Part shown: piece by piece, positions 1 through 64,000 of the stretch
How the letters are laid out: the number at the start of each line of letters is the position of its first letter
Numbering within the stretch: position 1 is the stretch's first letter
Assembly: GCA_964468125.1 (NCBI GenBank)
Contig: CAYXVF010000004.1
Location: forward strand, 26,605 to 90,604
Direction of reading: 5' to 3'
Length of the DNA: 64,000 nt
Source of the DNA: an uncultured Bdellovibrionales bacterium
GTDB lineage: Bacteria > Myxococcota > XYA12-FULL-58-9 > CAYXVF01
The notes under the pieces: generated by a model
Told to the model about the DNA's origin: nothing
What the model saw: only the letters and a program-made list of their open reading frames with translations
The model's database searches: none
Made by a program: the position numbers and the translations under genes

Positions 1-1
1 C

Positions 2-709
2 GTGGCCCGTCCCACCGACGAGGGCGGCTGGGACCGCTACACGGTGATCCGTGTGATCGATCTGCGAACGGGCGACGTGATCGGTCACATTCGTCAGGGA
101 AAGGCCCGCCGCACCGACAGTCTCGGGCGCAAGGAGCGGTTGGCCCCCCCGGAACGGATCGAAGCGGAAAATCCGCTGTGGCAGGACGCCCTCCCCGCTC
201 GAACTTGGAAGATCGCTCGCAAGAAGATCCGCTTCGACAAAGAGCCAGTGGCGGTCGAAGGGGGTGCGATTCGCTTCGTTCCGGACGACGACGCCTTCAT
301 GACCCTCGCCGTCAACGAGCACACGCTGCGCGTCGTGTCCGACCCCGGTAGCGCGATCGGTCTCGTGCCTCAGGCCCGCCTCTTCGACGGAACCGACCTC
401 GCCCTCGGGCACATTCGGGTCGCTGGCGAGGCGAACCGGGTCGTCGAAGCCAAGATCAAGATCTACCATTCACACAAGGGACACGCAGTGGCCTACGAGG
501 TCGAGCTTCATTCGAATACGCCAGGGCACGAACGGCACATGGAGTACGGCAAAGCCTTTCGTCTCCCACGCAGCCGCCTCGGCGTCACCAGTATCGGAAC
601 GTGGAATATGTTGAGCGGCAACTTCGACCAACAGGAAGAGATCTTTGGAGATCTCCACCCGGAGCTGCGCTCGATGTTCAAGTCCTACGTCGGTCGCTGG
701 GACTACTGA
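2..709 (+). CDS. Hypothetical protein, 5'-partial (runs off the left edge). Convergent with the next gene.
   Basis: ORF is open to the window start and ends at a TGA at 707-709. Amino-acid composition is protein-like, not the Arg/Pro-rich pattern of antisense frames. No motif recognised. Confidence 0.4.
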   Translation: MARPTDEGGWDRYTVIRVIDLRTGDVIGHIRQGKARRTDSLGRKERLAPPERIEAENPLWQDALPARTWKIARKKIRFDKEPVAVEGGAIRFVPDDDAFMTLAVNEHTLRVVSDPGSAIGLVPQARLFDGTDLALGHIRVAGEANRVVEAKIKIYHSHKGHAVAYEVELHSNTPGHERHMEYGKAFRLPRSRLGVTSIGTWNMLSGNFDQQEEIFGDLHPELRSMFKSYVGRWDY

Positions 710-711
710 GC

Positions 712-2829
712 TCAGAGCTCGGGAGCCACGGCGATTCGGGCCGCGAGCAAAGGGTCGGGCGTACTGCGCCGAAACCAGCTGACGAGCTCCACATCGTTCA
801 CCTTCCCGTCGCCGGCGACGTCGCGATACTGGCGTCGAGCGTGCACGTCGTGCCGGAGGCGGACCGCGAGTGCCTCAAAGGCCGGCTCCCCCCCGATCGC
901 CTCGCGATAATGACTCGCCGGACGGCCCGCAAACCACGCCACTACGTCGCGCGAGTCCCCGTCCGGGGCATCGAGGGCTGCGCGAATGGCGCGTGCGGCG
1001 GCGTCAACGGCCTTCGGTTTTGCTTCATCTAGCAGGACGGCATGATCCACCTGGACTTCGGCCCCGACGAGCTCGAGCCCGAGTCGTCGAGCCGCAACGG
1101 CGGAATGCGCGGCGAATGCGTCGCCGGAGCCCCGCGCCTCGTTCTCTTCTTTGTAAGGCTGGTGAGCGCGATCATAGACCGCGCGGATCAGCTCCCCGGT
1201 CGTGCCCGGCGCAGGCGGCATCGCACGAAACATGTTGAGCCACTTAGGAAGACCCACGGGGGTGAATTGGCCGGCGTCGTCGCTCGTGAGCTGCCAGCCT
1301 ACCGGCTCTGGGAGCTTGCGAATCGCCGCCCGAAAACCCGCGGCGTCTCGCGCATACTGCGCGCGTTCGCGATGGGTGAGGGCTGGCCCATCCGGACTGG
1401 TGCTCGCCGCGTTCAGTCGCGGTCTCCAGCGCGCGGCAAGGGCGATCGCCTCCCGGTAGAGGCTCTCGAGCTTCGGCGCGTTCGACTCGCGAATATAGCC
1501 AGCGGCCGCGATCGCTTCGAAGTCCGGAATGGCGTCGATCTCCGAGAAACCAAAGGCGACGAATCCGGCCATGTGATGGCCGAGCTGCGACTCCGCCACG
1601 CGGCGTGCTCTCGCACGGCTGCCACCTGCTCGAAGCACGAGGGCGACGATGTCATCGAGGTGTCCGATGCCGTGCATCAGTGTCCCCGCCTGGAAATCGC
1701 GCTGGTAGATGCTCGTGGGAAACGGCGCCTTTTCCATCGCCGACTTCCAAACCGTACGCGCGAGCTTTGCGCGTTCCCCGTCGAGCTTCCCGGCCTGCTG
1801 CGCCGCCTTGACGTCGGATTTGATTTCGTCGGCGGTGGGGCGCGTGCGCGACGAAATGGAACGTCGCAACACCCGACGAACCGCGCCGCTCTTCTTCACA
1901 TCTTTCGGCCAGTGAGCGTCTAGGTCCCGAATGAGGGCGTGGGACCAGAGCTCCGCTCCGCTCGTCCCTAGCGCACGACCGCGCATCGTCTTCATCGGCA
2001 CCAGAGCGAAATCCGCGAGCGCCTTCGAGCTGCGCCCCTTGCCGCGGACGTCCGTCGCGATCGTGTCGAGGAAGAGTTGATCGACCTCGTCTCGCTTGAG
2101 CGCCTTACCGGACTTCTCGTGGGCACTCTGCAAAACGCATTCGAACACGCTCACCATGTGCTCGACATTTGCCGCCCCGACGGGGTCGACCGAGCAGTGA
2201 GGTGCCTCGTAAAGCGCCGCGCCGGCGATCAGGACGCGCGGTGAAACCCCTTTCACGCTCTTCGCAACGATCCGTGCTGGAGCGAGGCGCGAGACGAAGC
2301 CTTCCTGGAATTGGTAGAGGAGCGCGCGAAGAGACGCGCCAGCCGGATCGAGAGTGGGGATCACTGCACTGCGCAAGGCCTCACGTTTGTTTTCAGGCAC
2401 ATAGCGGTCAATCAATGTCAGGAATCGCTGTTGTGTTTCGTCGAGCCGACCAAACGCTTGCGCTAGATCGTCGCGAAGCTTCGCGGATCGGCGGTCGAGA
2501 GTCGAATCCGAGCGTTCGAGCTCGAGATCGTCAGCGAGGTCGCGCAATCCCGAGCGCAGTGTGCGCAGCTCGTCGGCGGTCGAGTGGAGAGCGCGCAACG
2601 CCTCGAGCATGCGCTCGACCACCGTGCTCTTCGCCTCACCTGCCGCCTCTTCTACGGCGACGCGCAGAGCACGTGTGCGTGTTTCAGCGCCGGTTGCGAT
2701 CATGATGTCCCTTGCTCTCCACGTGTCGATGAGTGTTCGGCCCTGCGAGCCCGTCTCGCTAGTATGACCCTGGAGTGAACGGCACGCAGCCCCCAACGTT
2801 CGAATTATTGCGCGCGAGCGCGGGTCCAA
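712..2829 (-). CDS. Large hypothetical protein (705 aa), last gene of a three-gene minus-strand operon.
   Basis: 705-aa ORF lies 28 nt downstream of the preceding minus-strand gene. Composition is protein-like. No recognisable catalytic motif. Confidence 0.5.
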   Translation of the reverse strand: MDPRSRAIIRTLGAACRSLQGHTSETGSQGRTLIDTWRARDIMIATGAETRTRALRVAVEEAAGEAKSTVVERMLEALRALHSTADELRTLRSGLRDLADDLELERSDSTLDRRSAKLRDDLAQAFGRLDETQQRFLTLIDRYVPENKREALRSAVIPTLDPAGASLRALLYQFQEGFVSRLAPARIVAKSVKGVSPRVLIAGAALYEAPHCSVDPVGAANVEHMVSVFECVLQSAHEKSGKALKRDEVDQLFLDTIATDVRGKGRSSKALADFALVPMKTMRGRALGTSGAELWSHALIRDLDAHWPKDVKKSGAVRRVLRRSISSRTRPTADEIKSDVKAAQQAGKLDGERAKLARTVWKSAMEKAPFPTSIYQRDFQAGTLMHGIGHLDDIVALVLRAGGSRARARRVAESQLGHHMAGFVAFGFSEIDAIPDFEAIAAAGYIRESNAPKLESLYREAIALAARWRPRLNAASTSPDGPALTHRERAQYARDAAGFRAAIRKLPEPVGWQLTSDDAGQFTPVGLPKWLNMFRAMPPAPGTTGELIRAVYDRAHQPYKEENEARGSGDAFAAHSAVAARRLGLELVGAEVQVDHAVLLDEAKPKAVDAAARAIRAALDAPDGDSRDVVAWFAGRPASHYREAIGGEPAFEALAVRLRHDVHARRQYRDVAGDGKVNDVELVSWFRRSTPDPLLAARIAVAPEL

Positions 2830-2856
2830 AAAGAAACTCGCGAATTTTGATCCGGA

Positions 2857-4392
2857 TCACAGACTTCCGAGCCAGGCTCGCCGCCACTGGGAGCGGCGCG
2901 AGCCCCAGCCGTCACGTCCGGCAAAGAGCAGGTCGAGCGCCGGATAGATGGTACTCGGGTCCCTTTGGTGTGCGCGAAGCACACGCTGCACCACCGGATG
3001 AGAGCGAGGGAGCTGGAGACGCGGCTCGCGACCCGGCAAGGGACGCAGTGGCAGAGGCCCCCGAGGTACGAATTGGACGCGCGCGGCTCGACTCGCGCGG
3101 GGCTCGAGTTGTGGGATCCGGTAGGCGCCGCTTTCCAACAGCTCCTGCAAGCGACGCCGAAAGGCGTTCTCTTCGGGCGTGAGAAGGTCGCTGGCGATGC
3201 GGCGGCCGCGGATCAGTCGCGCCCAAAGGCCGCGGATGCGCTCACTGCCATCGGTCCAATGCTCCCGCGCGACGCGTTTCAGTCGCTCGAAGGTGTTCCC
3301 TTCACCGAAAGGTACGTGTCCCACGATGGGCACGCCGAGGATCTCCGTGACCAGGCGCCGGCCGGCAGCATCGAGTCGCAGAGCATGAGGCGATACGCCC
3401 GCACGCGACTCGAGTCCCGCGACTTCGATCGGCGCTCGTCGCGCCCGCTCACGCAGGTCCTGCACCGTCAGTGAGGAGGCGCCCGCGGTAGGAAAAACCC
3501 GCGCTTGTCCGAGGATCGCCACATCGTGCCGTTCGATTGCGCGTGCGAACAAGAGCCGGCGAGCCAGCGTGCGCTCGTGTTCGGGCAGCCCGTCGAAGAC
3601 GCGAGACAAGCGCGCCATCGTGCCCTCACGAAAGTCCCGGACACGCAGGATCGCCTCCTCCTGGCAGCTCGGATCCCTCGAATGGATTACCGCGTCGTGA
3701 GCGACGCCCCCGGCGGGCTGGCTGTAGCGCTCCGCTCGAAGCACTTCGCAATCGATCCAGCGAATGCACGAGTAGTCCTCGTCGACCAAGAGCCGGACCC
3801 TGCCCTCGAAACGGGAATCGTGCAGGTCGCCCTCGAGCGCCCCCCCGGTGTGAGCCGGCGCCTCGTCCACCCGCTCCCCGTCGAGGGTCACCGGACGCCG
3901 CGAGTAGCGAAGATGCTCGGTGAGCAGCTCGAGCTCCCCCCGGCCCTTCGTGCGGAGCTGCAGCCGCGCCACGCAGCAGCAGCCGCTGTCGCGCTTTTCG
4001 GAGCGGAGCACCCGGGTTCGCGGCCCCACTTCGAGCCGCCACCGGTTGGGTCCGTCGTCGAATTCCATTTGAAATCCGAGGTCGGTGCCAAGGGCCAGCC
4101 AGATGAGCCCCCCACGCTCTTCGAGGGACAGCAGCGCGGAGTAGCGCTGCGCCGGCGAGCGGTCCGGTGACAGGGTGAGAACGAGCAGCTCTATCAGCTC
4201 CGCGGAGACTTGAGCGCCAGGCGCTGCGATCACGAGCTCTCGAGCGCTCCGGCGGATCTCGAGGGACTCCGCCCCTGCCCCCATTAGAGCTCGCGAAAGC
4301 TCGATCGGTTTCATCGCCGCACGGGAAAGCTGTGATTCCGTAAGCTTTCGGATCGCCGCTTCGACATCGACGCTCAGGAGCCCGTCCTTCAT
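2857..4392 (-). CDS. Hypothetical protein (511 aa), translationally coupled to the upstream GHKL/transglutaminase gene.
   Basis: Start codon overlaps the upstream stop (ATGA at 4389-4392). No recognisable motif. Confidence 0.5.
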   Translation of the reverse strand: MKDGLLSVDVEAAIRKLTESQLSRAAMKPIELSRALMGAGAESLEIRRSARELVIAAPGAQVSAELIELLVLTLSPDRSPAQRYSALLSLEERGGLIWLALGTDLGFQMEFDDGPNRWRLEVGPRTRVLRSEKRDSGCCCVARLQLRTKGRGELELLTEHLRYSRRPVTLDGERVDEAPAHTGGALEGDLHDSRFEGRVRLLVDEDYSCIRWIDCEVLRAERYSQPAGGVAHDAVIHSRDPSCQEEAILRVRDFREGTMARLSRVFDGLPEHERTLARRLLFARAIERHDVAILGQARVFPTAGASSLTVQDLRERARRAPIEVAGLESRAGVSPHALRLDAAGRRLVTEILGVPIVGHVPFGEGNTFERLKRVAREHWTDGSERIRGLWARLIRGRRIASDLLTPEENAFRRRLQELLESGAYRIPQLEPRASRAARVQFVPRGPLPLRPLPGREPRLQLPRSHPVVQRVLRAHQRDPSTIYPALDLLFAGRDGWGSRRSQWRRAWLGSL

Positions 4393-7300
4393 GCGGCCTC
4401 CTCGAACACGGCCGCAGCAGCAGCCTCCCGAAGTCGGGCAGCGTTTCTCTCACACGCCACCGACTGGCTGATGAGCCAGTCGACCCAGGCAAAGAGGGCC
4501 CGGTCCGGATTGTGTTCGAGCAAAGCGATCCGCGCGCGCACGTCCGGATGGTTCGGATTGATGACGATTGAACGAGAAGGGATTTGAATCGCATTCCCGA
4601 GGCGAAAGGGCGTCAGATCGAACTCGGTGAGCGCGCGGTCACCGAGGGCCGCCGACCAGGCGCAGCTGATGCCCGCATGTCTTTCGAGGAAGGGATTGAG
4701 CACGCGCGCGAGCGCGTTCGGGAGTGGGTGCACGTTGAGCGCTTCAATGCTCCCGAGGTCGACAACATCGAAGCTCTGCCGCACCAACGCCCCAAAGTAT
4801 GTGTCGTCGAGATCGAGAACCGGATGGCCACGTTGCGCGGCGGACCTCGACAGAAGGGAACGTCGGTTACCCGCCCAGAGCCGTCCACGCCGACTTCTCT
4901 CGAGCGCATCGACGAGAGACAGTGGTGGGCCACTCAGAGTCGGGAGGACGCGTCGATGTCCCAGAGCTGAGATCCCCTTCCACCCGGCACTCCCGCGCAT
5001 GAGCTCGCGTACCATGCCAGCTACGGCCGCCCGTTGCTCCGCTCCCTCGCCTCGGCGCTCGAGCGACTCATCGACCCGGCCTCGGCGCCAGAGCCATCCC
5101 AACAGAAGCAGCGCCAACGCGGGGAGGATCACGAGCGCGGAGAGCCAAAGGGGTGGCTCTCCCCGGGCCCCATCGACAGGCTCCTCATCGGTCGCGGCCC
5201 CAAAGGACGCGCGGTCCGCCGGCGGCGAGCTTGGCTCGGTCGACGCCTCGAGCCTGCCCGGCGTCGTGAACGAACCGGTCCCGGCGGCTGGGTCCACTTC
5301 CGCCCCTGGCCGCACCTCGAAGCTTTCCGTAGCGGGCCCAGGGCCCGGCCCGACGTCGATCGCCAGCCTCTCGACATCGACAGGGTCGCCTGCCACCAGG
5401 TCCTCCGCCGAGAGATCGTCTGCTGCGGAAATGCTCTCTGGCGCGGGACCGCTGACCGCCAGACGCGACGGTGGGGAGCCGACGGGCCGACCCGTGGCAT
5501 CCGCGACGCGCCAATGCCCGTCCTCGTAGTATTCGGTCCAGGCATGAAGGCCGCTGCGGGCTCGGCCTCCGATCGACACCATCCCCACCGCGAGGCGAGC
5601 GGGGATCTCCAGCCGACGCAGCAGCAGCACGTTCAGGCCGTTCTTGACGTCGCAGTCTCCCGCCTCTGTGCTGATCACCCGTTCGGTCCAGAGGCCCGGG
5701 TGGCTCTCGAAACGAGCGGCGGTCTCAGCGCTCACGTCGTAGGCGATGCCGCGCCGAACCTCGCGGGTGACCGTCTTCACGGCCTGTCTTGGCCGCTGTC
5801 GCCGAGCGCGGTTGACGACCCGAAGCCACTTTCGCGAAAGCGGCGCGCGCGCGGGCAACGTGGACGCCTGCGGCGCGAGATCGCCGGTTTCGCCGATGCG
5901 GTAGCGCAGGACATTCATTCCCCGAGCCCGGAGGTAGACACTCGCCTCTCCGACTTCGTCGAGCCACACCCGCACGACCGGCTCGCCATTCCAGGTGACG
6001 CTTTCGGGATCCACGCGATAGCCGGTGGGAACCGGGAGCACGAGCGGTCCAAGAACCGCGCCGACCGCCATTTCGACGTTGAGGCAGTCGCTCCCGCAGC
6101 TGAAATCGGGATGTACGACTCGCGACCGGAACCCGCTTTGTTGCCAACCATTGGCTGGGTCGTAGTCGTCGAGGGAGAGCGCACGAAAATAGAGGATTTC
6201 TTCGCTATCAACGGTCAAGGACCAGTCGCTGCCGCCGCGGCTCGGGACGTCGATCGTAGCACCACGGTAGCCAGTGATCGGACGGTAAGGCTGCCCGAGA
6301 CTTGGCGCCTTAGCTCGCTCGATAGGGGCTTCACGGGGGGTCACCGGCTCGAGTGCGGGCGACGGTCGGTTCAGCATCACCAGCGCCACCAGCGATGCGA
6401 CGAGCACGAGCGCCCAGCCAGCGAGCACCGCGCTCATGGCCGGTCCACCGAGGGCCCGCACGGCGGCGCGTCCCCGGTCCATGAAGCGCTCGAGCAGGCT
6501 TCGCGGCGCAACACCTTCGATCGCGTGCTCCACCAGCCGGTCGACCCGTGCCCGGGCGAGCCGCAGGAGGCGCCGTAAAGCGCGGCTGTCCACCGGCTGG
6601 TCGCGCGAGAGCACGACCTCGAGGGCGTCGCTGTTTAGGATCACCACCGGAGCGAGTCCCTCGCCCGGCGATGCGGGCCTGCGGCTCGTTGCGTTCGGCT
6701 CGAGCTCCTCGAGGACCGAGACCGTGCTGACCCACAGACCGCGCGCGTAGAGCTCCACCCGCGGCTCGGTCCCGAGCCCAACAACCCCCTCCGCCTCCCG
6801 CGACTGGAACGACAAGGTCACCGGTCCATCCAGTGTCATCGCCTCATTGATGGAGCGGCCGTTGTAGAAGACCGGGAGCGGGCGTCGGCGCCGACCGGCG
6901 CAGCGCAGGTAGCGACAGTAGTGGGAGAGCCGCTCGCCGATGCGCGCCTGGAGATCTCCGTCGTCGGGGCGACGCGGGCGGCACAAAACGATGTGTGTTC
7001 CAGGCTCATCGGAGACAGGCTCGACCGGGTCGATCCGCGAGAGGTCACCGGCGCATTCCACGGCCCAGCGCGTCTCCGAGCCGCTCTCGATCCGAAAACG
7101 CGTGGGCTCGAATCGGAGAATCGACCAGAAGCCGACCCCGAAGCGCCCGGCAGATTCGCTGGTGCCCTCCTTGCTGGACGCGTAGAGGCGGAAGAGGAAG
7201 CGCCGGGCGTCCTCGAAGCTCATTCCGGAGCCGTCATCGCGAAAGGAGAGCGTCAGGCCGTCAGCGCTCTCCCCCACCTGGACTTCGATCCGGCTCGCGC

Positions 7301-7406
7301 CCGCGTCACGGGAGTTTTGCGCCAACTCCCGCAAAAAAACGAACGGATCATCACCGTAGCGTTCGCCCTCGTGCAGGGCTCGAGACCTGAAGCGCTGCGC
7401 GTCCAT
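4389..7406 (-). CDS. Membrane protein with an N-terminal GHKL (Hsp90/MutL-type) ATPase domain, two TM helices and a transglutaminase-like Cys-His-Asp domain (1005 aa).
   Basis: N-terminus shows the GHKL boxes: LRELAQNSRDAGASRIEV (N-box), DDGSGMSFEDARRFL (G1), GRFGVGFWSILRF (G2). A hydrophobic segment AVLAGWALVLVASLVALVML follows. The transglutaminase-like core is GDCDVKNGLNVLLLRRLEIPARL...GLHAWTEYYEDGHWRVADAT. A second TM segment is LWLSALVILPALALLLLGWLW. Confidence 0.65.
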   Translation of the reverse strand: MDAQRFRSRALHEGERYGDDPFVFLRELAQNSRDAGASRIEVQVGESADGLTLSFRDDGSGMSFEDARRFLFRLYASSKEGTSESAGRFGVGFWSILRFEPTRFRIESGSETRWAVECAGDLSRIDPVEPVSDEPGTHIVLCRPRRPDDGDLQARIGERLSHYCRYLRCAGRRRRPLPVFYNGRSINEAMTLDGPVTLSFQSREAEGVVGLGTEPRVELYARGLWVSTVSVLEELEPNATSRRPASPGEGLAPVVILNSDALEVVLSRDQPVDSRALRRLLRLARARVDRLVEHAIEGVAPRSLLERFMDRGRAAVRALGGPAMSAVLAGWALVLVASLVALVMLNRPSPALEPVTPREAPIERAKAPSLGQPYRPITGYRGATIDVPSRGGSDWSLTVDSEEILYFRALSLDDYDPANGWQQSGFRSRVVHPDFSCGSDCLNVEMAVGAVLGPLVLPVPTGYRVDPESVTWNGEPVVRVWLDEVGEASVYLRARGMNVLRYRIGETGDLAPQASTLPARAPLSRKWLRVVNRARRQRPRQAVKTVTREVRRGIAYDVSAETAARFESHPGLWTERVISTEAGDCDVKNGLNVLLLRRLEIPARLAVGMVSIGGRARSGLHAWTEYYEDGHWRVADATGRPVGSPPSRLAVSGPAPESISAADDLSAEDLVAGDPVDVERLAIDVGPGPGPATESFEVRPGAEVDPAAGTGSFTTPGRLEASTEPSSPPADRASFGAATDEEPVDGARGEPPLWLSALVILPALALLLLGWLWRRGRVDESLERRGEGAEQRAAVAGMVRELMRGSAGWKGISALGHRRVLPTLSGPPLSLVDALERSRRGRLWAGNRRSLLSRSAAQRGHPVLDLDDTYFGALVRQSFDVVDLGSIEALNVHPLPNALARVLNPFLERHAGISCAWSAALGDRALTEFDLTPFRLGNAIQIPSRSIVINPNHPDVRARIALLEHNPDRALFAWVDWLISQSVACERNAARLREAAAAAVFEEAA

Positions 7407-7489
7407 GGAACGAGAGCGGGGAGCGGCAGTAGCGACCGCGGTCCCCTTCTCGGGAGCTTGCCATAGGCTGCAGGCGCTTGGCGACCCGT

Positions 7490-8245
7490 TCAGCTCGTGG
7501 GGGTCCAGCTGTTGTGCTGCTCACCGTAGCGGAAGAGCAGGCCGCGATAGCGGTCGAGCACCTTTCCGGCGTAGAAGTCGTAAATCTCGTGGGGCAGCCG
7601 GCCCTGCGTCGCAAGAATGTAGCGCGTGGCTGCGGGACCCCGATTGTAGGCGGTCAAGGACTGATCCAGACGCCCAAAGCGCTCGTAGAGAAAGCCGAAA
7701 TAGCGGATCCCCAGGGTCACATTCGTCTCCGGGTCGAAGCTGTGACCGTCGGGCCAGGCCAAACCTTCGCGGTCGGCCATCCAAGCGGCGGTGGGGGGCA
7801 TCAGCTGCATCAACCCTTCGGCGCCGACCGGCGAGATCGCCAGGTGGTCGAAGTAGCTCTCGACGTAGATGAGCGCCACGAAGAGCAACGGGTCAAAGCC
7901 GGCCTCGTCCGCTTCACGGGTGATCGCCTGGGCCGTGCGCATGATGTCGTGCTGCGGGAGCGTGCGAACGCAGCGCAGCAGCTCCCGAGCCACCGCATCC
8001 TCCCGGGTGCGGACGACGACCGGCGGAGGCAGTACGACTTTGATGTCCTCGAGAAAATACTGCGGGTCTCGCGGCGTGGTCAGAACAGCGACCGGGCTAC
8101 GGCGCGCGCCAAAGGCTTCGCGGGTCACGGTCTCCGCAATCGCCCGAGCGCCGGGGGTCGCGGCGATGGCCAGCAAAATGGGCAACCAGGCGAACGCTCC
8201 AATGCGCCGCGCGGCTCCCTTCCATGTCTGCTTCCATCGTTTCAC
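7490..8245 (-). CDS. Lytic transglycosylase (SLT domain) with a signal peptide.
   Basis: SLT catalytic region FVALIYVESYFDHLAISPVGAEGLMQLMP (ES-Y and GLMQ motifs). N-terminal hydrophobic leader present. Confidence 0.75.
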   Translation of the reverse strand: MKRWKQTWKGAARRIGAFAWLPILLAIAATPGARAIAETVTREAFGARRSPVAVLTTPRDPQYFLEDIKVVLPPPVVVRTREDAVARELLRCVRTLPQHDIMRTAQAITREADEAGFDPLLFVALIYVESYFDHLAISPVGAEGLMQLMPPTAAWMADREGLAWPDGHSFDPETNVTLGIRYFGFLYERFGRLDQSLTAYNRGPAATRYILATQGRLPHEIYDFYAGKVLDRYRGLLFRYGEQHNSWTPTS

Positions 8246-8487
8246 GAACCTGCCTCACTAGCCCGAGAGTCTGACGCGTTTCATCGGCGCTGCTCCCGGT
8301 CCGGTTGCGGGAATCAGTCTAGACAACCGGTGCAACCGTTACTCGCCCGGGAGGAGCGGTCGTGCTCTCTGACGACACACCGCCGCTCCCCTTCAGGCGG
8401 CGCGCTTCTAACCGCGACCGTTTCTTTTGGGAACCTCAAAAGCGCCGCGTAATGCAGGGTTTTACGCGAGCAGATTCCTCAATGAAT

Positions 8488-8877
8488 TCATACCTTTTCG
8501 TTACGCCGTGCCGCTTCCAGAAGCGCGACGCGACGTTCTAAATCGCGGATTTGGCCCGCGAGGCCGCCGATGTCGCGGGTTTGCGCCACCTGCAGGGATG
8601 CGAGAAAGGACGTGACCGAGTCCTCGAAACGCCGCTCGAGCCCGACGCGCATGTCCTGCAGCTGCGCGGCGTTCTCGCTCACCCACGCCGGAGCCTTCGG
8701 CAGACGGGCGAGGAGCGCATCGAAACGCACTTTGCTCTTGCCATTATCCTCGGTCGCTTCCGAGCTCTCGCCTTCGACCTGCGCTTCACGTTCCACTTCA
8801 ACACTCGACATGGAGTCCTCCTCACGGGCGCGACGGGGAATCCGCATAACGCCCTGCGTCACCACTGATGTCGACAC
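8488..8877 (-). CDS. Hypothetical coiled-coil protein (129 aa). Phasin-like is possible but not supported.
   Basis: ORF with an acidic N-terminus and a heptad-like C-terminus (IRDLERRVALLEAARR). No family assignment possible. Confidence 0.35.
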   Translation of the reverse strand: MSTSVVTQGVMRIPRRAREEDSMSSVEVEREAQVEGESSEATEDNGKSKVRFDALLARLPKAPAWVSENAAQLQDMRVGLERRFEDSVTSFLASLQVAQTRDIGGLAGQIRDLERRVALLEAARRNEKV

Positions 8878-9325
8878 ATTGCGTCATTTCGTCAAGGTGC
8901 TTTTTGGCGCACTTGATCCATGCCGTTTTCGTAAGCACGCTCTTCGTGGCACGATCGAATCCAAAGCGACGAGCGCGCGCGAAACGGTTGAAGATGAATC
9001 AGCGGCGTGCCGCGATGTTCTGCGGAGCGCACAAAAGCCCCCTCGGGAGAAAAAAATGAGCGAAGCGACGGCATTTCAAACCCATCACAAGTCCTCGCCG
9101 CGGATCGAAGCCGAGTGGCGCGAAGCACACGCTCTGCTGAACATTTTGAAGGTGCCCGGTAGCAATGACCCACTGCCCGATCGCCTGCGCGCGCTCCTTC
9201 TCGCCCGAACGCCGGTGCTCTCCGATCCGGAGCGCGGTTGAGGCCTGGCCGTAGCGACAGCTGCCTTGTCCGCCCGATTCTCTTCTGACATGTAACGGCG
9301 CCTACGACGGAAAGGACCCGGAGAA

Positions 9326-9508
9326 ATGGCAACGGTCAAAGAGGATATGGTCGTCAAATACCAAACCACCACGGACGGGGATGTCGAAGAAGCGCAGCTC
9401 TCCGCGGGTGACGAGCTCTACGTCGTCAAGGAGTGGGAGCGCCACTACCTGGTTCGGGACGACGACGGCCACTACTACAACATCGAGAAAGACAAGCTCG
9501 ACAACTGA
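9326..9508 (+). CDS. Small conserved-looking hypothetical protein (60 aa) immediately upstream of alaS.
   Basis: GGAG ribosome-binding site 7 nt upstream of the ATG. Protein-like composition (MATVKEDMVVKYQTTTDGD...). Confidence 0.45.
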   Translation: MATVKEDMVVKYQTTTDGDVEEAQLSAGDELYVVKEWERHYLVRDDDGHYYNIEKDKLDN

Positions 9509-9538
9509 CGAGGCCCACCGGGCCCGAGACTTTCGACC

Positions 9539-12475
9539 ATGAGTAACTCGCACGAGCTCCGCGCGGGCTTCACCCGCTTTTTCGAACAGCACGGTCACAC
9601 CATCGTGCCGTCCGCGTCGCTGATCCCGCAGAACGACCCCACCCTGATGTTCACCAACGCGGGTATGGTCCAATTCAAGGACGTGTTCGTCGGCGAAGAA
9701 AGCCGCGAGTACACGCGCGCCACGACCGCCCAGAAGGTCATGCGCGTTTCGGGAAAACACAACGACCTCGAGGAAGTCGGCCGCACGACTCGACACCACA
9801 CCTTCTTCGAGATGCTCGGCAACTTCTCTTTCGGCGACTACTTCAAAGAGCTCGCGATCGAGCTCGCCTGGAAGTACGTGGCCGACGTCGTGTCGATGCC
9901 GAAGGAGCGAATCTGGGTGACCGTCTTCGGCGGCGCCGAGGGAATCCCCGGGGACGCGGAAGCCCGACAGCTCTGGAAGAAGATCGCCGGACTCCCGGAC
10001 GAGCGCATCCTCGACATGGGGATGAAAGACAACTTCTGGGCGATGGGGAACACGGGCCCCTGCGGCCCCTGTTCGGAGATTCACCTAGACACGGGCCGCG
10101 GCCCGGTGCGCCCCGAGGACTTCGAGTCCGGTCGCGTGATGGAGTTTTGGAACCTCGTCTTCATGCAGTTTCAGCGCTTCGATGACGGGCGACTCGAGCA
10201 CCTCCCTGCCCCATCGGTCGACACGGGTATGGGACTCGAGCGTTTGGCTGCGCTCCTCGACGGCGTCGACTCCACCTTCCATACGGACGCGTTCCTACCG
10301 ATCATCCTCGATACAGCAGAGCGCGCCGGAAAGAAGTACGGGCGTGGCGACAGCGAAGACGATGTGTCCCTGAGAGTCATCGCCGACCATGCTCGGGCAA
10401 CCGCATTCCTCGTGGCGGACGGGGTGCAACCCGGCAACGGCGATCGAGCTTACGTCATGCGGCGAATCATGCGGCGCGCGATCCGTCACGGCCGCAGGCT
10501 CGGCTTTGACGAGCTGTTCTTTCATCACGCTTGCGACGAGGTCGTGAAGCTGATGGGCGAGGCCTACCCGGAGCTGGAGGAGGCACGCTCGCTGATCGAG
10601 AAGGTCGCCCAGAGCGAAGAAGAAAGCTTCCGCCGCACATTGGACAACGGCCTGCGACTGCTGGAACGTGAAATGGGGGCGGCCTCGGAAGACAAGAGGC
10701 TTTCCGGCAAGTCCGTATTCACGCTCTACGACACCTACGGATTCCCGGCGGATCTCACGCAAACCATCGCCGAAGAGCGAGGCTTTGCGATCGACCAGGA
10801 CGGTTTCGAGAAGGAAATGGAGGCCCAGCGCGATCGGTCCCGCGGCGGCGAGGTCGGCGATGCGGCGGTCGACGAGGTCTACAAGCAGCTCGCCCAGGAG
10901 CTCGGTGAGATCGAGTTCGCGGGATACGAGCACGAGTCGGTTCCGCCGGAGGCGCGGGACGGTGAATGGCGACGAGTCAATGGAACGCTCGAGCTGCAAA
11001 CCACCGTGAAGGCACTCGTCCAGGGTGGCACGCGCGTGAGCGAGGTCAGCGGAGGCGATTTCGAGGTCGTTCTAGACCCGACCCCGTTCTACGGTGAGAG
11101 CGGCGGTCAAATCGGCGACAGCGGCGCACTGCAAGCAAAGGGCTTCCGCGCGACAGTCAGTGACACCCAAAAACCCGTCGGCGGACTCACGATCGCTCGC
11201 GCGGCTCTGGGCGAGGGCACACTGAGCGTCGGTGATACGATATGGGCGGGCTACGATGTAAACCGTCGGCTCGCCACGCGAGCCCATCACTCCGCAACAC
11301 ACCTCGTGCACTCGGCGCTTCGAGACGTGCTCGGCGACCACGTGAAGCAAGCGGGCTCGCTCAACGCCCCGGACCGGCTGCGTTTTGACTTTTCACACTT
11401 CGAGGCCACGACCCCGGCGCAGTTGCGTGCGATCGAAGACGACGCGAATGCGCGGGTGGCGGCAAACGATCCGGTGCTCACGGAGATCCTTCCCTTCGAC
11501 GAGGCGAAGAAGAAGGGAGCCATCGCACTCTTCGGCGAGAAGTACGGCGACGTCGTGCGGGTGATCACCATGGGCGACTCGGTGGAGTTCTGCGGCGGAA
11601 CGCACGCCGCGCGCACCGGAGAGATCGAAATGGTCCTGCTCACCCGCGAAGAGGCGGTTGCGAGCGGCGTGCGACGCGTGGAGGCCCAGGTCGGTGAGGC
11701 GGCGAGGCAGACGGCACGAGCCTTGGCGAGCAAGCTCGACGTCGCCGCGGCCATCCTCCGGGGCGACTCGGTAGAGACCGATGATCCGATCCTTCAGGCA
11801 GTGGCGAAAGCGCAGCGAACCTTCGAGAGCGCGGCGCGCTCGCTCGGTGACAACGCGCCGAAGCGCACCCGGGCGCATCCGAACGCCCCCACCTTGCCCG
11901 ACCCGGTCGACTTCGACAGCGCCCGAGCGGTACGCGATGCGTGGAACACCCTGGTGCGCCTGAGTAACGCGAAGGCGACCGAGGTCGACGGCGTTCTCGA
12001 AGCCGCAGGCGCGCATGCGGACGTGGGCGGGATTGCGAGCAGCTTCGCAGAGCTCGCTCGACTCAACCGGGAAGCGGAGCGTGCGCTCGAGAAGAAGCGC
12101 GCGCAGGCGGCGTCCGGCCAGAGCGATACGCTCTTGGAAGCGGTTGAAGAAATCGACGGTGTGAAGGTCCTGGCGGCGGTCGCCGATGGCGTGGACGGAA
12201 AAACGATTCGCGGCCTCGCGGACACGGTGCGCGACAAGCTCGGAAGCGGCGTGCTCGCCCTGGGCGCGGATGCGGGAGGCAAAGCCGCCCTGCTCGTCGC
12301 GGTGAGCAAGGATCTCACGGGCCGTTTTCAGGCCGGAACGCTGGTGAAAGAGCTGGCACCTCTGATCGGGGGGCGCGGCGGTGGGAAACCCGACCTGGCG
12401 CAAGCCGGCGGCAACGACCCGAGCGGTTTCGAGGCGCTCTTCGCGCAGCTCAAGGAGACCGTCCGAAAGGGCTGA
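9539..12475 (+). CDS. alaS: Alanine--tRNA ligase.
   Basis: N-terminus MSNSHELRAGFTRFFEQHGHTIVPSASLIPQNDPTLMFTNAGMVQFKDVF and the full-length class II AlaRS body. C-terminal DHHA1-type domain GGRGGGKPDLAQAGG. Confidence 0.95.
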   Translation: MSNSHELRAGFTRFFEQHGHTIVPSASLIPQNDPTLMFTNAGMVQFKDVFVGEESREYTRATTAQKVMRVSGKHNDLEEVGRTTRHHTFFEMLGNFSFGDYFKELAIELAWKYVADVVSMPKERIWVTVFGGAEGIPGDAEARQLWKKIAGLPDERILDMGMKDNFWAMGNTGPCGPCSEIHLDTGRGPVRPEDFESGRVMEFWNLVFMQFQRFDDGRLEHLPAPSVDTGMGLERLAALLDGVDSTFHTDAFLPIILDTAERAGKKYGRGDSEDDVSLRVIADHARATAFLVADGVQPGNGDRAYVMRRIMRRAIRHGRRLGFDELFFHHACDEVVKLMGEAYPELEEARSLIEKVAQSEEESFRRTLDNGLRLLEREMGAASEDKRLSGKSVFTLYDTYGFPADLTQTIAEERGFAIDQDGFEKEMEAQRDRSRGGEVGDAAVDEVYKQLAQELGEIEFAGYEHESVPPEARDGEWRRVNGTLELQTTVKALVQGGTRVSEVSGGDFEVVLDPTPFYGESGGQIGDSGALQAKGFRATVSDTQKPVGGLTIARAALGEGTLSVGDTIWAGYDVNRRLATRAHHSATHLVHSALRDVLGDHVKQAGSLNAPDRLRFDFSHFEATTPAQLRAIEDDANARVAANDPVLTEILPFDEAKKKGAIALFGEKYGDVVRVITMGDSVEFCGGTHAARTGEIEMVLLTREEAVASGVRRVEAQVGEAARQTARALASKLDVAAAILRGDSVETDDPILQAVAKAQRTFESAARSLGDNAPKRTRAHPNAPTLPDPVDFDSARAVRDAWNTLVRLSNAKATEVDGVLEAAGAHADVGGIASSFAELARLNREAERALEKKRAQAASGQSDTLLEAVEEIDGVKVLAAVADGVDGKTIRGLADTVRDKLGSGVLALGADAGGKAALLVAVSKDLTGRFQAGTLVKELAPLIGGRGGGKPDLAQAGGNDPSGFEALFAQLKETVRKG

Positions 12476-12483
12476 GGAGCGGA

Positions 12484-13005
12484 GTGACGATCGAGCTCCT
12501 GCTCTTGGCGTTCGCCCTCCTGGTCGCGATCATCACCCTCGCCTATGCCGCGCGCCTCGGTGTTCCGCCTGTGCCCGCGCGAAGGATCGAGGTGGACGCA
12601 GCGCTCTCGCTCTTGGAAGCGGAATCGTTGCCCGCAGGCGCCCGCATCGTCGAGCTCGGCGCCGGCTGGGGAGGGCTCGCCGTACGCCTGGCGCGTGCGC
12701 TGCCGCAGGCACAGGTCGTAGGATACGAGCTTTCCCCCTTGCCCTACGCGGTGGCCCGCTTGCGCGCGCGTCGCTTGGGCAACTGCGAGATCCAGCGCAC
12801 CGACTTCTTTCGCGCCTCAGTAGAACACGCCGACGCGGTCACCGCTTTCTTGATGATGCATCCGATGGAGCGGTTGAAACCGAAGCTCGACCAGGAGCTC
12901 GCTCCCGGGACGCCCGTTGTCGCCATCGGATTTCAGTTCCGTGGACGCACTCCCGTCGTGACCCGCTGCAGTGGAGATGTGGCGCTCTACCGTTGGGGGC
13001 CCTAA
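12484..13005 (+). CDS. Class I SAM-dependent methyltransferase, small, with an N-terminal TM helix.
   Basis: Rossmann motif I VELGAGWGGLAVRLA followed by acidic motif II VVGYELS. Confidence 0.6.
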   Translation: MTIELLLLAFALLVAIITLAYAARLGVPPVPARRIEVDAALSLLEAESLPAGARIVELGAGWGGLAVRLARALPQAQVVGYELSPLPYAVARLRARRLGNCEIQRTDFFRASVEHADAVTAFLMMHPMERLKPKLDQELAPGTPVVAIGFQFRGRTPVVTRCSGDVALYRWGP

Positions 13006-13078
13006 CTCGGAAAATACGCAGACTCGAAGTCCGATCGGGAGTCGTGTACCCATGTACGTGTAGAGGCGGAGCGCGAGT

Positions 13079-14836
13079 ATGTCGGATGAGAGCAAGCGCC
13101 AACAGCAGCGCGTGGAAGTCGGGCTCAAGGTCAGCCTAAAGTATCCGGACCGCGAATCCTTCGTCGAGCGCTTCTCGATCAACATCTCGCGCAACGGACT
13201 CTTCGTGCGGGCCAAGGACCCCCTGCCCGTAGGGAGCCGCGTGCGCTTCGAGTATCGGTTAGGCGACAACACCCGCATTCTGCGTGGCGTAGGGCTCGTA
13301 CGTTGGGTGCGGTCAGTCGAAGACGCGAGCGCGGAAAAGCCACCGGGCATGGGGATCGAGTTCGTGGACCTCGACCCACAATCGGAGGAGCTCGTCACCC
13401 ACATCGTTGCAACCAAGGGTGAGGGTGTGCGAGCGCCGAAACGCACCACGGACGCGACAACGGCCCCCCTGACGACGGAGTCATCGGCGTCGAGCACCAA
13501 ACGCTCGACGCTGCCGCAAGTCGGCGCCTCCGGTGGGGAAGACACCGCCCTCGATGCGATCGACGCGCTCGGAGCATTTGGCGACGAGGCCGCTGGAGAG
13601 TCGACACCGGAGGGCGAGACCGTCGCGGAGGAAGGCTTCGAGCCGAAACCCTCCCGTGAGGAAGCGGGGGAGCTCGAGCTCGATGCGCTCCTCGAGGTCA
13701 CTCCCTCAACGGTGCAAAGCGCCGCGGCCCCTCTCGTGACGGACCCGCTCGAAGACCAAAGCGCGGAGGAGGAAGGGTCGGGCAGCTCGCGCGTCGACTT
13801 GGAGGCGGACCGGCTGGTCATGGACCTGGGCGGCGCCGCGCTCCTCACGGCACTGGTCACGCGCGACGGCGAGACGGTGGATCGTTTCAACGAGCACAAC
13901 GTTCCCATCCGCGTCGGCGCCGATGGCTCCCTGAGCACGGACGAAGGGGGCCTCTGGCTGCCGAGTTTTCTCGCCTGGTACGAACCGAAGGGCCCTGCAC
14001 CCCGTGCGAAAGCGATGGCGAATCGGCTCGGATGGGAGCTCCAGCGCGACGGCGATGAGCTCTCGGTCGTGGTCGATGGCTTTCCGGTGCAGCTGCGCGA
14101 CGTGCTCTTTGAGACCCTTCAAGAGGCGACGCGGCCCCATCGCGAACAGAGCAGCCCGATCAAGGAGACCGTCTGCGTCGTGCCGGCGGTCACGTCCGCG
14201 GCCACGCGAGTTCTGCTCAGCAAGATGCTCGACGAGCTCGGCGTGCGAGAGCCCAAGCTCACGAGCGACGCGGAGGCGGTCCTGGCCTCCGTCGGGCTCG
14301 ACCTGAGCTTCGGCATGCAGGCGCTCGTGGTTCAGATCACGCTTTTCGAGACCCGGGTGACTCTAGTGGAAGGGCCGGACCGCGTCCGCGGCTTTCGAGG
14401 CGCGATCGACGCGGGCCTCTGGGAGGGCGACGAGGTCCTCGCCCGGCAGGCAGCGACGACGATGCTGCGCGAGCACGGCATCGACCACGAAGATGACCCG
14501 TCCCTGCGCGCATCGCTCCGCGAGCAGGTCCAGCGCCTTCGACGCAATCACGTGGGCTACGGTGCATGGTCGATTTCTCTGGCCGGCGCGACGGTGGAGG
14601 CCCCCCCCGAGCAGGTGGCCGAATGGTGTCGTCCCTTGAGCGAACGGATCGCACTCCTGACGCACGGTGTCTTGAACGAGCACGAGGTCGAGGGTGAGGA
14701 TCTCGAAGCGATGGTTCTAGTGACGGACGAGATGCCATGGCCCGGATTGATCGAAACGATCGAAGAAATGCTCGAGCTCTCGCCGATCCTCCCGGACGCG
14801 GGTCCGTGGATTCGGATCGACGGCGCGAGCCGCTGA
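13079..14836 (+). CDS. PilZ-domain protein with a C-terminal Hsp70/actin-like ATPase-like region.
   Basis: N-terminal PilZ signature QQRVEVGLKV...INISRNGLFV. Downstream VMDLGGAALLTALV resembles the Hsp70 phosphate-1 loop. Confidence 0.6.
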   Translation: MSDESKRQQQRVEVGLKVSLKYPDRESFVERFSINISRNGLFVRAKDPLPVGSRVRFEYRLGDNTRILRGVGLVRWVRSVEDASAEKPPGMGIEFVDLDPQSEELVTHIVATKGEGVRAPKRTTDATTAPLTTESSASSTKRSTLPQVGASGGEDTALDAIDALGAFGDEAAGESTPEGETVAEEGFEPKPSREEAGELELDALLEVTPSTVQSAAAPLVTDPLEDQSAEEEGSGSSRVDLEADRLVMDLGGAALLTALVTRDGETVDRFNEHNVPIRVGADGSLSTDEGGLWLPSFLAWYEPKGPAPRAKAMANRLGWELQRDGDELSVVVDGFPVQLRDVLFETLQEATRPHREQSSPIKETVCVVPAVTSAATRVLLSKMLDELGVREPKLTSDAEAVLASVGLDLSFGMQALVVQITLFETRVTLVEGPDRVRGFRGAIDAGLWEGDEVLARQAATTMLREHGIDHEDDPSLRASLREQVQRLRRNHVGYGAWSISLAGATVEAPPEQVAEWCRPLSERIALLTHGVLNEHEVEGEDLEAMVLVTDEMPWPGLIETIEEMLELSPILPDAGPWIRIDGASR

Positions 14837-14901
14837 AGCCCTTGCGCGGCCGGTCGGAGTGTGACACTTCCGGCGCACTCTCGGAGTAGGAGAGCTCAGG
14901 C

Positions 14902-17900
14902 ATGACTACACGCACCCCGAGCCGCGCGGACAGAATCGAATCCTTCATCTCTGCGATCGACGCCTACGAGCCGCGTGACCCGAACACACCAGCAGACGAG
15001 TTTCGCGTCTTTGCGAGATTTTTGAGCCGCGCCGTCGACGGTCGCTACCTGGATCGTCACCCGCCCCACGAGCTCTTACCCGACATTGAGCGGCTGCTGT
15101 TGCACTCACTCGTCCGAAAGCGGGACGAGGTTTCGATTCAAATCGAGCTCTCAGAGCTAGACGAGCGCCGTGGGGTTCTTCACAACTGCACCTACGACCA
15201 GCTCTTTCTCTACTCCACCATTCGTCTCGCCCTCGATCACCTGGAGGTGAAGAGCTTCCGCGCGCTCAATGGGGTGATCCCCATGGAGCGGGACGAAGAC
15301 GGTCGCCTCCTGAGTGTCGGAAAGAGCGACGCCGGGCGAGAGTCCTTCGTTTGGATGGAGATCGAGTGCAACGGACTCGCCCAGCGCCGCGAAGAAATCG
15401 AAAACGTTCTTCGCGACCGGCTCGAGATGCTCCAACGCTCCGTCGAAGATTTCTACGAGATGCGTGCTGCGCTCGACCGTGTGGCGGACCGTTTCGATTC
15501 CCTGGGCGGAAGCGAGCACGAATTCGCGCTCGAATTTCGGGATGGGGCCCGGTTCCTGCGTTGGCTACGAGACGAGCACTTCATCATCCTGGGAACACAC
15601 TACGTTCCGACGCTGGTGAATGGTGAGGCCCCGCTGAAGAACTACGGCACCGGCAAGTCCGGCGACTGGTCGCTCTTCGAGCAGGAAGCGCGAGAACGTT
15701 TGACCAACGGCGAGAGCCGCAGGCCACCGTTTCTCTGGGTGCGCAAGAGCAACAAGGCCGCGTGGGTCTACCGCCCGGGCCGCACGGATTTGATTCTCGT
15801 CGAGTATCACGACGCAGCCGGCAATCCCTCAGGGTTGATGGTGATCGAAGGGCTCTTCAGCTTTCAGGCGTCTTCCGAACCGAGGACCAACATTCCCCTC
15901 CTCGACCGGGTGATCGACGATCTCTATCACGAGATGCAGGCCACCAAAGGCACGCACCGCTACCGCACGATTCGCAACGCCTTCAACTCTCTCCCTCTCG
16001 AATACCTGTTTTCCCTGAGTCGCGACGATGTACGCGAAATCGTCGAGCGTGTTTTGGAGGCGGACTCTGAACGTCGGCTTCAGATTCACATATCCGTAGA
16101 CAGCGAGCAGGCCTCGGCGTTCGTCTTTGTCGCCCTGCCCCGCACGCACTACAACGACGAGCTCCGGAGCGACATTCGGCGCCTGTTGAAGGAAACATTC
16201 AACGCGACCTCTGTAGACGATGGTGTCTACGCCGGCGACGTCGACTCGGTCACCTTCCACTACTTCCTAACCGGTGTTGCGCCGCTGGCCCCCGAGTCCG
16301 AATCGCTTCTCAAGCGCGCCATCGACCACCTGGCCAGCCCCTGGTCCGACCGACTGTGGGAGGAGCTCAGCAACCGATTCGAGACGGGCGAAGCGCGCAA
16401 GCTGCAGAATCTCTATCAAGAAGCGTTCAGCGCGCGTTACCGCGAAGAAAGCTCCATTCGGCGGACGGTCAGTGACATCGAGCTACTCGAGGGTCTCACC
16501 GGAGATCGTACGTTCGACTGCGATGTCTATCGGGAGCCGAGTGACGAACGACTCGATGTCACACGACTGCGACTCTACGAGAGCCGACCGATCCTATTGA
16601 GCGAAATCCTCCCGATCTTGGACAACTTTGGTCTGGTCGTGATCGACCAATTCCCAACCCGGGTGCATGTGCCTGGACGTGCCGAGCAGCGGATCTCCAC
16701 CTTCCGAATCGGCGGCGTCGAAGGCATGAAGGTCGACCTCATGAGCCGGCGCCGGCGGCTTCGTTCGGCGATCAACGCGGTCGTATCGGGAAAGATGGCC
16801 GACGAGGAGCTCAACCGCTTGCTCCTCCGCGCGGACATCCCCTGGAACTACGTCGTCCTCATGCGCGCCTACACTTCCTATGCGCGCCAACTGGGCATAC
16901 AGTTCGGTCTCTTTACCATTCGCGACGTGCTGCTGCGCAACGGTGACGTCGTTCGCGCGCTCACCGAGCTCTTCCGAGCCAAGTTCGATCCGGACTACGG
17001 CGATCTGCACAGCACGGAAGTCTCTGAAGATCGCATGGCGATGGTCGCGAGGGCGCACTCGAGCCTCGACTCACTCTTGGAGGGTGTTTCGGAGCTGGTC
17101 AGCGATCAAGTTCTGCGCTGGTTCGCGAACCTCATCGACGCAACGGTCCGAACCAATTTCTATAGCCGCGCGGATCACGAGGCGCACGTCGCGTTGAAGT
17201 TCGACCCATCGAAAATCAGCCGAATGCCCGACCCTCGGCCCTATCGCGAGGTCTACGTGCACCACCCGCTCGTTGCGGGGCTCCATCTGCGCGGTGGGCC
17301 AGTCGCGCGAGGGGGCATTCGTTGGTCCGACCGGCCCCTCGACTACCGCACCGAGGTGTTGAGCCTGATGGCCACTCAGGTGCTGAAGAATGTCTTGATC
17401 ATTCCAACCGGCGCGAAGGGCGCCTTCATCTTGAAGAACCCGCCCGCCGACCTGGACCAGCGCCGCCGCATGGCCGATGTCATGTACCGGATCTTCATCG
17501 GAGGGATCTTGGATGTCAGTGACGATATCGTCGACGGGCAAGTCGTCACACCGCCCCGCGTGATCCGCTACGAAGACCCGGACGCTTATCTCGTCGTCGC
17601 CGCAGACAAAGGCACGGCGCATCTCTCGGACACCGCCAACGAAGTCGCGCTGGACCGGGGCTTCTGGCTCGGCGACGCCTTCGCCTCCGGCGGTAGCACC
17701 GGCTACGATCACAAGAAGGAAGGAATCACTGCTCGCGGCGCTTGGGAGTGCGTACGTCGCCACTTCCGTGAGCTCGCCATTGACCCGAAGTGCGACGAGT
17801 TCACCGTGGCCGGAATCGGCGACATGAGCGGCGACGTATTCGGCAACGGACTGCTCCGCTCACGCAAAGCCAAGCTGTTCGCAGCCTTCGACCACCGTCA

Positions 17901-19677
17901 CGTCTTCATCGATCCCGATCCGGACCCCGAAAAGAGCTTTGAGGCCCGGCTGCGTCTGTTCGAGACCAAGGGCTCGAGCTGGTCGGACTACCCGGCTGAG
18001 GCGATGAGTGCTGGCGCTGGCGTGTATTCCCGAAAGGCGAAGTCGATCGAGCTATCGCTCGAGGCGCGCACACTTCTCGGCCTCGACGACACGCCACTGA
18101 GCGGCAACGACCTGGTCCAAGCGGTGCTCCGACTACCCGTGGACCTGCTCTGGAACGGCGGGATCGGCACTTACATCAAGTCGTACGAGGAGACGCACTT
18201 TGAGGCCGGCGACGCGGCCAACGACCTCGTCCGTGTCGACGCCGCCGACGTGCGCGCTCGAGTGATCGGTGAAGGCGGCAACCTAGGAATCACGCAACGG
18301 GGCCGCGTGGAGCTCGCGAGGAAAGGTGTGCACCTCAACACCGACGCGGTCGACAACAGTGCAGGCGTCGACCTCTCGGACCACGAGGTCAACCTGAAGA
18401 TCCTCTTCCAGTCTCCGAAACGGCGCGGCGACCTGAGTGAGTCTCAGCGGCTCGACTGGCTGGTGAAGTTGAAGGAGGAGGCCTGCGACATGGTTCTCCA
18501 CAACAACTGGTTACAGAGCCGCATGATCAGCATCGACGTCCTACGCTCGAAGCGCGACGTCGCTCGTTTTGGTCGAGCCATCAACTTCTTGACTGGCCAG
18601 CTCGGTGTACGACGGCGCGATGCGGTCCTGCCGAGCGACCGCGTGCTCGAGGAGCGGCGCGAGAATGGCTTGGGCCTGATGCGTCCAGAGATCGCGGTGC
18701 TCGGGGCGATGGCCAAACAGCACATACGGCGGGAGCTGGAAGATGCTCGAGAGCTGGTCATGCCACGTATTGGCGACCACCTCCGAGCGTACTTTCCCGA
18801 ACGAGTCCTCGCCGCTTTCGAGCAAGATGTGATGGAGCATCCGCTCGCAACAGAAGCCGCACGCACGGTCCTGCTCAACGGAATTCTAACCGACGCGGGC
18901 TCGACTTGGCTTTCCGAAGCCCTGCTGCGCACGGGCGGCAATACGGAGCAGATCGTCATAGCCCACTTCGACGCGCTCGAGTTGCTCGACGGGCCCCGGT
19001 TCAAAGGCGCCATCGACGCCTGCGAGGAAGACGTGTCGGCGGAGGTCGAATACGGGCTGCGCCTCACATTCGAGTCAGCGGTCGAACGAGCCACTGACTG
19101 GCTGATGCGGCTTTCACGGCGCCCACGGAGCGACTTCAAGAATACCCTCGCCGAAGCGAAGGCGACGGTGTGCGAACAGCTCGACCCAGATCAAATCGCG
19201 GCCTTGAACGCGCGAGCCCGAGCGCTCGAAGGAGCCGGTGAGCTCGCGGATGAGATAGCGCGCCTCAATAGCATCGACCGGATTCTCGACATCGCCTCGG
19301 TTGCCGACCGCGCCGAAGTTCCGGTCCCGGTCGCAGGAACCTTTCATCGAATGGTCGGAGCGAGCACCGGCCTGCTCGACCTCGTGCGACGCACCTATGA
19401 CGAGCACGAGGTCATCGACGAGACCCCGGCAAATTTCGCGTTGCGCGACCGCATTCGGCGCCACCTCGTCGCCATGGCAGCGACAGTCGCGCGCGAGGAG
19501 AGTGCGCCCGAAGCGATCGGCGGACCGACCCTCGACTTCCTCGACTCGCTGCGCCGGGAGCTCGTTCCCTTCCAAGCGGGCTCGGATTCGATCAGCAACC
19601 TCGCGATCGCAGCGGATCGCGTGGAGCGCGCCGTCGATGCGCTTCTCCAACGCTACGGTCACGGCGCGGATCTCTGA
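14902..19677 (+). CDS. gdhB: NAD-specific glutamate dehydrogenase, large (about 180 kDa) GdhB type.
   Basis: 1591 aa. Catalytic-core motifs GGIRWSDRPLDYRTEVLSLMATQVLKNVLIIPTGAKGAF and GEGGNLGITQRGRVELARKGVHLNTDAVDNSAGVDLSDHEVNLKI. Confidence 0.9.
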   Translation: MTTRTPSRADRIESFISAIDAYEPRDPNTPADEFRVFARFLSRAVDGRYLDRHPPHELLPDIERLLLHSLVRKRDEVSIQIELSELDERRGVLHNCTYDQLFLYSTIRLALDHLEVKSFRALNGVIPMERDEDGRLLSVGKSDAGRESFVWMEIECNGLAQRREEIENVLRDRLEMLQRSVEDFYEMRAALDRVADRFDSLGGSEHEFALEFRDGARFLRWLRDEHFIILGTHYVPTLVNGEAPLKNYGTGKSGDWSLFEQEARERLTNGESRRPPFLWVRKSNKAAWVYRPGRTDLILVEYHDAAGNPSGLMVIEGLFSFQASSEPRTNIPLLDRVIDDLYHEMQATKGTHRYRTIRNAFNSLPLEYLFSLSRDDVREIVERVLEADSERRLQIHISVDSEQASAFVFVALPRTHYNDELRSDIRRLLKETFNATSVDDGVYAGDVDSVTFHYFLTGVAPLAPESESLLKRAIDHLASPWSDRLWEELSNRFETGEARKLQNLYQEAFSARYREESSIRRTVSDIELLEGLTGDRTFDCDVYREPSDERLDVTRLRLYESRPILLSEILPILDNFGLVVIDQFPTRVHVPGRAEQRISTFRIGGVEGMKVDLMSRRRRLRSAINAVVSGKMADEELNRLLLRADIPWNYVVLMRAYTSYARQLGIQFGLFTIRDVLLRNGDVVRALTELFRAKFDPDYGDLHSTEVSEDRMAMVARAHSSLDSLLEGVSELVSDQVLRWFANLIDATVRTNFYSRADHEAHVALKFDPSKISRMPDPRPYREVYVHHPLVAGLHLRGGPVARGGIRWSDRPLDYRTEVLSLMATQVLKNVLIIPTGAKGAFILKNPPADLDQRRRMADVMYRIFIGGILDVSDDIVDGQVVTPPRVIRYEDPDAYLVVAADKGTAHLSDTANEVALDRGFWLGDAFASGGSTGYDHKKEGITARGAWECVRRHFRELAIDPKCDEFTVAGIGDMSGDVFGNGLLRSRKAKLFAAFDHRHVFIDPDPDPEKSFEARLRLFETKGSSWSDYPAEAMSAGAGVYSRKAKSIELSLEARTLLGLDDTPLSGNDLVQAVLRLPVDLLWNGGIGTYIKSYEETHFEAGDAANDLVRVDAADVRARVIGEGGNLGITQRGRVELARKGVHLNTDAVDNSAGVDLSDHEVNLKILFQSPKRRGDLSESQRLDWLVKLKEEACDMVLHNNWLQSRMISIDVLRSKRDVARFGRAINFLTGQLGVRRRDAVLPSDRVLEERRENGLGLMRPEIAVLGAMAKQHIRRELEDARELVMPRIGDHLRAYFPERVLAAFEQDVMEHPLATEAARTVLLNGILTDAGSTWLSEALLRTGGNTEQIVIAHFDALELLDGPRFKGAIDACEEDVSAEVEYGLRLTFESAVERATDWLMRLSRRPRSDFKNTLAEAKATVCEQLDPDQIAALNARARALEGAGELADEIARLNSIDRILDIASVADRAEVPVPVAGTFHRMVGASTGLLDLVRRTYDEHEVIDETPANFALRDRIRRHLVAMAATVAREESAPEAIGGPTLDFLDSLRRELVPFQAGSDSISNLAIAADRVERAVDALLQRYGHGADL

Positions 19678-19724
19678 GGCCCCGCGCCGATAAACCCCTA
19701 TGGCCCCTGTGACGCTGTGGCATA

Positions 19725-20495
19725 GTGAGCGCCATGGGAGACGAAGGACCATCACCGTTTGACGATCTGCCGGAGCTTACCGACTCCCAACCCGGTGAGC
19801 AAACCCGCGCGGTGATCATGAACGCCGGCATTCACCGGCACAAGGCGAAGAACCGCCAGCTCACCCTGCTCATCGTCGGAGCCGTCCTCGTCGCGGGGAC
19901 AGTGGTTGGCCTCGATGCGACCGGAGTCCTACAAATTCTACCGGAGAAGATGGTCCCGACACTGGCAGGCGCCGAGGAGCCGAAGCAGGATGTCGCTAGA
20001 AACGAGCGCAGCGCTGAGCCGAGTGCGCTTCGCGACACGCTGCTGGGTATGAACGACGCAGCCCCGGAACCGGCAGCGCCATCGCCTTCCCCCGCAAAGG
20101 ACCAACCGGCGCCCCTCTCCGCGCGCTCGCTCTTTGAGGACGACGCCAAGGCGCCCGCAAAGCTCTCCCTGAGCGCAGAATCGGTCCGAACGCAGGTCGC
20201 CCTCCCGGATGGCCTCACCGGCGACGCCATTGCGACGGTCATACAGGACAACAGCGGAGGCGCGCGCTTGTGCATCGCGGAAGCGATGAAGGCGGGCGAG
20301 ACCAAAGGGGGCAAGGCGGAGTTTGACGTCACGATCGCTCCGAGCGGAGAAGTGGAAACAGTCGAGACGCGCGCTGGCGCCGGGGGGCGCATGTCTGCTT
20401 GCATGCAGAAAACGATCAAGCGGTGGCGCTTCCCGAGTTTCGACGGGGAACCGGTCGTCGTCGTCATCCCCTACGTCATCACCCCTGGAATCTGA
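19725..20495 (+). CDS. AgmX/PglI C-terminal-domain protein with one TM helix and a Pro/Ala-rich linker.
   Basis: TM segment LTLLIVGAVLVAGTVVGL. C-terminal block GGARLCIAEAMKAG...FDVTIAPSGEV...ACMQKTIKRWRFPSF is typical of the myxobacterial AgmX/PglI domain. Confidence 0.6.
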   Translation: MSAMGDEGPSPFDDLPELTDSQPGEQTRAVIMNAGIHRHKAKNRQLTLLIVGAVLVAGTVVGLDATGVLQILPEKMVPTLAGAEEPKQDVARNERSAEPSALRDTLLGMNDAAPEPAAPSPSPAKDQPAPLSARSLFEDDAKAPAKLSLSAESVRTQVALPDGLTGDAIATVIQDNSGGARLCIAEAMKAGETKGGKAEFDVTIAPSGEVETVETRAGAGGRMSACMQKTIKRWRFPSFDGEPVVVVIPYVITPGI

Positions 20496-20793
20496 TTGTC
20501 GCTGACATCGTCGGCGGGGGCACCCGCACCCACCGGTTCCGGTCTCGTCGCTCTAACCCTTCGGTCGAACGAGAATGACGACGCAGCGCGCGATCAAACC
20601 TGTGCGGCAAAAGGTCGCATACGCTTCGCCTAGGCCAATCTACATGCCCGATCTGGTTGATTTTCGGCCGGCGGATGGTTAATTCCCCCTGCGCCCGTGT
20701 CGCGAATCGCTATCGCCGGGGAAGCATCTAGGGATCGAAACTCCAAGCAACCCGGTGACAATCACTGTCGCTGAAAGAGAGCTAGGACCGAGC

Positions 20794-21450
20794 ATGAGCA
20801 ACTTTCGATTTCCGCCATGGACGAACAAGATCAAGCTTCTCGCAGGAGCAGCCGGCCCTGTCCTCCTCGTCTGGGCCGTCATCGGTGTGAACTACGGCTT
20901 TTCCCCCGCGGCAACGGACATCGGCTATCAGCCAGTGCAGCCGATCGAATTCAGCCACCAAATCCATGCGGGGCAGCTCGGCACCGACTGCCGCTATTGC
21001 CACAACACGGTCGAGTTGGGCTCGCACTCGCCGCTGCCGACCACCGAGACGTGCATGAATTGCCACTCGATGGTGCACACGAAGAGCGAGAAGCTGGCGC
21101 TCCTGCGCCAGAGTTGGGAAGACCCCGCAGACCAGACGCCCATCCCCTGGGTGCGCATTCACGACCTCCCGGACTACGCGTATTTCAACCACTCCGCGCA
21201 CGTGAATCGCGGCGTGGGCTGCGCGTCCTGCCACGGTCGCATCGACCAGATGGAAGTCGTCTACCAGGCTGAAAAGCTGAGCATGGGCTGGTGCCTCGAA
21301 TGCCACCGCGAGCCCGAGCAGCACCTCCGGCCGCAGGATCGGATCACCGACATGGACTGGGCCCCCGAGGACCAGATCGCGATCGGCATGCAGATCAAAG
21401 AAGAGCGCAACATCAACCCGCCGCACAGCTGTTCGGGGTGTCACCGATGA
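20794..21450 (+). CDS. actA: Alternative Complex III subunit ActA (pentahaem cytochrome c).
   Basis: Five CXXCH motifs: CRYCHN, CMNCHS, CASCHG, CLECHR, CSGCHR. N-terminal TM anchor. ATG at 20794 has an AGAGAG RBS upstream; the track ORF begins at an upstream GTG at 20755. Confidence 0.8.
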   Translation: MSNFRFPPWTNKIKLLAGAAGPVLLVWAVIGVNYGFSPAATDIGYQPVQPIEFSHQIHAGQLGTDCRYCHNTVELGSHSPLPTTETCMNCHSMVHTKSEKLALLRQSWEDPADQTPIPWVRIHDLPDYAYFNHSAHVNRGVGCASCHGRIDQMEVVYQAEKLSMGWCLECHREPEQHLRPQDRITDMDWAPEDQIAIGMQIKEERNINPPHSCSGCHR

Positions 21451-24400
21451 AGAATAACCGCACGAAAGTCCGGGCGCGCTTTTGGCGCAGCCTCAACGAG
21501 CTTCAAAACAACGACGATTTTCGTCGCTACGTCGAAGGTGAGTTTCCGGAAGCGGCGGACACCCCTCCGGATTCGGCCTCCCGCCGTCAGTTCGTGCAGC
21601 TCATGGGCGCGAGCTTCGCGCTCGCCGGTGGAGCCTCTGGGTGCCGCTGGCCCCGTGAGGAGCTGCGCCCCTACACCCGTCGTCCCGAGGGCCTAATCCC
21701 CGGAGTGCCGAAGATGTTTGCTTCGGCGATGGAGCTCGGCGGCGTTGCTGGCGGCGTCCAGGTGAAGAGCTTCGACGGGCGTCCGATCAAAGTCGAAGGG
21801 AATCCGAAGCACCCGACGTCACGCGGCAAGTCAACGACGCTTCAGCAGGCTGCGGTCCTCGAACTCTACGATCCGGACCGCAACCACGACGCCATGAAGA
21901 AGGACGGCAGCGGCAGCATGGCCGAGTTCCGGACCTGGGCTGAGAAACACTTCGGTGGCCTGGGCAAGGGTCAGGGTCTTGCGTTCCTTGCTGAATCCTC
22001 GAGCTCGCCGACGCGCGCTCGTCTCGAAGCGATGATCCGGGAGAAGATGCCGGACGCGAGCTGGCACGTGTACGAGTCGGTGAACCGCGACAACGAACTG
22101 CGCGGTGCACAGATCGCCTTCGGCAAGGCGGTCCGCACGCACGCCGATCTGTCGAGCGCGAAGGTCGTGCTCGCCCTCGATGCGGACCTGCTCGACAGCC
22201 ACCCGAATGCCCAGAAGATGGCTCGGGACTGGGCGGAAAACCGCAACCCAGAGGCTGGCGACATGAACCGCCTCTACGCGGTCGAAAGCCGCTACAGCAA
22301 CACCGGCGCCGCCGCCGACAACCGACTTCCGCTGCGCGCGGAGCAGATCAAGCCTTTCGCGATGGCGCTCGAGGCGGCTGTTCGCGCACACCCGACGGTC
22401 CAGGCGTCCGTCAGCGAGATGCAGGCGCCTGCTGCTGCACCTTCGAGCGGCTTTCTCGCAGGTGACAAGGCGAAGACCTGGATCGCGGAGCTCGTGAAGG
22501 ATCTCGTTGCGCACCGCGGACGCAGCGCGGTGGTCGCGGGGCCTCACGTAGACGCTGAGGTCCACGCGATCGTGCACCGCCTGAACCGGGCGCTCGGCAA
22601 CGTCGGCAAGACCATCCTCTACACCGCGGAGCCGACTCCCGAGCTCGCGAGCGATTCTCTGACGGAGCTCGTGAAGAACATCAGTGGGGGCGCGGTGAAG
22701 ACCCTGGTTGTCCTCGGGACGAACCCGGTCTACAGCGCTCCCGCCGCTGTCGCGGTCGCGGAGGCCTTCGGCAAGGTCGAAACGCTCGTGCACCTCGGCG
22801 AGCACGACGAGACCGGCAAGATGGCGACCTGGTGCGTGCCACGCTCCCACTGGCTCGAATCTTGGGGCGATGCGCGCGCCTTTGACGGCACCGTCAGCGT
22901 CGTACAACCGCTGATCGCGCCCCTGCACTTCTCGATGAGCGAGATCGAGCTCCTCGCGATGATTCTCGGTGAGAAGAAAGACGGCAAGGCGCTCGTCACC
23001 GAGACCTTCGCCGAGCTTCGGGGTCTGTCGCTCGCCGATTCGGCGGCCGAACAGAAGGCGATGGACGACAAGATGCAGCCGATCACCAGCGGTGGATATC
23101 GGCTGCCGCCCCTGCTCACCACCTTTGACCGCGCCTGGCGCAAGGCGCTCGAAGACGGCTTCGTGGATGGAACCGCCTTCCTGCCCGAAACCCCGGAGCT
23201 CGTGGAGTTCGAGATCACGGCGGCGGATGCGGCGGCCCTGAAGGCCTCCGACGAGCTGCAAAACGGCGAGCTGGAGCTGACCTTCTATGCGGACCCGGCG
23301 CTCTACGACGGCCGCTTCGCCAACAACGGCTGGCTCCAGGAACTGCCGGACTACATGACCAAGGTCGCCTGGGACAACGTGGCGATCTTCGGCCCCAACA
23401 CGGCGAAGACGCTCGACGTGCACGACGAGGATCTCGTAACCCTCACCGTCGGCGGCGCATCGATTCAAGCCGCGGCGCTCGTCATGCCAGGGCAGGCCAC
23501 AAACTCGGTGGCGATCTCTCTCGGTTACGGTCGAACGGTCACGGGCCGCATCGGCCGCGAGTATGACTCCGTTCCCTATCAGACCGGTTTTGATACCGCC
23601 GCGGTCCGCCCGGCGGATGGCGCAATGCGAGTCAGCGGTCTCAAGGTCGACAAGACCGGCAAGAAGTATCCCCTCGCCGCCACTCAGGACCACTGGGCCA
23701 TCGACGACCTTGGCATGCAGGAGCGGGAGAACCGCTCGCGCAACCTGATCCGAAGCGCCGACCTGAAACACTTCAAGGAGAAACCGGATTTCGTCGAGGA
23801 CTACGAGCACGGCCCGAAGGGCATCAAGCTCTACAGTCACCCGGAGCAGTTCGAGGGCTACAAGTGGGCGATGGCGATCGACCTGTCGAAGTGCACTGGA
23901 TGCAACGCATGCAGCATCGCCTGCCAAGCGGAGAACAACATCCCGGTGGTCGGCAAGGACAGCGTGCGCAAGGGCCGAGAGATGCACTGGATCCGCATTG
24001 ACCGCTACTTCCAGGGCGACCCGGAAGAAGCGCAGGTGGCCGCGCAACCTCTCACCTGCATGCAGTGTGAGAACGCCCCGTGTGAGCAGGTCTGTCCGGT
24101 CGCCGCGACGGTGCACGACGAAGAGGGTCTCAACGCGATGGTCTACAACCGTTGCATCGGCACCCGTTACTGCTCAAACAACTGCCCGTTCAAGGTTCGA
24201 CGCTTCAACTGGTTCCAGTACCACGAGATGGACAAGAACCCGAGCGCGCTCACGCAGCACATGCTCTACAACCCGGAAGTCACCGTTCGCTTCCGCGGTG
24301 TGATGGAGAAATGCACGTACTGCTCACAACGCATTCAGGCCGCGAAGATCCAGGCCAAGGTAGAGAAGCGAACTCTGCAGGATGGCGACATCGTCACGGC

Positions 24401-24610
24401 GTGTCAGCAGGCCTGCCCGAGCGATGCGATCACCTTCGGCGACCTCAACGACAAGAAGGCGAAGGTCAGCCAACTGCAGGAGCGCGCGCGCACCTACGGC
24501 TTGCTCAATGAGCTGAATCTGAACGTCCGAACGAAGTACTTGGCGAAGATCACGAACCCGAACGAGACGCTGGCACCTAAGTCAGAGCACCACGGGGGAG
24601 GACACCACTG

Positions 24611-24611
<1 letters not shown>
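21447..24611 (+). CDS. actB: Alternative Complex III subunit ActB (molybdopterin-oxidoreductase-like plus 4Fe-4S ferredoxin domains).
   Basis: Start [13 protein letters not shown] overlaps the actA stop (ATGA). Tat-like [12 protein letters not shown]-terminal Cys clusters [37 protein letters not shown] and CTYCSQR. Confidence 0.85.
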
Positions 24612-26020
<1,409 letters not shown>

Positions 26021-26022
26021 AG

Positions 26023-27246
26023 ATGTCTGACAAGAAACTTCCGAACTACGGCTACCTCGCCCACTACTCGAACACGACGGACCTCGTGGACGCGTGCGAA
26101 AAGGTGCGCGACGCGGGGTATAGCAAGTGGGACGCGTACTCGCCGTTCCCCGTGCACGGCATCGACCCGGCGATGGGCATCAAGCCGACGATTCTGCCGT
26201 GGCTCGTCCTCGGCGGTGGATTGACCGGCTGCAGCGGTGCAATCCTGATGCAGTGGTGGATGAACGCCATCGACTACCCGTACCTGATCTCGGGCAAGCC
26301 GCTCTGGTCGATCCCGGCGAACATTCCCGTCGCCTTCGAGCTCACGATCCTCTTGAGCGCGCTGACCGCGTTCTTCGGCGTGCTCGCGTTGAACAACCTG
26401 CCGGACTGGTTTCATCCGCTCTTCAGGAGCGACCGGTTTGCCCGGGTGACCGACGACGGCTTCTTCATCGCGATCGAGGCCAAGGACCCGCGCTTTGATG
26501 AGACGGAGACCCGCCTCCTCCTCGAGGGTACGAAGCCCGTCGGCCTGGAAATGGTGGAAGATGATTCGGAGGTCGGGGCCAAGTTCCCCGCGCCGGTGGT
26601 CTACGGGCTCACCATCGCGGCGGCGCTGCTCCTGGTCCCGCTGACCTTTGCGGCCAAGGCCTACACCATTCGTAGCCCTGAGCCCCGCATCCATCTGATC
26701 CAGAACATGGACAACCAGACCCGGTTCAAGGCGCAGCACTCGAACACCTACTTCGCCGACGGTCGGGCCATGCGTCCGCAGCTGGCGGGGACGGTCGCCG
26801 TGGGCGACTCCCGCCTCGACAACCACTTCTGGCGGGGCATGGACGAAAACGGCGATTGGGTCACGAGCTTCCCGGAGCAGATCGCGCTCACGCAGGAGAC
26901 GGTCGAGCGTGGCCAGGAGCGGTTCAATATCTACTGCTCCACCTGCCACGGCTACACCGGAACCGGTCAGGGCATGGTGCACAAGCGCGCCAGCTCCCTC
27001 GACCCGGAGAAGACGGGCACGAATTGGGTTCAGCCCACGAACATTCACCTCGACTACGTGAAGGCGCAGCCCCACGGGCAGCTCTTCAACACGATCAGCA
27101 ACGGTGCCCGCAACATGTACGGCTACGGTTCGCTCATCACGGTCGAAGACCGCTGGGCCATCGTCGCCTACATTCGCGCGCTCCAGCGCAGCCAGGAAAC
27201 GGTTTTGGACGACGTACCCTCCGAGCAACGCTCGAACCTGAAGTGA
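26023..27246 (+). CDS. actDE: Fused ActD-ActE: membrane subunit plus a monohaem cytochrome c domain.
   Basis: N-terminal soluble region and TM helices typical of ActD. Single C-terminal CSTCHGYTG haem site with the axial Met region (ActE-like). Confidence 0.7.
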   Translation: MSDKKLPNYGYLAHYSNTTDLVDACEKVRDAGYSKWDAYSPFPVHGIDPAMGIKPTILPWLVLGGGLTGCSGAILMQWWMNAIDYPYLISGKPLWSIPANIPVAFELTILLSALTAFFGVLALNNLPDWFHPLFRSDRFARVTDDGFFIAIEAKDPRFDETETRLLLEGTKPVGLEMVEDDSEVGAKFPAPVVYGLTIAAALLLVPLTFAAKAYTIRSPEPRIHLIQNMDNQTRFKAQHSNTYFADGRAMRPQLAGTVAVGDSRLDNHFWRGMDENGDWVTSFPEQIALTQETVERGQERFNIYCSTCHGYTGTGQGMVHKRASSLDPEKTGTNWVQPTNIHLDYVKAQPHGQLFNTISNGARNMYGYGSLITVEDRWAIVAYIRALQRSQETVLDDVPSEQRSNLK

Positions 27247-27261
27247 GCGTGGAGAACAGCA

Positions 27262-28497
27262 ATGGGTAGACGACAGATTCCAACCCTCGAAGGCGATAAC
27301 CTCGAGTTCGACGCTCCCGCCAAAACCATGATGACGGTGGGGATCATCGCGGGCCTCGTAGGCCTCGGCGGCTCCTTCGCCCTCGGCGCGAGCCGTGGGG
27401 ATCACATGGCGGCCTTCCTCTTCAGCTATCTCGTGGCCTTCGCGTTTTTCCTCGCGATCGCTTTGGGCGCGCTGTTCTTCGTGACCAGTCAGTTCCTGTT
27501 CCGCGCCGGCTGGTCCGTCCTGGTTCGTCGCGTCGCGGAGATCGTCGCCGGCACGCTTCCGATCTTCGCGCTCCTAGCGCTCGTGATCATTGTCCCGACG
27601 ATGAGCGGTAACCACCATCTCTACGAGTGGGTGGACCACGAGCTGATGGCGAGCGACCCGATCCTCGCGCACAAAGAGCCCTACCTGAACACGACGTTCT
27701 TCCTGATCCGGATGGTCGTCTACTTCGTGTTCTGGAGCGCGATGGCCTGGTTCTTCCTGTCCAACTCGACAAAGCAGGACAGTGACGGCGACTGGAAGCG
27801 TACGCGCTGGATGGAGATTCTGGCCGCACCGGGCACGCTTCTCTTCGCGCTCACGATCACCTTCGCCGCCGTAGACTTCATCATGGCGCTGATGCCGCAC
27901 TGGTTCTCGACCATCATCGGGGTCTATTACTTCGCCGGGGCCTTCGGCAGCGGCATGGCGTTTCTCATCCTGATGGTGCGCTATCTGCAGTCGACCGGCC
28001 GTCTGAAGACCGTCAACGCCGAGCACTTCCAGGACATGGGCAAGCTCATGTTCGCCTTCATCGTGTTCTGGGCGTACATCGCGTTCAGCCAGTTCATGCT
28101 GATCTGGTACGCGAACATGCCTGAGGGCACGCAGTTCTACGAGATCCGTCAAGAAGGCGCCTGGGTCGGCTGGAGCTGGGGACTGCTCCTCATTCACTTC
28201 GTGATCCCGTTCCTCGGCGTGATGTCCAGGCACGTGAAGCGCAACCGCTTTGGCCTGCTCTTCTGGGCCTCCTGGATGCTCGTCGCGCACTGGTGGGACA
28301 TGTATTACATGGTGAAGCCGAGCTTCGCGCACCACCACCACCCCGGTTCGCTCTCCCTCGATATTCTGGACCTCACCTGCTTCATCGGGGTCGGTGGGTT
28401 CTTCATCTTCGCCATCGGCTTCATCGGTCGCGGGCGAAAGCTCGTTCCGATGAAGGATCCGCGGCTCGGCGAGTCGCTGGCCTTCGAGAACGTGTAA
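27262..28497 (+). CDS. actF: Alternative Complex III subunit ActF (second NrfD-like membrane subunit).
   Basis: 411-aa polytopic membrane protein in the ACIII gene order. Confidence 0.8.
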   Translation: MGRRQIPTLEGDNLEFDAPAKTMMTVGIIAGLVGLGGSFALGASRGDHMAAFLFSYLVAFAFFLAIALGALFFVTSQFLFRAGWSVLVRRVAEIVAGTLPIFALLALVIIVPTMSGNHHLYEWVDHELMASDPILAHKEPYLNTTFFLIRMVVYFVFWSAMAWFFLSNSTKQDSDGDWKRTRWMEILAAPGTLLFALTITFAAVDFIMALMPHWFSTIIGVYYFAGAFGSGMAFLILMVRYLQSTGRLKTVNAEHFQDMGKLMFAFIVFWAYIAFSQFMLIWYANMPEGTQFYEIRQEGAWVGWSWGLLLIHFVIPFLGVMSRHVKRNRFGLLFWASWMLVAHWWDMYYMVKPSFAHHHHPGSLSLDILDLTCFIGVGGFFIFAIGFIGRGRKLVPMKDPRLGESLAFENV

Positions 28498-28512
28498 TCG
28501 AGGTGATTTTCA

Positions 28513-29136
28513 ATGGCTACAGAAGAGGACAAGGTCGACGTGGGTAAGATCTTCACTATCGGAGTCGTCGGCGCGATCATCACCTACTCGATGGTGGTCG
28601 CCGCCCAGTTTGTCCATTTCCAAATGGGCGAGGCGGAATTCGCACGTAAAAACGCGAATCCCCCGAAAGAGCTTCAGGAATACATGGACCAGCAGGAAGC
28701 GGAGCTCGCCGCTTACGGATACGTCGACAAGGACGCCGAGACGGTCAAGATCCCGATCGAGCGCGCCATTGCAATGACCGTGGAGAGCGGCGGCCAGCTT
28801 CCGGAGATTAAGAAGGACGAGATCCCGGAAGACGCGTCTCCCGCACAGCTCGGCCAGGGGCTTTATGTCTCCCTCGGCTGCAACGCGTGCCATTCCCTCG
28901 ACGGAACCAAAATCGTCGGCCCCTCCTTCAAGGGGGTTTGGGGTGAGCAGCACAAATTCACCAACGGCGAACAGGCGATGGTAAATGCGGCCTACGTGAA
29001 GAACTCGGTGCTCTACCCGGCGAGCCAGATCGTCGAGGGCTACCCGGCGGTGATGCCGGCCTACGAAGGACGGGTCTCGGACGAGGACCTGGTGAACATC
29101 GCGGCGTTCATCGAGTCCCTCGGCGCCGACAGCTAA
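28513..29136 (+). CDS. Membrane-anchored class I cytochrome c (caa3-associated type).
   Basis: N-terminal TM helix. Haem site CNACHSLDGTKIVGPSFKGVWG and the axial Met region AVMPAYEG. Closely resembles the cytochrome c domain of the downstream coxB. Confidence 0.7.
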   Translation: MATEEDKVDVGKIFTIGVVGAIITYSMVVAAQFVHFQMGEAEFARKNANPPKELQEYMDQQEAELAAYGYVDKDAETVKIPIERAIAMTVESGGQLPEIKKDEIPEDASPAQLGQGLYVSLGCNACHSLDGTKIVGPSFKGVWGEQHKFTNGEQAMVNAAYVKNSVLYPASQIVEGYPAVMPAYEGRVSDEDLVNIAAFIESLGADS

Positions 29137-29169
29137 GGCAACGCGTACGACCATCCCGGATTCGACAGC

Positions 29170-29209
29170 GGGCGCGCCCCCCTACTAGGGAGCGCGCCCG
29201 TTTCTTTTT
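29170..29209 (+). terminator. Rho-independent terminator after the ACIII / cytochrome c genes.
   Basis: GC stem GGGCGCGC / GCGCGCCC (29170-29199) followed by TTTCTTTTT (29201-29209). Confidence 0.6.
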
Positions 29210-29330
29210 GAATATACCGAATGGAATGCTGCGACTCCGGCCAAACGTTCAAAACGTCCGCCTGCCAGTAGCGAATTACTAAGCGAAATCCCCGGAGTTT
29301 CGACGCAATTCGGCATTTTGAGTGTAGGAA

Positions 29331-30356
29331 TTGGGATCTGTTTGGTGTAGTGGCAGGCGCGTGACGAGGATCAAGAACGCTGCTCGGCGCCCTAGGGCAC
29401 CCCAGCGAACGACGGAACGAACCTGCTGCAGTTTTTGGGTGACGCTTCCAGCCCTCGCGTTCTCCCTGTGCGCCGCGGCCGCCACTGAGTCGCAGGCGAG
29501 CAAACCGCCGGCGGATGCTCCCGTCATCGAAGCGTCGCCCGAGCAGGGCGAGCTCAGCCAGAAGCAGATGTTCGGCGGCACCGCTGAGGAAAACGGTCGT
29601 ACGTCACGGAAAGAACCGCTCCCGAAGCAACTGACCGGCGTCGGCGTCGAAGAAAAACTCGAAGCTCCCCTGCCTCTCAACTTGGAGTTCCAAAACAGTG
29701 CGGGGGAGTCGATCCGCCTTGGCGATCTGCTCGATGGCGACAAGCCAGTGCTGCTCACCATGAACTACTCCAACTGCCCCATGCTCTGCTCGCTGATGCT
29801 GAATGGCTTGGTCGACGGCCTCGAGCAGATGCAGTGGACCGTCGGCAAGCAGTTCGAGATCATCACCGTTTCTCTCGACCCAGAAGAAACCCCGGCGCGG
29901 GCGCTCTCGAGCAAAGAGCGCTACCTGAGCCAATATGGCCGCGACGACCCCGCGGTCGCAGCGGGGTGGCACTTCCTGGTAGGAGAAGAGAAGAATGTGC
30001 GCGCCCTCGCGGACGCCGTGGGATTTGGCTACCGCTACAGCGAAGAGCGCCAGGAATATCTGCACGCGGCTGCTCTGATGGTGATCACCCCGGACGCGAA
30101 AGTGTCACGCTATCTCTACGGCATCACTTACAGCCCGAAGACGGTGCGCCTGTCTCTCGCGGAGGCGAGCGACGGGAAATTCGCGAGCACGATCGATCAG
30201 CTGATCCTGTTCTGTTTCCACTACGACGAGACCGTAGGCCGCTATGCGCCGGTCGCGCGCAACATCATGACGCTCGGTGGAGCGCTCACGGTGCTGTTGT
30301 TGGGTTTGTTTCTGGGAGGTTTCTGGATAAAGGAGGCCCAGAGATCGGAAATCTAA
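29331..30356 (+). CDS. SCO1/SenC family copper chaperone (thioredoxin-like, CuA assembly). Start codon uncertain.
   Basis: LLTMNYSNCPMLCS (CxxxC) and a C-terminal TM helix. Position directly upstream of coxB is typical. Confidence 0.75.
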   Translation: MGSVWCSGRRVTRIKNAARRPRAPQRTTERTCCSFWVTLPALAFSLCAAAATESQASKPPADAPVIEASPEQGELSQKQMFGGTAEENGRTSRKEPLPKQLTGVGVEEKLEAPLPLNLEFQNSAGESIRLGDLLDGDKPVLLTMNYSNCPMLCSLMLNGLVDGLEQMQWTVGKQFEIITVSLDPEETPARALSSKERYLSQYGRDDPAVAAGWHFLVGEEKNVRALADAVGFGYRYSEERQEYLHAAALMVITPDAKVSRYLYGITYSPKTVRLSLAEASDGKFASTIDQLILFCFHYDETVGRYAPVARNIMTLGGALTVLLLGLFLGGFWIKEAQRSEI

Positions 30357-30403
30357 AAGGTGAGAAGGGCACCTAAAGGCGAAAGGGTGACCGAGGGAAA
30401 TCA

Positions 30404-31390
30404 ATGACTGTCGTAAATGCTTTGTTGAATTCGGCACTTAGCGCGACCGACGGGAGCTCGTTCTGGTTCCCGGCGCAGGCTTCAACCTCCGCTGAGACGA
30501 TCGATTTCGTCTACTACTTCATCTACTACATCTGCATCTTCTTCTTCGTCGTCATCGGCGCGGCGGTCATCTTCCTCACCCTGCGCTACCGCCGAAAGAC
30601 CCGCGACGAGCTCGCCGGTCGCGCCCCGAGCCACTCCAACACGCTCGAGATCACATGGTCGGTGATTCCCGCGATCCTCTGTGTCTTCATCTTCTACTTC
30701 GGCACCGTCGGCTTCATGGACCTGCGCACCTCGCCGGACGACGCGACAGAAGTGACCGTGCGCGGTTGGAAGTGGGCCTGGGAATTTGAATACGCGAGCG
30801 GCGCCACCTCGGACGTGCTGCACGCGGTCAAAGGCCAGCCGACGAAGCTCATCATGTACTCGGATGACGTGATCCATTCCTTCTTTGTCCCTTCGTTCCG
30901 GGTGAAGCAGGACGTGGTTCCCGGACGCTACACCACGCTCTGGTTCGAGCCGACGCTCGCCGGTGAGCATCAGGTCTACTGCACCGAATACTGCGGCACG
31001 AAGCACTCGGACATGCTCGCAACGGTCATGGTCCACGAGACTCAGGAAGAATACGACGCGGTGATGAAGGGTCTCGCGAACAAGTACGAGGGTCTCACCG
31101 CAGCGCAGTCCGGCGAGCTGCTCTACAAGGCAAAGGGCTGCAATGCGTGCCACTCGGTCGACGGCAGCAAAGTCGTCGGCCCGACCTTCAAGGGGCTCTA
31201 CGGCAAGGAGCGCAAGTTCGTCGACGCGACCAGCGAGAACGCGGACGAAAACTACATTCGCAACTCTCTGCTCTACCCTCAGAAACAGGTCGTCGCGAAC
31301 TATCCTCCGGTCATGCCCGCCTACCAAGGCCAGCTCACCGACGACGAAGTCGGCTACATCATCGAATACATCAAATCGTTGAACGAGTGA
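30404..31390 (+). CDS. coxB: Cytochrome c oxidase subunit II with a fused C-terminal cytochrome c domain (caa3 type).
   Basis: CuA site [13 protein letters not shown]...[14 protein letters not shown]-terminal haem site CNACHSVDG...PVMPAYQG. Confidence 0.9.
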
Positions 31391-31403
31391 GGGAGCTCTA
31401 GCG

Positions 31404-33077
31404 ATGACGACTCTTGACGCCACGCTCGACCACACACCGGTCGAGCCCATTGATGAAAACTATCTGACGCACAGTCGAGGGCTGCTCTCCTGGCTCGTGA
31501 CCCTCGACCACAAGCGCATCGGGGTCATGTACCTGATGGGGACGACCGCCGCTCTGATGCTCGGCGGTGTGTTCGCGCTGCTGCTGCGCACGGAGCTCCT
31601 GACGCCCGGACCGACGGTGATGGCCCACGACGCCTACAACCGGATGTTCACGCTCCACGGCGCGATCATGGTCTTCCTCTTCATCATTCCGTCGATCCCC
31701 GCCGCCATCGGTAACTTCGTTTTGCCGGTGATGCTGGGCGCGAAGGATGTCGCGTTTCCGCGGATGAACCTCGCCAGCTTCTACCTCTGGATCGGCGGCG
31801 CGATTTTCTTCCTCTGGACGATGTACGCGAGCTCGATCGACACCGGATGGACGTTCTACACGCCCTACTCCTCGAGCACGGACACGGGCTCGCAAGGCAG
31901 CGTGATCAGCGCCACCACCGGCGTGTTCGTCCTAGGCTTCAGCTCGATTTTCACGGGACTGAACTTCATCGTCACCGTTCACAAGCTGCGACCGCCGGGC
32001 ATGAGCTGGTTCAAGATGCCCCTGTTCATCTGGGCGATCTACGCGACCTCCGTGATCCAGGTCCTCGCAACCCCGGTGCTCGGAATCACGATGCTGCTCC
32101 TGATCGTGGAGCGCACCCTCGGAGTGGGTATCTTCGATCCCACCCTCGGCGGTGACCCAGTGCTGTTCCAGCACTTCTTCTGGTTCTACAGCCACCCGGC
32201 GGTTTACATCATGATCTTGCCCGGAATGGGCGTAATCTCTGAGCTGATCTCGGTGCACAGCCGCCGCTCGGTCTTCGGCTATCGCTTCATCGCTTTTTCG
32301 TCGCTCGCAATCGCGCTCATCGGATTCTTGGTCTGGGGTCACCACATGTTCACGAGCGGTCAGTCCGCACTCGCGAGCGTGGTGTTCTCGGCGCTGACCT
32401 TCGCCGTCGCGATCCCGTCGGCGATCAAGATCTTCAACTGGACCGCGACGCTCTATCGCGGCTCGATCGCACTCAACAGTCCGATGCTCTACGCCCTTGG
32501 CTTCTTGTTCCTCTTCTTGATCGGCGGGCTCACCGGTCTGTTCCTCGCGACCCTCGCAACCGACATTCACCTGCACGACACCTACTTCGTGGTCGCACAC
32601 TTTCACTACGTGATGGTGGGTGGAACGCTGATGGCGCTTCTCGGCGGCCTGTACCACTGGTGGCCGAAGATGTTTGGCCGGATGTACAACGAAACCTGGG
32701 GCAAGATCGGCGCGGTCCTGGTGTTCTTGGGCTTCAACTTCACCTTCTTCCCGCAGTTCGTGCTCGGTGCGCGGGGAATGCCGCGGCGCTACTTCAACTA
32801 TCTGCCGGAGTTCCAAACGGGCCACATCGCCTCCACCGCCGGCGCCTATCTGCTCGGCTTTGGCATTCTCTTCGCGTTCGCGGGCCTCGCCTGGTCTGCC
32901 TTCAAGGGCCCCAAGGCGCCTGCCAATCCCTGGGGCGCGAACACGCTCGAGTGGAAGTGCAGCTCGCCGCCGCCCTACTACAACTTCCACCACGCGCCCG
33001 AGGTCGACAACCCGTACGACTACTCGGGCAAGGTTTACGACGAGAAGACCGGCGGATACGTCGACGCATCGGCCTGA
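31404..33077 (+). CDS. ctaD: Cytochrome c oxidase subunit I.
   Basis: 557 aa. Canonical motifs GGFGN-like VPLMLGA, WFFGHPEVY-like [12 protein letters not shown] and HFHYVM. Confidence 0.95.
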
Positions 33078-33103
33078 AAGGCCACTCTGGGGGAGAGAAG
33101 TAA

Positions 33104-33910
33104 ATGACGGCACTCGCTCACGGCGACGAGGGTCACGGCGAACACGGTCGCGACCACCACAGTCCTGACCTCGCCCACCACTTTGACTCGTACAAGCAGC
33201 AGTTTGACTCGGGCAAGCTCGGGATCTGGCTGTTTCTGGCGCAGGAGGTGCTGTTCTTCAGCGCTCTCTTCGTCGCCTACACCCTCTACCGGGCGAACCA
33301 CCCGGAGATCTTCGTCGAAGGCCACAAGTTCCTCGACGTGAAATGGGGCGCGATCAACACGGTAGTGCTTCTGACCTCATCGCTCACCGCGGCGTGGTCG
33401 GTGCGAGCCGCCCAGCTCAATCAGCGCGGCGTGCTGATCGCGACGCTCGCGATCACCATCATGTGTGCCTTCGGCTTCTTGGGCATCAAGTACATCGAGT
33501 ACAGCCACAAGATTCACGAAGGCATTCTCTGGGGACAGTACTTCGATCCCCAGCACGGCCCGGCCCACGGGGCGGATGCAGGACATGGTGCGGAGGCCGG
33601 CGCCGCTGCAGGGCACTCGGCCGGCGCGGAAGCGGGACACGGTGCGAGCGCGGAGCCCGGAGCGGAAACCGCGAAGTACACCGGCCCGCGCTATCTCCCG
33701 AACTTCTTCAGCGTCTACTTCATGATGACCGGCCTGCACGGCATTCACGTGATCGCCGGCATCATCGTGTACGTGTGGCTGTTGAGTCGCGCTTTGCGCG
33801 GGCACTTCAACGAGAACTACTTCGGTCCCGTCGACTACGCCGCGCTCTACTGGCACTTGGTCGACCTGGTGTGGATCTACCTCTTCCCCCTCCTCTACCT
33901 CATTCACTGA
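33104..33910 (+). CDS. coxC: Cytochrome c oxidase subunit III.
   Basis: Heme-copper oxidase subunit III fold with WYWHFVD-like [18 protein letters not shown] at the C-terminus. Confidence 0.9.
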
Positions 33911-33922
33911 TCGGAGCACGCC

Positions 33923-34276
33923 ATGGGACACGGTAAAGACGAAATCGCACACGTCATGTCGCCCGCGATGCTGATCGGGGTGTTCGTCGCGTTGATCGCG
34001 CTGACGGCCCTGACCGTCGGAGTCACTGCGGTCGACTTTGGAGCGAGCATGAACCTTGTGATCGCGATGGCGATCGCCACGGTCAAAGCGGCTCTGGTCG
34101 CCGCCTTCTTCATGCACCTGCTCTACGACAACAAACTCAACCTGCTCATTTTCTTGGGCAGCTTCGCGTTCCTGTTCCTGTTCGTCACCTTCACCCTGAT
34201 GGACAGCACGCAGACCCAACGGGACATCGAAGCCCGCATCGCCGCGGAAGAGGCCGCAGCGGCGGAGCAAGGCTAG
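33923..34276 (+). CDS. caa3-type cytochrome oxidase subunit IV (small membrane subunit).
   Basis: 117-aa protein with three TM helices immediately after coxC, as in caa3 operons. Confidence 0.65.
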   Translation: MGHGKDEIAHVMSPAMLIGVFVALIALTALTVGVTAVDFGASMNLVIAMAIATVKAALVAAFFMHLLYDNKLNLLIFLGSFAFLFLFVTFTLMDSTQTQRDIEARIAAEEAAAAEQG

Positions 34277-34289
34277 AGTCGCTTTCGCG

Positions 34290-34910
34290 ATGTCGGCCGA
34301 GCCCGAACGCCCACGCCTCGAGGTCGTCGATGGCGGTGCACACGAGAGCGCCTTCGAGCGGGAGGTGAGCGCAGGCCAGCTCGGTCTTTGGATCCTCCTC
34401 GCCTCGCTCGCCGTCCTCTTCGCCTCGACGGTCATCGGCTATCTCGTCGTTCGCTACCGAACCGAGGGCTGGGCGCAGGGTTTACCCGCCCTTCCCACCG
34501 GACTCTTGGTCAGCACGGGGATTATCGTCGCCACCAGCGCCACGCTCTGGCTCGCGGTCCGCGCGGCGCGCGCGGGTGACCGACCGCGCCTCGTGCAGAT
34601 GCTGTGGGCGTCCATGGGACTCGCCCTCACCTTCTTGGTCGCGCAGGCGATCAACTGGCTCGAAATGGTGGGGGCGGACATGCCGCCGGACGTCGCGAAC
34701 CTCTACGCCTTCACCTTCTATCTTCTCACCGGAACCCACGCGGCCCACGTCTTAGGCGGGCTCGTGCCGCTCGCCATTACCCTGCGCAACGCAACGCGCG
34801 GCCGCTACGATGAAAAACACCACGAGGGTGTGAGTCTCACGGCGCAATACTGGCACTTCCTGGACGTCGTGTGGCTCGTCCTCTTGGGCGTGATGTACGG
34901 CACGACCTGA
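34290..34910 (+). CDS. Additional cytochrome oxidase subunit III-like membrane protein.
   Basis: C-terminus QYWHFLDVVWLVLLGVMY mirrors the subunit III signature. Four or five TM helices. Confidence 0.6.
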   Translation: MSAEPERPRLEVVDGGAHESAFEREVSAGQLGLWILLASLAVLFASTVIGYLVVRYRTEGWAQGLPALPTGLLVSTGIIVATSATLWLAVRAARAGDRPRLVQMLWASMGLALTFLVAQAINWLEMVGADMPPDVANLYAFTFYLLTGTHAAHVLGGLVPLAITLRNATRGRYDEKHHEGVSLTAQYWHFLDVVWLVLLGVMYGTT

Positions 34911-35315
34911 GTTCTTGCCTGTCATGGGAAAGACCTAGCCCGGGCCTTAGACCTGGTGCTAGCCCGTGCTTTGGTGCTAGCCCCGACAACCGCCATGCTG
35001 AACACGTCTTCCCAGAAGAAGGGCTTACCGAACAGATAAACGCCGAAAACGACCTTCTCCCAGATCGTGTTCAAGCCGCTCATCGTTTATTTGATCATGA
35101 TCACGGGATCGATCGAGGCGGTCGCGGCAGTGTACAGCTCGCCTGTCACCAGGTAGGCCAACACCAGACCTAGACTCACCAAGAAGACGAGAAACTGTAC
35201 CGGCGCGAGAATGCCTTGAACGAGGGTCCAGCGGGTTTCATCGCGCTTTCGCCGTTGCTCGGCGGTGTGTAGAAGAGCACCTATCTGTACTTAGAAAAGG
35301 CTCCAGGGGAGAAAG

Positions 35316-35333
35316 TGTCAAGTACAATTGACG
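35316..35333. promoter_or_regulatory. Candidate PpsR/CrtJ-type operator TGTCAAGTACAATTGACG upstream of the aerR-like gene. A second palindrome TACACTAGGGAGTGTA lies at 35346-35361.
   Basis: Matches TGTc-N10-gAC(G) in an AT-richer promoter region. The same TGTCAA half-site recurs at 60767 and 59323. Confidence 0.45.
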
Positions 35334-35495
35334 TCTGGACTTCTTTACACTAGGGAGTGTAGGTGTAGAAAGGGAGAGGAAAGGCGCTTAGGAATCAACT
35401 TGAGGCTCTCGACGACACGTGATTGGGTTGACCCGCTTTCAACTGCGCGCAGCGGACGCAGTAGGGGCCGAAGCGCACGCAATACGGGGGACAAT

Positions 35496-36329
35496 ATGTC
35501 GTCGAGCAGCACGGGCTCGGAGGAGCGCGAACGCCAACGTCAGGAGCTCACGCGCACGATCCAGGCGGAAATCATTCCGAGACTCATGCTCGCCCACCGG
35601 GTCGAGCCACCGCCGCGAGTCGTTCCCCGCAATGAAGTCGCCCCGAGCGACCACTTGGACGTAGATGCGTTTGCAAAGCGCCTACGTGAGCCATCCCTCG
35701 CCGGGGCGCTCGCGCAGGTCGCCGAGCTGCGAGCAAATGGACTGGACTTGGAGTCCCTCTTTCTCGACCTCCTGGCTCCCGCCGCCCACCTCTTGGGTGC
35801 GCAGTGGGAGCTCGACGAGGCCAGCTTCACCGACGTGACGGTGGGGCTCACGCACCTGCAGCACGTGGTGCGCGAGCTGGCCCCCGCATTCGAGCTCGAA
35901 GGTCATTTCCCCGGCATCGGCCACCGCGCGGTCTTAGCCCCCGCGCCGGGCGATCAGCACGTATTTGGACTCATCCTCCTCGAGGAATTCTTCCGTCGAG
36001 CGGGTTGGGACGTGCTGGGCGCCGCGGCCTCCGAGGAAGTCGATCTCGTCGAGCTCGTCCGCGAGGACTACGTCGCATTGGTAGGTTTCAGTGTCGCCGA
36101 TCCACGATCGATTCCCGCCCTCGGAACCCTCATCGGGGAGCTGCGGGCAAAATCGGTCAACCGAGATCTGCTCGTAATGGTCGGCGGACACTGTGTGTTG
36201 GAGGACCCTACTCTCGTCGAAACTCTGGGTGCGGACGAAACCGGACGCACCGCTTTGGACGCAGTGAACAATGCGAACCGGCGCCTCGCCGAAATCGCAT
36301 TGATGGCCACTGCGTCGAGTGAGGTCTGA
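35496..36329 (+). CDS. aerR: Cobalamin (B12)-binding domain protein without a DNA-binding domain, AerR/PpaA-like putative antirepressor of PpsR.
   Basis: B12-binding helical N-domain, then a Rossmann-like domain with the DxHxxG motif (GDQHVFGL) and ...LVGFS...MVGG. Sits immediately upstream of ppsR as in purple bacteria. ATG at 35496 is downstream of the track start at 35328. Confidence 0.65.
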   Translation: MSSSSTGSEERERQRQELTRTIQAEIIPRLMLAHRVEPPPRVVPRNEVAPSDHLDVDAFAKRLREPSLAGALAQVAELRANGLDLESLFLDLLAPAAHLLGAQWELDEASFTDVTVGLTHLQHVVRELAPAFELEGHFPGIGHRAVLAPAPGDQHVFGLILLEEFFRRAGWDVLGAAASEEVDLVELVREDYVALVGFSVADPRSIPALGTLIGELRAKSVNRDLLVMVGGHCVLEDPTLVETLGADETGRTALDAVNNANRRLAEIALMATASSEV

Positions 36330-37746
36330 CGCCGTGCACGGAATGCTCTCCGAAGAGTCCTTGGGAGCCCTCGACCTCAAGGTCGTCGCGGAGGTCATTT
36401 CTGCGTCCACCGACATCGCTTTGATCCTAGAGCCGGACGGCGTCATTCACGACGTCTCGATCCATCCGTCACACCGGAACGATCCCCGCTTTCGAGGGTG
36501 GGTGGGGCAGCCGTGGATCGAAACCGTCGCGAACGACAGTCGCCCGAAGGTGGAAGCGCTTCTCAGGGAGGTAAAAGACGACGAGCACGTCCGCTCCCGG
36601 GAGATCAATCACCGCTACGAGGGGCTGGATGATTTCCCTGTCCGCTATTCAGCGATGGCCCTCGGCAAGGATGGGCAAATCCTAGCGATCGGCCGCGAGC
36701 TCGGCACCGTTGCGAACCTTCAGCAGCAGCTCCTGAACGCCCAGCAAGCGATGGAGCGCGAGTATGCGCGCCTTCGCAGCGCCGAGACGCGCTACCGTTT
36801 GCTCTTCCAGATCTCTTCGGAGGCGGTGCTGATCGTCGATGCCTCCAACCTCCGGATCGCCGAGGCGAATCCCGCCGCGCTCGAGCTCGCTACACGAGGC
36901 CGGGAGCGCGTCGACGGCCGCGCCCTTTCCCAGGTGTTCGACGCGAGCAGTGTGGAGCTCGTCACCGAGCTCTTGAAGAGCACGCGGACGAGCCGCACCG
37001 GGAGCGCGCCGGAGCTCACCGCGCGCCTCGCCCGCGACCTGGAAGAGGTCTCGGTTTCAGCGACCGTCTTTCGACAGGGCGCGAGCGCCTATTACCTGCT
37101 GCGGCTCGCGCCGCTGAAGGTCGGAATCGAGCCCTCGGCGACGGAAGAAGAATCGCGCCTCTTGGAGGTCCTCGAGAGCCTTCCGGACTCCTTCGTCGTG
37201 ATCAACGACGAGCGTCGCATCATGAGTGCCAATGCGGCCTTCTTCAATCTCGTTCAGGTCGCCACCGAATCGCAGGTGCTCGACCAGCCGCTCGACCGCT
37301 GGGTGGGAAGGCCTGGCGTGGACCTGAACATCATGCTCGCCAACCTGCGCGATCACGGATCGATCCGAAACTTCGCTACGGTGGTTCAGGGTGAGCTCGG
37401 GGTGACGGAGCAAGTCGAGATTTCCGCTGTCGCGGCCAAGAACGGCGAGGAGCCCTGCTACGGCTTCATCGTCCGCACGGTGCAGGGGACCGCCGCTCTC
37501 GATCCCGCGACGAGCGACTTGCCGCAATCGGTGCAGCAGCTCACCGGGTTGGTCGGCCGCGTGTCGCTCAAGGAAATCGTTCGTGAGACGACGGACGTGA
37601 TCGAACGGCTCTGCATTGAAGCCGCCCTGGAGGTCAGCGGCGGCAACCGTGCCTCCGCGGCGCAAATTCTGGGCTTGAGCCGCCAGAGCCTCTACTCGAA
37701 GCTGCACCGCCATTCATTGTCGGGCCCAACCGAGGAAGACGCGTGA
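36319..37746 (+). CDS. ppsR: PpsR/CrtJ-family photosynthesis transcriptional repressor (multiple PAS domains plus a C-terminal Fis-type HTH).
   Basis: PAS-like repeats and C-terminal HTH ALEVSGGNRASAAQILGLSRQSLYSKL. 475 aa, within the typical PpsR length range. Gene order aerR-ppsR-bchG. Confidence 0.75.
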   Translation: MRSDAVHGMLSEESLGALDLKVVAEVISASTDIALILEPDGVIHDVSIHPSHRNDPRFRGWVGQPWIETVANDSRPKVEALLREVKDDEHVRSREINHRYEGLDDFPVRYSAMALGKDGQILAIGRELGTVANLQQQLLNAQQAMEREYARLRSAETRYRLLFQISSEAVLIVDASNLRIAEANPAALELATRGRERVDGRALSQVFDASSVELVTELLKSTRTSRTGSAPELTARLARDLEEVSVSATVFRQGASAYYLLRLAPLKVGIEPSATEEESRLLEVLESLPDSFVVINDERRIMSANAAFFNLVQVATESQVLDQPLDRWVGRPGVDLNIMLANLRDHGSIRNFATVVQGELGVTEQVEISAVAAKNGEEPCYGFIVRTVQGTAALDPATSDLPQSVQQLTGLVGRVSLKEIVRETTDVIERLCIEAALEVSGGNRASAAQILGLSRQSLYSKLHRHSLSGPTEEDA

Positions 37747-38657
37747 TGGTCGCAGTCGAAGCCCATGCGCGGCCGCAGCGCTCGCTCCCCGAGCCCACAG
37801 CACTGCTCCAGCTCCTCAAGCCAGTCACCTGGTTCCCGCCGATGTGGGCCCTTGCCTGCGGGTTCGTTTCCGCCGGCGGGCCTCTCCTGTCACGCTGGCC
37901 CTTCGTGGTCGGCGCCGTGCTCCTCGCCGGTCCGTTCATGTGCGGCACGAGTCAGGTGGTCAATGACTGGTTTGACCGACACGTCGACGCCATCAACGAG
38001 CCGCACCGCCCGATTCCCTCGGGTCGCGTCCCGGGTCGCTGGGGCCTCTACTTCGCGATCGTCTGGTCCGCGGTATCGCTCGTCGTGGCGTTCCTTCTCG
38101 GGACTTGGATCTTCATCGCGTCGAGCGTGGGAATGGTGCTCGCCTGGATGTACAGCGCCCCCCCCTTCCGCCTGAAGCAAAACGGCTGGCTCGGCGCGAC
38201 CGCCGTCGGCTTTTCCTACGAGAGCCTGCCCTGGTTCACCGGCGCGGCGGCCCTGACCGTGAGCTTCCCGGACTGGAAGATCCTGCTGCTCGCCCTCGCC
38301 TACGGCGTCGGCGCCTTCGGCATTCTGGTGACGAATGACTTCAAGGCCCTCGAGGGAGACCGAAAGCTCGGTGTGAGTTCCGTACCGGTGCTTCTCGGGG
38401 TCAAACCCGCTGCGTGGCTCGCGGTGCTGGTGATGATCCTGCCGCAATTCGTGGTCGTAGGGTCGCTCCTCGCCTGGGGCCGGCCGATCCACGCGGCGAT
38501 CATCGGTGTCTTCATCGCCATTCAGATCGGACTGGCGTCTGCTTTCGTCAAAGATCCTAGAGGAAAGGACGTGTGGTTCAACGCGACCGGCATTCCGCTC
38601 TCCGTGCTCGGAATGATGGTCGCGGCTCTCGCTGTGCGAACCCTGGGGGGGGTTTGA
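37743..38657 (+). CDS. bchG: Bacteriochlorophyll synthase (UbiA-family prenyltransferase).
   Basis: Signature NDWFDRHVDAINEPHRPIPSGRV and a polytopic membrane topology. Overlaps the ppsR stop. Confidence 0.85.
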   Translation: MMVAVEAHARPQRSLPEPTALLQLLKPVTWFPPMWALACGFVSAGGPLLSRWPFVVGAVLLAGPFMCGTSQVVNDWFDRHVDAINEPHRPIPSGRVPGRWGLYFAIVWSAVSLVVAFLLGTWIFIASSVGMVLAWMYSAPPFRLKQNGWLGATAVGFSYESLPWFTGAAALTVSFPDWKILLLALAYGVGAFGILVTNDFKALEGDRKLGVSSVPVLLGVKPAAWLAVLVMILPQFVVVGSLLAWGRPIHAAIIGVFIAIQIGLASAFVKDPRGKDVWFNATGIPLSVLGMMVAALAVRTLGGV

Positions 38658-38658
38658 G

Positions 38659-40011
38659 ATGAGTGGGTTACGTGAGTGGATTTTGATCCTGAGGCTGGGG
38701 CTCGTTCAGACCGCCCTCGGCGGCATCGTCGTCCTCTGCCTCTCCGTTTTTAATCGAGTGATGACCGTCGAGCTCGCGCTCGCAGCGACGATTCCGGGCG
38801 CCCTGGTGACGATTCACCACGTGGTGCAGCTCAGTCGACCGCGCTGGGGCTACGGCGCAGACGTCGGTGGGCGGCGGACGCCGTGGATCATCGGCGGCAT
38901 GGCGGTGCTGGCGTTAGGGAGTGTGGTGGCCGCGGCTGCGACCGCGCTCTCGGCGGGAAATCTCACCTTGGGCCTGGTGATCGGAGTCGTCGGCTACCTG
39001 TTGATCGGGGTCGGGGTAGGCGCCGCGGGGACAAACCTCCTCGCGCTCCTCGCCTGGGGCGTGAGCCCAAACCGTCGGGCGGCGGCCGCCGCCACTGTCT
39101 GGCTGATGATGATCGTCGGGTTCATCCTAACGACAGCGATTACCGGTGCACTCCTCGATCCCTTCTCGCTCGGTCGCTTGATCAGCATTACGAGCGGTGT
39201 CGCGGGACTGAGCTTCGTGCTCTCGCTCGTCGCCATTCTCGGGGTCGAACGCGCCTTCTCACGGGCTCGCGGCGCCGAGAAGACGGCCGAGGAGAACAAG
39301 CCCGCCTTCAAAGAGGTCTTCGTGGAGATCTGGGCCGACCCGAAGGCGCGCGCATTCACGATCTTCGTCGCCGTCGCGATGCTCGCCTACGGCATGCAGG
39401 ACCTCATTCTCGAGCCCTTCGCGGGTAAAATCTTTGGCCTCAGCCCCGGTGAGTCGACCCAGCTTTCGAGCAGCCAGTACCAAGGAGCCTTCTTCGGGAT
39501 GATCCTCGCCGGCGCCCTCGCCGGCCGACGCGGCGACCGATTTGGCTCGATCCGCGCCTGGACGTTCGGCGGTTGCGCATTCTCCGGCATCGCACTGATC
39601 GGACTCGCGATGGCGAGCTTCTTTCCGCAGTGGCCACTGCGCGAGAACGTTCTCGCCCTCGGGTTCTTCAACGGCATCTTCGCGATCGCCGCGATCAGCT
39701 GGATGATGACCCTCGCAGGCGGTGGCAAGACCCCGCGCGAGGGCAGTCGCATGGGCCTTTGGGGCGCGGCGCAGGCCGTGGGGACCTCCCTCGGAGCGTT
39801 CCTCGGGGCATCGAGCGTCGACGTCGTGGGACTCGCGACGAGCGCGGATCCAGCGACACCCTTCGTAACGGTCTTTGGTCTAGAAGGCGTCATCTTCATT
39901 GCGGCGGGTTTCTATGCCCTCCGCATGGAGCGCACGTCACACATTCAAAACAACGAGCTGGGGGCGACGAACGCATTGACGCTCGCCGCAGCGGGAGGGG
40001 GTGAACCATGA
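38659..40011 (+). CDS. PucC/LhaA-family (BCD) MFS membrane protein, the orf428 equivalent between bchG and bchP.
   Basis: 450-aa 12-TM MFS-like protein located between bchG and bchP, as in Rhodobacter. Confidence 0.7.
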   Translation: MSGLREWILILRLGLVQTALGGIVVLCLSVFNRVMTVELALAATIPGALVTIHHVVQLSRPRWGYGADVGGRRTPWIIGGMAVLALGSVVAAAATALSAGNLTLGLVIGVVGYLLIGVGVGAAGTNLLALLAWGVSPNRRAAAAATVWLMMIVGFILTTAITGALLDPFSLGRLISITSGVAGLSFVLSLVAILGVERAFSRARGAEKTAEENKPAFKEVFVEIWADPKARAFTIFVAVAMLAYGMQDLILEPFAGKIFGLSPGESTQLSSSQYQGAFFGMILAGALAGRRGDRFGSIRAWTFGGCAFSGIALIGLAMASFFPQWPLRENVLALGFFNGIFAIAAISWMMTLAGGGKTPREGSRMGLWGAAQAVGTSLGAFLGASSVDVVGLATSADPATPFVTVFGLEGVIFIAAGFYALRMERTSHIQNNELGATNALTLAAAGGGEP

Positions 40012-41192
40012 GTCGCGAACAATTCGACGTCGTCGTCGTAGGGGGAGGACCGGCGGGCGCCACCGCCGCTCACGAGCTGGCCGAAAAGGGCCGGAGTGTG
40101 CTGCTGCTCGATAAACCGGGCCGCATCAAGCCCTGCGGAGGGGCGATTCCCCCACGGCTGATCCGCGACTACGAGATCCCTCAGAAGCTTCTGTGCGCGC
40201 GCATCAGCTCCGCACGGATGGTCTCGCCCACAGACCGCACGGTCGACATGCCGATCAATGGCGGCTACGTCGGCATGGTGAACCGCGAGGTCTTCGACGA
40301 GTTTCTGCGGGTCCGCGCCGCGGAAGTCGGCGCCGATCGACGGGACGGCAAATACCTGCACACCGAGCGAGATGCGGATGGGACCGCGGTCGTCGTGTAC
40401 CGGCCAGAGGGAGCGAGCAGCGAGGTCAAGATTCGCACGCGTCTCATCATCGGTGCAGACGGCGCAAAATCGCAGGTCGCCAAACAACTCGTTGGCGGAC
40501 CACCGGTGCCCTGCGTCTCCGCCTATCACGAGATCGTCGAGGCGCCGGAAAACCTCTCGGACCTCTACGATCCGAGCCGCTGCGACGTGATCTACAAGGG
40601 CGCGATCAGCCCGGACTTCTACGGTTGGGTCTTCCCGCATGGAGGGACCGCGAGCATCGGGACCGGAACGGCGGTGAAGGGCTGGTCGATCAAGGGAGCC
40701 ACGCGCGATCTTCGCGCCGCGGCCGGACTGAGCGACGCCAAGACGATTCGAGTGGAAGGCGCGCCGATCCCGATGAAGCCGCGCAAGCGCTGGGACAATG
40801 GGCGTGACGTGATCCTGTGCGGAGACGCGGCCGGCACGGTTGCACCGGCTTCAGGCGAAGGCATCTACTATGCGATGTACGGCGGCAGCTGTGCCGCGGA
40901 AGCGGGACACGCCTTTCTCAACTGTGACAACCCAGTGGCACTTAAACATGCCCGTAAGAAGTTCATGAAGCACCACGGGCGCGTGTTTTGGGTCCTTGGG
41001 ATCCTTCAGCGCTTCTGGTACAGCTCGGACAAGCGGCGCGAACGCTTCGTGAGCATCTGCCGCGATGAGGACGTACAGGACCTCACTTGGCAGGCATACA
41101 TGAACAAGGAGCTCGTCCGCGCCAAGCCGGCGGCGCACATGCGGATCTTCTTCAAGGACATTGCGCACCTCATGGGGCTCGTTTCGCCCTAG
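40008..41192 (+). CDS. bchP: Geranylgeranyl-bacteriochlorophyllide / GGPP reductase.
   Basis: FAD-binding N-terminus FDVVVVGGGPAGATAAHELAEKG and the conserved LIGADGAKSQVAK, GDAAGTVAPASGEGIYYAM. Confidence 0.9.
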   Translation: MSREQFDVVVVGGGPAGATAAHELAEKGRSVLLLDKPGRIKPCGGAIPPRLIRDYEIPQKLLCARISSARMVSPTDRTVDMPINGGYVGMVNREVFDEFLRVRAAEVGADRRDGKYLHTERDADGTAVVVYRPEGASSEVKIRTRLIIGADGAKSQVAKQLVGGPPVPCVSAYHEIVEAPENLSDLYDPSRCDVIYKGAISPDFYGWVFPHGGTASIGTGTAVKGWSIKGATRDLRAAAGLSDAKTIRVEGAPIPMKPRKRWDNGRDVILCGDAAGTVAPASGEGIYYAMYGGSCAAEAGHAFLNCDNPVALKHARKKFMKHHGRVFWVLGILQRFWYSSDKRRERFVSICRDEDVQDLTWQAYMNKELVRAKPAAHMRIFFKDIAHLMGLVSP

Positions 41193-41198
41193 GCTGCG

Positions 41199-41465
41199 GT
41201 GACCGAGTGGATCGAGAGCGGTGACTACCTCTGGTTTATTCTCGGGGTCGTCGTGGTCGAGGCGCTCGCGCTCAGCGTGGCGTCACGCCGAGTCTCGGGC
41301 TCCCTGACTGTCGTCGACGTCATCTTCCAACTCGCGGCGGGTGCGTTGCTGCTTCTCGCGGTTCGTAGCGCACTCATCGATGAGCCCTGGGCGGCCCTCG
41401 CCTTCGTCACCGCGTCGCTGCCCGCACACCTGGCGGATCTCTACCGCAGGTGGTCACAGGCGTAG
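41199..41465 (+). CDS. Small two-TM membrane protein downstream of bchP (hypothetical).
   Basis: 7-nt gap after bchP, so likely co-transcribed. Two hydrophobic helices. Confidence 0.4.
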   Translation: MTEWIESGDYLWFILGVVVVEALALSVASRRVSGSLTVVDVIFQLAAGALLLLAVRSALIDEPWAALAFVTASLPAHLADLYRRWSQA

Positions 41466-41469
41466 CGGC

Positions 41470-42249
41470 TCAGGGTTTCGCGAACAGCTCCGGGTCGAAG
41501 CCGTTGTTGAACTTCAGGTCCTTCATGGTCTCGAGCGTCCATTTGGCTTCGCTCGCGACGTTTCCCTCCCAATCGGAGGCGGTGTACTTGCGCTGAGTGG
41601 GGAGCTTTACGCCGTCTAAGTCTTCGTACTCGACGGTCATGAGCAGCGGCTCGCTGCGACCGAAGGCCATGACCGTGAACAAGAACCGATCAACGAGCTT
41701 GGTTTCGGGGTGAATGTAGAGGACATAGGCGTCCTTCGCGTCCCCGACTCCGTCTTTGAAGCCGATCGTCACGACCTCGTAGTCGACTCCATCGACTGAG
41801 CGCGTTCCTTCGTATCGGTAGGTGACCCCGGGATCCGCGAGCTTTTGCATCATCGCGAACCAGTAGAAGTTCGTCTTGCGGCTGAATCGTGCCCGGCTCA
41901 GCAGCGCCTCATCGTCACGAGGGCTGCCGTCGACGGTGACCCAAGCGGAGCGTCCGTCGAAGCCCTGGATCAAAACGCCTTCGAGGTCCGGCGAGGTCAC
42001 GCCTCGCTCGAGAAACTTCGCCCAGGACAGCTCGCCCGCGAAGCGATAGCGTTCGAGAGACACATCACGATCGCCACTCGCTCGCTCGTAGACATAGGTG
42101 TACTCGACATCTCGTTTCTCTCGCAGCTGCTCCATCGGTCCTACAGTCTCGATCATCTCCATGACGAGCGCCTTGCCTCGCACGCTCGTTGGCTCTGCGG
42201 CGACGAGCGTAGAAAGAGCGAGTCCACACGCGGAAATTGTGTTCATCAT
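41470..42249 (-). CDS. Secreted hypothetical protein with a signal peptide.
   Basis: N-terminal MMNTISACGLALSTLVAA leader. No recognisable catalytic motif. Confidence 0.5.
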   Translation of the reverse strand: MMNTISACGLALSTLVAAEPTSVRGKALVMEMIETVGPMEQLREKRDVEYTYVYERASGDRDVSLERYRFAGELSWAKFLERGVTSPDLEGVLIQGFDGRSAWVTVDGSPRDDEALLSRARFSRKTNFYWFAMMQKLADPGVTYRYEGTRSVDGVDYEVVTIGFKDGVGDAKDAYVLYIHPETKLVDRFLFTVMAFGRSEPLLMTVEYEDLDGVKLPTQRKYTASDWEGNVASEAKWTLETMKDLKFNNGFDPELFAKP

Positions 42250-42575
42250 CGAATCTCTCCTGTTGGGGAGCGAGGTACGCTCGCCGGTCGCGCCGTTACG
42301 CCTTTTTTGGGAACCGATGGGGAGACTGGGACGTGTAGCGTGTCGTTGTGGCTAGGAGACCGTCTCGAGAGCGCGCTCGCGGCGGAGCTCGGCGAGGAAA
42401 CCGCCGTGCTAGTCCGCCGGCACGACGACGGGTTCGGAGGGCGCGTGCGAAGCTCACACGGGTGCCCTGAGTAACACTCAGTCCTACATCCGTCGTAGGG
42501 ATTAACATTCGTAAAAGATGACGCGGTGTGCGTGATCTCACTTCGCGAAGCCGTGGCCTTGCGTTCATATAGACT

Positions 42576-43946
42576 TTGATGCCGGTCTCAACCGCCCAGC
42601 CGCGATGGTCGATCTACGCGCACGTCGAGCCGCGCCGTTCCCGGATCGATTGCGCCTGGAACGCCGTCAACATCAGCCGCAGCGGGGTCTTTGTGGCGGG
42701 CCAGCCACTGCTGAAGGCGGGCTCGAAGCTGGATGTGGTGCTCCATCTCCCTGGCGTCTACGGGCCGAGCATCGAGGTCAACGGTAGGGTCGAGGTGATA
42801 TGGAACCGGCCTCCCAAAGAAGCGACGCGCGATCGACCGGCTGGTATGGGCTGTCGTTTTCTTCAGCTCGAGCCGCGTAGTCGCCACGAGCTCGACTCGT
42901 TCATCGACGAGCTTCAGGACCATCGCCCTGCGGACTCCGGCGGATTTCGATCCGTTGCACCTGCAGTACCGCCACCGCCGGAAGCCGAGGATGACGTGAT
43001 CTCCCTCGAGGACATCGTCGATCGCCCCAAGACGCCGAGCATCATCGAGCCCTTCAGTGGCGAGCCCATGCCGCGTGCGGTAGTCCCGAAGACCTACGAC
43101 ACGCAGGAAAAGCTCGGTCACTATCGACTGTTGCGCACACTGGGAACGGGCGGCATGGGAGAGGTCTTCTTGGCCGAACACGAGCTCATCGGCCGCCGCG
43201 TGGCGATCAAGCGCCTGCACGACCAGTTCTCGCGCGATCCGCAAGCGGTTCGTCGGTTTTTCGATGAAGCGAAGCTGATCAATCAGATTTCGCACCCGAA
43301 CATCGTCGAGGTCACAGACCTCGTCTGCGACCAGCAAAACCTCTACTACGTGATGGAGCTCGTCGAAGGCACGACTCTCCTCGACGTGATCAAGCGCGAG
43401 AAGGGCCTGCCCCTCGAACGCGTTCTCAGAGTCGGCCTCCAGCTCGCCGACGCGCTCGACGCCGTGCACAACGCCGGGATCATTCATCGGGACCTAAAAC
43501 CTGACAACGTGCTCCTGACGCACCGGGCGGGTCGCAGTGACGTGGTCAAATTGTTGGACTTCGGGATTGCGAAGCTCCGCGTCGCTCACGAGCACGGCAG
43601 CCGCCACACGATGGTCGGGTTCGTCGTGGGCACGCCCGGCTACATGGCCCCGGAGCAGATCATGGGTGAGGCACTCGACCATCGAACGGACCTCTACGGG
43701 CTCGGGGTCCTGCTGCACGAAATGGTGGGCGGCAAGAGAGCGTTTTCGGGGAAGAGCTTCGGTGAGCTGATGCTGAAACAGTCCACGCAGGTCCCCGCAC
43801 CACCGAAACCACCTCGGGGCGCGGACATTCCGCTTGAGCTGAAGACGCTGATCGTGCAATGCCTCGAGCTCGCGCCCGCGGATCGTCCGCAGAGCGCCGC
43901 GGAAGTGCGCGATCGTTTGCGAACCGCCCTCGCCAACGCTGCCTGA
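42576..43946 (+). CDS. PilZ-domain / Ser-Thr protein kinase fusion.
   Basis: N-terminal PilZ-like region. Kinase subdomains GTGGMGEVF, VAIKRL, HRDLKPDNVLL, DFGIAK, GTPGYMAPE. Confidence 0.8.
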   Translation: MMPVSTAQPRWSIYAHVEPRRSRIDCAWNAVNISRSGVFVAGQPLLKAGSKLDVVLHLPGVYGPSIEVNGRVEVIWNRPPKEATRDRPAGMGCRFLQLEPRSRHELDSFIDELQDHRPADSGGFRSVAPAVPPPPEAEDDVISLEDIVDRPKTPSIIEPFSGEPMPRAVVPKTYDTQEKLGHYRLLRTLGTGGMGEVFLAEHELIGRRVAIKRLHDQFSRDPQAVRRFFDEAKLINQISHPNIVEVTDLVCDQQNLYYVMELVEGTTLLDVIKREKGLPLERVLRVGLQLADALDAVHNAGIIHRDLKPDNVLLTHRAGRSDVVKLLDFGIAKLRVAHEHGSRHTMVGFVVGTPGYMAPEQIMGEALDHRTDLYGLGVLLHEMVGGKRAFSGKSFGELMLKQSTQVPAPPKPPRGADIPLELKTLIVQCLELAPADRPQSAAEVRDRLRTALANAA

Positions 43947-44156
43947 GCCATCGCGCCCCAGGTTTTCCCGCGATTCTGGGCCAAAAAACTGGTGTTTGGG
44001 CGCGAAAATCGATGACAGTTCGAATCTGCGCGCCTCGATTAAACATCAAAGGGTTGCGTGTGTCTCGACGACTTTACTGGTATGTCGCTCGGGACGTTTT
44101 AGGCGCTTTGCCGGACTCATTCTGGCTAGGCGCATCATAGACAAGGGAGAAACATC

Positions 44157-44570
44157 GTGGACATCACGCGAGACATTGAACAGATCAGCCGTCGCGACGC
44201 CCTGAAGATTGTCGGTGGTGTGGCCGTAACCGGCGCGCTGGCGCTTGCCGGTTGCCAACAGGAAGCGGCCAAGGCCCCGGAAGTGAGGGCCCCGAGCGCG
44301 CCTACCGCTCCGGCACCGGAGCCAAAGCCCGAAGAGCCCGCGGCTGCGGACGCCGGCGGGGGGTGCAACGAGGGTATCGACGATGCGTCGAAGACCATGC
44401 GCACGACCCTCAAGTACGTCGAGAAGTCGCCGGAAGAGGGTAAAGTGTGCTCGAACTGCGCGCAGTACAAGGAACCGGAAGGCGACTCCGAGTGCGGTGG
44501 CTGCAACCTGTTCGCCGGTCAGGTGAACCCGAACGGCTACTGCATCAGCTACGCCCCCAAGGCGACCTGA
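44157..44570 (+). CDS. hip: High-potential iron-sulfur protein (HiPIP) with a Tat signal.
   Basis: Twin-arginine SRRDALKIVGG. Four Cys in the HiPIP arrangement CSNCAQY...CGGCNLF...YCISY. Confidence 0.85.
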   Translation: MDITRDIEQISRRDALKIVGGVAVTGALALAGCQQEAAKAPEVRAPSAPTAPAPEPKPEEPAAADAGGGCNEGIDDASKTMRTTLKYVEKSPEEGKVCSNCAQYKEPEGDSECGGCNLFAGQVNPNGYCISYAPKAT

Positions 44571-44594
44571 GCAGTCCGTAAATGACGGAAACAA

Positions 44595-44638
44595 AGAGCG
44601 CGCTCCCCTTTCTGGCTTGGGGAGCGCGCTTTTTTTTC
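44595..44638 (+). terminator. Strong rho-independent terminator after the HiPIP gene.
   Basis: Perfect 13-bp stem AGAGCGCGCTCCCC / GGGGAGCGCGCT followed by an 8-T run. Confidence 0.8.
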
Positions 44639-44684
44639 CCAGCGTCGCCTTTTCATTTCGAACCGATGCCGCTTCACCGACGGC

Positions 44685-44930
44685 GTGAAAGAGGCTGGTT
44701 GGTGCGTGGTTCCGGAGCACTTTGGCAAGGGCTACGCCACCGAAGCAATGACGCGCGCCCATCAGTGGCTCGAAGACGAAATCGGCGCCGAGCGCACCGT
44801 GTGTATCATCGAGCCTGACAACACGCCGTCCATGGCCCTGGCGAATCGGTTGGGCTATCGGCGCTTTGGTGGGTTCGAGATCAAAGGGACCGCAGTCGGC
44901 CTTTTCGACCGTCATATCCCCAGCAACTGA
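44685..44930 (+). pseudogene. Truncated GNAT N-acetyltransferase: C-terminal fragment only, from motif A onward.
   Basis: Retains HFGKGYATEAM (the Q/R-x-x-G-x-G/A region) and the C-terminal LGYRRFGG. An in-frame stop lies immediately upstream and the N-terminal two thirds are absent. Begins right after the HiPIP terminator. Confidence 0.5.
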
Positions 44931-45661
44931 ATTCCGAGGCCACTCAGGGCGATCGCAAGTCCCGCCGCGGTGTGCACGTGACGCTCGAGGACGTCGAAGA
45001 TCTTTGCGCGCAGCCCGTAGAAGCCGAAGGTCACGACCGTCAGCATGGTCGCCACCGTAGCGATACCGAACACCGCCACCACCGCGAGCACGAGCCAGGG
45101 GTCGCTCTGCGATGCGGGAACCATCAGGAGCGGGATCAACGCTTCGCACGGGCCCAGCACAAAAATGACAAAGAGGGCGCCGACCGTTGGTGCCGCCTTC
45201 ACGAACCCACCGGTGACATAGTCCCCGTGGTGGTGGTGGCGATGGCCGGACTCGGTGGGCTCGGCGTGATCGTGCGCATGACTGTGGACCGTGCCGTCTT
45301 CGTGCAGGTGCGCCGGAGAGCGTTTGCGCCACCCGCGATAGAATCCCCAGACGGTGTAGGCGAGACCAAAACCAATGAGCGTCCAGGCCGCGAGCGAGCC
45401 TCGTTGACTCTCGATCCACTCGAGCTGGCTCACGGCCACGCCCAAACCGATGCCGAACGCGCCGATCAACACGGACGAGAGCACGTGCCCCACGCCGCAG
45501 AGAGAGGTGATGAGCCAGGTCTTGCGTAGGGACCAGCCTTGGGCGCGACTGAGGACGATGAAAGGAATGGCGTGGTCCACGCCGATCAGCGTGTGGAGCA
45601 CCCCGACGGTCGCCGCGGTGGCGAGCAGGGTTTGTTCGATGCCGTCATCCATGGGCTTCAC
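44912..45661 (-). CDS. Nickel/cobalt transporter-like membrane protein (RcnA/HupE-like) with a His-rich loop.
   Basis: Six TM helices. Central loop HLHEDGTVHSHAHDHAEPTESGHRHHHHGDY. Last gene of the hyp operon, overlapping hypB. Confidence 0.55.
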   Translation of the reverse strand: MKPMDDGIEQTLLATAATVGVLHTLIGVDHAIPFIVLSRAQGWSLRKTWLITSLCGVGHVLSSVLIGAFGIGLGVAVSQLEWIESQRGSLAAWTLIGFGLAYTVWGFYRGWRKRSPAHLHEDGTVHSHAHDHAEPTESGHRHHHHGDYVTGGFVKAAPTVGALFVIFVLGPCEALIPLLMVPASQSDPWLVLAVVAVFGIATVATMLTVVTFGFYGLRAKIFDVLERHVHTAAGLAIALSGLGIQLLGI

Positions 45662-46568
45662 CGGAAACGCGGCGAACGGGATGCCGTGATTCGAGCCAAT
45701 CGTACCACGCGCTCAAGCCTTCGCCGGAGGTAGAGGAGACTTCCAGCAGACCCGCGTTGGGCGCGACCTTGCGAACGTTTTCGCGACAGAGCGCGAGGTC
45801 AAAGCTCAGGTGAGGAAGCAGGTCGATCTTCGTGATCAACACGAGGTCCGCGGTGCGGAACATGTGCGGATACTTGAGCGGTTTGTCTTCTCCTTCGGTG
45901 ATCGAGAAGAGCACAACCCGCGCGTGCTCGCCGAGATCGAAGAGCGCCGGGCACACCAGATTGCCGACGTTCTCGATGAACAAGATGGAACCGGCGCTCG
46001 GCTTCACATGCTCGATCCCCCGAGCCACCATGTCCGCCTCCAAGTGGCAGCCGGTTCCGGTGTTGATCTGAATGACCTTGGCGCCGGTCGCTTTGATGCG
46101 CTCCGCGTCGGCGGCAGTTTCCTGGTCACCCTCGATCACCTGAAGCGGGTAGCGTTCCTTGAGGTCTTCCAGAGTCCGAACGAGCAAGGTGGTTTTGCCG
46201 GACCCCGGCGAGCTCATCACGTTGAGCGCCAGGGTCTCACGCCCCGCGAAAAACCCGCGGTTTTGGGCGGCGATTGTGTCGTTCTTGGCCAATACCGCCT
46301 GCTCGAGGTGGATCATCTCGTGGCTCGGCGCCGGCGCGCGCAGGCTACCGTCGTCCCTGGCGGCATGGTCGTGACCATGGTGATGGTGGTCGTGGCCGTG
46401 GTGATGGTGACCATCGCCTTGGTCGGGGCTGTGGTCGTGAGAGTGATGACCGCGGTCGTGCGAATGACGCACGACCGTTCCATCCGGCATCACGTGCTCA
46501 TGCTCGCCGGTAACCGGGTCGATCATCGTGGTCTTCGCTCCGTCAGAACAGCCGCAAGTCGTACACAT
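45645..46568 (-). CDS. hypB: Hydrogenase nickel-incorporation GTPase HypB.
   Basis: N-terminal MCTTCGCS metal site, His-rich stretch, and the GTPase motifs GSPGSGKTTLL and VENVGNLVCP. Confidence 0.9.
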   Translation of the reverse strand: MCTTCGCSDGAKTTMIDPVTGEHEHVMPDGTVVRHSHDRGHHSHDHSPDQGDGHHHHGHDHHHHGHDHAARDDGSLRAPAPSHEMIHLEQAVLAKNDTIAAQNRGFFAGRETLALNVMSSPGSGKTTLLVRTLEDLKERYPLQVIEGDQETAADAERIKATGAKVIQINTGTGCHLEADMVARGIEHVKPSAGSILFIENVGNLVCPALFDLGEHARVVLFSITEGEDKPLKYPHMFRTADLVLITKIDLLPHLSFDLALCRENVRKVAPNAGLLEVSSTSGEGLSAWYDWLESRHPVRRVSGEAHG

Positions 46569-46569
46569 G

Positions 46570-46905
46570 TCATACCTCCAACGATTTCACCGCGAGCTCC
46601 TGACCCGCGGTGATCGCGACCGCATAGGAGCCGCAGTCTTCGCACACGCCGAAGGGCGCATCGAGCTTCATTTCGGCGCCGCAATCCATGCAGCGCCCCT
46701 TGCCGGGAGGTTGGTGAATCTCGAGGGTCGCGCCCTCCACCACCGTCCCTTTCGCACAGACGTCAAAACAGAAACGCACGGACTCAGCCATCACGTCGGA
46801 CAAAGCCCCGATCTCGAGCACCACGCGCTTCACAGGCCGATTTCCGGCATTTTCCGCGCAAATCGCGACGATACTCTTGGTGATCCCGAGCTCGTGCATC
46901 AACAA
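46570..46905 (-). CDS. hypA: Hydrogenase nickel metallochaperone HypA.
   Basis: MHELGIT N-terminus and zinc finger CMDCGAE...CEDCGS. 111 aa. Confidence 0.85.
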   Translation of the reverse strand: MLMHELGITKSIVAICAENAGNRPVKRVVLEIGALSDVMAESVRFCFDVCAKGTVVEGATLEIHQPPGKGRCMDCGAEMKLDAPFGVCEDCGSYAVAITAGQELAVKSLEV

Positions 46906-47924
46906 ATCCTAGGCAGTTGCTCGCCGACGAGGGTATCGACCACGCGGTCGCCGCCAAAACCCGTTTTCATGATCACTCGCCCGGCACGGCCCTCCACGGC
47001 GCGGGCGACAACGCAGGCATCCTCGCCCGCCGGGTGCGACCGCATCGCAGAGAGTACGGCGTCGACGCGGTCCGCGGGCACGACCGCCGCCACCTTGCCC
47101 TCGTTTGCCAGATAGAGTGGATCCAAGCCTAAGAGCTCGCAGGTTCCCCGAACCTCGTCGCGCACGGGGATCGCCCGTTCGTCGAGTTCGATTTGCACAC
47201 CCGAGGCGCTCGAAATCTCGTTTAACACGGTCGCGAGTCCGCCGCGCGTCACATCCCGCATGGCGCGAACGTCCGGACACACCTCGAAGACCGCTTCGAT
47301 CAAGCCGTTCAGGGGCTGACAGTCACTTTCAACGCTGCTTTCGAGCTGGAGCTCGCCCCGCGCCACGAGGATCGCCGCGCCGTGGTCGCCGAGGTAGCCG
47401 TTTAGGACGACCGCGTCCCCGGGTCGGACCTTGTGCGCGGCAGGATCACGTCCCTCGGGAATGACCCCGATCCCCGCGGTGTTGATGAAGATCTGATCGC
47501 CGCTGCCGTGCTCGACCACCTTCGTATCGCCGGTGACGACGTACACTCCGGCGTCCCGCGCCGCCTGCGCCATGCTCGAAATCACGCGCTCGAGCACTTC
47601 GAGCTCGAGGCCCTCTTCGAGGATCAACCCGCAGGTCAGGTAGAGCGGCGTCGCACCGGAAACGGCGAGGTCATTGACCGTTCCGTTGACCGCAAGCGCC
47701 CCGATATCCGAGCCCGGAAAGAACAAGGGCGACACCACGAAGGAGTCGGTCGTCAACGCGAGGCGATCGCCTCGGGCCGTCAGCTCATCCAAACGCAGAC
47801 GCGCTTGGTCCTCGAGCGTGCGCAGCATCGGATTGTCGAAATGCTCGACCATGATTTTGGCGATGAGGTCGCGCATCGCGCGCCCGCCGCCACCGTGGGC
47901 TTGGGTGATCACCTTGGGGCGCAT
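46899..47924 (-). CDS. hypE: Hydrogenase maturation protein HypE.
   Basis: ITQAHGGGG N-terminal motif and AIR-synthase-like fold. Start at MRPKV overlaps the hypD stop; the track ORF begins at an upstream M. Confidence 0.85.
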   Translation of the reverse strand: MRPKVITQAHGGGGRAMRDLIAKIMVEHFDNPMLRTLEDQARLRLDELTARGDRLALTTDSFVVSPLFFPGSDIGALAVNGTVNDLAVSGATPLYLTCGLILEEGLELEVLERVISSMAQAARDAGVYVVTGDTKVVEHGSGDQIFINTAGIGVIPEGRDPAAHKVRPGDAVVLNGYLGDHGAAILVARGELQLESSVESDCQPLNGLIEAVFEVCPDVRAMRDVTRGGLATVLNEISSASGVQIELDERAIPVRDEVRGTCELLGLDPLYLANEGKVAAVVPADRVDAVLSAMRSHPAGEDACVVARAVEGRAGRVIMKTGFGGDRVVDTLVGEQLPRIC

Positions 47925-49045
47925 CAACTCGCCTCCGCGGCGGTCTGACGACCGTAGTTGTAATAGGCTGCACAGGCCCCTTCGCTCGAGACCATGCAGG
48001 AGCCGATCGGTGTCTCCGGCGTACAGAGCGTCCCGAACACCTTGCACTGATGGGGCTTGATGACTCCCTTGAGCACTTCGCCGCACTGACACGCCTTCGG
48101 GTCCGCGATGCGCAGGCTCGGCGTGGTGAACTTCAGCTCCGCGTCGAAATGCGCGTAGGCCTTGCGCAGCTTCAGGCCAGAATGATCGATAGAGCCCAGG
48201 CCTCGCCACTCGAAGAATTCGCGGAGCTCGAACACCTCATGAATTGCGTTCAGCGCCTGTGCATTGCCGTCGTCCCGCACCACCCGATTGTACTGGTTTT
48301 CGATTTCGCAGCGCCCCTCGAGGAGCTGGTCCAGAAGCATCGCGATCGACTGGAGAACATCCAGTGGCTCGAAGCCGGCGATCACGAGCGGTTTTCGGTA
48401 GTGCTCGGAGATGAATTGATAGGGGCGCCCTCCGATCACCATGCTGACGTGTCCGGGGCCAATGAATCCGTCGAGATTCAGCTCCGGCGAGTCGAGGATC
48501 GCTTTGATGGTTGGAATGATCGTGATGTGGTTTGAGAAGACCGAGAAGTTGCGAATCCCCTTCTTTACCGCCTGCAGAATCGTGAGCGCGCTCGAAGGAA
48601 TCGTGGTCTCAAAGCCGAGGCCAAAAAACACCACTTCCCGATCCGGATTCTTCTCCGCGATCGCCAGCGCGTCCAGCGGCGAGTAGACCGTGCGCACGTC
48701 GGCGCCGGAGGCCTTTGCTTGCTGAAGGCTCATCTTCGATCCTGGAACGCGCAGGGCGTCCCCGTAGGTGGCGAAGATCACCCCGGGGGTCGTCGCGATC
48801 GCGACCGCATCGTCGACTCGCCCGACGGGCAGCACGCACACCGGGCATCCCGGTCCATGAACGAGCTCGATCGCGTAGGGGAGCATGTTCTCGAGGCCAT
48901 AGCGGAAGATCGAATGGGTGTGGCCGCCGCAGACCTCCATGATCTTCAAGGTATCTTTCGGAGCGAGGGCCCGCACCTGCTCCCCGATTCGGCCGATCAG
49001 GCGTCGGGCGGCCTCCGGGTCGCGAAATTCGTCGATGTACTTCAT
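47924..49045 (-). CDS. hypD: Hydrogenase maturation protein HypD.
   Basis: MKYIDEFRD N-terminus. Motifs CGGHTHSI, GPGCPVCV and the C-terminal CPVC. Confidence 0.9.
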   Translation of the reverse strand: MKYIDEFRDPEAARRLIGRIGEQVRALAPKDTLKIMEVCGGHTHSIFRYGLENMLPYAIELVHGPGCPVCVLPVGRVDDAVAIATTPGVIFATYGDALRVPGSKMSLQQAKASGADVRTVYSPLDALAIAEKNPDREVVFFGLGFETTIPSSALTILQAVKKGIRNFSVFSNHITIIPTIKAILDSPELNLDGFIGPGHVSMVIGGRPYQFISEHYRKPLVIAGFEPLDVLQSIAMLLDQLLEGRCEIENQYNRVVRDDGNAQALNAIHEVFELREFFEWRGLGSIDHSGLKLRKAYAHFDAELKFTTPSLRIADPKACQCGEVLKGVIKPHQCKVFGTLCTPETPIGSCMVSSEGACAAYYNYGRQTAAEAS

Positions 49046-49728
49046 GGCGACACCTCCTCTGCCCCGGCCGAGCCGCGGCTGTCGGCGAGCAGCGTATGAA
49101 CCAGATCCCAGAGCACGTGGTACGCGGCGACATGTGATTCCTGAATGCGATGTACACTCGTCGTTGGAACCACCAAGCACACGTCAACTAAACCGCTGCG
49201 GGCCATCTGTCCGCCGTCGCCTCCGGTGAGTCCAACGGTCGAAAGCCCCATCTTTTTGGCCTGCTGGTAGGCGGCCATGAGATTTCCCGAGTTGCCACTC
49301 GTAGACACACCGATCAGCACGTCCTTCTCGGAAGCCAAGGCGATCAGCTGACGCACGAAGATGTGGTCAAATCCCACGTCGTTGCCGACGGCGGTCAGCA
49401 TCGCGAGATCCGCTCCGAGGTGGGTCGCCGGGAGCGCCGCGCGTCCGACGGTGATCGGGTGCAAGAACTCGACGGCGATGTGCGCCGCATCGCAGCTCGA
49501 CCCGCCGTTCCCCATCGAAAACAAGCGCCCGCCACGGGCGTAGGCGTCCGCGACCAAGCGAGCAGCAGCGACGAGACCGCTCGCGTTATCCGCGAAGAAG
49601 CGATTCTTCACCTCGACGCTCTCACCCGCCTTCTGATGCACAGAGGTGAGCAGTGCATCATCGAGCGCCGCTGAATCGGACTTCTTGCCGCTCAGGAAGG
49701 GGTAGAGGCTATCGAGGGGATCACTCAT
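49042..49728 (-). CDS. SIS-domain protein (GmhA-like phosphoheptose isomerase fold) embedded in the hyp operon.
   Basis: SIS motifs FSMGNGGSSCDAAHIAVEF and LIGVSTSGNSGN. Confidence 0.65.
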   Translation of the reverse strand: MSDPLDSLYPFLSGKKSDSAALDDALLTSVHQKAGESVEVKNRFFADNASGLVAAARLVADAYARGGRLFSMGNGGSSCDAAHIAVEFLHPITVGRAALPATHLGADLAMLTAVGNDVGFDHIFVRQLIALASEKDVLIGVSTSGNSGNLMAAYQQAKKMGLSTVGLTGGDGGQMARSGLVDVCLVVPTTSVHRIQESHVAAYHVLWDLVHTLLADSRGSAGAEEVSP

Positions 49729-50027
49729 GCGGATTTGTCTCTCCCGACGGACGCATCCCCTTCACGCATGGCATTGAGCTCCGCCTGTGCTTCGCCCATC
49801 TGTCGCAGGACTTTCAGTGTTTCCTGCGCTTCCTCTTCGTCGATGAGACTCATCGCAAAGCCAACGTGTACGAGTACCCAAGAGCCCACGAGGCCCGCGA
49901 GCGTGCCGTCCTCTGGCGTCACGAAGGAAAGGTTTACCTCGCGCCGAACACCGCCGACGCTGACGATCCCCGTGCCTTCCTCGTCACTGGCGACTTCGAT
50001 GATCTGTCCGGGAATTCCTAGGCACAT
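49725..50027 (-). CDS. hypC: Hydrogenase assembly chaperone HypC.
   Basis: MCLGIPGQIIEV N-terminus (essential Cys2). 100 aa. Confidence 0.85.
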   Translation of the reverse strand: MCLGIPGQIIEVASDEEGTGIVSVGGVRREVNLSFVTPEDGTLAGLVGSWVLVHVGFAMSLIDEEEAQETLKVLRQMGEAQAELNAMREGDASVGRDKSA

Positions 50028-52457
50028 CTACATACTCCTCTCGCGCCTCTTGCGCGCGATGGCCGCTTGGCCCACGGCAAGCCCCCCGTCGCCAGGAGGC
50101 ACACGCCGATGGGTGAGAACCTCGAGGCCACACGCCTCGAGCCTTCGAGAGAGCTCCGTTGTGAGGAGGGCATTGGCGAAGCATCCGCCACTGAGTGCGA
50201 CAGTAGCCAGGCCAGTTGCGCGCGCAGCTCGTTCCGCGAGTCCCGCGAACCCTTCCGCCAGCCCCAGGTGGAACCGGCGAGCGATGTCCGCGACCGGAAC
50301 GCCCTCCCCCACATCCTTTAAGAGCGCTCGCCACATCGGCGTTGGATCCAAGATTACCGGACTCTCATATGCAATGGCGATTGGGTAAGCGCTCGTATCC
50401 CGGGACTGTTGCGCGAGTCCCTCCAAGGCCATCGCAGCCTGCGCCTCGTGGTCGATCCGCTCGCGATGGAGGTCGAGTGTTGCGGCCACCGCGTCAAAAA
50501 GCCGTCCCGCACTGGAAGAGCGGGGCGTGTCGGCGGCGGCGAGCATGGAGTCGAGAGTCACCCTTGGTCGTTCCAATAGATCGGCAACGGGCGGGAGCTC
50601 ACGGTAGGCTTCGAGGAGCTCCCAGCCAAGGCCTTCAACCAGTTGGGCGTATGCGTTTCGCCAAGGTTCACGCGCCGCGCGGTCTCCGCCGAGCAAGGCC
50701 CGGGGTGCGAGGGACGCGACGCGCGAATAGGACTCGAGATCGGCGACTAGAAGCTCCCCACCCCACGCCGTACCATCCTCCCCCCAGCCGACCCCGTCGA
50801 GAACGATTCCGACGACTTCCTCCTCACGGCCATGGTCAGCCAAACACGCCGCAACGTGTGCGTGATGATGCTGTACGTCGACCGCGGGCACCTCGAGGCG
50901 GCTTGCGAGCTCTAGTCCGAGGCGACGTGAGACGTAGCCAGGATGTGCATCCACGGCGACGAAGTCCGGCCGGACGTCGAAGAGTCGAAGATAGAGGTCG
51001 ACGGTGCGCTCCCACTCGTCGCGCGTGGACGGCTCGTCGAGATCGCCGAGATGCTGGGAGAGAACGAGGTCATTGCGACGTGCGAGCGCGAGGGCCGCCT
51101 TGAGATCCCCTCCCATCGCGATCCCCGTATGGTTTCGATGTCGCGCAGGAACGCTCTGGGGCGCGTATCCTCGGGCGTGCCGCAGCACCGTCGCACCCTT
51201 GCCAGTGACTCGCACCACCGAATCGTCGACGCGCTGGGCGATCTCCCGATCATGGTGGAGAAAATAGTCCGCGACCTCTCGAAGCCGCACTCTAGCATCG
51301 TCGACGGTGATGCATTGAGGCTCGGCACTCCGGTTCCCGCTGGTCATCACGACCGGTACGTCCATGCGTTTCATCATCAGGGCGTGAAGCGGCGTATAGG
51401 GGAGCATGAAGCCCAACAGGTCGGTTCCTGGTGCGATCCCATCAGCGAGAGCAAGAGGCGACCTTTCTCCTGGATTCTCCCCGGGTGCATTCGACCCGAA
51501 GGGTGCAAATGCCTTCCGGTGCTCGCGAGCCCGCAGCAAGACGATCGGCGCCGACGGAGAGGTGAGCTCTCGCCACTCGATGTCAGTGACGTCCGCGTAT
51601 CGTTCGAGCACCTCACGATCACGGGCCATCAGAGCGAGAGGTTTGCTTTCTCGGAGCTTACGCTCCCGCAAGCGAGCGACCGCTGCTTCGTTCGTGGCGT
51701 CGCAGGCGAGGTGGTAGCCGCCCAGTCCACGAATCGCGACGATCTCGCCGTGTTTGAGCAGCGTGGTTACCGCATCGAGATCGTCGAGACCGGACGTGTC
51801 GAGCGAGCGACCATCGGAACGTTCGAGCCACACTCGAGGACCACAGGTGTGGCAGGCGATCGGCTGGGCGTGGTAACGCCGGTCCGCTTCGTTGTCGTAT
51901 TCGGCTTCGCACGCCGGGCACATCTCAAACGCGCGCATGGTCGTTTGGGGGCGGTCGTAGGGAATCCCTTCGATGATCGAAAAACGTGGACCGCAATGGG
52001 TGCAATTGGTGAAAGGGTAGCGATAACGCCGCGCAGCGGGGCTGTAGGTTTCTTCACGACAGGCTGAGCACATCGCGGCGTCGGGGATCACGCCAGTCTG
52101 GGTCGCCCCTCGGCCGCTCTGAACGATCTCGAACCCCTCGAGCCCACGGGCATCCACTGGCTGCACATCGATTTCGTCGACCCGAGCGAGAGGCGGGAGT
52201 CGATTCATGAGCTCGGCGACGAAGCCATCGGCGCCCGGACCCTCGATGTGGAACAACACGCCGTCGCCATCGTTGCGAACCTGTCCGCGCAGTCCGAGCG
52301 CGCGGGCGAGCCGTGCCACCGTCGGCCGAAAGCCGACGCCTTGGACCAAGCCCCGTACTCGCACGCTGAAGGCCTGGGGCGTCGACGAACCGTGCGGAAG
52401 CACACTCACGCATGGAGCTTGCCAGGGGCGTGCCCGGGTGGAGTTGATCCAAGTCAA
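50028..52457 (-). CDS. hypF: Carbamoyltransferase HypF.
   Basis: Acylphosphatase domain VRGLVQGVGFRP, two Zn-finger CxxC pairs, YrdC and Kae1-like domains. 809 aa. Confidence 0.9.
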   Translation of the reverse strand: MTWINSTRARPWQAPCVSVLPHGSSTPQAFSVRVRGLVQGVGFRPTVARLARALGLRGQVRNDGDGVLFHIEGPGADGFVAELMNRLPPLARVDEIDVQPVDARGLEGFEIVQSGRGATQTGVIPDAAMCSACREETYSPAARRYRYPFTNCTHCGPRFSIIEGIPYDRPQTTMRAFEMCPACEAEYDNEADRRYHAQPIACHTCGPRVWLERSDGRSLDTSGLDDLDAVTTLLKHGEIVAIRGLGGYHLACDATNEAAVARLRERKLRESKPLALMARDREVLERYADVTDIEWRELTSPSAPIVLLRAREHRKAFAPFGSNAPGENPGERSPLALADGIAPGTDLLGFMLPYTPLHALMMKRMDVPVVMTSGNRSAEPQCITVDDARVRLREVADYFLHHDREIAQRVDDSVVRVTGKGATVLRHARGYAPQSVPARHRNHTGIAMGGDLKAALALARRNDLVLSQHLGDLDEPSTRDEWERTVDLYLRLFDVRPDFVAVDAHPGYVSRRLGLELASRLEVPAVDVQHHHAHVAACLADHGREEEVVGIVLDGVGWGEDGTAWGGELLVADLESYSRVASLAPRALLGGDRAAREPWRNAYAQLVEGLGWELLEAYRELPPVADLLERPRVTLDSMLAAADTPRSSSAGRLFDAVAATLDLHRERIDHEAQAAMALEGLAQQSRDTSAYPIAIAYESPVILDPTPMWRALLKDVGEGVPVADIARRFHLGLAEGFAGLAERAARATGLATVALSGGCFANALLTTELSRRLEACGLEVLTHRRVPPGDGGLAVGQAAIARKRRERSM

Positions 52458-52587
52458 ATCAACGGGCTACGGAGATCAGGCGAAATTTCGAGGATTATCT
52501 TCGGAAATAACGAAAAGAGGCGGAACCCCTCGAGCTCAACGGGGCCACGCCTCGAATCGCTCAGCTCTGCATCGAACCTAGAGGATG

Positions 52588-53763
52588 TCAGCCCTCTTCG
52601 GCCCGCTCAGGGGCAGCCTCTTTGGGAGCACCGCCCTCTTCACCTTCGCCCGCTCCCTCCATCGGCTCGCCTTCTTCGGCCTCCTCCTTCGGCGGCGGGA
52701 CATATTCTTCATACTTCGCGAGCATCGGGTACTCGTCGATCATGGGCTTGCCCAAGACCGGCTTGTAGGCCCCCTGGTGACAGGTCTCGCAGTTGATCTT
52801 CGGCACGTCGCCCAGCTCACCCAGACGGTACTCTGGATAGTACTGCTCGAGCGCATAGTCGCCCTGACCGACCAGGTACTCCTGGTTCAGGTTGCGAACC
52901 ATGCGAATGCCGTACCACGCCTTCGTGCGGGTGATGGGACTCTGTCCCCACTCCGCCATCGCCCGGCTGTTGTGACAGTAGGTGCAGTTGACACCCAGCG
53001 CATTCGACATGTGCATCATCAGACCATAAGTGGCCTCGGTCTGTTTGATGGTCCGCGTGTTGGTCGTCGGCAGAGCGGTCGGACCCACCACGCGAATGTT
53101 CATGTCGTTGTAGAGATAGTCGGAGAACGAGGTGCTCGGAAGCGAGGTCAAGCCCTGCTCCGGGTGCGCCTTGTTGACAGACGAGAAGCCGCCGACCATC
53201 CGCGTCATGTTCGGGTCTGGTGTTTCCTCAAACCAGATGTACTCCGGAACGTTCTTGCCGCGGTGGCAGGTCCAGCAGTTGACCCCGGTCTCACCGACAT
53301 GGGTCTTCCAGTTCTCATTGATGTGCTGGGTCATTTGGATCATGCGCCGCGAGACGTGCTTGGTGTAGTACTCGTCCGAGGACATCTTCTCGGGGTTGTG
53401 ACAATAGTTGCAGCCCTGCGGATACCCCTCGGGATGCTGATTGTCGCCACCCACTGGCGCCACCCAATTGGTCAGGTTGTTCATCAGTCCCGTGAATGAC
53501 CCGGTGCTGAGCGCTCCCAAAACCTTGACGTTCTCGTAGGCTTCGCCCGCTTTCGCGCCCGCGTCTCCCCAAGGGATCCGCATCGGATAGTTGGCGTTCT
53601 TTTCTTCGAGCTCATCGAGCGCAGACTGGCTGGTGACGTGCTCCATACCGACGCCGTCCGGGCCACGTTGCACGGAGCGTGCGTCCATGGCGACGCCGAA
53701 GGACCAGATCCCCAGACCCAGCGCGCCGAGGCCCGCGAGGACTTGAAACGATAAGAATCTCAT
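52588..53763 (-). CDS. pufC: Photosynthetic reaction-centre tetrahaem cytochrome c subunit.
   Basis: Four CXXCH sites: CNYCHN, CWTCHR, CTYCHN, CETCHQ. Start overlaps the pufM stop (ATGA), as is typical. Confidence 0.85.
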
Positions 53764-54455
53764 TTCAGCACTCCCATCCCGTCAGGGGTTGCGACCGTCG
53801 CCAGGTCGGGCATCACCTGGTCGTTGAAGGTGTAGTCGGGGGCGATCCCGTGCTTCACCGCCCAGAGGTACCAGTTGTCGACCACGGTCCCTGTAAGAAG
53901 GATGCCGATTCCCCCCGTAAGGGTGCACAACACTACAAACCACCATGCCCAGCGGTGGATGGATTCAAACGTAGCGTTGAAGCCCATGCACCAGCGCCAG
54001 AACAAACCGGCACGCTAAGCGGCAGTTCCCTGATCGACGATCTGGCCGATCTCACGTTCGCCAGCGAAATGCCCCACGGCCAAGACGGTCGCCCCGTGCA
54101 TGGCGAAGAGCAGGGTCGAGCCGTAGAGGAACACGATCGAGAGCGCGTGGAACGGGTTGTAGAACAGATTGCCGTAGCGCAGTGAGAACGCCGCGGTCCA
54201 ATCGAGGTGCGGGAAGATCCCAAAGGGTACCGCCTCACCCCAGTTGCCCATGAGGATCGGTCGCGACGAAGCCAAACAGCAGCGACGCGATCCCCCAGTA
54301 CCCTAGATAGATCGGGCCGAACTGCGCACTTCCCAGCCGACCCGCGAGGTGCAGGAAGCCCTTCTTGCGCGTCCCCACGATTCAGGAATCGCGATGTCCT
54401 CGTGGACCGGCCCCCGCACCTGAAACTGAGTGAATAGGTTCTGAGACTCAGGCAT
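53760..54455 (-). pseudogene. pufM: Reaction-centre M subunit gene, disrupted by an internal deletion of about 120 codons, at least two frameshifts and an in-frame amber codon.
   Basis: Recognisable PufM segments lie in three different frames: MPESQNLFTQFQVRGP (ATG at 54455 with an AAGGGGAG RBS), [46 protein letters not shown]...[31 protein letters not shown]...GTAA, then TAG at 54017-54015 where PufM has Glu, then [25 protein letters not shown]...[20 protein letters not shown]. Only 696 nt are present, against about 975 expected. Confidence 0.7.
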
Positions 54456-54471
54456 TGCGTGCTCCCCTTAG

Positions 54472-54507
54472 CACGCGATACCTACATTCAAAGCTGAGCA
54501 AGGCCAG
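54472..54507 (-). pseudogene. pufL: Reaction-centre L subunit gene remnant: 12 N-terminal codons only.
   Basis: Minus-strand GGAGA-N6-CTG GCC TTG CTC AGC TTT GAA TGT AGG TAT CGC GTG encodes (L)ALLSFECRYRV, the conserved PufL N-terminus. CTG stands where ATG is expected. The frame then runs into the pufM RBS and start. About 800 nt of pufL are absent. Confidence 0.55.
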
Positions 54508-54602
54508 TTAGCGTCTCCAATTCGCGAGCTCGAAAGGGACCAAAGACGGGCGAAGCATGCGCGCGCGTCGCCCCGCCCGTCCTGGCTTGAGTCCCAACCC
54601 GG

Positions 54603-54785
54603 CTACGGTGAGCCAGGCATGGCTTGCGACGTTTGCCCCACCGAAGGGGTGCCGGCCGCGTCGAGCCAGTTGAACCGCTCAGTGCTGAGCAGCACAAAGT
54701 GAATGACAATCGCGAGTACGAAATTGAACGCCCAAAGAGCGACCAAATACGGACGCGGATCGAAAATCTTCCAGAATCTCCACAT
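54603..54785 (-). CDS. pufA: Light-harvesting 1 alpha polypeptide.
   Basis: [41 protein letters not shown], with the BChl-ligating His in the TM helix. 12-nt gap to pufB. Confidence 0.85.
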
Positions 54786-54797
54786 AGTCGATCCCCC

Positions 54798-55016
54798 TTA
54801 CACGAACATGTTGAACGTCGACTGTGCGACGGTTTGTGCATCTTGAATCATGGAGTAGCCGTCTAGTCCTGCCAACCAGGGTCTCCACATCCAAGTGAGG
54901 ATATGAGCAATGATCGCAATCACAACGAACGTCACGAACGCCATGATGAAACCACTGTGGAATTCTTTGGCCTCTTCATCAGTAAGACCTGACAGGGCCC
55001 TTGTTGGTTCTGCCAT
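54798..55016 (-). CDS. pufB: Light-harvesting 1 beta polypeptide, with an unusual C-terminal extension of about 24 residues.
   Basis: SGLTDEEAKEFHSGF...IAHILTWMWRPWL core. The ORF then continues AGLDGYSMIQDAQTVAQSTFNMFV before the stop. Confidence 0.8.
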   Translation of the reverse strand: MAEPTRALSGLTDEEAKEFHSGFIMAFVTFVVIAIIAHILTWMWRPWLAGLDGYSMIQDAQTVAQSTFNMFV

Positions 55017-55095
55017 CTAGTTTTCCCTTTCAGCTAGCCTTGGTACTTCTAACTATCCTCGACTCACGTCGATGAGAAACTCTTCGATTCTCTCC

Positions 55096-55371
55096 CTAAG
55101 CCCGGAAAACACTCCCGAGCGCGGTCTGAACCTCAACATGTGCTTCCCTAAACACTGATTGTCGAACTGGCTTGGCATTCCCGATGAATCCGCGGGTCCA
55201 GCTCCTAGGAAGGAGCCGCTGGACCACCACGTAGGGGAATACGAACGTCATCGCGATCACGTAGTAGAGCGATGACTCCACGATGTCGCCGAGCTTCCGG
55301 CGCGGAACGTGGAACAACGGGGCCTCTAGAGTGGCCCGACGCCGACTGACTGGGAGCGTGACTGCTTTCAT
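55096..55371 (-). CDS. pufQ: PufQ-like small membrane protein (position and architecture only).
   Basis: 91-aa ORF between bchY/Z and pufB. Single TM segment LYYVIAMTFVFPYVVV and a ...SVFRA C-terminus reminiscent of PufQ. Start overlaps the upstream stop (ATGA). Confidence 0.4.
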   Translation of the reverse strand: MKAVTLPVSRRRATLEAPLFHVPRRKLGDIVESSLYYVIAMTFVFPYVVVQRLLPRSWTRGFIGNAKPVRQSVFREAHVEVQTALGSVFRA

Positions 55372-57368
55372 GTGAGGCCTCCTCCTGCTTGGGCCACTGC
55401 GGACCCGTTCATTCGCTTCTTGGATTTACGCGCGGCCACTCGGGCCACGGTGACGCGACTGTCACCCTGGAGCTTCGCGTCGTGCTCAATCGTGTCGCGC
55501 AACGTCTTCGCCGCGGAGATGCGCGTGAGGACCGGCACCTCGCTCACCATCTCGTCGAGGAGCGCTTCGCAGAGCGCGCGACCATACTCGCGGTACATCA
55601 CGACGTTTACGTCGGCGTCCACGAGACGAGGCACCTGCGCGAGATGCGAACCCAGGGCGAAGACCATGTTGATCTCCGCCCCGATGCCTTCGACAAGGCG
55701 ACGGATCTCGGCGAGGTCACTCGGCATGTTGAAGTTGGAACCGGTCACCACCACGCTCGGCAGTGATGGGTCCAAAGCTTCGTGTGCGCGACGCATCGCG
55801 CCTTCGGTCCCCTTCTTCCCGAGCTCTTCCTCGGACGCGACGCCGGCCTTTTCGCCTGGCGCGTTCTTGGCGAGGCGAGCGCGTTTCGCTTTTTTACGGT
55901 CTGCCAATTGCTTCTTGCGAAACTTCTCGTCGTCTTTTGGAACGTCTTCCCAGATCCCCGAGGCATGCCCCGTGCCGACGCCGGAGAAGAAATCGTTCAT
56001 CGCGTCAAAGCGCGGCTTGCTCGCCATCGCTGCGTTCACGACCTGCGCGAGGGAGCCAGCCCCCGCGGGCCCCATCAGCGGGCGCGCGGAAATGAGGTTG
56101 GTGAAGTAGAGCGCGGGGGTGGCGCTTTCCTTCGCGGCCTGTACCACCGGCGTGGTTCCCACAACCAAATCCGGCTCGAATTCCTTCATCGCAGCGAGGT
56201 CCTGCTCGAGCGATGCACGGTACTGCACCTGCACGCCACGGGCCTTCAGCCACTCACTGTCGGCAGAAGACCACTCGGTCTTTGCACAGGCCGTCCCGAC
56301 GTAACGCACGTCCGCACCGCTCTCGATCAACAGGCGAGCAACGAGCAGCTCAGAGCCTTCGTAGCCGGACAACGTGATCCGCCCTTTGATGGGCATCCCA
56401 GCGAGCGCACCCTGGATCGCGGGCAGGATCGCGTTCTGCGCGGCGGCTATTTTCTCCGCGGAAACCCCCGCCTGCTGCCCCACGGCCTTCAGCCATTCGG
56501 CGGTGCCGTCGTGGCCCACCGGAGCAGAACCCACGATCGGCCGACCGGCAGCCGCAAACTCACGGAAGGTAGCGACATAGAACGGGTGGATCGCAGCCGC
56601 GACGGTGCAATCGAGCGCGGCATATTGCTCACGCCATTCGCGCGTGGGCACCACGGGCCCGGCGGCGAGCTCCATCGGGGCGAGCATGCGTCCGATGGTG
56701 ATGGGATCGACCGGGAACATTTCACCGACCAGCGCGACCGTCGGCAGCTTCGCATGTCCCTCGCGCGGCGCTTGGACGGGCCCAGCCTCCGCCTCTCTTC
56801 GAGCGTAGGCGAGCATGGCGCCGGCGAGCACGTCCTTGGCTTCCGCATGGGTCGGCACACCAAAGCCCGGGACGTCGATCCCGACGATTCGCACGCCATT
56901 GATCGTCTTCGGAAGCAGGCGCAGCGGCACCCCCGATGCGGTGGGAACACAGAGGTTGGTCACCACGAGCGCGTCGTACTTCTCGGGGTCCGCGAGGTCG
57001 TGAACCGCGTCGCGAATGTCTTCGAAGAGCTTGCCGGTAACCAGAGTCTCCGAATCAAACGGCACGTAGCCGACGGTGCGCCGAGCGCCATAGAAGTGCG
57101 ACGTGAAGGTGAGGCCGTAGACACAGCAGGCCGAGCCCGAAAGGACCGTCGCCGTACGACGCATGCGCAATCCGACGCGCAGGGAGCCAAAGGCGGGGCA
57201 CATGCTCTGCGGCTGGTCGTGGGGGCCAACAGGATAGTCCGCGGCGTAGCGATCGAGCACATCGCTCTTGCCCGCTGCGGCGGCGGCTTCACGCAGCTTC
57301 TCTCGCCCACCATGGCAGCCACTTTCTGTGGCGTTCTTTGCCTCGACGCTCGTCACTTTCGTTCTCAC
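55368..57368 (-). CDS. bchY: Chlorophyllide a reductase subunit Y, fused in frame to a short remnant of subunit Z.
   Basis: N-terminus GCHGG...PQSMCPAFGSLRVGLRMRR...SGSACCVYGLTF matches BchY. The last ~130 aa carry BchZ-like blocks GTEGAMRRAHEALDPSLPSVVVTGS and NFNMPSDLAEIRRLVEGIGAEINMV. There is no separate bchZ: only about 2.0 kb is available for bchY plus bchZ, where about 3.0 kb is expected. Confidence 0.7.
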   Translation of the reverse strand: MRTKVTSVEAKNATESGCHGGREKLREAAAAAGKSDVLDRYAADYPVGPHDQPQSMCPAFGSLRVGLRMRRTATVLSGSACCVYGLTFTSHFYGARRTVGYVPFDSETLVTGKLFEDIRDAVHDLADPEKYDALVVTNLCVPTASGVPLRLLPKTINGVRIVGIDVPGFGVPTHAEAKDVLAGAMLAYARREAEAGPVQAPREGHAKLPTVALVGEMFPVDPITIGRMLAPMELAAGPVVPTREWREQYAALDCTVAAAIHPFYVATFREFAAAGRPIVGSAPVGHDGTAEWLKAVGQQAGVSAEKIAAAQNAILPAIQGALAGMPIKGRITLSGYEGSELLVARLLIESGADVRYVGTACAKTEWSSADSEWLKARGVQVQYRASLEQDLAAMKEFEPDLVVGTTPVVQAAKESATPALYFTNLISARPLMGPAGAGSLAQVVNAAMASKPRFDAMNDFFSGVGTGHASGIWEDVPKDDEKFRKKQLADRKKAKRARLAKNAPGEKAGVASEEELGKKGTEGAMRRAHEALDPSLPSVVVTGSNFNMPSDLAEIRRLVEGIGAEINMVFALGSHLAQVPRLVDADVNVVMYREYGRALCEALLDEMVSEVPVLTRISAAKTLRDTIEHDAKLQGDSRVTVARVAARKSKKRMNGSAVAQAGGGLT

Positions 57369-58399
57369 ACCTCGTCGTAGATGATTTCGAGTGAAGGCTT
57401 CTTGACCGCCTTCGCACCGCAGAGGTCCACGCTCGTTGCCGGCTCGAGTACGACATCGCGTCCCGTCGCGTCCGCGGCGAAGAGATCGAGAAGCTGGTCC
57501 TGGGTCAGCGGATTCGGATAGAGCGGCGGGCTCTCGGCGACGTTGACGCCGAGTGCCTCAAAGAGCGGGCCCCATCGACTGTCCGGTCGCCCGATGATCT
57601 CGTACATGCCGCTCTTGCGGCGAATGTCTTCGTCCGCAGGGATCGAAGCGAGGACCGGAATCCCGACAGTCTCCGCGAAAGCCTGCGCTTCGCCCGTGCC
57701 GTCGTCTTTGTTGACCACGATTCCGGCGACGCCAACATGGCCGCCGAGCCTTCGGAAGTAGTCCGCGGCAGAGCAGACGTTGTTGGCGACGTAGAGCGAT
57801 TGTAGGTCGTTCGAGGCGACGACGATCACCTTCTGGCACATGTCGCGGGCGATCGGCAGACCGAAGCCGCCACAGACGACATCGCCGAGAAAGTCGAGAA
57901 GCACGTAGTCGAAGTCCCAATCGTTGAAACCGAGCTTCTCGAGCGTTTCGAAGCCGTGAATGATGCCGCGTCCGCCGCAGCCACGGCCAACCTCCGGGCC
58001 GCCTAGCTCCATGGCGAAAACGCCGTCGCGCTTGAAGCAGACGTCGCCGATCTCGACCGCTTCGCCCGCGGCTTTCTTCTTGGCGGTCGTCTCGATGATC
58101 GTGGGGCACGCCTTACCCCCGAAGAGCAGGGAGGTCGTGTCGCTCTTGGGATCGCAACCGATCAGCAAGACCTTCTTGCCTTGCTGCGCCATCATGTACG
58201 ACAGGTTTGCGAGGGTGAAGCTCTTGCCGATCCCTCCCTTGCCGTAGATCGCGATGATCTGCGTTTCCTTCGTGGGTGCAGTGGTCACCGGCGGCGAGGG
58301 ATCCTGCGCTGCTTCGGCCTTCAGGTTGTCATCGATCTCTTTGATCGAAGTCGCGCCCTCGGCGCTCACCGGTCCAACGTTCATCCGTGTTCCCTCCAA
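57365..58399 (-). CDS. bchX: Chlorophyllide a reductase iron-protein subunit X.
   Basis: NifH-like P-loop IAIYGKGGIGKSFTLANLS and Cys ligands. 344 aa. Confidence 0.9.
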   Translation of the reverse strand: MEGTRMNVGPVSAEGATSIKEIDDNLKAEAAQDPSPPVTTAPTKETQIIAIYGKGGIGKSFTLANLSYMMAQQGKKVLLIGCDPKSDTTSLLFGGKACPTIIETTAKKKAAGEAVEIGDVCFKRDGVFAMELGGPEVGRGCGGRGIIHGFETLEKLGFNDWDFDYVLLDFLGDVVCGGFGLPIARDMCQKVIVVASNDLQSLYVANNVCSAADYFRRLGGHVGVAGIVVNKDDGTGEAQAFAETVGIPVLASIPADEDIRRKSGMYEIIGRPDSRWGPLFEALGVNVAESPPLYPNPLTQDQLLDLFAADATGRDVVLEPATSVDLCGAKAVKKPSLEIIYDEV

Positions 58400-59307
58400 T
58401 CCAACAGCATCTTGAGACAGCTCGGGTCCGTGAACGCGGCGCGATAGGCCTCGTTCGCGTCGTCTGCGGCTCGACGATGGGTGATCAGCTCATCCAGGCT
58501 CAGTGCGCCTTCCGCCACGAGGTCGTTGACCCGCACCAGGTCCTGCGGCTGCCATTCAGCAGCGATGCGGAAACGTGCCTCTTTCATGAAGGCGGGCGGA
58601 AAGGCGAAGTTGACGCGCTCGCTGTAGAAGCCGGCGAGAACGATCTCGCCCCCGCGCACGAGCGCGCGCACCAACGTATCGAAGATTGCGGAGTCGCCAC
58701 TGACGTCGACGATCACCCGATAGGTCGCTCGAGCGTCTTCATCCGGGTGTACGACGCGGTACCCCTGGGCACCGTTCGCTCGAATGGAATTGGTTTCCCA
58801 GACGGTGGGAGCGCCACCACGGGCCACCGCGAGGCGCGCGAGCAGTCGTCCCAGCACACCGTGCCCAACGATCAGATCTGGGATTTCGTCGGCGAGAGCA
58901 TGCTCGGCGGTCGCCGCGAGCGCGAGCAAGACACCCTTGTCTCCGAGACTCTCAGCGATTGGGATGACGCGATCCGCAGGGACGACCAGCGTGGATGCCG
59001 CGCCACCGAATAGCCCACGAACGTCTACGAAGCCGTTGGAGCCTGGGACAAATACCGTCGTACCATCGGCGATCCGCTCGTTGCCGCGTACGACCCGCCC
59101 GACGGACTCGTAGCCAGGTACCAGCGGGTAGCCCATTCCTGGGAAAGGCGGCATTTTTCCGGACCAGAGCAGCCGTTCCGTGCCGGTGCTGATGCCACTC
59201 CAGTCTACATCGACCACCACGTCACCGTCGCCCGGGGTGGTCAACGTGACGGGACTGAGTGTCAGGTGTTCCGGCTCCTGGAGCACCACTGCTTTGGCTT
59301 CCGTCAT
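58381..59307 (-). CDS. bchC: Bacteriochlorophyllide a dehydrogenase (zinc-type ADH fold).
   Basis: MTEAKAVVLQEPEHL...VDVDWSGISTGTERLLWSGKMPPFPGMGYPLVPGYE. Start at 59307 chosen by homology; the track ORF extends upstream to 59484. Confidence 0.85.
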   Translation of the reverse strand: MTEAKAVVLQEPEHLTLSPVTLTTPGDGDVVVDVDWSGISTGTERLLWSGKMPPFPGMGYPLVPGYESVGRVVRGNERIADGTTVFVPGSNGFVDVRGLFGGAASTLVVPADRVIPIAESLGDKGVLLALAATAEHALADEIPDLIVGHGVLGRLLARLAVARGGAPTVWETNSIRANGAQGYRVVHPDEDARATYRVIVDVSGDSAIFDTLVRALVRGGEIVLAGFYSERVNFAFPPAFMKEARFRIAAEWQPQDLVRVNDLVAEGALSLDELITHRRAADDANEAYRAAFTDPSCLKMLLDWREHG

Positions 59308-59322
59308 GGGTGTAAAGTGCAC

Positions 59323-59342
59323 TTGACACTCGCGAGTGTCAA
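59323..59342. promoter_or_regulatory. Perfect 20-bp palindrome TTGACACTCGCGAGTGTCAA 16 nt upstream of the bchC start codon. Candidate PpsR-type operator or -35 overlap.
   Basis: Self-complementary sequence sharing the TGTCAA/TTGACA half-site with the sites at 35316 and 60767. Confidence 0.45.
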
Positions 59343-59510
59343 TATGCGTAGCCGCTTTTCTTAAGCCAATTTTTAAGCGATTTCGGGCGAATTCGGTGAA
59401 TCGGCCGCGGATCCCGGGCGCAGGGAGCCGCCCAATTCGTTCAGATTGCGCGCGATCGCGCTCTGAGCGCCCCAGGAGCGCCACTGAGGGCTCGAAGAAT
59501 GTGATCGGAA

Positions 59511-60707
59511 TCAGATCCGCGTAGCGATCAGCAACTGTGTAAGCATCGGGCGTCGGGTCCGGATCCGACGTGCACCCACAAATCCGGCCGCACCGAGCAT
59601 GGCGCTGAGCTCTTCGGGGGAGCGTGGCCGGCCATGGCCCATCGCGAGCAGATAGAGACCGAAGTAGGCGTCACCCATGGGGAGGGCGCCGCGCGTTCGC
59701 GCCATCGGCTCGGCGAGGAGGAGAGTCCCACTTTTCGGCAGGGCCTGGTGGACGGCGCGCAGGATCTCCACCGCAGGGCCATCGTCGTGGTCGTGAATGA
59801 TGCGCACGAGGGAGACCACATCGGCGCCATTGGGGAGGGGATCGGAGAACAGATCGCCTCCCACGACCGTCGCCCGGTCATCGAATCCGTTCGCGGTCAA
59901 ACGTGCGCGTGCTCGCTCGGCGACCGCGGGGAGGTCAAAGAGCATCAGATCGAGCTCTGGGTGCGCCTGCGCCACCGCACTCAGGAACGCCCCTTCTCCG
60001 CCGCCGACGTCCATGAGTGTCCGGTGGCGACCGAGATCATAGGCTTCTAATACGTCGCCTGCAATGAATTGCTGGGACTCAGCCATCAGAGCGGAGTATT
60101 GGGCGACGCGCTCGCCGCCGAGGTCTCCAGGCGTCTCGCTGCTGGAGTAGGCCCAGAACTCGCCGAGCTCGGTGCTCGGCAGCTCGTTGCGCAGCAACGC
60201 CAAGGGATCGGTCAGGTCCCGGTAGAGCATCGGGTGGTGCTCGATCATTCGCGCGACACCCGGATTACCGCGCAAAGCCGCCCCGAGCATGCCCAAGCCG
60301 TAGGTGCGCGCACCGCGCCGCTGCAACAGACCCAACGACACCGCCGCGTCCAGGAGCCGCCTCATGTTCGCGGGCTTGATGTTCGCGCGACGAGCGAGCT
60401 CCCCAGCTTCGAGTGGCCCGTCGGCGAGCTGCTCGAAGAGGTCGAGGCGCACGCATGCGTAGAGCACCTGCGAATAAACGAACCCCGCGCACAAATCGAA
60501 GAGCTGCGTGGCCCGCCGAGTCGCGATCCAGCGAATAAACGGGAATCCGGCGGCCCAGCGCTGGAATTTCTCGCTCGCGAGTAGGCGGTTTCGAAGGGCG
60601 TGCCAGCGATCGACGAGCGCGCTCCACCCACTGCGACGTGGGACCAGCGCGCGATCGGCCGAAGTGGCCATCTCGGTGGGCTTGGCCTGATCCATGGGCG
60701 ATTTCAT
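59511..60707 (-). CDS. crtF: Carotenoid O-methyltransferase (demethylspheroidene O-methyltransferase family). Start codon uncertain.
   Basis: Class I O-MTase SAM motif LMDVGGGEGAFLSAVA and a dimerisation N-domain. Position upstream of bchC matches crtF. Confidence 0.7.
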   Translation of the reverse strand: MKSPMDQAKPTEMATSADRALVPRRSGWSALVDRWHALRNRLLASEKFQRWAAGFPFIRWIATRRATQLFDLCAGFVYSQVLYACVRLDLFEQLADGPLEAGELARRANIKPANMRRLLDAAVSLGLLQRRGARTYGLGMLGAALRGNPGVARMIEHHPMLYRDLTDPLALLRNELPSTELGEFWAYSSSETPGDLGGERVAQYSALMAESQQFIAGDVLEAYDLGRHRTLMDVGGGEGAFLSAVAQAHPELDLMLFDLPAVAERARARLTANGFDDRATVVGGDLFSDPLPNGADVVSLVRIIHDHDDGPAVEILRAVHQALPKSGTLLLAEPMARTRGALPMGDAYFGLYLLAMGHGRPRSPEELSAMLGAAGFVGARRIRTRRPMLTQLLIATRI

Positions 60708-60766
60708 AGCGCCATTCCGAGTGAGAGGTAATCCCAGTTGCCTATTCGCTTCCTGACAGGCTAAGG

Positions 60767-60784
60767 TGTCAAGGCAGATAGACA
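60767..60784. promoter_or_regulatory. PpsR/CrtJ consensus operator TGTCAAGGCAGATAGACA in the divergent crtF / crtD promoter.
   Basis: Exact TGTC-N10-GACA, 33 nt upstream of the crtD GTG start. A half-site repeat TGTCAAG lies at 60811. Confidence 0.55.
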
Positions 60785-60816
60785 CTTAGACGCCTATTTC
60801 GGATTGGACGTGTCAA

Positions 60817-62340
60817 GTGAAACGGAAACGCGTGGCTGTTGTAGGTGCCGGGATGGGTGGGTTGGCCGCCGCCATCGACCTCTCTCGAGCAGGCCATGCG
60901 GTCACCGTACTCGAACGGCGCTCAGCACCGGGCGGAAAGATGCGCGAGGTGCAGGTCGGGGACGCGGCGGTGGATTCTGGCCCAACGGTTCTCACGATGC
61001 GCTGGGCCTTCGAAAACCTGTTTCGCGATGCGGGCGCGGCGCTCGGTGAGCGCGTGACCTTGCGCAAGGCGGACATTCTCGCGCGGCACGCCTGGAGCGA
61101 GACCGAGCGACTCGATCTCTTCAGCGACGACGAAAAGAGCGCCCACGCGATCCGAGAGTTCGCCGGTTCCGATGCTGCACAGGGCTACCTCGCGTTCCGA
61201 AAGCGCGCCCGGGAGATCTACGAAACCCTCGAACACACCTTCATTCGAGCTTCGCAACCGTCGCAGCTCGGCTTGGTACGGCGCTCCGGGGGTTTGGTCA
61301 GCCTGCTGAAGATCAACCCGTTCGAGAGCATGTGGAAGGAGCTCTCCCGCCACTTCGCCGATCCGCGTTTGCGCCAGCTCTTCGGTCGCTACGCGACTTA
61401 TTGCGGCTCGAATCCCTTCGAGGCACCCGCGACCCTGATGCTCGTCGCGCACGTCGAGCTCGATGGCGTGTGGATCATCGAGGGAGGCATGCAACGGCTC
61501 GCCGAAGCGATGGCGAAGCTCGCGGCCGAGCTCGGAGCGGAGATTCGCTATGACAGCGCGGTGGAAGAGCTCGAGCGCGAAGGAGGCAAGGTTCGCGCGC
61601 TCCGCCTTGAGAATGGGGAGCGCATCGAATGCGACGCGGCGGTCGTCAACGCGGCACCGTCGGCCCTAGCGCGCGGATTCCTCGGCGACTCCGTACGCGG
61701 TGCAACGCGCCCTCTCGCGCGCTCAATGCGGTCGCTCTCGGCGATCACCTGGACCCTTCATGCGAAAACCCGAGGCTTTCCGCTTGAGCGCCACAACGTG
61801 TTTTTCAGCCGCGATTACGAACGCGAATTCCGCGAAATCCTCCAGGAGCACCGATTTCCCTCCGAGCCCACGGTTTACGTGTGCTGCCAGGATCGAGGTC
61901 ATGGCTCGGTTCCGGATGGCGCGGAGCGATTGTTCATGATCATCAATGCCCCGCCAGTGGGTGACCAACACTCATTTTCCGAAGCGGAGATCGAAGCATG
62001 CAAGACGCAGACGTTCTCAGTCCTGGAGAGGTGCGGCCTGACGATCGAACCGGGACCGACGGTGGTCACGACACCCAACGACTTCGAGGCGATGTTTCCC
62101 GGGACCGGCGGGTCGATCTACGGGATGGCGACGCACGGCTCGCGCGCGTCGTTCAAACGCCCGAGCTCTCGAAGCAAGATCCCGGGGCTCTACTTCGCGG
62201 GCGGGGCGACACACCCGGGAGCGGGTGTGCCGAATTCGACCGTATCCGGCCGGCTCGCCGCGGCCGCGGTGCTGGAAGACTTCGATTCGACGTCCTGGTG
62301 GGCTCCCGCGGATATTCGTGGTGGTACGTCGACGCTCTGA
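60817..62340 (+). CDS. crtD: Carotenoid desaturase of the phytoene-desaturase family (CrtD-like hydroxyneurosporene desaturase).
   Basis: FAD dinucleotide-binding motif VAVVGAGMGGLAAAIDLSRAGHAVTVLE. 507 aa. Adjacent to crtC. Confidence 0.75.
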   Translation: MKRKRVAVVGAGMGGLAAAIDLSRAGHAVTVLERRSAPGGKMREVQVGDAAVDSGPTVLTMRWAFENLFRDAGAALGERVTLRKADILARHAWSETERLDLFSDDEKSAHAIREFAGSDAAQGYLAFRKRAREIYETLEHTFIRASQPSQLGLVRRSGGLVSLLKINPFESMWKELSRHFADPRLRQLFGRYATYCGSNPFEAPATLMLVAHVELDGVWIIEGGMQRLAEAMAKLAAELGAEIRYDSAVEELEREGGKVRALRLENGERIECDAAVVNAAPSALARGFLGDSVRGATRPLARSMRSLSAITWTLHAKTRGFPLERHNVFFSRDYEREFREILQEHRFPSEPTVYVCCQDRGHGSVPDGAERLFMIINAPPVGDQHSFSEAEIEACKTQTFSVLERCGLTIEPGPTVVTTPNDFEAMFPGTGGSIYGMATHGSRASFKRPSSRSKIPGLYFAGGATHPGAGVPNSTVSGRLAAAAVLEDFDSTSWWAPADIRGGTSTL

Positions 62341-63224
62341 GCGATGACGGACAACATGGACTGACCATAATTGGCTTCATCGGGAGCGTATTCTCACCCT
62401 ACTACGCCTGGACCGATTGGCGAGCTCCGGAGAATCACTGCGCGATCAACGTAGCCCTCTACGGCCCGCAAAGCCGCTGGGCCATGACCGAGCGCGGTGC
62501 AGCGAGCCTCGAGCGCGATAGAGACGAGCTTCGCGTGGGACCGAGCCACATGCGTTGGGAAGACGACGGCTTGACGATCGCGTTCGATGAGATCGGTTGT
62601 CCGCTGCTACGCCGGGTCAAAGGACGCGTGCGGGTGGAACCCGAGTGCGTAAACGAAGTTGGATTCGCGATCACCAATCGGCACTCCTGGTGGCCCATCG
62701 CGCCGAGTGCACGCGTCCGGGTCGAGCTCGACCAACCTTCGATGGCATGGTCCGGACACGGCTATCTCGACTCGAATTGGGGTACGGAGCCGCTGCAAGA
62801 GGGCTTTGTCGATTGGAACTGGTCGCGCACCGGCGACGACGACGGCACCTTCATCACCTACGACTGTCAGTGTCGTGACGGCGCAGAGCGTACGACCGCC
62901 CTCGCTTTTGCACGAGACGGTTCCCTCTCGAGCTTCGAGGCGCCCCCCATGCGGCCATTGAGTCGCACCTTTTGGCGTGTGCCGCGCCAGGGCCGCGGCG
63001 AGCAGGCACGGGTGGTGCAGAATTTGGAGGATACGCCGTTCTACACCCGGTCCATTCTCGAAACGGAGCTGATGGGGCGACCGGTGAGAGGCGTACACGA
63101 GAGCCTATCGCTCGATCGCTTCGCGAGTACCATCGTCCGGCTGATGCTGCCCTTCCGCATGCCCCGGAATACGTTCGCCGCTCGCGCTCTCACCGGCCGC
63201 ACGGGCGGCTCGCTCACGCGCTAG
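62298..63224 (+). CDS. crtC: Hydroxyneurosporene synthase (carotenoid 1,2-hydratase).
   Basis: Conserved WWYVDALSDDGQHGLTIIGFIGSVFSPYYAW block. The proposed GTG start lies inside the crtD 3' end, giving an overlap of about 40 nt. Confidence 0.65.
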   Translation: MGSRGYSWWYVDALSDDGQHGLTIIGFIGSVFSPYYAWTDWRAPENHCAINVALYGPQSRWAMTERGAASLERDRDELRVGPSHMRWEDDGLTIAFDEIGCPLLRRVKGRVRVEPECVNEVGFAITNRHSWWPIAPSARVRVELDQPSMAWSGHGYLDSNWGTEPLQEGFVDWNWSRTGDDDGTFITYDCQCRDGAERTTALAFARDGSLSSFEAPPMRPLSRTFWRVPRQGRGEQARVVQNLEDTPFYTRSILETELMGRPVRGVHESLSLDRFASTIVRLMLPFRMPRNTFAARALTGRTGGSLTR

Positions 63225-63394
63225 GCTGCGGCGAGTGAAATAGAGGTCGACGAGCGCGACCACGATCACCGAGCCAAAGGTCAACACGAGCTCGGCGATC
63301 ACGAAGACGTTACTGCCCATCGCAGCACCTCAACACGAGCGTGACCTCGAGACGCTGAGGTCGTAGTTCGGCCAGTCTCGGGCGAAGAGCAGGC

Positions 63395-64000
63395 TCACGG
63401 GGCGGTGCCGACGCTCTGTACGGTCTCGGAGATCCGTTCGACGTCGCTGTAGGGCAGATTGAGATACCGGGCGCCCATGGCTGCCGCAAGCTCTCGGGCT
63501 CCTTCCTGACTTCGCGCACCCGTATCGACAAAGAGTGTCGAGGAGCGTGCGCTCAGAAGTGCCCGGGCGGATGCGAGAGCGTCCTCGCGAGCCTGGGAGC
63601 GGCCGCGAGTCCCATCGCGGGCGACGTTTGCACGCCCATCGGTCATGAAGACCAGCACGGGTGTCTGTCCGCGACGCGCGCTGTCCTTGGCGAGGACCAA
63701 CCCCGCATCGATGCCGGCCGCGAGGGGCGTTGCACCTCCGCCGGGAAGGCCCGCGAGGATTCTCTTGGCTCGGACGAGGGATTTCGTTGGGGGCAGTACG
63801 AGCTTCGCCCCGTCGTCGCGGAGGGCGATCATCGCCACCTGATCGAGACGCACATAGCAGTCTGCGAGGACTCGTTCGACCGCGCCCTTCGCTTCGGCCA
63901 GGCGCTGCAGCGCCGCCGACCCGGATGCATCGACCACGAAGATCGTCGTGGTCTCCGTGCGCTCCTGGTAGCGGTGAATTCGAAAGTCATCCTTGCGGAC
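63395..64000 (-). CDS. bchD: Mg-chelatase subunit D, C-terminal vWA domain. The gene is 3'-complete and continues upstream beyond the right edge of the window.
   Basis: TTTIFVVDASGSAALQRLAEAKGAV...PTKSLVRAKRILAGLPGGGATPLAAGI...MTDGRANV (vWA MIDAS: DxSxS...T...D). The reading frame is open to position 64000. Confidence 0.8.
   Translation of the reverse strand, partial: VRKDDFRIHRYQERTETTTIFVVDASGSAALQRLAEAKGAVERVLADCYVRLDQVAMIALRDDGAKLVLPPTKSLVRAKRILAGLPGGGATPLAAGIDAGLVLAKDSARRGQTPVLVFMTDGRANVARDGTRGRSQAREDALASARALLSARSSTLFVDTGARSQEGARELAAAMGARYLNLPYSDVERISETVQSVGTAP

Follow-up and report, generated by a model that had tools for sequence, protein, structure and literature searches.

Genes 1 and 2, encoded on the minus strand of the window (the whole stretch of 64,000 nucleotides that was analysed), are a real, conserved and uncharacterised module of two proteins. 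Our preferred reading, held tentatively and at a little short of even confidence, is that the two proteins form an asymmetric Hsp90-like clamp, which would couple cytoplasmic ATP to a periplasmic, envelope-modifying transglutaminase (TGase). It builds on the domain identities, the topology bias, the conservation of both active sites, the identity of gene 2 as a degenerate paralogue, and its strict linkage to gene 1. The locus is laid out as follows:

4389..7406, minus strand: gene 1, a 1005-aa ORF with Pfam HATPase_c_3 and Transglut_core; predicted membrane protein combining a GHKL ATPase of Hsp90 type with a TgpA-like transglutaminase
4389..4392, minus strand: ATGA stop/start overlap of genes 1 and 2 (translational coupling), seen in the sequence
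2857..4392, minus strand: gene 2, a 511-aa ORF; gene 1 paralogue, predicted to be soluble and catalytically dead, without the TM-TGase-TM insert
712..2703, minus strand: gene 3, 663 aa from ATG 2703; the longest ORF, from TTG 2829, has 705 aa
7490..8245, minus strand: SLT lytic transglycosylase with a signal peptide; Pfam SLT, E 1.5e-22

The three ORFs lie on the minus strand and have the limits given in an earlier sequence-only reading of this DNA, and the motifs quoted there were found in the translation. The ATGA overlap it had described between genes 1 and 2 (GCATGAAG) is also present, with GAGGAGG before it, and across loci the commonest spacing of the two genes is a -4 overlap. The SLT lytic transglycosylase gene does lie upstream on the same strand, as had been said, its end being 83 bp from gene 1; the Pfam SLT match reaches 79.8 bits (cut-off 21.3) and the translation contains YVESYF, with the catalytic Glu-Ser motif.

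ATPase, membrane passage and transglutaminase domain of gene 1

Gene 1 can be divided into eight parts, all on the minus strand:

6972..7406, minus strand: GHKL (Bergerat) ATP-binding domain, predicted cytoplasmic; residues 1-145; invariant motifs, Foldseek
6507..6959, minus strand: Hsp90/MutL-type middle (transducer) domain; residues 150-300; Foldseek, invariant R268
6372..6446, minus strand: TM helix 1 (TM1); residues about 321-345; hydropathy, K/R bias, helix in the model
5877..6299, minus strand: predicted periplasmic β-sandwich; residues 370-510; AF2 strands with pLDDT > 90, Cys437/Cys441, LPVPTGY motif
5496..5834, minus strand: predicted periplasmic transglutaminase-like core; residues 525-637; Cys585-His621-Asp636, Pfam PF01841
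5151..5486, minus strand: disordered Pro/Ala/Ser/Gly-rich linker; residues 641-752; pLDDT about 30-35
5082..5150, minus strand: TM helix 2 (TM2); residues about 753-775; hydropathy 2.3, K/R bias, helix in the model
4392..5072, minus strand: α/β C-terminal domain, predicted cytoplasmic; residues 779-1005; pLDDT about 90-96

The translation of gene 1 has ELAQNSRDAGASRIEV at residues 27-42, DDGSGMSF at 57-64 and GRFGVGFWS at 87-95, and Pfam HATPase_c_3 matches residues 25-97 (E 4e-11; 43.5 bits, above the gathering cut-off of 25). E27, N31, D34, D57, G59, G61, G87, G90 and G92 occur without exception in 114 gene 1 sequences. With its N-box (ExxxN, containing the Mg-binding Asn), DxGxG box, Gly-rich lid and modelled Bergerat fold, the protein can be assigned to the GHKL ATPase superfamily. 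The AF2 model has a mean pLDDT of 83.8 and clear domain boundaries, and the top 50 Foldseek matches of its ATPase part are mostly members of the Hsp90 family (TRAP1 7exp_A, E 4e-15), with a few of MORC2. The alignments to the N-terminal and middle domains of Hsp90 extend over 346-398 columns, and R268, F200, G207 and G223 of the middle domain are invariant in 114/114 sequences; as modelled, the ATPase part folds like these two domains of Hsp90. The sacsin-type GHKL domain model (NCBIfam NF047352) reaches 46.8 bits with a cut-off of 50, and Pfam SACS is listed for several gene 1 homologues. A sensor histidine kinase was considered and rejected, HATPase_c scoring 24 bits against a cut-off of 26.4, HisKA giving no match and the fold being Hsp90-like.

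The closest folds belong to genuine chaperones (TRAP1, HtpG, Hsp90 and GRP94), and genes 1 and 2 might encode a membrane-tethered Hsp90-like chaperone, the ATPase pair handling clients which the TGase-fold domain would process or cross-link after export. Such clients would be cytoplasmic or membrane-inserting proteins that are folded, held or handed over, and the two halves would act on the same client in sequence, without one regulating the other. The sacsin-type similarity is consistent with this and the operons of MoxR chaperones with transglutaminases provide a precedent (PMC12067865). We nevertheless consider a chaperone unlikely: client-binding or co-chaperone features were not identified in genes 1 and 2, no secretion-system genes were consistently near them in the neighbour survey, and a dead paralogue together with an enzyme between TM helices would suit regulation equally well or better.

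Lys and Arg residues number 3.5 before and 1.7 after TM1, and 2.0 before and 4.0 after TM2; over 63 family members the bias favours an N-in, loop-out, C-in arrangement. Both this bias and the AF2 model agree with the earlier proposal that the TGase and ATPase domains lie on opposite sides of the membrane, the TGase domain being predicted to be periplasmic. A further hydrophobic stretch (residues 441-459) is a β-strand in the AF2 model, not a TM helix. It falls within the β-sandwich, in which C437, C441, P458, P460 and G462 are conserved; the Cys pair thus lies in the predicted periplasmic loop.

The transglutaminase-like core carries GDCDV at residues 583-587, HAWTEYY at 621-627 and DGHWRVADAT at 629-638, and Transglut_core (Pfam PF01841) matches residues 536-637 (E 3e-11; 43.9 bits against a cut-off of 23). 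The C585/H621/D636 triad is invariant in 114 homologues, and this Cys-His-Asp arrangement in a papain-like core is that of the transglutaminase-like superfamily, to which the domain can be assigned. Among solved structures, TgpA (6g49, E 7e-7) gives the best match to the family profile of the periplasmic module. Transglutaminase-fold domains may be peptidases, deamidases, cross-linkers or non-catalytic binders. Since the fold thus serves several chemistries or mere binding, it does not by itself fix the chemistry of the gene 1 domain; the invariance of the triad points to an enzyme and not just a binding domain. The linker that follows, ahead of TM2, varies from 23 to 174 residues across the family, with a median of 57.

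Past TM2, the tail of gene 1 comprises about 233 aa, somewhat shorter than the roughly 260 aa first estimated. P822 is invariant and D930, in an RDVDL motif, nearly so. Permissive scans of the tail gave no Pfam or PDB sequence match, and similarity to the dimerisation domains of Hsp90 or MutL was not detectable in sequence searches. By hhalign the C-terminal half of gene 2 is a homologue of this domain, and the domain appears to be a novel α/β domain belonging to no known family.

Altogether 423 homologues of gene 1 were found, and nearly all of the best 120 of the 423 have both the ATPase and the TGase domain. The same architecture was found at full length in more than 120 proteins and in at least 216 GTDB species, mainly of Myxococcota and Acidobacteriota, and no named family or paper describing it was found in Pfam, PADLOC, NCBIfam or the literature, in accordance with the sequence-only reading. 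As that reading had itself recognised, two separate genes joined by a frameshift could mimic such a fusion. This is excluded, since in over 100 independent homologues of full length (925-1161 aa), which come from many samples, a single ORF encodes the two domains and the two active sites are invariant; the GHKL-TM-transglutaminase-TM-tail fusion is therefore genuine, and the chance of an assembly or frameshift artefact is negligible. Because cultured strains, Paraliomyxa miuraensis and Nannocystaceae ST9 among them, also carry family members, experiments on the gene 1 family are feasible.

The partner gene and the genomic neighbourhood

The 511-aa product of gene 2, which could not be placed from its motifs, was identified through profile alignments as a degenerate relative of gene 1. 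Residues 24-266 of gene 2 align with residues 20-295 of gene 1 (hhalign probability 97.8%, E 9e-13) and residues 272-486 with residues 790-975 (82%, E 1e-5), as against E values of 0.1-0.4 for reversed and unrelated controls. Gene 2 is a collinear paralogue of the cytoplasmic parts of gene 1 without the TM-TGase-TM insert, and 43 of 44 gene 2 proteins have no TM helix. At the position of the Mg-binding Asn, absent in 40/40 sequences, R, L, A, M or F is found, and the Asp and Gly boxes have not been kept either. A few members still match HATPase_c models weakly. Lacking the GHKL catalytic motifs, gene 2 is a predicted pseudo-ATPase. The remote-homology searches on the three proteins have in this way placed gene 2, and assigned none of them to a well-described system.

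In 73 of 80 loci gene 2 comes directly after gene 1, on the same strand, and six of the seven misses are contig ends, so that the linkage amounts to 73 of the 74 loci having downstream sequence. The conserved unit is two genes, not three. The earlier idea of a three-gene operon does not hold beyond the closest relatives of the window (four contigs), to which the linkage of gene 3 is confined; gene 3 stands behind gene 2 in loci L081-L083, but none of the 80 other loci has it, not even L001-L004, where the SLT-gene 1-gene 2 arrangement is the same. The likeliest start of gene 3 is ATG 2703, which has a GGAGAG Shine-Dalgarno sequence and gives 663 aa, in agreement with the length of an NCBI-derived database entry and of the homologues; the 705 aa of the sequence-only reading are probably too long. 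The protein, in which that reading could place no motifs, has no recognisable fold: the AF2 model is all-helical (pLDDT 69) and has no Foldseek match in PDB or BFVD. Homologues are few, 5 by word search and 57 by HMM.

Gene 3 could still be a client, substrate or effector partner of genes 1 and 2 in a three-component system. The order of the three genes is kept down to identities of 40% (gene 1), 29% (gene 2) and 47% (gene 3), all three share one strand, and a terminator-like site between genes 2 and 3 was not found. Apart from the missing gene 3 at so many loci, what makes such a system improbable is that the distant homologue P0129 has a context without genes 1 or 2, that the core domain of gene 3 recurs within unrelated giant proteins, and that with the ATG 2703 start genes 2 and 3 are separated by an AT-richer gap of 153 nt with its own Shine-Dalgarno sequence.

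Besides gene 2 no gene is consistently linked to gene 1: the 41 close same-strand neighbours represent 68 Pfam families, and they are varied housekeeping genes (AlaRS, TonB receptors, SDR, ABC-F and acyl-CoA dehydrogenase, for example). MoxR or DUF58 genes are not recurrent in this Pfam survey. Each of the 80 loci has an ordinary chromosomal context, with synteny kept within the clade of the window, and no link to defence islands was seen at any of them. The gene 1 family has no plasmid matches; viral contigs match at the level of the GHKL domain only, with no full-length relatives.

These observations bear on the suggestion, made from the sequence, of a conflict or defence module. In such an anti-phage system, akin to the GHKL defence protein TmtA of Tiamat, the TGase-like peptidase would be the effector. 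Tiamat is typically set in a defence island. The PADLOC model of TmtA does match gene 1 (E 6e-12), as the only PADLOC hit, through a sacsin-like GHKL N-terminal domain, but the match covers residues 6-99, about 95 residues, of a 1486-position profile, and TmtA proteins are about 1400-1650 aa long by profile length. With the housekeeping context and the domain-level phage matches described above, assignment to Tiamat was rejected. GHKL ATPases and TGase-like peptidases are both known from conflict systems (PMC3710099, PMC7159879), and an effector of this kind would here face the periplasm. The defence reading is weakly refuted and we regard it as very improbable.

Envelope remodelling, the other function suggested from the sequence, is the best lead remaining: the periplasmic module resembles TgpA, and SLT-domain ORFs lie within 10 kb of the module in 13 of 80 loci. 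In L001-L004 and L058 an SLT gene immediately precedes gene 1; the association is confined to a few clades, has arisen about 4-5 times independently, and is not seen at most loci. SLT enzymes release peptidoglycan fragments, and their genes near the module in some clades would also suit an outside-in sensor, in which the TGase-like domain binds, and perhaps cleaves, an envelope ligand such as these fragments and signals through the ATPase clamp to a cytoplasmic target. The transmembrane architecture of gene 1 would permit signalling either way. The full catalytic triad is, however, invariant, and neither in the module nor among linked genes is there an output domain (DNA-binding, kinase or other), which makes a sensor improbable.

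Proposed control of a periplasmic enzyme

In the clamp model that we prefer, genes 1 and 2 would be a self-contained, chromosomally inherited two-protein machine with gene 1 in the inner membrane. The periplasmic enzyme of gene 1 would in effect be inserted into the linker that joins the ATPase module to the C-terminal domain, and gene 2 a duplicate of this ATPase and C-terminal scaffold that has lost the ATP- and Mg-binding residues and is made in step with gene 1 via the ATGA overlap. Heterodimerisation, transmembrane coupling and the envelope substrate are the parts that we infer. The two proteins may pair via their cytoplasmic domains in the manner of Hsp90 or MutL protomers, with one ATPase active and one dead, and ATP binding and hydrolysis by gene 1 would close and open the clamp. 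TM1 is attached to the ATPase module and TM2 to the C-terminal domain, so that motion of the clamp would shift the two helices relative to each other and thereby switch the periplasmic TGase on or off, or position it (inside-out control). The long disordered linker ahead of TM2 speaks against this, as it could dampen the motion rather than transmit it. The substrate is probably a component of the cell envelope, which may be peptidoglycan peptides, envelope proteins or a surface polymer. In its most specific form, which we consider possible but doubtful, this would be the first membrane-spanning clamp of the Hsp90 type, a live/dead GHKL heterodimer whose ATP cycle is relayed by two TM helices to gate a periplasmic TGase that cross-links or trims the envelope.

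The periplasm has no ATP and envelope enzymes must therefore be controlled from inside the cell. To our knowledge, energy-dependent control of such enzymes uses ABC (FtsEX) or AAA+ (MoxR) engines. A GHKL/Hsp90-type engine in cis with a periplasmic transglutaminase would, if confirmed, be a new control mechanism for this ATP-less compartment, and would make gene 1 the first Hsp90-like protein to be integrated in a membrane. This would also bear on the role of the essential TgpA-type transglutaminases and on their repeated coupling to chaperone-like ATPases, a functional link that is made explicit and testable here because the coupling is a covalent fusion.

Comparison with known systems

Gene 1 shares with the Hsp90 family (HtpG, TRAP1, Hsp90 and GRP94) the Bergerat and middle domains, and its GRFGVGFWS resembles the Hsp90 signature (GxxGxG lid). 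By analogy, an asymmetric two-protomer cycle like that of Hsp90 is plausible for genes 1 and 2. Gene 1 differs in being membrane-integrated, with a periplasmic enzyme inserted past the middle domain, in a C-terminal domain unrelated by sequence, and in its obligate, catalytically dead partner. It is not Hsp90 sensu stricto: the NCBIfam model PRK14083 of the HSP90 family reaches 34 bits (cut-off 455) and HtpG 15.5 (cut-off 371), and Pfam HSP90 is not among the matches listed at E ≤ 1.

MutL-type heterodimers (e.g. MutLα) are paired paralogues with GHKL, transducer and C-terminal domains and unequal ATPase competence. Genes 1 and 2 are likewise a paralogous pair with unequal ATPase sites, and both give weak matches to the MutL N-terminus; in contrast to MutL, there is no endonuclease or DNA-repair context and gene 1 is membrane-embedded. 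MutL itself was rejected, as the best match (TIGR00585) scores 31 bits vs 180, in the N-box only, and MutL cut-offs in NCBIfam are 180 or more.

In LapD-LapG a c-di-GMP receptor controls a TGase-fold protease, and in FtsEX-EnvC an ABC ATPase controls peptidoglycan amidases. The likeness is one of functional logic only, a cytoplasmic nucleotide state being relayed via TM helices to a periplasmic enzyme; the cytoplasmic modules are non-homologous, and here enzyme and transducer are one polypeptide with a GHKL ATPase as the engine. LapG is a TGase-like protease (as cited in PMC10318531).

TgpA is a periplasmic, membrane-anchored and essential transglutaminase with a proposed role in the cell wall (PMC3507681). 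TgpA of Pseudomonas aeruginosa (PA2873) is an inner-membrane protein in which TM helices flank a periplasmic loop with the TGase domain and the C-terminal part is cytoplasmic, a layout that is also predicted for gene 1; TgpA has a genetic tie to a chaperone-like ATPase (operon, PMC3507681). The operon of a MoxR chaperone-like ATPase, a DUF58 protein and a transglutaminase is a recognised theme, and MoxR1 helps export a cell-wall hydrolase (PMC12067865). Gene 1 does not belong to the TgpA family proper, having neither the DUF3488 multi-TM N-terminus nor DUF4129 nor MoxR and DUF58 partners; Pfam and permissive tail scans gave no DUF3488, DUF4129 or DUF58 match. It has two TM helices whereas TgpA has six, its ATPase is of the GHKL/Hsp90 type and fused in cis whereas that of TgpA is a separate AAA+ MoxR, and its partner is a dead GHKL paralogue. 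On analogy, MoxR-DUF58-TgpA would be the closest functional parallel of genes 1 and 2.

Gene layout and anatomy of gene 1

The four genes considered here are arranged in the window as follows.

Features of the locus (window coordinates)
712-2829, minus strand: gene 3, 705 aa as the longest ORF
2857-4392, minus strand: gene 2, ORF of 511 aa
4389-7406, minus strand: gene 1, ORF of 1005 aa
7490-8245: SLT lytic transglycosylase gene, 83 bp upstream of gene 1

Every motif quoted for gene 1 in the sequence-only reading was found in the translation. Genes 1 and 2 are joined by an ATGA overlap with a GAGGAGG Shine-Dalgarno sequence just 5' of it. The most likely start of gene 3 is the ATG at 2703, which is preceded by GGAGAG and gives a protein of 663 aa, matching the NCBI-derived entry and the homologues in length. 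This start leaves an AT-richer gap of 153 nt between genes 2 and 3 (window 2704-2856). The length of the gap (153-157 nt) is kept in two of the closest relatives, L081 and L083, and its sequence is conserved in the closest relative only. A weak sigma-70-like match overlaps the gene 3 start; in general, the promoter and terminator scan gave matches at background level, and searches of the window for Rfam families and tRNAs found neither. The next recognisable gene past SLT encodes alanyl-tRNA synthetase. The approximately 1.3 kb between these two divergent genes (8246-9538) has a G+C content of 0.61-0.62 vs. approximately 0.66-0.68, and its ORFs at 8570-9241 (plus strand) and 8892-9332 (minus strand) have no Pfam match.

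In gene 1, Pfam HATPase_c_3 (residues 25-97, E 4e-11) and Transglut_core (residues 536-637, E 3e-11) both match above their gathering scores. The AlphaFold2 model, calculated from an alignment of 114 sequences, reaches a confident mean pLDDT of 83.8 and divides the protein into eight parts.

Parts of gene 1 in the AlphaFold2 model (residues)
1-145: Bergerat-fold ATP-binding domain
150-300: second α/β domain
321-345: TM helix 1
370-510: β-sandwich
525-637: transglutaminase core
641-752: disordered Pro/Ala-rich linker
754-775: TM helix 2
779-1005 (window 4392-5072, minus strand): compact C-terminal α/β domain

The first 50 Foldseek matches in the PDB are mostly Hsp90-family chaperones (TRAP1, HtpG, Hsp90, GRP94), with E-values down to 4e-15 over approximately 350-390 columns, that is, the N-terminal and middle domains; a few MORC2 entries appear from rank 35 on. 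The middle-domain residue R268 is invariant (114/114) and could be the counterpart of the γ-phosphate-contacting Arg of Hsp90. The best NCBIfam match is a sacsin-type GHKL domain, at 46.8 bits vs. a cut-off of 50. Readings of gene 1 as a histidine kinase or as MutL were rejected in a membership test. Given such structural neighbours, the protein might be a chaperone acting on exported clients, which we consider unlikely. The best solved relative of the periplasmic family profile is Pseudomonas aeruginosa TgpA (6g49, E 7e-7).

Hydropathy and the Lys/Arg counts of 63 family members (3.5/1.7 around TM1 and 2.0/4.0 around TM2) support a predicted N-in, loop-out, C-in topology, and thereby the earlier placement of the transglutaminase across the membrane from the ATPase. 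The predicted periplasmic loop also contains a conserved pair, Cys437/Cys441. The C-terminal domain has no match in Pfam or among PDB sequences. In this domain Pro822 is invariant, and Asp930, which belongs to an RDVDL motif closing a β-strand, is nearly so; this may be a site for a metal or phosphate. The gene 2 counterpart of this domain has no RDVDL motif, and L404 and E408 are conserved instead.

Distribution of the fusion and the nature of gene 2

Protein searches returned 423 relatives of gene 1, and nearly all of the best 120 are approximately 925-1160 aa long and carry both Pfam domains, so the fusion seen in the sequence-only reading is genuine. When one genome per GTDB species was scanned, 216 species had a relative. 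Most of these are Myxococcota (Nannocystaceae, Polyangia, Enhygromyxa and the cultured strains Paraliomyxa miuraensis SMH-27-4 and Nannocystaceae ST9, loci L016 and L041), and the others are Acidobacteriota (Aminicenantes, Thermoanaerobaculia, Vicinamibacteria) and a few MAGs under other labels. The GHKL residues E27, N31, D34, D57, G59, G61, G87, G90 and G92 and the transglutaminase triad C585/H621/D636 are invariant in the 114-sequence alignment, and therefore both enzymatic centres are under selection. A frameshift artefact joining the two regions is excluded, since the same full-length two-domain protein with both centres invariant is widespread. The parts are of known kinds, an Hsp90-like GHKL ATPase and a TgpA-like transglutaminase, and databases already contain the fusion, annotated generically as "ATP-binding protein" or "transglutaminase domain-containing protein". 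Literature searches for a GHKL-transglutaminase fusion found no paper, and no family model for it was found in Pfam, NCBIfam or PADLOC.

Gene 2 had been described as having no placeable motifs, and it indeed has no match in Pfam, NCBIfam or PADLOC; profile-profile comparison of a family of 44 members from related loci now identifies it as a paralogue of gene 1. Residues 24-266 of gene 2 match residues 20-295 of gene 1 (probability 97.8%, E 9e-13, 234 columns), and residues 272-486 match 790-975 (probability 82%, E 1e-5). The periplasmic middle portion of gene 1 gave no match, and all controls (reversed alignments, gene 3, the periplasmic part) gave E-values of 0.1-0.4. As the two matches are collinear and the middle is unmatched, gene 2 corresponds to gene 1 minus approximately residues 296-789, the TM-transglutaminase-TM insert; a TM helix is absent from 43 of the 44 members. 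The position of the Mg-binding Asn is never Asn (0/40), the Asp and Gly boxes are lost, and a nearly invariant R[H/Q]xAL motif is found instead. HATPase_c models are weakly matched by 6 of 40 members, and the family profile touches the MutL N-box. Judging from its sequence, gene 2 is a catalytically dead paralogue of gene 1.

Neighbours of the gene pair

In 73 of 80 loci, a gene 2 HMM detected a gene 2 immediately following gene 1 on the same strand. The modal spacing is a 4-nt overlap, and six of the seven loci without a match are contig ends. No other gene is consistently linked: 68 Pfam families were found among 41 close same-strand neighbours, none recurring beyond two. Recurrent clusters nearby include TonB receptors, SDRs, ABC-F proteins, acyl-CoA dehydrogenases and Ser/Thr kinases. 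ORFs with an SLT domain lie within 10 kb in 13/80 loci. As in the window, such an ORF immediately precedes gene 1 in L001-L004 and L058, and in L005 one immediately follows gene 2. The density of these ORFs, approximately ten per Mb, was judged to be above that of a typical genome, which is suggestive and comes from only four or five clades.

Two sets of loci have conserved surroundings of their own. In one Myxococcota clade (L021, L024, L060, L061, L067, L068) the pair is flanked by Pfam-less genes of approximately 514 aa upstream and 137 and 394 aa downstream, with an 800-1000-aa SLT-domain protein on the opposite strand and TonB-dependent receptors upstream. In L033, L034 and L044 (Aminicenantes and a Clostridia-labelled MAG) the surrounding block is another one, all on the same strand, with genes of approximately 170 aa and 243 aa upstream and of approximately 265, 465 and 250 aa downstream.

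The suggestion that the locus is a conflict or defence module was rejected, because the neighbours vary, no full-length gene 1 relatives were found on IMG/VR viral contigs or plasmids, and the match to the PADLOC model of the Tiamat defence protein TmtA covers residues 6-99 only. Phage-derived IMG/VR contigs (L084-L091) match gene 1 at the GHKL N-box and lid only (residues approximately 24-90); viral genomes hence also encode Sacsin/Hsp90-like GHKL domains, in proteins of other architecture.

The proposed three-gene operon is reduced to a conserved pair, genes 1 and 2, as none of the 80 GTDB loci has gene 3, not even L001-L004 with their shared SLT-gene 1-gene 2 order. A protein of approximately 640 aa near gene 2 in L001-L004 was rejected as an equivalent of gene 3 (hhalign probability 0.1%). 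The closest relatives keep the order gene 1-gene 2-gene 3 followed by an antisense 275-aa gene, down to identities of 40, 29 and 47% for genes 1, 2 and 3, respectively, as a three-part system would have it; such a system is nevertheless highly improbable, and gene 3 is treated as a clade-specific neighbour outside the conserved machine. One distant homologue, P0129, is located elsewhere without genes 1 or 2.

Gene 3 had no match in Pfam, NCBIfam, PADLOC, PHROGs or PDB sequences, and its all-helical model (pLDDT 69) had no significant match in Foldseek searches of the PDB and BFVD. Five relatives were found by word search. The conserved core (approximately residues 110-548, with invariant LGHHMAGF, DDxGQF and YxEEN motifs) defines a "dark" family of just 57 HMM matches among 1.84 billion representatives. 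The core is a module in proteins of 1000-5936 aa (P0129-P0184) that are nearly without known domains, and eleven larger homologues (946-4699 aa) gave stray matches only, namely weak Fic and DUF5636 matches in P0141 and one to GGDEF in P0145.

Proposed mechanism and its precedents

Gene 1 thus combines an apparently live Hsp90-type ATPase module, predicted to be cytoplasmic, an apparently live enzyme of the TgpA-type transglutaminase fold in a predicted periplasmic loop, and a second domain past TM2, again predicted to be cytoplasmic. It is accompanied by an obligate, co-translated paralogue that lacks the loop and is predicted to be ATP-blind. The two proteins would dimerise with each other as GHKL protomers do. 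TM1 would hang from the middle domain and TM2 from the C-terminal domain, and the ATP cycle at the single live site may shift one helix relative to the other and so control the periplasmic enzyme. The same two-sided layout could serve an outside-in sensor, which we regard as very unlikely. For the preferred ATP-driven control of the enzyme, an envelope component is favoured as the substrate because of the relationship to TgpA and the neighbouring SLT genes. Two features are unusual: the membrane integration of an Hsp90-type ATPase that has an enzyme inserted between its domains, and the pseudo-ATPase partner.

The nearest functional precedent is found in the MoxR-DUF58-transglutaminase operons, including the essential TgpA (PMC3507681, PMC12067865). 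LapD-LapG and FtsEX-EnvC are precedents for the gene 1-gene 2 pair in logic only.

Follow-up and report, generated by a model that had tools for sequence, protein, structure and literature searches.

A mosaic of intact and dead photosynthesis genes in a contig assigned to an uncultured Myxococcota bacterium

We analysed a 64-kb stretch of DNA (the window) that carries a photosynthesis gene cluster (PGC) which, read from its sequence, is a mosaic of about 17 intact genes among dead remnants of pufL, pufM, bchZ and bchF. The intact set comprises an aerR-like gene, ppsR, bchG, a pucC-family gene, bchP, a HiPIP gene, pufC, pufA, pufB and a pufQ-like ORF, together with bchY, bchX, bchC, crtF, crtD, crtC and the 3' end of bchD. 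The dead copies show microhomology-mediated deletions, a frameshift, two nonsense codons and loss of a start codon. Since these four genes are dead, the window alone cannot build a photosystem; from the known pathway it follows that the locus by itself provides no L/M reaction-centre core, no reduction of chlorophyllide a by BchXYZ and no 3-vinyl hydration by BchF. No sequence recognisable as bchNBHLM, puhA or acsF occurs within the 64 kb, and crtE, crtI and crtB are absent. An earlier note on this DNA listed the cluster without naming any gene as dead; an intact cluster is contradicted by the four dead essential genes and these absences. Most of the genes it listed were confirmed in place by profile HMMs (aerR-ppsR-bchG-pucC-bchP; crtF, bchC, bchX, bchY, crtD, crtC and the C-terminus of bchD), but its pufL is absent and its pufM and bchZ are a pseudogene and a set of fragments, respectively. 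We give roughly an even chance to the reading that this locus makes up half of a photosynthesis gene set dispersed over the genome, with the missing functions encoded elsewhere in it.

Judged by its genes, the window belongs to the chromosome of an uncultured Myxococcota bacterium. The best named matches of AlaS are "Myxococcota bacterium" MAGs (73, 60 and 58% identity), and those of PufC are Myxococcota MAGs as well. In a neighbour-joining tree of BchX, BchY and BchC, built without bootstrap, the window pairs with the Myxococcota MAG L083 (GCA_039026095.1, contig JBCCMZ010000001.1), the nearest Myxococcota PGC example compared, and the clade around the two holds the other Myxococcota-labelled loci of the tree and one unlabelled MAG. 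Profile HMMs confirmed the flanking genes alaS, NAD-GDH, ACIII and caa3 as well as a PilZ(TIGR02266)-Ser/Thr kinase and a protein with an AgmX/PglI C-terminal domain. The earlier note's picture of a Myxococcota-like genome with a purple-bacterial-type PGC is thus borne out by the AlaS and PufC matches and by the tree. Of a chimeric contig, which it had named as a possible refutation, there is no sign, GC being even across the window and Myxococcota-typical genes lying to the left of the PGC as well as between its two parts. Its headline finding, a PGC in this phylum, is not new, as PGCs in 32 Myxococcota MAGs from six families were already published in 2023 (Li et al. 2023, Nat Commun, PMC10576062).

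The left part of the PGC begins with a bchF relic (34973-35281, minus strand), which lies just outside the coordinates of the earlier note and was overlooked there. It borders directly on the end of the caa3 cluster, is divergent from aerR and was recognised by tblastn to BchF of the Myxococcota loci L001 and L023 (57%). Against NCBIfam TIGR02020 it scores 98.3 bits (cut-off 101.35; profile positions 2-98 of 145); it contains an in-frame stop (between MIK and TMSG) and its C-terminal third is gone. In the bchF/aerR divergent region there is a PpsR/CrtJ-type palindrome, TGTCAAGTACAATTGACG (35316-35333), with one mismatch to TGT-N12-ACA. On the plus strand follows an aerR-like gene for a B12-binding regulator (35328-36329; Pfam B12-binding 48.7 bits; weak CarH/corrinoid-protein matches), the true start of which probably lies further downstream. 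It adjoins the repressor gene ppsR (crtJ; 36319-37746; TIGR02040 436.8 bits, profile 2-442 of 442), which is followed by the bacteriochlorophyll synthase gene bchG (37743-38657; NF005742 396 bits, TIGR01476 332 bits), whose exact protein also occurs in a Logan assembly. Between bchG and the geranylgeranyl reductase gene bchP (40008-41192; TIGR02023 497.6 bits, full length) lies the gene for a PucC-family, LhaA-like MFS protein (38659-40011; Pfam PUCC 292 bits), which shares only 27% identity with LhaA of locus L087, whose gene is puhA-linked.

All genes of the puf operon lie on the minus strand. The tetrahaem reaction-centre cytochrome gene pufC (52588-53763) is intact and encodes four CXXCH motifs (NF040706 399.7 bits); the OmpA-like C-terminal domain of its relatives is missing. 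The adjacent pufM is a pseudogene (53760-54455) whose joined remnants score 318 bits against TIGR01115, below the cut-off of 364. It has kept its ATG and carries a frameshift from a 7-nt deletion near 54370, a deletion of about 94 codons (codons ~70-163) at ~54258 and a GAG-to-stop change at 54015-54017. Of pufL only the first 43 nt are left (54462-54504), recognised by comparison with L083 and with the sister contig L090, which has an intact pufL; the start codon has changed from ATG to CTG, and the deletion junction, shortly before the pufM ATG, lies at a GGGGA microhomology. Downstream of pufA a stable hairpin (54544-54582; -43 kcal/mol, z = -2.47), conserved in sequence in L090, is what we take to be the classical pufA-pufL intercistronic stem-loop. 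The LH1 genes pufA (alpha; 54603-54785; 80% to L083) and pufB (beta; 54798-55016; 79% to L083) are intact, their orthologues match Pfam LHC, and the identical PufB protein is found in two Logan assemblies. In the position of pufQ, as the earlier note had it, stands a conserved 91-aa ORF (55096-55371; 58% to its L083 orthologue), assigned by position and matching no Pfam family in our search.

The start of this ORF overlaps, in an ATGA, the stop of a single 666-aa ORF in which bchY (55836-57368, minus strand; TIGR02015 709 bits, profile 1-422 of 422; 83% to L083) is intact and is fused in frame to the remnants of bchZ (55368-55835, minus strand). The latter consist of three fragments, all in frame (55737-55835, 55560-55736 and 55371-55559, corresponding to BchZ residues ~64-96, ~170-228 and ~437-487), so that about two thirds of the BchZ residues are lost, the N-terminal 63 among them. 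Two Logan contigs (L088 and L089, per-run assemblies of SRR7048221 and SRR7048222) are collinear and 100% identical across all three junctions. Upstream, on the same strand, bchX (57365-58384; TIGR02016 415 bits; 89% to L083), read from the ATG at 58384 with a GGAGG ribosome-binding site, and bchC (58381-59307; TIGR01202 430 bits), read from the ATG at 59307, each match a protein of the collection exactly. The O-methyltransferase gene crtF (59511-60707, start uncertain; Pfam Methyltransf_2 154 bits plus a Dimerisation domain) is 65% identical to the gene in the crtF position of L083. On the plus strand lie crtD (60817-62340; NF045637 680 bits, full length) and the carotenoid 1,2-hydratase gene crtC (62367-63224; NF045922 298 bits, cut-off 400, profile 1-274 of 278). 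The C-terminal ~200 codons of bchD (63395-64000, minus strand; NF009943 300 bits, profile 386-581 of 585) run off the window, the reading frame being uninterrupted to base 64000. PpsR-type palindromes are present at three canonical promoters: bchF/aerR, bchC (59311-59328, perfect, immediately upstream) and the divergent crtF/crtD region (60767-60828), with a perfect site at 60767-60784 and one with a single mismatch at 60811-60828.

The two PGC parts had been described as split by an 11-kb non-photosynthetic insert (41.5-52.5 kb), a description which does not hold. The segment contains a HiPIP gene with a Tat signal (44157-44570, plus strand; Pfam HIPIP 38.3 bits; weak TAT_signal match below the Pfam cut-off), rightly reported in the earlier note and yet lying inside its supposed insert. 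Homologues stand directly downstream of pufC in the Myxococcota loci L001, L004 and L023, and the protein is a candidate electron donor to the reaction centre. An overlapping 457-aa ORF (44046-45419) was rejected as spurious. Directly downstream of pufC, outside the PGC proper, lies a hyp operon (44912-52457, minus strand) of the order hypF-hypC-SIS-hypD-hypE-hypB plus a gene for a His-rich membrane protein (NCBIfam bits: HypF 746, HypD 509, HypE 462, HypB 332, HypC 85). The closest relatives (L081, L083 and L085) have NiFe-hydrogenase genes (hupSL) downstream of pufC. In the segment no mobile-element genes were seen, and it looks like a clade-typical neighbourhood combined with rearrangement. 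Neither hupSL nor remnants of them were found in the 64-kb window; their absence beside the hyp genes might be a sign of a recent, general wave of deletions.

Much of this layout is that of the canonical purple-bacterial PGC of Rhodobacter capsulatus and R. sphaeroides, in which aerR/ppsR diverge from bchF, bchG-pucC-bchP form a block, crtD-crtC diverge from crtF-bchCXYZ-pufQBALM, bchD converges on crtC, TGT-N12-ACA PpsR/CrtJ operators lie at the bchC and crt promoters and a hairpin follows pufA. Unlike these, the window lacks crtE in the crtD/crtF interval and crtIB/tspO in that of crtC and bchD, it has pufC and the HiPIP gene, and its cluster is fragmented, with part of its genes dead. With the Myxococcota PGCs (L083; Li et al. 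2023, PMC10576062) it shares host phylum and gene content. In L083 too, crtD diverges from crtF-bchCXYZ-(pufQ-like)-pufBALMC, protein identities to the window ranging from 65% (PufC) to 89% (BchX), and hydrogenase-related genes lie downstream of pufC. The window differs from these relatives in its deleted pufL, its pufM, bchZ and bchF pseudogenes, the PufC without OmpA-like domain and the missing hupSL. In the account of Li et al. (PMC10576062), an aerR-ppsR-bchG-pucC-bchP block is described solely for Ca. Kuafubacteriaceae; that of the window is of this type, placed beyond the hyp genes.

The lesions can be dated relative to a sister lineage. Contigs L090 and L091 are 89.3% identical to the window in nucleotide sequence; they carry bchZ, whose 150 C-terminal codons present on the contig are intact and include sequence deleted in the window, and the 5' part of pufL in L090 is intact, as is the operon of L083. 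Sequence comparison thus shows the lesions to be younger than the split from this lineage. The remnants, about 1.5 kb in all, contain four small, independent disabling lesions. The intact PGC ORFs, about 15.7 kb, where about 40 would be expected at the density of the remnants, contain none, and each of these ORFs is covered over its full length by a profile or orthologue match. The PufM remnant has about 10 window-specific changes against 2 at otherwise conserved sites, an acceleration signal based on few changes (p about 0.02-0.09) and without a clear counterpart in the bchZ and bchF remnants. Relative-rate tests were symmetric for PufC, BchX, BchC, CrtF, CrtD and PufA, and with three of four outgroups for BchY and PufB, the fourth indicating for PufB an excess of change in L083, not in the window. 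Compared with the sister lineage, the pufQ-like ORF, pufB and pufA have dN/dS values of 0.02-0.26 (pufA 0.02; pufQ-like ORF 0.045, with 4 of 91 residues different, 96% identity), the window branch having 19 synonymous and 7 non-synonymous changes. As the intact genes are free of lesions and evolve at strongly constrained, normal rates next to lesion-rich remnants, we infer that they are still in use.

The main rival is a recent loss of phototrophy still in progress, in which no photosystem works, the bchF...puh superoperon has been deleted, pufL, pufM and bchZ have been destroyed and the remaining genes have not yet been hit. We regard it as a serious though lesser possibility. It would account for four dead essential genes and for the lack of bchNBHLM, puhA and acsF in the window, the microhomology junctions are typical of neutral deletional decay, hupSL are gone as well beside intact hyp genes, and multiple independent losses have been proposed in Myxococcota (PMC10576062). 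Very recent relaxation would also be compatible with the counts for the pufQ-like ORF, pufB and pufA taken alone. Loss sits poorly, however, with small lesions and excess substitutions confined to the remnants and with the unaccelerated intact genes (BchY with one of four outgroups excepted). The operator sites are intact, and none of the three bchZ deletions shifts the frame or disturbs the native stop/start overlap to the next gene.

Other explanations appear far less probable. That the deletions were mis-assembled, or that a Myxococcota backbone was joined to a foreign PGC, is very unlikely, even though the source is apparently an unannotated draft or MAG contig and the pufL and pufM junctions lie outside the coverage of the independent Logan contigs: two per-run assemblies reproduce the bchZ junctions, the lesions are of varied kinds (point nonsense, 7-nt indel, start-codon change, microhomology deletions), GC is uniform, and the PGC genes themselves, like those to their left and between their parts, are of myxococcotal type. 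Just as improbable in our judgement is a role without a reaction centre, in which the bchY-Z' fusion, LH1 and PufC have acquired a new function. Purifying selection on the conserved genes despite dead reaction-centre genes and the open frame of bchY-Z' would fit it, but most of BchZ is lost, the retained genes form no coherent pathway, and we know of no function for BchX/BchY without BchZ or for LH1 without bacteriochlorophyll. Least credible is that Myxococcota are here newly shown to have an intact, functional PGC, interrupted by foreign DNA. Most of the gene list is correct and the host is rightly assigned, but the dead genes, the publication of Myxococcota PGCs in 2023 and the HiPIP and clade-typical hydrogenase-related genes of the "insert" speak against it.

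Returning to the dispersed gene set, conservation of the intact genes beside decaying remnants suggests that functional copies probably exist elsewhere in the genome. There pufLM, bchZ and bchF, and also bchNBHLM, puhA and acsF, would most likely be encoded, and duplication or replacement followed by loss of redundant copies may have left the scars seen here. A candidate second locus is an NCBI contig of 23,014 bp, which carries both an intact PufL (P0247) and a PufC (P0128) that is 80% identical to that of the window and likewise lacks the OmpA domain. With the PufL of the close sister L090, the PufL of this contig shares only about 91% identity, hence it is not a recent duplicate, and the contig may belong to a sister MAG instead. 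A complete second operon would make the intact genes redundant too, so that the second locus would have to be complementary, as in a patchwork, or both copies be needed for some reason. A precedent is offered by Citromicrobium sp. JL354, which has a complete PGC and an incomplete pufLMC-puhCBA set in one genome (Zheng et al. 2012, PMC3338782), i.e. two copies of the reaction-centre genes; JL354 and JLT1363 also provide an example of a close relative losing phototrophy genes (PMC3338782). The window differs from Citromicrobium in having no visible integrative element and in its patchwork of live and dead genes.

The photosynthesis gene cluster (PGC) of the window is a mosaic of intact genes and of remnants of four others, pufL, pufM, bchZ and bchF. 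Profile HMMs identify, on the forward strand from 35.3 kb, an AerR-like B12-binding protein, PpsR, BchG, a PUCC-family protein and BchP; on the reverse strand CrtF, BchC, BchX, BchY, PufB, PufA and PufC; and again on the forward strand CrtD, CrtC and the C-terminal 200 codons of BchD, a gene that continues past the window end. Most of the gene list of the earlier note thereby stands, except that pufL is absent and that pufM and bchZ are pseudogenes. In the bacteriochlorophyll a branch, bchX, bchY, bchC, bchG and bchP are intact, bchZ is left in three fragments and bchF is truncated with a stop codon. The LH1 genes pufBA, the carotenoid genes and the PpsR/AerR regulators together with TGT-N12-ACA operators are all present. 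PpsR-type palindromes (TGTCAAG...ACA) are found directly upstream of bchC, twice in the divergent crtF/crtD region and once in the divergent bchF/aerR region. Since the count of TGT-N12-ACA over the whole window is at chance level (5 vs 5.07), only the positions of these sites at canonical promoters are informative. The position of pufQ is occupied by an ORF for a 91-aa membrane protein (55096-55371, reverse strand) that matches neither the PufQ family nor any other Pfam family at E<=0.01. It matches its counterpart in L083, the nearest Myxococcota PGC fetched, at 58% and that in L090, a Logan contig of a sister lineage, at 96%, and is a real, conserved gene, likened to pufQ by position.

The order bchG, PucC/LhaA-like gene, bchP (37743-41192) shows the same adjacency as the bchP-lhaA-bchG block of Ca. 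Kuafubacteriaceae, a likeness of gene order that hints at a host in Ca. Kuafubacteria. Directly 3' of bchP (41199-42249) follow an 88-aa hydrophobic ORF without family match on the forward strand and a DUF6503 protein on the reverse strand. PufC (52588-53763, reverse strand) has 391 aa and P0128, its closest homologue, encoded on another contig, has 394 aa; both are without an OmpA-like domain (PF00691) at the C-terminus. This domain is present in PufC of the next relatives (loci L081, L083, L085 and L087), which has 494-512 aa, and fusion of PufC with OmpA seems frequent in this group of Myxococcota.

The remnants were read against proteins of intact relatives, the reference locus L001 and the much closer L083 (GCA_039026095.1). 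Of pufL, only 43 nt at the 5' end are left (54462-54504), and its ATG start codon has become CTG. A GGGGA microhomology, six bases upstream of the pufM start, marks the end of the deletion. The ATG of pufM (53760-54455) is kept; the gene carries a 7-nt deletion shifting the frame, a deletion of ~281 nt by which residues ~70-163 (~94 codons) are lost, and a Glu-to-stop change at 54015-54017. In terms of reaction-centre structure, helices B and C and the last part of helix A are lost with the internal deletion. Assignment of the fragments at 53760-54378 to pufL was considered and rejected, as they are pufM. With neither pufL nor pufM intact, the window contains no functional type-II reaction-centre cluster. 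The three pieces of bchZ that are kept (residues ~64-96, ~170-228 and ~437-487) are all in frame with bchY and form one ORF of 666 aa with it. The last bchZ junction sits between two 9-nt direct repeats. The fused bchY-bchZ' ORF still uses the native stop codon of bchZ, which overlaps the pufQ-like start (ATGA) in just the manner seen in L083.

The fourth remnant, bchF (34973-35281, reverse strand; NCBIfam BchF, 98 bits, profile positions 2-98 of 145), has an internal stop and is missing its C-terminal third. It is located between aerR and the caa3 oxidase cluster, whose genes it directly adjoins, outside the region that the earlier note, which missed it, had assigned to the PGC. In canonical clusters bchF is divergent from aerR, as is the relic here, and is normally followed by bchNBHLM. 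These genes are absent after the relic, which marks the former start of a bchFNBHLM superoperon. In tblastn searches of the 64-kb window with queries from relatives (Puh proteins and AcsF from locus L087), no trace of PuhA/B/C/E, AcsF, BchM/L/H, BchO or CrtE was detected. The window alone can encode neither a reaction centre nor complete bacteriochlorophyll a synthesis.

Between the two photosynthesis segments, an 11-kb non-photosynthetic insert had been proposed at 41.5-52.5 kb. The segment (41.2-52.5 kb) contains a HiPIP gene, a truncated GNAT gene, a gene for a His-rich membrane protein and a complete hyp operon. The HiPIP (44157-44570, forward strand) matches Pfam HIPIP with 38.3 bits, above the cut-off, and TAT_signal weakly, below the cut-off; in three Myxococcota loci (L001, L004 and L023) its homologues follow directly after pufC. 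The operon hypF-hypC-SIS-hypD-hypE-hypB, together with the gene for the His-rich membrane protein, occupies 44912-52457 on the reverse strand and begins 130 bp after pufC. In the closest relatives, L081, L083 and L085, the NiFe-hydrogenase genes hupSL are found downstream of pufC. The hupSL structural genes are missing in the window, and the ORFs examined include neither a transposase nor an integrase. Linkage of puf and hydrogenase genes may be typical of this clade. Given the hydrogenase genes near pufC in relatives and the location of the HiPIP, the neighbourhood looks clade-typical, and not like a foreign insertion. The GNAT gene, which adjoins the HiPIP, is an 81-aa ORF (44685-44930, forward strand) that matches only the C-terminal part (profile positions 82-138) of GNAT acetyltransferases and is probably truncated.

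Two short Logan contigs, assembled independently from one run each (SRR7048221 and SRR7048222), span the bchY-bchZ' fusion with its three bchZ junctions and are collinear with the window at 100% identity; the junctions of pufL and pufM lie outside their coverage. The pufL and pufM lesions comprise point changes, a 7-nt indel and microhomology deletions, a mixture of unrelated kinds which mis-assembly does not produce, and an assembly artefact is a most improbable explanation of the damage. The sister lineage, represented by the Logan contigs L090 and L091, is 89.3% identical to the window at the nucleotide level over 1.1 kb. Its contigs include the 150 C-terminal bchZ codons, among them sequence deleted in the window, and, 98 nt after pufA, an intact 5' part of pufL (in L090, its first 170 codons). 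A normal operon was therefore present in the ancestor, and the lesions arose on the window's own branch. This sister population was found in two unrelated SRA runs (SRR28370423, SRR28089850).

All genes counted as intact match profiles or L083 orthologues over their full length and in a single frame. Within ~1.5 kb of remnants there are four small disabling lesions (the bchF stop, the loss of the pufL start and, in pufM, one frameshift and one stop); the ~15.7 kb of intact photosynthesis ORFs contain none, where ~40 are expected at remnant density. Relative-rate tests of the window against L083, with L087, L001, L023 and L086 as outgroups, were symmetric for PufC, BchX, BchC, CrtF, CrtD and PufA, and also for BchY with three of the four outgroups, L087 giving 23 vs 8 changes (p = 0.011). 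PufB shows no excess in the window, and the comparison of the window PufC with its 80% identical homologue P0128 is symmetric too. The PufM remnant has ~10 window-specific changes vs 2, at sites otherwise invariant. Between the window and L090, dS is 0.17-0.45 and dN/dS is 0.045 for the pufQ-like gene, 0.26 for pufB and 0.02 for pufA; polarised counts on the window branch for these three genes are 19 synonymous and 7 non-synonymous changes. A wholly relic PGC in neutral decay was rejected, with lesions restricted to four genes, relative rates symmetric apart from that one BchY comparison and dN/dS of these three genes low. Taken together, the spread of lesions, the rate tests, dN/dS, the ATGA overlap and the operator positions indicate that the intact genes have been kept under purifying selection while the remnants drifted.

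How can a cluster without a reaction centre be kept under constraint? The reading we prefer, and to which we give about an even chance, is that the intact genes remain in use and another locus supplies what is missing. In that case the window would represent one portion of a photosynthesis gene set that is dispersed over the genome, and it would bear the traces of a duplication or replacement. A genome with two sets of reaction-centre genes has a precedent in Citromicrobium JL354 (PMC3338782). An intact PufL (P0247) is encoded together with P0128 on one 23,014-bp NCBI contig, a candidate second locus which may belong to the same assembly or equally to a sister MAG. We propose, more tentatively, that the organism is still a phototroph with two complementary, partly redundant puf/bch loci, a case of reciprocal gene loss between operons. 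The second locus, which the 23-kb contig may represent and which may have come from a related myxobacterium, would take over pufLM, bchZ and bchF; the native copies of these would decay in place, and native bchCXY, the pufQ-like gene, pufB, pufA and pufC would be retained. The main rival is a recent collapse of phototrophy, in which the intact genes are simply not yet damaged. Such a collapse agrees with the deletions, with the absence of hupSL and with the losses proposed by Li et al. (PMC10576062); however, it is at odds with the distribution of lesions and with the relative-rate tests, and we consider it possible but rather unlikely. That the retained genes serve a role independent of a reaction centre appears very unlikely.

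PGCs in Myxococcota are already known, and this locus adds no phylum to those with phototrophs. They were described in 32 Myxococcota MAGs from six families by Li et al. 2023 (PMC10576062), who found the genes to be monophyletic and put forward a history of vertical inheritance and of multiple, independent losses, the latter deduced from presence/absence patterns alone. The cluster of the window is a further myxococcotal PGC; its lineage is one for which the closest PufC relatives available share 65-80% identity. Our literature search retrieved no report of PGC pseudogenes in Myxococcota and none on the SRA runs, and a mosaic of live and dead PGC genes is not described in the papers searched. 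To our knowledge, PGC loss is usually visible only as clean absence, e.g. in Citromicrobium JLT1363. The value of the present locus lies in the state of its cluster, in which single lesions and junctions can be read, with a sister lineage carrying intact genes at hand. Drifting remnants beside constrained neighbours pose a testable question, namely dispersed and partly replaced gene sets or early loss, and both readings bear on the scoring of "partial PGCs" in MAG surveys. The presence of bch/puf markers does not guarantee a working photosystem: bchY, pufA, pufB and pufC look fine in the window and pufL is absent.

The GC content of the window is uniform (0.59-0.67), and the window contains no tRNAs and no Rfam matches. 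Its left half encodes AlaS, a PilZ protein, a large NAD-glutamate dehydrogenase, alternative complex III, caa3 oxidase and a protein with an AgmX/PglI C-terminal domain (54 bits, cut-off 40), which NCBI ties to myxobacterial gliding proteins. A TIGR02266-type PilZ domain fused to a Ser/Thr kinase is located between both photosynthesis segments. The best named matches of AlaS are all "Myxococcota bacterium" MAGs (73, 60, 58 and 57% identity), followed by Anaeromyxobacter and Archangium at ~52%; the protein collection holds no AlaS of identity between 73% and 100%. The top named matches of PufC are likewise all Myxococcota MAGs. In a neighbour-joining tree of BchX+BchY+BchC (67 loci, without bootstrap), the window pairs with L083, and this pair is sister to L002, L086, L009, L001 and L023, the other Myxococcota loci in the tree plus one unlabelled MAG. 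The Myxococcota group stands apart from the Gemmatimonadota and proteobacterial groups in this tree. BchY by itself is uninformative on taxonomy because, among the matches listed, it is alike in identity (77-82%) to Alpha-, Beta- and Gammaproteobacteria, Gemmatimonadota and Myxococcota. Recent horizontal transfer from Proteobacteria was rejected since the cluster falls within the myxococcotal clade. The earlier note had suggested a Myxococcota-like host and named a chimeric contig as what could undo this; nothing points to one, and the predicted assignment of the host to Myxococcota holds on the AlaS matches, the AgmX/PglI and PilZ-kinase proteins and the grouping of the PGC proteins.

At 978 aa, AlaS (9539-12475, forward strand) is ~100 aa longer than the Myxococcia form (~890 aa). 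A long AlaS (~980 aa) is common to a set of MAG proteins, including "Myxococcota bacterium" ones, and may be a subclade marker. On the reverse strand, 4389-7406 encodes a protein of 1005 aa with a HATPase_c_3 (GHKL ATPase) domain at the N-terminus and, in addition, a transglutaminase-like core; the neighbours of this gene (712-4392) have no family match. The caa3 cluster includes two cytochrome-oxidase subunit-III-like genes (33104-33910 and 34290-34910, forward strand) with a 117-aa membrane ORF between them.

Follow-up and report, generated by a model that had tools for sequence, protein, structure and literature searches.

To our knowledge, phototrophy in Myxococcota is known from MAGs only. 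Photosynthesis gene clusters (PGCs) of this phylum have been described by Li et al. 2023 (PMC10576062) and for Ca. Photomyxococcus marinus (PMC13043013), in which the genes run crtC/D/F-bchCXYZ-pufBA(LM)C, and the arrangement bchP-lhaA-bchG has been reported for Ca. Kuafubacteriaceae only (Li et al. 2023, PMC10576062). Possession of pufLM was the criterion by which that study chose all of its 32 MAGs (PMC10576062). The patchy occurrence of phototrophy in Myxococcota may come from repeated loss or from repeated horizontal gain, and this question has explicitly been left unresolved. For Kuafubacteriaceae, four losses were weighed against four horizontal operon transfers (PMC13043013); Li et al. 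argued for vertical inheritance in Myxococcota and named a deeper history with extensive losses as one possibility (PMC10576062). A model for such a loss, in which one disabling hit lifts the selection from all of the cluster and the cluster is then lost, comes from Citromicrobium JLT1363 compared with JL354 (Zheng et al. 2012, PMC3338782), and it can be shared by the locus described here. JLT1363 no longer has the cluster, whose loss was inferred by comparison (PMC3338782), whereas the present locus is at an intermediate stage, in which the lesions can be mapped base by base.

In the present study, we analysed a window of 64 kb, which is the whole stretch of DNA under study, inside a 107.9-kb contig of a Myxococcota MAG. 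The window has the content and order of the described Myxococcota PGCs, and aerR-ppsR-bchG-lhaA-like-bchP beside bchF is also found in it. The best named matches of PufC and PufM are Myxococcota MAGs, and pufC adjoins hydrogenase-related genes, as in the relatives L032 and L034. Unlike the described clusters with their pufLM, the window has pufL, pufM, bchZ and bchF as pseudogenes, and bchN with the genes following it is missing from its syntenic place. Translation, tblastn and DNA alignment revealed at least ten independent lesions across these four genes; every other photosynthesis gene that was tested has its full length. We consider it likely that the cluster is a genuine relic, namely a recently inactivated PGC of a Myxococcota genome in which phototrophy was lost in place. 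This reading is built on the lesions, on their absence in close relatives and on independent assembly support for some of them. The disabling lesions are multiple, absent in close relatives and located in one functional module, as in a decaying cluster, the pufL and pufM deletion junctions being taken from the MAG contig alone. Selection on the cluster has presumably been relaxed, and the organism is probably non-phototrophic now.

The features of the puf interval, all on the minus strand, are as follows.

55096-55371, minus strand: orf91, a conserved 91-aa ORF between bchZ and pufB, whose ATG overlaps the bchZ stop (ATGA)
54798-55016, minus strand: pufB (LH1 beta), intact, 72 aa; Pfam LHC 1-39/39, His20 and His38 present
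54603-54785, minus strand: pufA (LH1 alpha), intact, 60 aa; Pfam LHC 1-39/39, conserved His kept
54508-54602, minus strand: pufA-pufL intercistronic region, retained, a GC-rich stem-loop followed by UUU; about 90% identity to L029
54472-54507, minus strand: pufL remnant of 12 codons, LALLSFECRYRV, with CTG at 54507-54505 where L029 has ATG
54369-54467, minus strand: pufM RBS (GGGGAG), ATG at 54455 and N-terminal fragment with residues 1-29 (54455-54369), from translation, tblastn and comparison with P0153
54262-54372, minus strand: pufM fragment 2, residues about 30-65 including GPIYLG, in a different frame (tblastn frame -2, alignment)
54261-54264, minus strand: junction of the internal pufM deletion, 290 nt lost (DNA alignment with L034 pufM)
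53763-54263, minus strand: pufM fragment 3, residues 162-329, in the first frame again and broken by TAG at 54017-54015 (tblastn, alignment)
52588-53763, minus strand: pufC (reaction-centre tetrahaem cytochrome), intact, 391 aa; Pfam CytoC_RC (PF02276) 6-310/310

The remnants between pufA and pufC are unmistakably pufL and pufM, with Photo_RC positions 116-259 matched. Unlike type-II reaction-centre L and M genes (PF00124), they form no continuous ORF; pufM is without profile positions 1-115 and pufL is reduced to 12 codons. In a functional pufL, about 270-280 codons would form one continuous ORF that has a start codon and encodes five transmembrane helices. What is found are the 12 codons with their CTG start, followed by C-TAA-GGGGAG and then the pufM ATG at 54455. 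The deletion, with its junction at about 54471/54470, is out of frame and the remaining codons, about 260, are gone. In the alignment, pufL of L029 runs for at least 170 codons and its homology to the window is lost directly after ...CGNGTGC. Tblastn with PufL references gave only weak paralogous matches, to the pufM remnant.

A functional pufM would be a continuous ORF of about 325-330 codons across the whole Photo_RC profile (PF00124), and the closest PufM, P0153, has the full 329 aa. The gene in the window matches the profile at positions 116-196 and 202-259 of 260 only, and it lies in three fragments and two frames, with residues about 66-161 deleted and an in-frame TAG. The first frameshift, at 54376-54369, is either a -1 change in a G run or a -4 change (P0153 reads ...ESWGRTRKK...). 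The 290-nt deletion (2 mod 3) takes away two transmembrane helices with the residues named, and its junction has CGA microhomology within an imperfect direct repeat, GGCTTCrTC(G)CGA, of which one copy encodes GFVA and the other GFIRP. The two frame changes cancel each other. Fragment 3 has 83-89% amino-acid identity to intact PufM proteins, its TAG replaces a Glu conserved in PufM of P0153, P0154 and P0155, and the native TGA (53762-53760) overlaps the pufC ATG.

Most of what the initial annotation had claimed for this interval was confirmed. Both the sequence and the L029 alignment agree with a 12-codon pufL having CTG for ATG and abutting the pufM RBS. Mapping of PufL and PufM by TBLASTN, which had been proposed as a check, was carried out and placed the pufM blocks in two frames; the alignment likewise puts the N-terminus in one frame and GPIYLG in another. 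The TAG described at a conserved Glu stands in the alignment with P0153-P0155 and recurs in the Logan contig L031. Two details had to be corrected. The internal loss in pufM, estimated at about 120 codons, amounts to about 96-97 codons (290 nt against L034), and the reported "+1 insertion before RPILMG" is no separate insertion; it is the junction of the 290-nt deletion and gives this appearance because the deletion length is no multiple of three.

The antenna genes beside the remnants are full-length ORFs with a BChl-ligating His in the transmembrane helix (PF00556). Both genes have the same length as in L029; pufB has a dN/dS of 0.26, and pufA differs from P0003/L029 by a single amino acid (dN/dS 0.02). 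PufC, with four CxxCH motifs at residues 118, 163, 260 and 325, is a full-length tetrahaem cytochrome and 79% identical to P0014 (394 aa). These full-length Pfam matches, the conserved His and the haem motifs uphold the earlier view of pufB, pufA and pufC as intact, and the interval from the pufA stop to the pufC start, given before as 840 nt, measures 839 nt (54602-53764). For the stem-loop region between pufA and pufL, an RNA fold of -44.9 kcal/mol was calculated, with a z-score of only -1.6. The orf91 is present in L029 and L030 (dN/dS 0.045) and gave no match to Pfam profiles. Since pufL is almost wholly deleted and pufM is broken three times, the reaction-centre core cannot be made from this locus, as had been concluded in the initial annotation.

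The second damaged region lies upstream of orf91.

55368-57368, minus strand: one ORF of 666 aa, an in-frame fusion of intact bchY and the gutted bchZ (tblastn/blastp with BchY and BchZ of L002 and L009)
55835-55737, minus strand: bchZ remnant, residues about 62-93, part of the 666-aa ORF
55736-55563, minus strand: bchZ remnant, residues about 169-227, part of the 666-aa ORF
55562-55371, minus strand: bchZ remnant, residues about 433-486, part of the 666-aa ORF

The bchY part covers the NCBIfam BchY profile completely (1-422/422). In bchZ, three deletions, all of them in frame, have left about 155 of 490 codons; the junctions lie at about 55836-55850, at 55737/55736 and at 55568-55563 (GAAGCG microhomology). 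A functional bchZ would match TIGR02014, a profile of 468 positions, over its full length above 529 bits; the score here is 127.8 bits and the best stretch is limited to profile positions 165-222. Homology of L029 begins exactly at 55568, and L029 and L030 carry the bchZ segment that is missing in the window. Because bchZ is gutted, chlorophyllide a reductase cannot be made from this locus. The chance that three deletions are all in frame is about 1/27 (about 0.04); this pattern, together with the cancelling frame changes in pufM, is slightly unexpected under purely neutral decay.

The remaining photosynthesis genes of the window are found on both sides of this region.

34989-35284, minus strand: bchF pseudogene (six-frame translation; blastn and alignment with L035)
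35496-41192, plus strand: aerR/ppaA-like (B12-binding), ppsR, bchG, pucC/lhaA-like and bchP, intact (full-length by Pfam and NCBIfam)
57365-63224, both strands: bchX, bchC and crtF (minus), crtD and crtC (plus), intact (Pfam; NCBIfam equivalogs for BchX, BchC, CrtD and CrtC)
63395 to beyond 64000, minus strand: C-terminal part of bchD, frame open to the window end

In a functional bchF (PF07284), a continuous ORF of about 160 codons, with a start codon, would span the BCHF profile. Here, ATA stands in place of the start ATG (35284-35282), about 41-52 nt (35063-35114), flanked by TCGATC palindromes, are inverted, which makes a TAA at 35089-35087, and the 3' end is cut at 34989 with the loss of the last codons, about 61. 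Only positions 2-53 and 68-95 of 139 in Pfam BCHF are matched. Downstream bchN is absent and cox3 abuts the truncated gene; L035, at 82% nt identity, has an intact bchF of 159 aa and then bchN. The BchF hydratase cannot come from this locus, and the bchF-NBHLM operon is cut off after the truncated bchF. On the other side of bchF, the genes from aerR/ppaA-like to bchP have dN/dS of 0.03-0.12 against L035. Overall, 8 other PGC genes match NCBIfam/TIGRFAM models end to end, with pufB, pufA and pufC full-length by Pfam, and the non-PGC neighbours scanned (ACIII, cox, hyp) also gave full-length Pfam matches. A truncation of bchD, suggested by an ORF of 180 aa, was rejected, since no stop interrupts the frame before the window ends. 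The 408-aa ORF at 61998-63224 was likewise rejected as a frameshifted gene; it is crtC (profile 1-274/278) with a spurious upstream extension.

The comparison with relatives places the damage in time. At the lesion sites, relatives from other samples (82-89% nt identity) have intact genes, and the homology between them and the window breaks off exactly where the junctions lie; in L029 and L030 (89% nt identity), pufL begins with ATG and extends over at least 170 codons. The closest relative carries P0014 (PufC) and P0153 (PufM) on one contig of 23,014 bp. A PufC search of genome contigs returned Proteobacteria only, at no more than 50% identity, and these were used as reference proteins; a 24-mer that the window and L029 have in common had 0 matches in a scan of JGI metagenomes. 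Flanking genes and remnants, including bchZ, have dN/dS of 0.02-0.26 against the relatives, at dS of 0.2-1.2. Such low values point to purifying selection during most of the divergence and therefore to a recent decay. The initial annotation had listed a decaying relic among its options, and this option is now supported and extended by the broken bchZ and bchF, two further single-copy genes of the cluster that the annotation had not mentioned, by the missing bchN and by the relatives that are intact there.

That annotation had also considered mis-assembly. In this case, the deletions in pufL and pufM would be artefacts of the assembly or the consensus, or they would belong to a minor deletion allele, with intact pufLM in the dominant population. 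Logan single-run assemblies of the runs SRR7048221 and SRR7048222 bear on this point. At 100% identity, contigs L027 and L028 cover 56091-54663, in which the three bchZ junctions lie, and L031 covers 54144-53008 with the pufM TAG, so that four lesions are reproduced in independent assemblies. Exact look-ups with the remnant ORFs, with ten guessed edge-truncated peptides and with a partial PufA, also guessed, retrieved no Logan contig spanning 54663-54144. For three lesions, namely the junction in pufL at about 54471 and, in pufM, the frameshift at about 54373 and the deletion junction at about 54263, the NCBI MAG contig is the sole source, and they are absent from the Logan contigs recovered. 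These contigs stop at 54673/54663 in both runs and restart at 54144, where strain variation might have branched the graph. However, the contig ends are 120-200 nt off the junctions, not within k. No direct repeats of at least 14 nt occur in 53500-56200, and the junctions lacking Logan cover have only 3-13 nt of microhomology, which excludes k-mer collapse for them; De Bruijn assemblers need junction-bearing reads to join over such lengths. Furthermore, like lesions were reproduced at 100% in two separate runs, and the bchF lesions are further independent damage. Mis-assembly is unlikely, because the matches at the bchZ junctions and the TAG are perfect and long repeats are lacking, and an artefact or minor allele of the kind described is highly improbable. 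A MAG is a population consensus, and an intact allele could coexist within the same population.

If the deletions are real, the organism might still be phototrophic with a second functional set elsewhere in the genome, such as a horizontally acquired pufLM, the copy in the window being a decaying duplicate. Citromicrobium sp. JL354 does have two reaction-centre gene sets (PMC3338782), the inspection covered 64 kb of the contig, and the intact pufBA, pufC, regulators and most bch and crt genes would fit continued use. We regard this as very unlikely, as no second pufL or pufM (tblastn) and no second bchZ or bchF was detected within the 64-kb window, no intact PufM on a contig of 107,928 bp was among the best 120 PufM matches, and duplicates would be needed of four different genes and also of the bchN-containing operon. 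In addition, the synteny with relatives (pufBALMC beside hyp/hup; bchF-aerR-ppsR-bchG-lhaA-bchP) indicates that the cluster in the window is the ancestral, vertically inherited one. Alternatively, pufBA, pufC, orf91, the carotenoid genes and the bchXY-delta-Z ORF may have stayed under selection for a role free of a reaction centre, which might be photoprotection or electron transfer through PufC; frame-preserving deletions would then be tolerated as keeping translation and expression of downstream genes. The in-frame state of all three bchZ deletions, the end of the fusion ORF at its native stop overlapping the orf91 ATG, the very low dN/dS of pufA and orf91, the kept pufA-pufL hairpin region and the regulators, intact and strongly conserved like orf91, pufBA and pufC, speak for such a remodelling. 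However, the in-frame pattern was spotted post hoc at a chance of about 0.04, the pufL deletion is out of frame, and a pairwise dN/dS is an average over the two lineages and should be low under recent decay. As BchZ and BchF are lacking and the bchN-containing operon is missing from its place, no BChl a could come from the cluster and LH1 would be unpigmented. Remodelling is hardly to be expected here, and we prefer the reading of a relic with recent loss of phototrophy.

The spectrum of lesions resembles spontaneous mutation under relaxed selection. The deletions may have arisen via microhomology, by slippage between short direct repeats, and one small inversion in bchF probably between short inverted repeats; there are also the -1/-4 indel, one nonsense mutation and the loss of two start codons. 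The intact state of pufBA, pufC, bchXY, bchC, crtCDF, bchGP, ppsR and aerR is most likely due to too little time for decay. The mode of loss here is many small microhomology deletions and not one excision. This process is of a known type, and it is met here in a phylum with disputed gain versus loss of phototrophy; a cluster in mid-decay that is syntenic with intact relatives is direct evidence of in-place loss in Myxococcota. Surveys that score pufB, pufA, pufC, bchX, bchY or pufM fragments would miscall this genome as phototrophic. In the PufM remnant, 11 lineage-specific residue changes were counted against 7 in P0153, an excess that is not statistically significant; some of them, such as Y4S and the change of HLGGERE to HFAGERE, lie in otherwise invariant motifs.

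The distance from the pufA stop to the pufC ATG is 839 nt, compared with about 1.8 kb of pufL and pufM at this position in reference loci, and the initial annotation had rightly judged this gap too short for both genes. The remnants were read by six-frame translation and by tblastn with PufL and PufM from the reference loci.

55016-54798, minus strand: pufB, full-length Pfam match
between pufA (54785-54603) and pufC (53763-52588), minus strand: the interval under study
54507-54472, minus strand: pufL remnant of 12 codons, LALLSFECRYRV, first codon CTG
from an ATG at 54455, minus strand: pufM residues 1-29, first frame
following, minus strand: pufM residues about 30-65, including GPIYLG, second frame
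following, minus strand: pufM residues 162-329, first frame again, with a TAG at 54017-54015

Six-frame translation recovered the 12-codon pufL with its CTG start, and together with tblastn it placed the pufM N-terminus and the GPIYLG block in different frames, as had been described. The TAG replaces a Glu that is conserved in three other PufM proteins (P0153, P0154 and P0155), again as described. The earlier account of the lesions therefore holds with two details amended. The loss inside pufM, put at about 120 codons, was computed as 290 nt (about 96-97 codons). What had been read as a +1 insertion before RPILMG is the junction of this deletion, 290 not being divisible by three. The frame changes first at 54376-54369, through an indel of -1 or -4; indel and deletion together amount to a multiple of three. 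No continuous full ORF remains for either gene, with pufL at 12 codons and pufM in two frames plus a TAG.

Two further genes of the photosynthesis gene cluster (PGC) were found to be broken. In place of the roughly 3 kb expected for bchY and bchZ, there is a single 666-aa ORF (57368-55368, minus strand). Its BchY part is complete (TIGR02015 positions 1-422 of 422), and its BchZ part, at only 127.8 bits, falls short of the cut-off of 529. By alignment to BchZ references, only residues of about 62-93, 169-227 and 433-486 survive, joined to one another and to the BchY C-terminus through three in-frame deletions. That all three preserve the frame, giving a BchY-delta-BchZ fusion ORF, has a chance of about 1/27. 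Frame preservation in bchZ and pufM may be coincidental, or selection may have acted against polar effects on the genes downstream.

The bchF gene, upstream of aerR, carries three lesions. Its start ATG is ATA, a segment of 41-52 nt (35063-35114) flanked by TCGATC palindromes is inverted and makes a TAA, and homology to the relative L035 stops at 34989, with the final ~61 codons gone. L035, with 82% identity to the window across 34989-41455, carries bchF intact (159 aa) and bchN after it. At the syntenic place in the window bchN is absent and cox3 abuts bchF. The block adjoining the truncated bchF there (20755-34910) encodes Alternative Complex III (an ActA-like cytochrome with multiple haems, Mo/FeS subunit, NrfD-like protein and ActD-cytochrome c fusion), and after this operon come SCO1 and the genes of an aa3-type oxidase (cox2, cox1 and two cox3-like ORFs).

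The remaining genes are well preserved. The statement that pufB, pufA and pufC are intact was confirmed by full-length Pfam matches for all three; the antenna His residues are kept in pufB and pufA, and pufC retains four of four CxxCH haem motifs. NCBIfam/TIGRFAM models are covered essentially end to end by BchX, BchC, CrtD, CrtC, BchG, BchP, PpsR and BchY, and Pfam matches over the full length are likewise found for the respiratory and hyp genes nearby. Since these genes are full length, breakage is specific to four PGC genes. The L/M core, chlorophyllide reductase and BchF cannot be made from this locus, in agreement with the initial annotation for the photosystem core, as pufL and pufM are both broken. 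The operon that contains bchN is absent from its syntenic place.

Proteins named 'Myxococcota bacterium' share a cluster with the window's Cox1 at an identity of at least 90%, and Myxococcota MAGs also supply the best PufC and PufM relatives that carry a name, which places the window with the uncultured, PGC-bearing Myxococcota of Li et al. 2023 (PMC10576062). It shares the bchG-lhaA-like-bchP arrangement, known only from Ca. Kuafubacteriaceae according to Li et al. (PMC10576062). Relatives are intact where the window is broken. Two Logan contigs from other samples (L029 and L030) are 89% identical from 55568 to about 54471. Their homology begins at the third bchZ junction, upstream of which they carry the bchZ sequence missing from the window, and stops 12-13 codons into pufL, which there is ATG-initiated and at least 170 codons long. 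The closest PufM in a collection of 5.8 billion proteins, P0153, is complete (329 aa).

A genuine relic of a PGC is the best explanation and is considered probable, as favoured by the broken bchZ and bchF and the intact relatives; the initial annotation had listed this option beside a second pufLM copy and mis-assembly. Two independent single-run Logan assemblies of SRA reads (SRR7048221 and SRR7048222) match 56091-54663 at 100%, covering all three bchZ junctions, and a third Logan contig matches 54144-53008 at 100%, including the TAG. No Logan contig was recovered for 54663-54144, so that both deletion junctions, in pufL and in pufM, and the frameshift between them are supported by the MAG contig only. 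The contigs of the two runs stop at 54673 and 54663 and another starts at 54144; this gap (54144-54673) may be due to low coverage, strain variation or another cause. That the pufLM junctions are an artefact or a minor allele is nevertheless very unlikely. Microhomology is short (CGA within an imperfect GGCTTCrTC repeat at the pufM deletion, GAAGCG at the third bchZ junction), and no direct repeat of at least 14 nt occurs in 53500-56200, so a k-mer-based false join is not plausible. The junction pattern would be the product of replication slippage or microhomology-mediated deletion. A second functional gene set elsewhere in the genome is improbable, as it requires duplicates of four genes and an operon. 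A remodelled cluster still under selection is considered highly doubtful; the sole hints of it are that the bchZ deletions tend to keep the frame and that orf91-pufBA-pufC is intact.

Under the relic explanation, a single disabling hit would have lifted selection from the whole PGC module, which would now be eroding by spontaneous small deletions, inversion, indel and point mutations. The model of PGC loss of Zheng et al. 2012 (PMC3338782) includes such an intermediate stage, and the window corresponds to it. Between window and relatives dS is 0.2-1.2 and dN/dS is low throughout (pufA 0.02; pufB 0.26; bchZ remnant 0.16; aerR, ppsR, bchG, pucC-like and bchP 0.03-0.12), which indicates that purifying selection acted over most of the period after divergence and that inactivation was thus recent. 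The PufM remnant has 11 lineage-specific replacements, some within otherwise invariant motifs, against 7 in P0153, a difference that is not significant. Gene-cluster decay is already known as a process. Since it is debated whether phototrophy has been gained or lost within the Myxococcota (PMC13043013; PMC10576062), this locus is useful in giving direct evidence of loss through decay in situ. It also shows that genomes of this kind could be scored wrongly as phototrophic in marker-gene surveys.

Several minor observations were made. A 91-aa ORF between bchZ and pufB (orf91, 55096-55371, minus strand), whose ATG overlaps the bchZ stop (ATGA), has no Pfam match and is conserved in relatives (dN/dS 0.045); it occupies the place of pufQ in Rhodobacter, yet is not recognisable as PufQ. 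PufC of the window (52588-53763, 391 aa) ends in an acidic Glu-rich tail, as does its nearest relative, P0014 (394 aa); both lack the C-terminal OmpA domain (PF00691) carried by the next-closest Myxococcota PufC, P0015-P0017 (~500 aa). The mechanically called crtC ORF of 408 aa (61998-63224, plus strand) overlaps crtD by ~340 nt; residues 124-391 alone match CrtC (profile 1-274 of 278), so the real start is near 62367. In the relative L034, ~6.8 kb lie between pufC and hypF and carry the genes for both NiFe-hydrogenase subunits, small and large, as well as hycI and three others. In the window hypF directly follows pufC, with 52458-52587 between the two; the structural hydrogenase genes are missing, while the hyp genes (hypF, C, D, E and B) are all still intact. 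The interval between bchP and the hyp genes holds a Ser/Thr protein kinase that carries a PilZ domain at its N-terminus (42576-43946, plus strand) and two ORFs lacking a clear family match, at 41470-42249 (borderline DUF6503 match only) and 44046-45419 (no match).

Follow-up and report, generated by a model that had tools for sequence, protein, structure and literature searches.

Sites bound by the repressor PpsR/CrtJ come as pairs whose members are either neighbours, some 8 bp apart, or lie far from each other and act cooperatively, and repression of bchC in R. capsulatus involves cooperative binding to both of its palindromes. These palindromes are located at -4 to -21 and -30 to -47, over the -10 and -35 elements, and ChIP-seq peaks in the same organism are found at bchC, bchF, crtED and crtAI (PMC5362033). 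Degenerate sites are also bound: at pucB/crtI of Rubrivivax gelatinosus PpsR occupies TGT-N12-ACG, cGT-N12-ACA and TGa-N12-ACA sequences with N8/N9 spacing (PMC4452267).

Here we analyse a 64-kb stretch of DNA (the window) carrying a photosynthesis cluster (PGC) whose nearest relatives are Polyangia and Myxococcota MAGs; a collection of species-representative genomes contained no BchC above ~68% identity. An earlier note had named three strings with a common TGTCAA half-site and placed them at PGC promoters. All three are present, TTGACACTCGCGAGTGTCAA at 59323-59342, TGTCAAGGCAGATAGACA at 60767-60784 and TGTCAAGTACAATTGACG at 35316-35333, and they do lie in PGC promoter regions: the crtF-bchC, crtF/crtD and bchF (remnant)/aerR spacers (Table 1). 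Their sequence, statistics and conservation, together with an intact regulator, indicate that the sites are probably operators of PpsR/CrtJ, a repressor that the window itself encodes, and that they came along with a PGC of purple-bacterial type that now resides in a myxobacterial genome. We assign this joint reading a probability of roughly 0.85. The shared half-site had been taken as a sign of one regulator, and PpsR is the best explanation for it.

Table 1. Genes, gene remnants and candidate regulatory sites in the window.
Feature	Position	Strand	Remarks
bchF remnant (pseudogene)	35093-35283	-	ATG changed to ATA; stop after ~62 codons
Predicted PpsR operator A	35316-35333		TGT-N12-ACG; bchF-remnant/aerR spacer; half-sites constrained
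Site B, CGTCTGGACTTCTTTACA	35332-35349		CGT-N12-ACA; shares 2 nt with site A; centres 16 bp apart
aerR/ppaA-like, B12-binding co-regulator	35497-36329	+	intact, 277 aa; Pfam B12-binding PF02310
ppsR	36334-37746	+	intact, 470 aa; PAS domains and C-terminal Fis-type HTH
Decayed cluster part	53760-55835	-	bchZ, puf region
pufM	54015-54275 and 53760-54005	-	two out-of-frame fragments
pufA	54603-54785	-	intact
pufB	54798-55016	-	intact
bchZ fragments	55560-55835	-	fused to bchY
bchC	58381-59307	-	intact; TIGR01202 430 bits; N-terminus homologous in 5 relatives
Putative lower bchC operator, TGTCAAGTGCACTTTACA (bchC strand)	59311-59328	-	TGT-N12-ACA; PWM 22.6 bits; missed by the earlier note
Spacer between upper and lower bchC sites, CTCGCGAG	59329-59336	-	8 bp, canonical length
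Degenerate upper bchC site, CGGCTACGCATATTGACA	59337-59354	-	only proximal half TTGACA (59337-59342) left, read as -35 box
crtF (O-methyltransferase)	59511-60707	-	intact; Pfam Methyltransf_2 and Dimerisation
Extra half-site CTGACA	60753-60758		8 bp from crtF/crtD operator; second TGACA-N8-TGTCA junction
Putative crtF/crtD operator	60767-60784		exact TGT-N12-ACA; crtF strand TGTCTATCTGCCTTGACA, ending in a TTGACA read as -35
Extra half-site TGTCAA	60811-60816		directly before crtD GTG start codon; conserved in L089
crtD	60817-62340	+	intact; NF045637 680 bits
crtC	61998-63224	+	after crtD; NF045922 298 bits

The regulator itself is well preserved. The intactness of ppsR, already claimed in the earlier note, is borne out by a TIGR02040 score of 437 bits (cutoff 275), an HTH_8 domain at residues 428-464 and a match to PpsR of PDB 4HH2 at 1.4e-37. 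The HTH segment NRASAA..LGLSRQSLY.KL, in the recognition-helix region, is invariant across Myxococcota and Alphaproteobacteria. In CrtJ the redox-active cysteine pair is C249/C420. The conserved HTH cysteine is present in the window's PpsR (RLCIEAAL), and an arginine stands where R. sphaeroides has C251 in the alignment, so that the protein has one of the two redox cysteines; the Rubrivivax protein has likewise been studied by means of a single Cys436Ala mutant (PMC4452267). Immediately upstream of ppsR within the cluster is aerR, whose homologues in two relatives (L082 and L084) have the same length and the same position.

Upstream of bchC the arrangement TGT-N12-ACA / N8 / TGT-N12-ACA is present in 74 of 80 loci from other genomes, with the consensus TGTAAaTntnacTTGACA-N8-tGTCAagcTAgncTGACA. 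When a PWM built from these bchC loci was run over the window, the highest-scoring 44-mer anywhere was 59311-59354 (23.4 bits), followed by 60741-60784 (14.3 bits), against a 99.99th percentile of the background of -10.8 bits. Among relatives the extended motif is restricted to the same three kinds of spacer, and full tandem pairs are seen in three of them (L025, L006 and L091). Between the window and its closest relatives, L082 and L089, none of 48 half-site positions has changed, compared with 121 of the remaining 477 intergenic positions (Fisher p = 2.5e-6).

The structural genes tell a different story from the regulators, as the earlier note had observed: bchF is truncated, bchZ survives as fragments, pufM is broken and pufL is absent from the decayed part of the cluster. 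Judged against the intact bchF of L082, L084, L085 and L086, the remnant has lost its start codon and its -10 is altered from TATCTA to TTTCTA; bchNBHLM, normally next after bchF, are missing, and ctaE adjoins the remnant instead. This decay is what would be expected if the sites were molecular fossils, former PpsR operators that regulate nothing useful now that the photosystem is dead. Such a reading is compatible with the preferred one, agreeing with it on the origin of the sites, and because the cluster is partly dead the sites may indeed no longer matter physiologically. We nevertheless consider it rather unlikely: ppsR, aerR and twelve further genes (bchC, bchX, bchY, crtF, crtD, crtC, bchG, bchP, lhaA, pufB, pufA and pufC) are still full-length, the half-sites show no change against the closest relatives, and a second intact gene set is possible elsewhere in the genome, of which the window alone was read. 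PpsR, AerR and all the predicted operators have outlived the reaction centre here, and the regulators may have been retained for another purpose.

At bchC the order on the coding strand is TTGACA-CTCGCGAG-TGTCAAGTGCACTTTACA-CCC-ATG, that is, a full lower site is paired at N8 with the proximal half only of an upper site. The lower site ends 3 nt ahead of the ATG; L089 has the identical sequence, and the site is also conserved in L090, L091, L025 and L006. The distal TGT of the upper site is also lost in L089 and L090 (GCG in both); in both L091 and L006 the upper site reads CGT-N12-ACA, and L025 has TGT-N12-ACA. The string previously described here is, as stated, a perfect 20-bp palindrome (10+10) upstream of bchC, although it lies 15 nt, not 16 nt, from the ATG at 59307 (minus strand). 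Its description as an unusual inverted arrangement is not supported, since the element matches bchC of R. capsulatus (PMC5362033) and 74 of the 80 other bchC loci: what appears inverted is the tandem layout, in which the right half of the upper site, read as a -35 hexamer, is followed by 8 bp and the lower palindrome. The companion suggestion that TTGACA resembles a sigma-70 -35 box survives, and by geometry and homology we read the right half of the upper site as that element. The 20-bp palindrome is the junction of two neighbouring sites and not a separate element.

Could the palindrome instead be an operator of its own, either an inverted N8 PpsR site or a site at which some other dimeric regulator binds? 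Its perfect symmetry would fit, as would the two matches to TTGACA-N8-TGTCAA in the window (up to one mismatch; 0.04 expected). However, the canonical tandem layout yields a TGACA-N8-TGTCA junction automatically, and the overlapping stretch 59311-59328 is already a full canonical palindrome. Moreover, conservation is limited to the two hexamers and the 8 bp that separate them: the spacer is palindromic in the window only, and the spacers of relatives (CCCGAGAG in L089, CTGCCGAG in L090 and GTTTCCGG in L091) are not. The symmetry of the window's spacer looks like chance. We judge a separate operator improbable.

A hairpin in the RNA of crtF-bchC read-through transcripts, acting as terminator, attenuator or occluder of the bchC start, is very improbable. 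The predicted structure is a stem of 8 bp with a 4-nt loop (-17.4 kcal/mol, z = -1.96), and relatives retain the potential to form a hairpin, as would follow from the inverted orientation of the hexamers. Nine of 200 shuffles fold equally well, however; there is no T-run, a terminator scan was empty, there are no compensatory changes to draw on, and DNA half-sites fully account for the stem.

The genes crtF and crtD diverge from each other across a spacer of 109 bp. Homologues of crtF carry the source name demethylspheroidene O-methyltransferase. The site at 60767-60784 had been called an exact PpsR/CrtJ consensus within this divergent promoter, and it is one. In L089 the corresponding operator is TGTCTACATGCCTTGACA, with the halves retained and the centre altered; the crtF site of L090 is noncanonical (TGT-N14-ACA), and in L025 the corresponding spacer, crtD/crtE, carries a tandem pair. 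The window has two additional half-sites here, of which CTGACA is weakly supported since L089 has TGGCGG in its place. No convincing -10 was located for crtD or crtF; GATTGG, considered as the -10 of crtD, is excluded because the window and L089 differ by an 8-nt indel.

The third location had been described as upstream of aerR/ppsR. The position is correct, and can be refined: the stretch that holds the site corresponds to the divergent bchF/aerR spacer of every relative, with bchF reduced to a remnant in the window. On the minus strand the left half of operator A would give a TTGACA -35 toward bchF, and its right half, TTGACG, a -35 toward aerR. Operator A has the top single-site PWM score of the window (23.1 bits), and its half-sites are invariant, with a variable centre, in five genomes spanning 53-100% PpsR identity. 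The five-genome alignment of this spacer has 38 invariant columns, of which 21 belong to a 34-bp operator block. At site B GACGT and CTTTACA are invariant; PpsR may bind there as well. An overlapping TGT-N12-ACG / CGT-N12-ACA pair is also found in the alphaproteobacterium Algihabitans (locus L092). The conserved 5' leader of aerR (35350-35496) was considered as a riboswitch or other structured RNA and rejected: it has no Rfam match, and RNAalifold returned -3.7 kcal/mol with a covariation penalty.

With up to one mismatch, TGTCAA-N6-TTGACA occurs three times in the 64-kb window (at 35316, 59311 and 60767), where 0.02 matches are expected and none of 100 shuffles reaches three. The earlier note had proposed such a scan, genome-wide, as a check; within the window, 3 of 3 matches fall in PGC spacers and zero in the ~46 kb of non-PGC DNA. 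The match TGTAAAGTGCACTTGACA (59311-59328) overlaps the 20-bp palindrome and was absent from that note's list. The hexamer TGTCAA is itself depleted in the window, with 7 copies where 16.7 are expected, and five of these seven fall within the three operator spacers. That the motifs arose by chance in intergenic DNA of higher AT content, as the unenriched minimal TGT-N12-ACA (5 against 5.07 expected) might suggest, is refuted for practical purposes by the excess of the extended motif, by positions conserved across Myxococcota and Alphaproteobacteria and by half-sites that stay invariant amid diverging surroundings. Two weaker candidates were set aside. The site at 55160-55177 (TGTCGAACTGGCTTGGCA, two mismatches), upstream of pufB, is put down to chance: it falls within a short conserved ORF and is not kept in L025, L006 or L074. 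The other, 30103-30120, ~300 nt upstream of ctaC, has a poor right half-site and a PWM score (14.4 bits) in the chance range for 128,000 positions.

If the sites are PpsR operators, the C-terminal HTH of PpsR would recognise TGT-N12-ACA palindromes, here with the extended halves TGTCAA/TTGACA. At bchC the remaining half of the upper site would provide the -35, followed after 8 bp by the full lower palindrome. The latter probably spans the -10 (CACTTT) and the transcription start, and because it covers both, bound PpsR would exclude RNA polymerase. At crtF/crtD and bchF/aerR there would be one palindrome per divergent spacer, with the TTGACA-like halves doubling as -35 boxes, and the B12-binding AerR would be expected to modulate PpsR, by analogy with Rhodobacter. 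The -35 elements are perfect at bchC and crtF (TTGACA) and one base away at aerR (TTGACG). The predicted -10s are weak, that of bchC included, and a strict sigma-70 scan of 59250-60900 found no promoter; the proposed overlap of operators and promoters therefore draws on geometry and on homology to R. capsulatus (PMC5362033).

The ATG of bchC lies exactly 29 nt past the -35 hexamer and coincides with the transcription start predicted from promoter geometry; bchC in the window has no Shine-Dalgarno sequence. In six myxobacterial loci, the end of the lower palindrome and the bchC ATG are 2-6 nt apart. One tentative interpretation is that the promoter which the myxobacterial PGC lineage received from purple bacteria has been remodelled, such that the bchC mRNA is leaderless or nearly so, and likewise that of bchF in the window's closest relatives. 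If true, the operator would directly abut the 5' end of the mRNA.

Set against the purple-bacterial CrtJ/PpsR system, the window shares the recognition palindrome and 8-bp spacing of the bchC operators, the predicted use of the upper site's 3' TTGACA as -35 with the lower site over the -10 and start, the position of bchC downstream of crtF, and the joint encoding of AerR and PpsR in the cluster. It differs in its myxobacterial host, in the reduction of the upper bchC site to its proximal half, in a lower-site centre that lacks the TA with which the common -10, TAgncT, begins, and in a distance from lower site to ATG of 3 nt, as compared with 18-113 nt and a GGAG-type Shine-Dalgarno sequence in proteobacteria. 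By sequence, the sites at 35316 (..ACG) and 35332 (CGT..) are degenerate sites of the Rubrivivax type, although the 18-mers in the window overlap by 2 nt, their centres 16 bp apart, whereas the Rubrivivax sites are 8-9 bp apart. The predicted operators are of a known type, and understanding of how PpsR acts is unchanged.

The gene content and synteny of the window (crtC-crtD, divergent crt(E)F-bchCXYZ-puf) are those of the Myxococcota PGCs described by Li et al. (2023), who make no mention of PpsR or its sites (0 occurrences) and who infer repeated losses of phototrophy in Myxococcota (PMC10576062). With its regulators and several enzymes intact and its reaction centre gone, the window seems to show a lineage in the midst of losing phototrophy, which fits the scenario of multiple independent losses proposed there. 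The present analysis adds that the PpsR layer, operators as well as regulator, moved with the PGC into Myxococcota and stayed under constraint, and it provides concrete targets for the control of pigment synthesis in uncultured phototrophic myxobacteria. A parallel is Gemmatimonas phototrophica, likewise a host outside the proteobacteria, whose purple-bacterial PGC was acquired across phyla and includes ppsR and ppaA. The Gemmatimonas PGC has one PpsR site only and minimal regulation (PMC11406998); the myxobacterial lineage, in contrast, has kept operators at bchC, at crtF/crtD (or crtE) and at bchF/aerR.

Three TGTCAA/TTGACA strings singled out in the earlier note are present at 35316-35333, 59323-59342 (a 20-bp palindrome) and 60767-60784, and its gene labels agree with the gene calls. 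A scan of the window for TGTCAA-N6-TTGACA, allowing up to one mismatch, returned three matches where 0.02 are expected; the chance level was also obtained by independent simulation. The hexamer TGTCAA is itself rarer than expected in the window (7 copies against 16.7), and five of the seven fall within the three spacers. Bare TGT-N12-ACA, the palindrome of PpsR/CrtJ (repressor of the photosynthesis gene cluster, PGC), occurs at chance level (5 against 5.07 expected). The information sits in the extended half-sites and not in the bare consensus, and the extended signal is well beyond chance. In relatives' loci the motif is confined to the same three kinds of spacer; between the window and its closest relatives no half-site position of these spacers has changed (0/48), against 121/477 other positions (Fisher p = 2.5e-6).

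Coordinates of genes and candidate sites in the window
Feature	Position	Strand	Remark
ctaC-upstream site CGTAGAGATAGCGTGACA	30103-30120	-	weak
bchF stub	35093-35283	-	ATG changed to ATA; stop after ~62 codons
Overlapping pair	35316-35349
aerR 5' leader	35350-35496
aerR-like, B12-binding	35497-36329
ppsR	36334-37746		then bchG, lhaA (PUCC), bchP
Kinase and hyp genes between bchP and pufC	41470-52457
Decayed bchZ and puf region	53760-55835	-
bchC	58381-59307	-	bchX, bchY also called
Lower bchC site TGTAAAGTGCACTTGACA	59311-59328		overlaps 20-bp palindrome; third match to TGTCAA-N6-TTGACA
crtF	59511-60707	-
crtD-start half-site TGTCAAGTG	60811-60819
crtD	60817-62340	+	crtC also called

The comparison set consisted of 80 bchC loci of other genomes. 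Upstream of bchC in 74 of them lie paired TGT-N12-ACA sites spaced by exactly 8 bp (at least 10 of 12 core bases matching), with the consensus TGTAAaTntnacTTGACA-N8-tGTCAagcTAgncTGACA. A PWM derived from these 74 loci, with which 44-mers on both strands of the window were scored, ranks 59311-59354 first (23.4 bits) and 60741-60784 second (14.3 bits), with the background's 99.99th percentile at -10.8 bits. On the basis of the tandem layout and this ranking, what had been taken for inverted half-sites with N8 spacing is the standard junction of two bchC sites: the upper site contributes its right half, the lower site its left half, and the canonical spacer lies between them. The resemblance to a -35 box noted earlier holds, the TTGACA of the upper site being the predicted -35. 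A like junction, CTGACA-N8-TGTCAA, lies at 60753-60772 (crtF/crtD).

Regions upstream of bchC in the window and relatives, bchC strand
Locus	Upper site or -35	Spacer	Lower site	Before start
Window	cggCTACGCATA TTGACA	CTCGCGAG	TGTCAAGTGCACTTTACA	CCC ATG
L089	TTGACA	CCCGAGAG	TGTCAAGTGCACTTTACA	CTC ATG
L090	TTGACA	CTGCCGAG	TGTCAATTTTACTTTACA	TCGACT ATG
L091	CGTTTACGTTGCTTGACA	GTTTCCGG	TGTCAATTTTACTTTACA	GTCATT ATG
L025	TGTCAATTCAGATTGACA	CAAATAAC	AGTACATGTAGATTGACA	CCA ATG
L006	CGTCAAATTAAGTTGACA	GTATTTTA	TGTACAAATTAATTGACG	GC ATG

Across these relatives the hexamers and their 8-bp distance are kept and the spacer sequence varies; because the spacer is not conserved, the perfect 20-bp symmetry is peculiar to the window and looks like a product of chance. 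The upper site is half-degenerate in the window, and its distal half is lost in L089 and L090 alike, so the loss characterises the sub-clade and is no sign of decay in this genome. By sequence similarity the window's nearest sequences are myxobacterial: the closest BchC proteins come from two Polyangia MAGs (L006 and L025) and an Archangium MAG, PpsR relatives stand at 91, 84, 70 and 66% identity (with a Myxococcota MAG at 53%) and CrtF relatives at 81, 65 and 62%, and the window encodes a Ser/Thr kinase with TIGR02266, a myxobacterial domain. A 3.8-kb Logan contig from SRR7048222 encodes an identical BchC and has the same crtF-bchC spacer and putative operators, which indicates that the sample contains this organism or one almost identical to it.

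In all six tabulated myxobacterial loci the lower palindrome ends 2-6 nt ahead of the bchC ATG (59305-59328 in the window) and a Shine-Dalgarno sequence is absent, whereas proteobacterial loci have gaps of 18-113 nt and GGAG-type Shine-Dalgarno sequences. The ATG of the window follows the -35 hexamer by 29 nt, and with R. capsulatus as the model, its lower palindrome ending at -4, transcription is predicted to start at 59307, the A of ATG. This geometry suggests that the bchC mRNA may lack a leader; sigma-A transcripts of the leaderless kind have been proposed for myxobacteria (PMC12754779).

At the putative crtF/crtD operator, TGTCTATCTGCCTTGACA on the crtF strand of the window stands against TGTCTACATGCCTTGACA in L089, with the halves retained and the centre different. 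In L025, crtE separates crtD from crtF, and the crtD/crtE spacer holds a tandem pair; the crtF site of L090 is non-canonical (N14). A further TGTCAA half-site, kept in L089, abuts the crtD GTG start codon; half-site and start codon together make up the 9-mer that also opens the lower bchC site, and an 8-nt indel between window and L089 alters the distance of this half-site from the main crtF/crtD site.

The string placed upstream of aerR/ppsR is there, more precisely in the bchF/aerR spacer, aerR-ppsR being divergent from bchF in every relative. Of 38 invariant columns in a five-genome alignment of this spacer, 21 fall within one 34-bp block, whose invariant parts are G-TGTCAA-G, T.GACGT and CTTTACA. 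The block comprises two 18-mers, TGT-N12-ACG and CGT-N12-ACA, with a 2-nt overlap and a common palindromic GACGTC; their centres lie 16 bp apart against the usual 26, both spacings being near half-integral counts of helical turns. Comparison of the window with L082, L084, L085, L086 and the alphaproteobacterium Algihabitans (L092; TGTCAACTCAACTAGACG / CGTTCATATTACTTTACA) shows the pair conserved from Algihabitans to Myxococcota; it is therefore old and arrived with the cluster. The aerR leader is conserved with L082 much above other intergenic DNA, its blocks GCGCTTAGGAA, CTTGAGG and CGTGATTG being retained in relatives with 66-70% PpsR identity; it gave no Rfam match and no support for a consensus RNA structure.

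The PGC is part-way through decay, and the earlier remark that its structural genes decay is borne out. Beside the bchF stub bchNBHLM are absent and ctaE adjoins instead; two bchZ fragments are fused to bchY; and since the pufA to pufC interval holds just two out-of-frame Photo_RC fragments, pufL is lost and pufM truncated and frameshifted. Full-length genes are ppsR, aerR, bchC, bchX, bchY, crtF, crtD, crtC, bchG, bchP, lhaA, pufB, pufA and pufC. Between bchP and pufC lie the kinase (PilZ/TIGR02266) and the hyp genes hypB, hypE, hypD and hypF, an operon for hydrogenase maturation; the same neighbors follow bchP in L084 (7891-14080), so the split is ancestral to the clade and not a product of decay.

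As had been claimed, ppsR is intact (TIGR02040 at 437 bits, plus an HTH_8 domain), and its product can be aligned with 4HH2, a structure of R. sphaeroides PpsR. Myxococcota and Alphaproteobacteria share without change both the HTH segment NRASAA..LGLSRQSLY.KL and the Cys of RLCIEAAL; given this invariance, the natural expectation is that the DNA specificity would be that of alphaproteobacterial PpsR. Motif, position, conservation and intact regulator are all in place. By analogy with Rhodobacter and Rubrivivax, PpsR would bind the palindromes and keep RNA polymerase off promoters that use the TTGACA half-site as their -35; AerR-B12 would modify this effect. No -10 passed a strict sigma-70 scan of 59250-60900. 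The PpsR-like site that precedes ctaC (cytochrome oxidase subunit II) by ~300 nt scores within chance for the window; in R. capsulatus, CrtJ binds respiratory oxidase promoters.

The finding is the known PpsR/CrtJ system; the published accounts of Myxococcota PGCs that were examined do not name PpsR. The second redox Cys, C251 in R. sphaeroides PpsR, is Arg in the window. Gemmatimonas, which received its PGC by transfer between phyla, kept a single PpsR site. The tandem N8 layout of the bchC loci is the architecture footprinted at R. capsulatus bchC, where the lower palindrome (-4 to -21) and the upper (-30 to -47) cover the -10 and -35 (PMC5362033).
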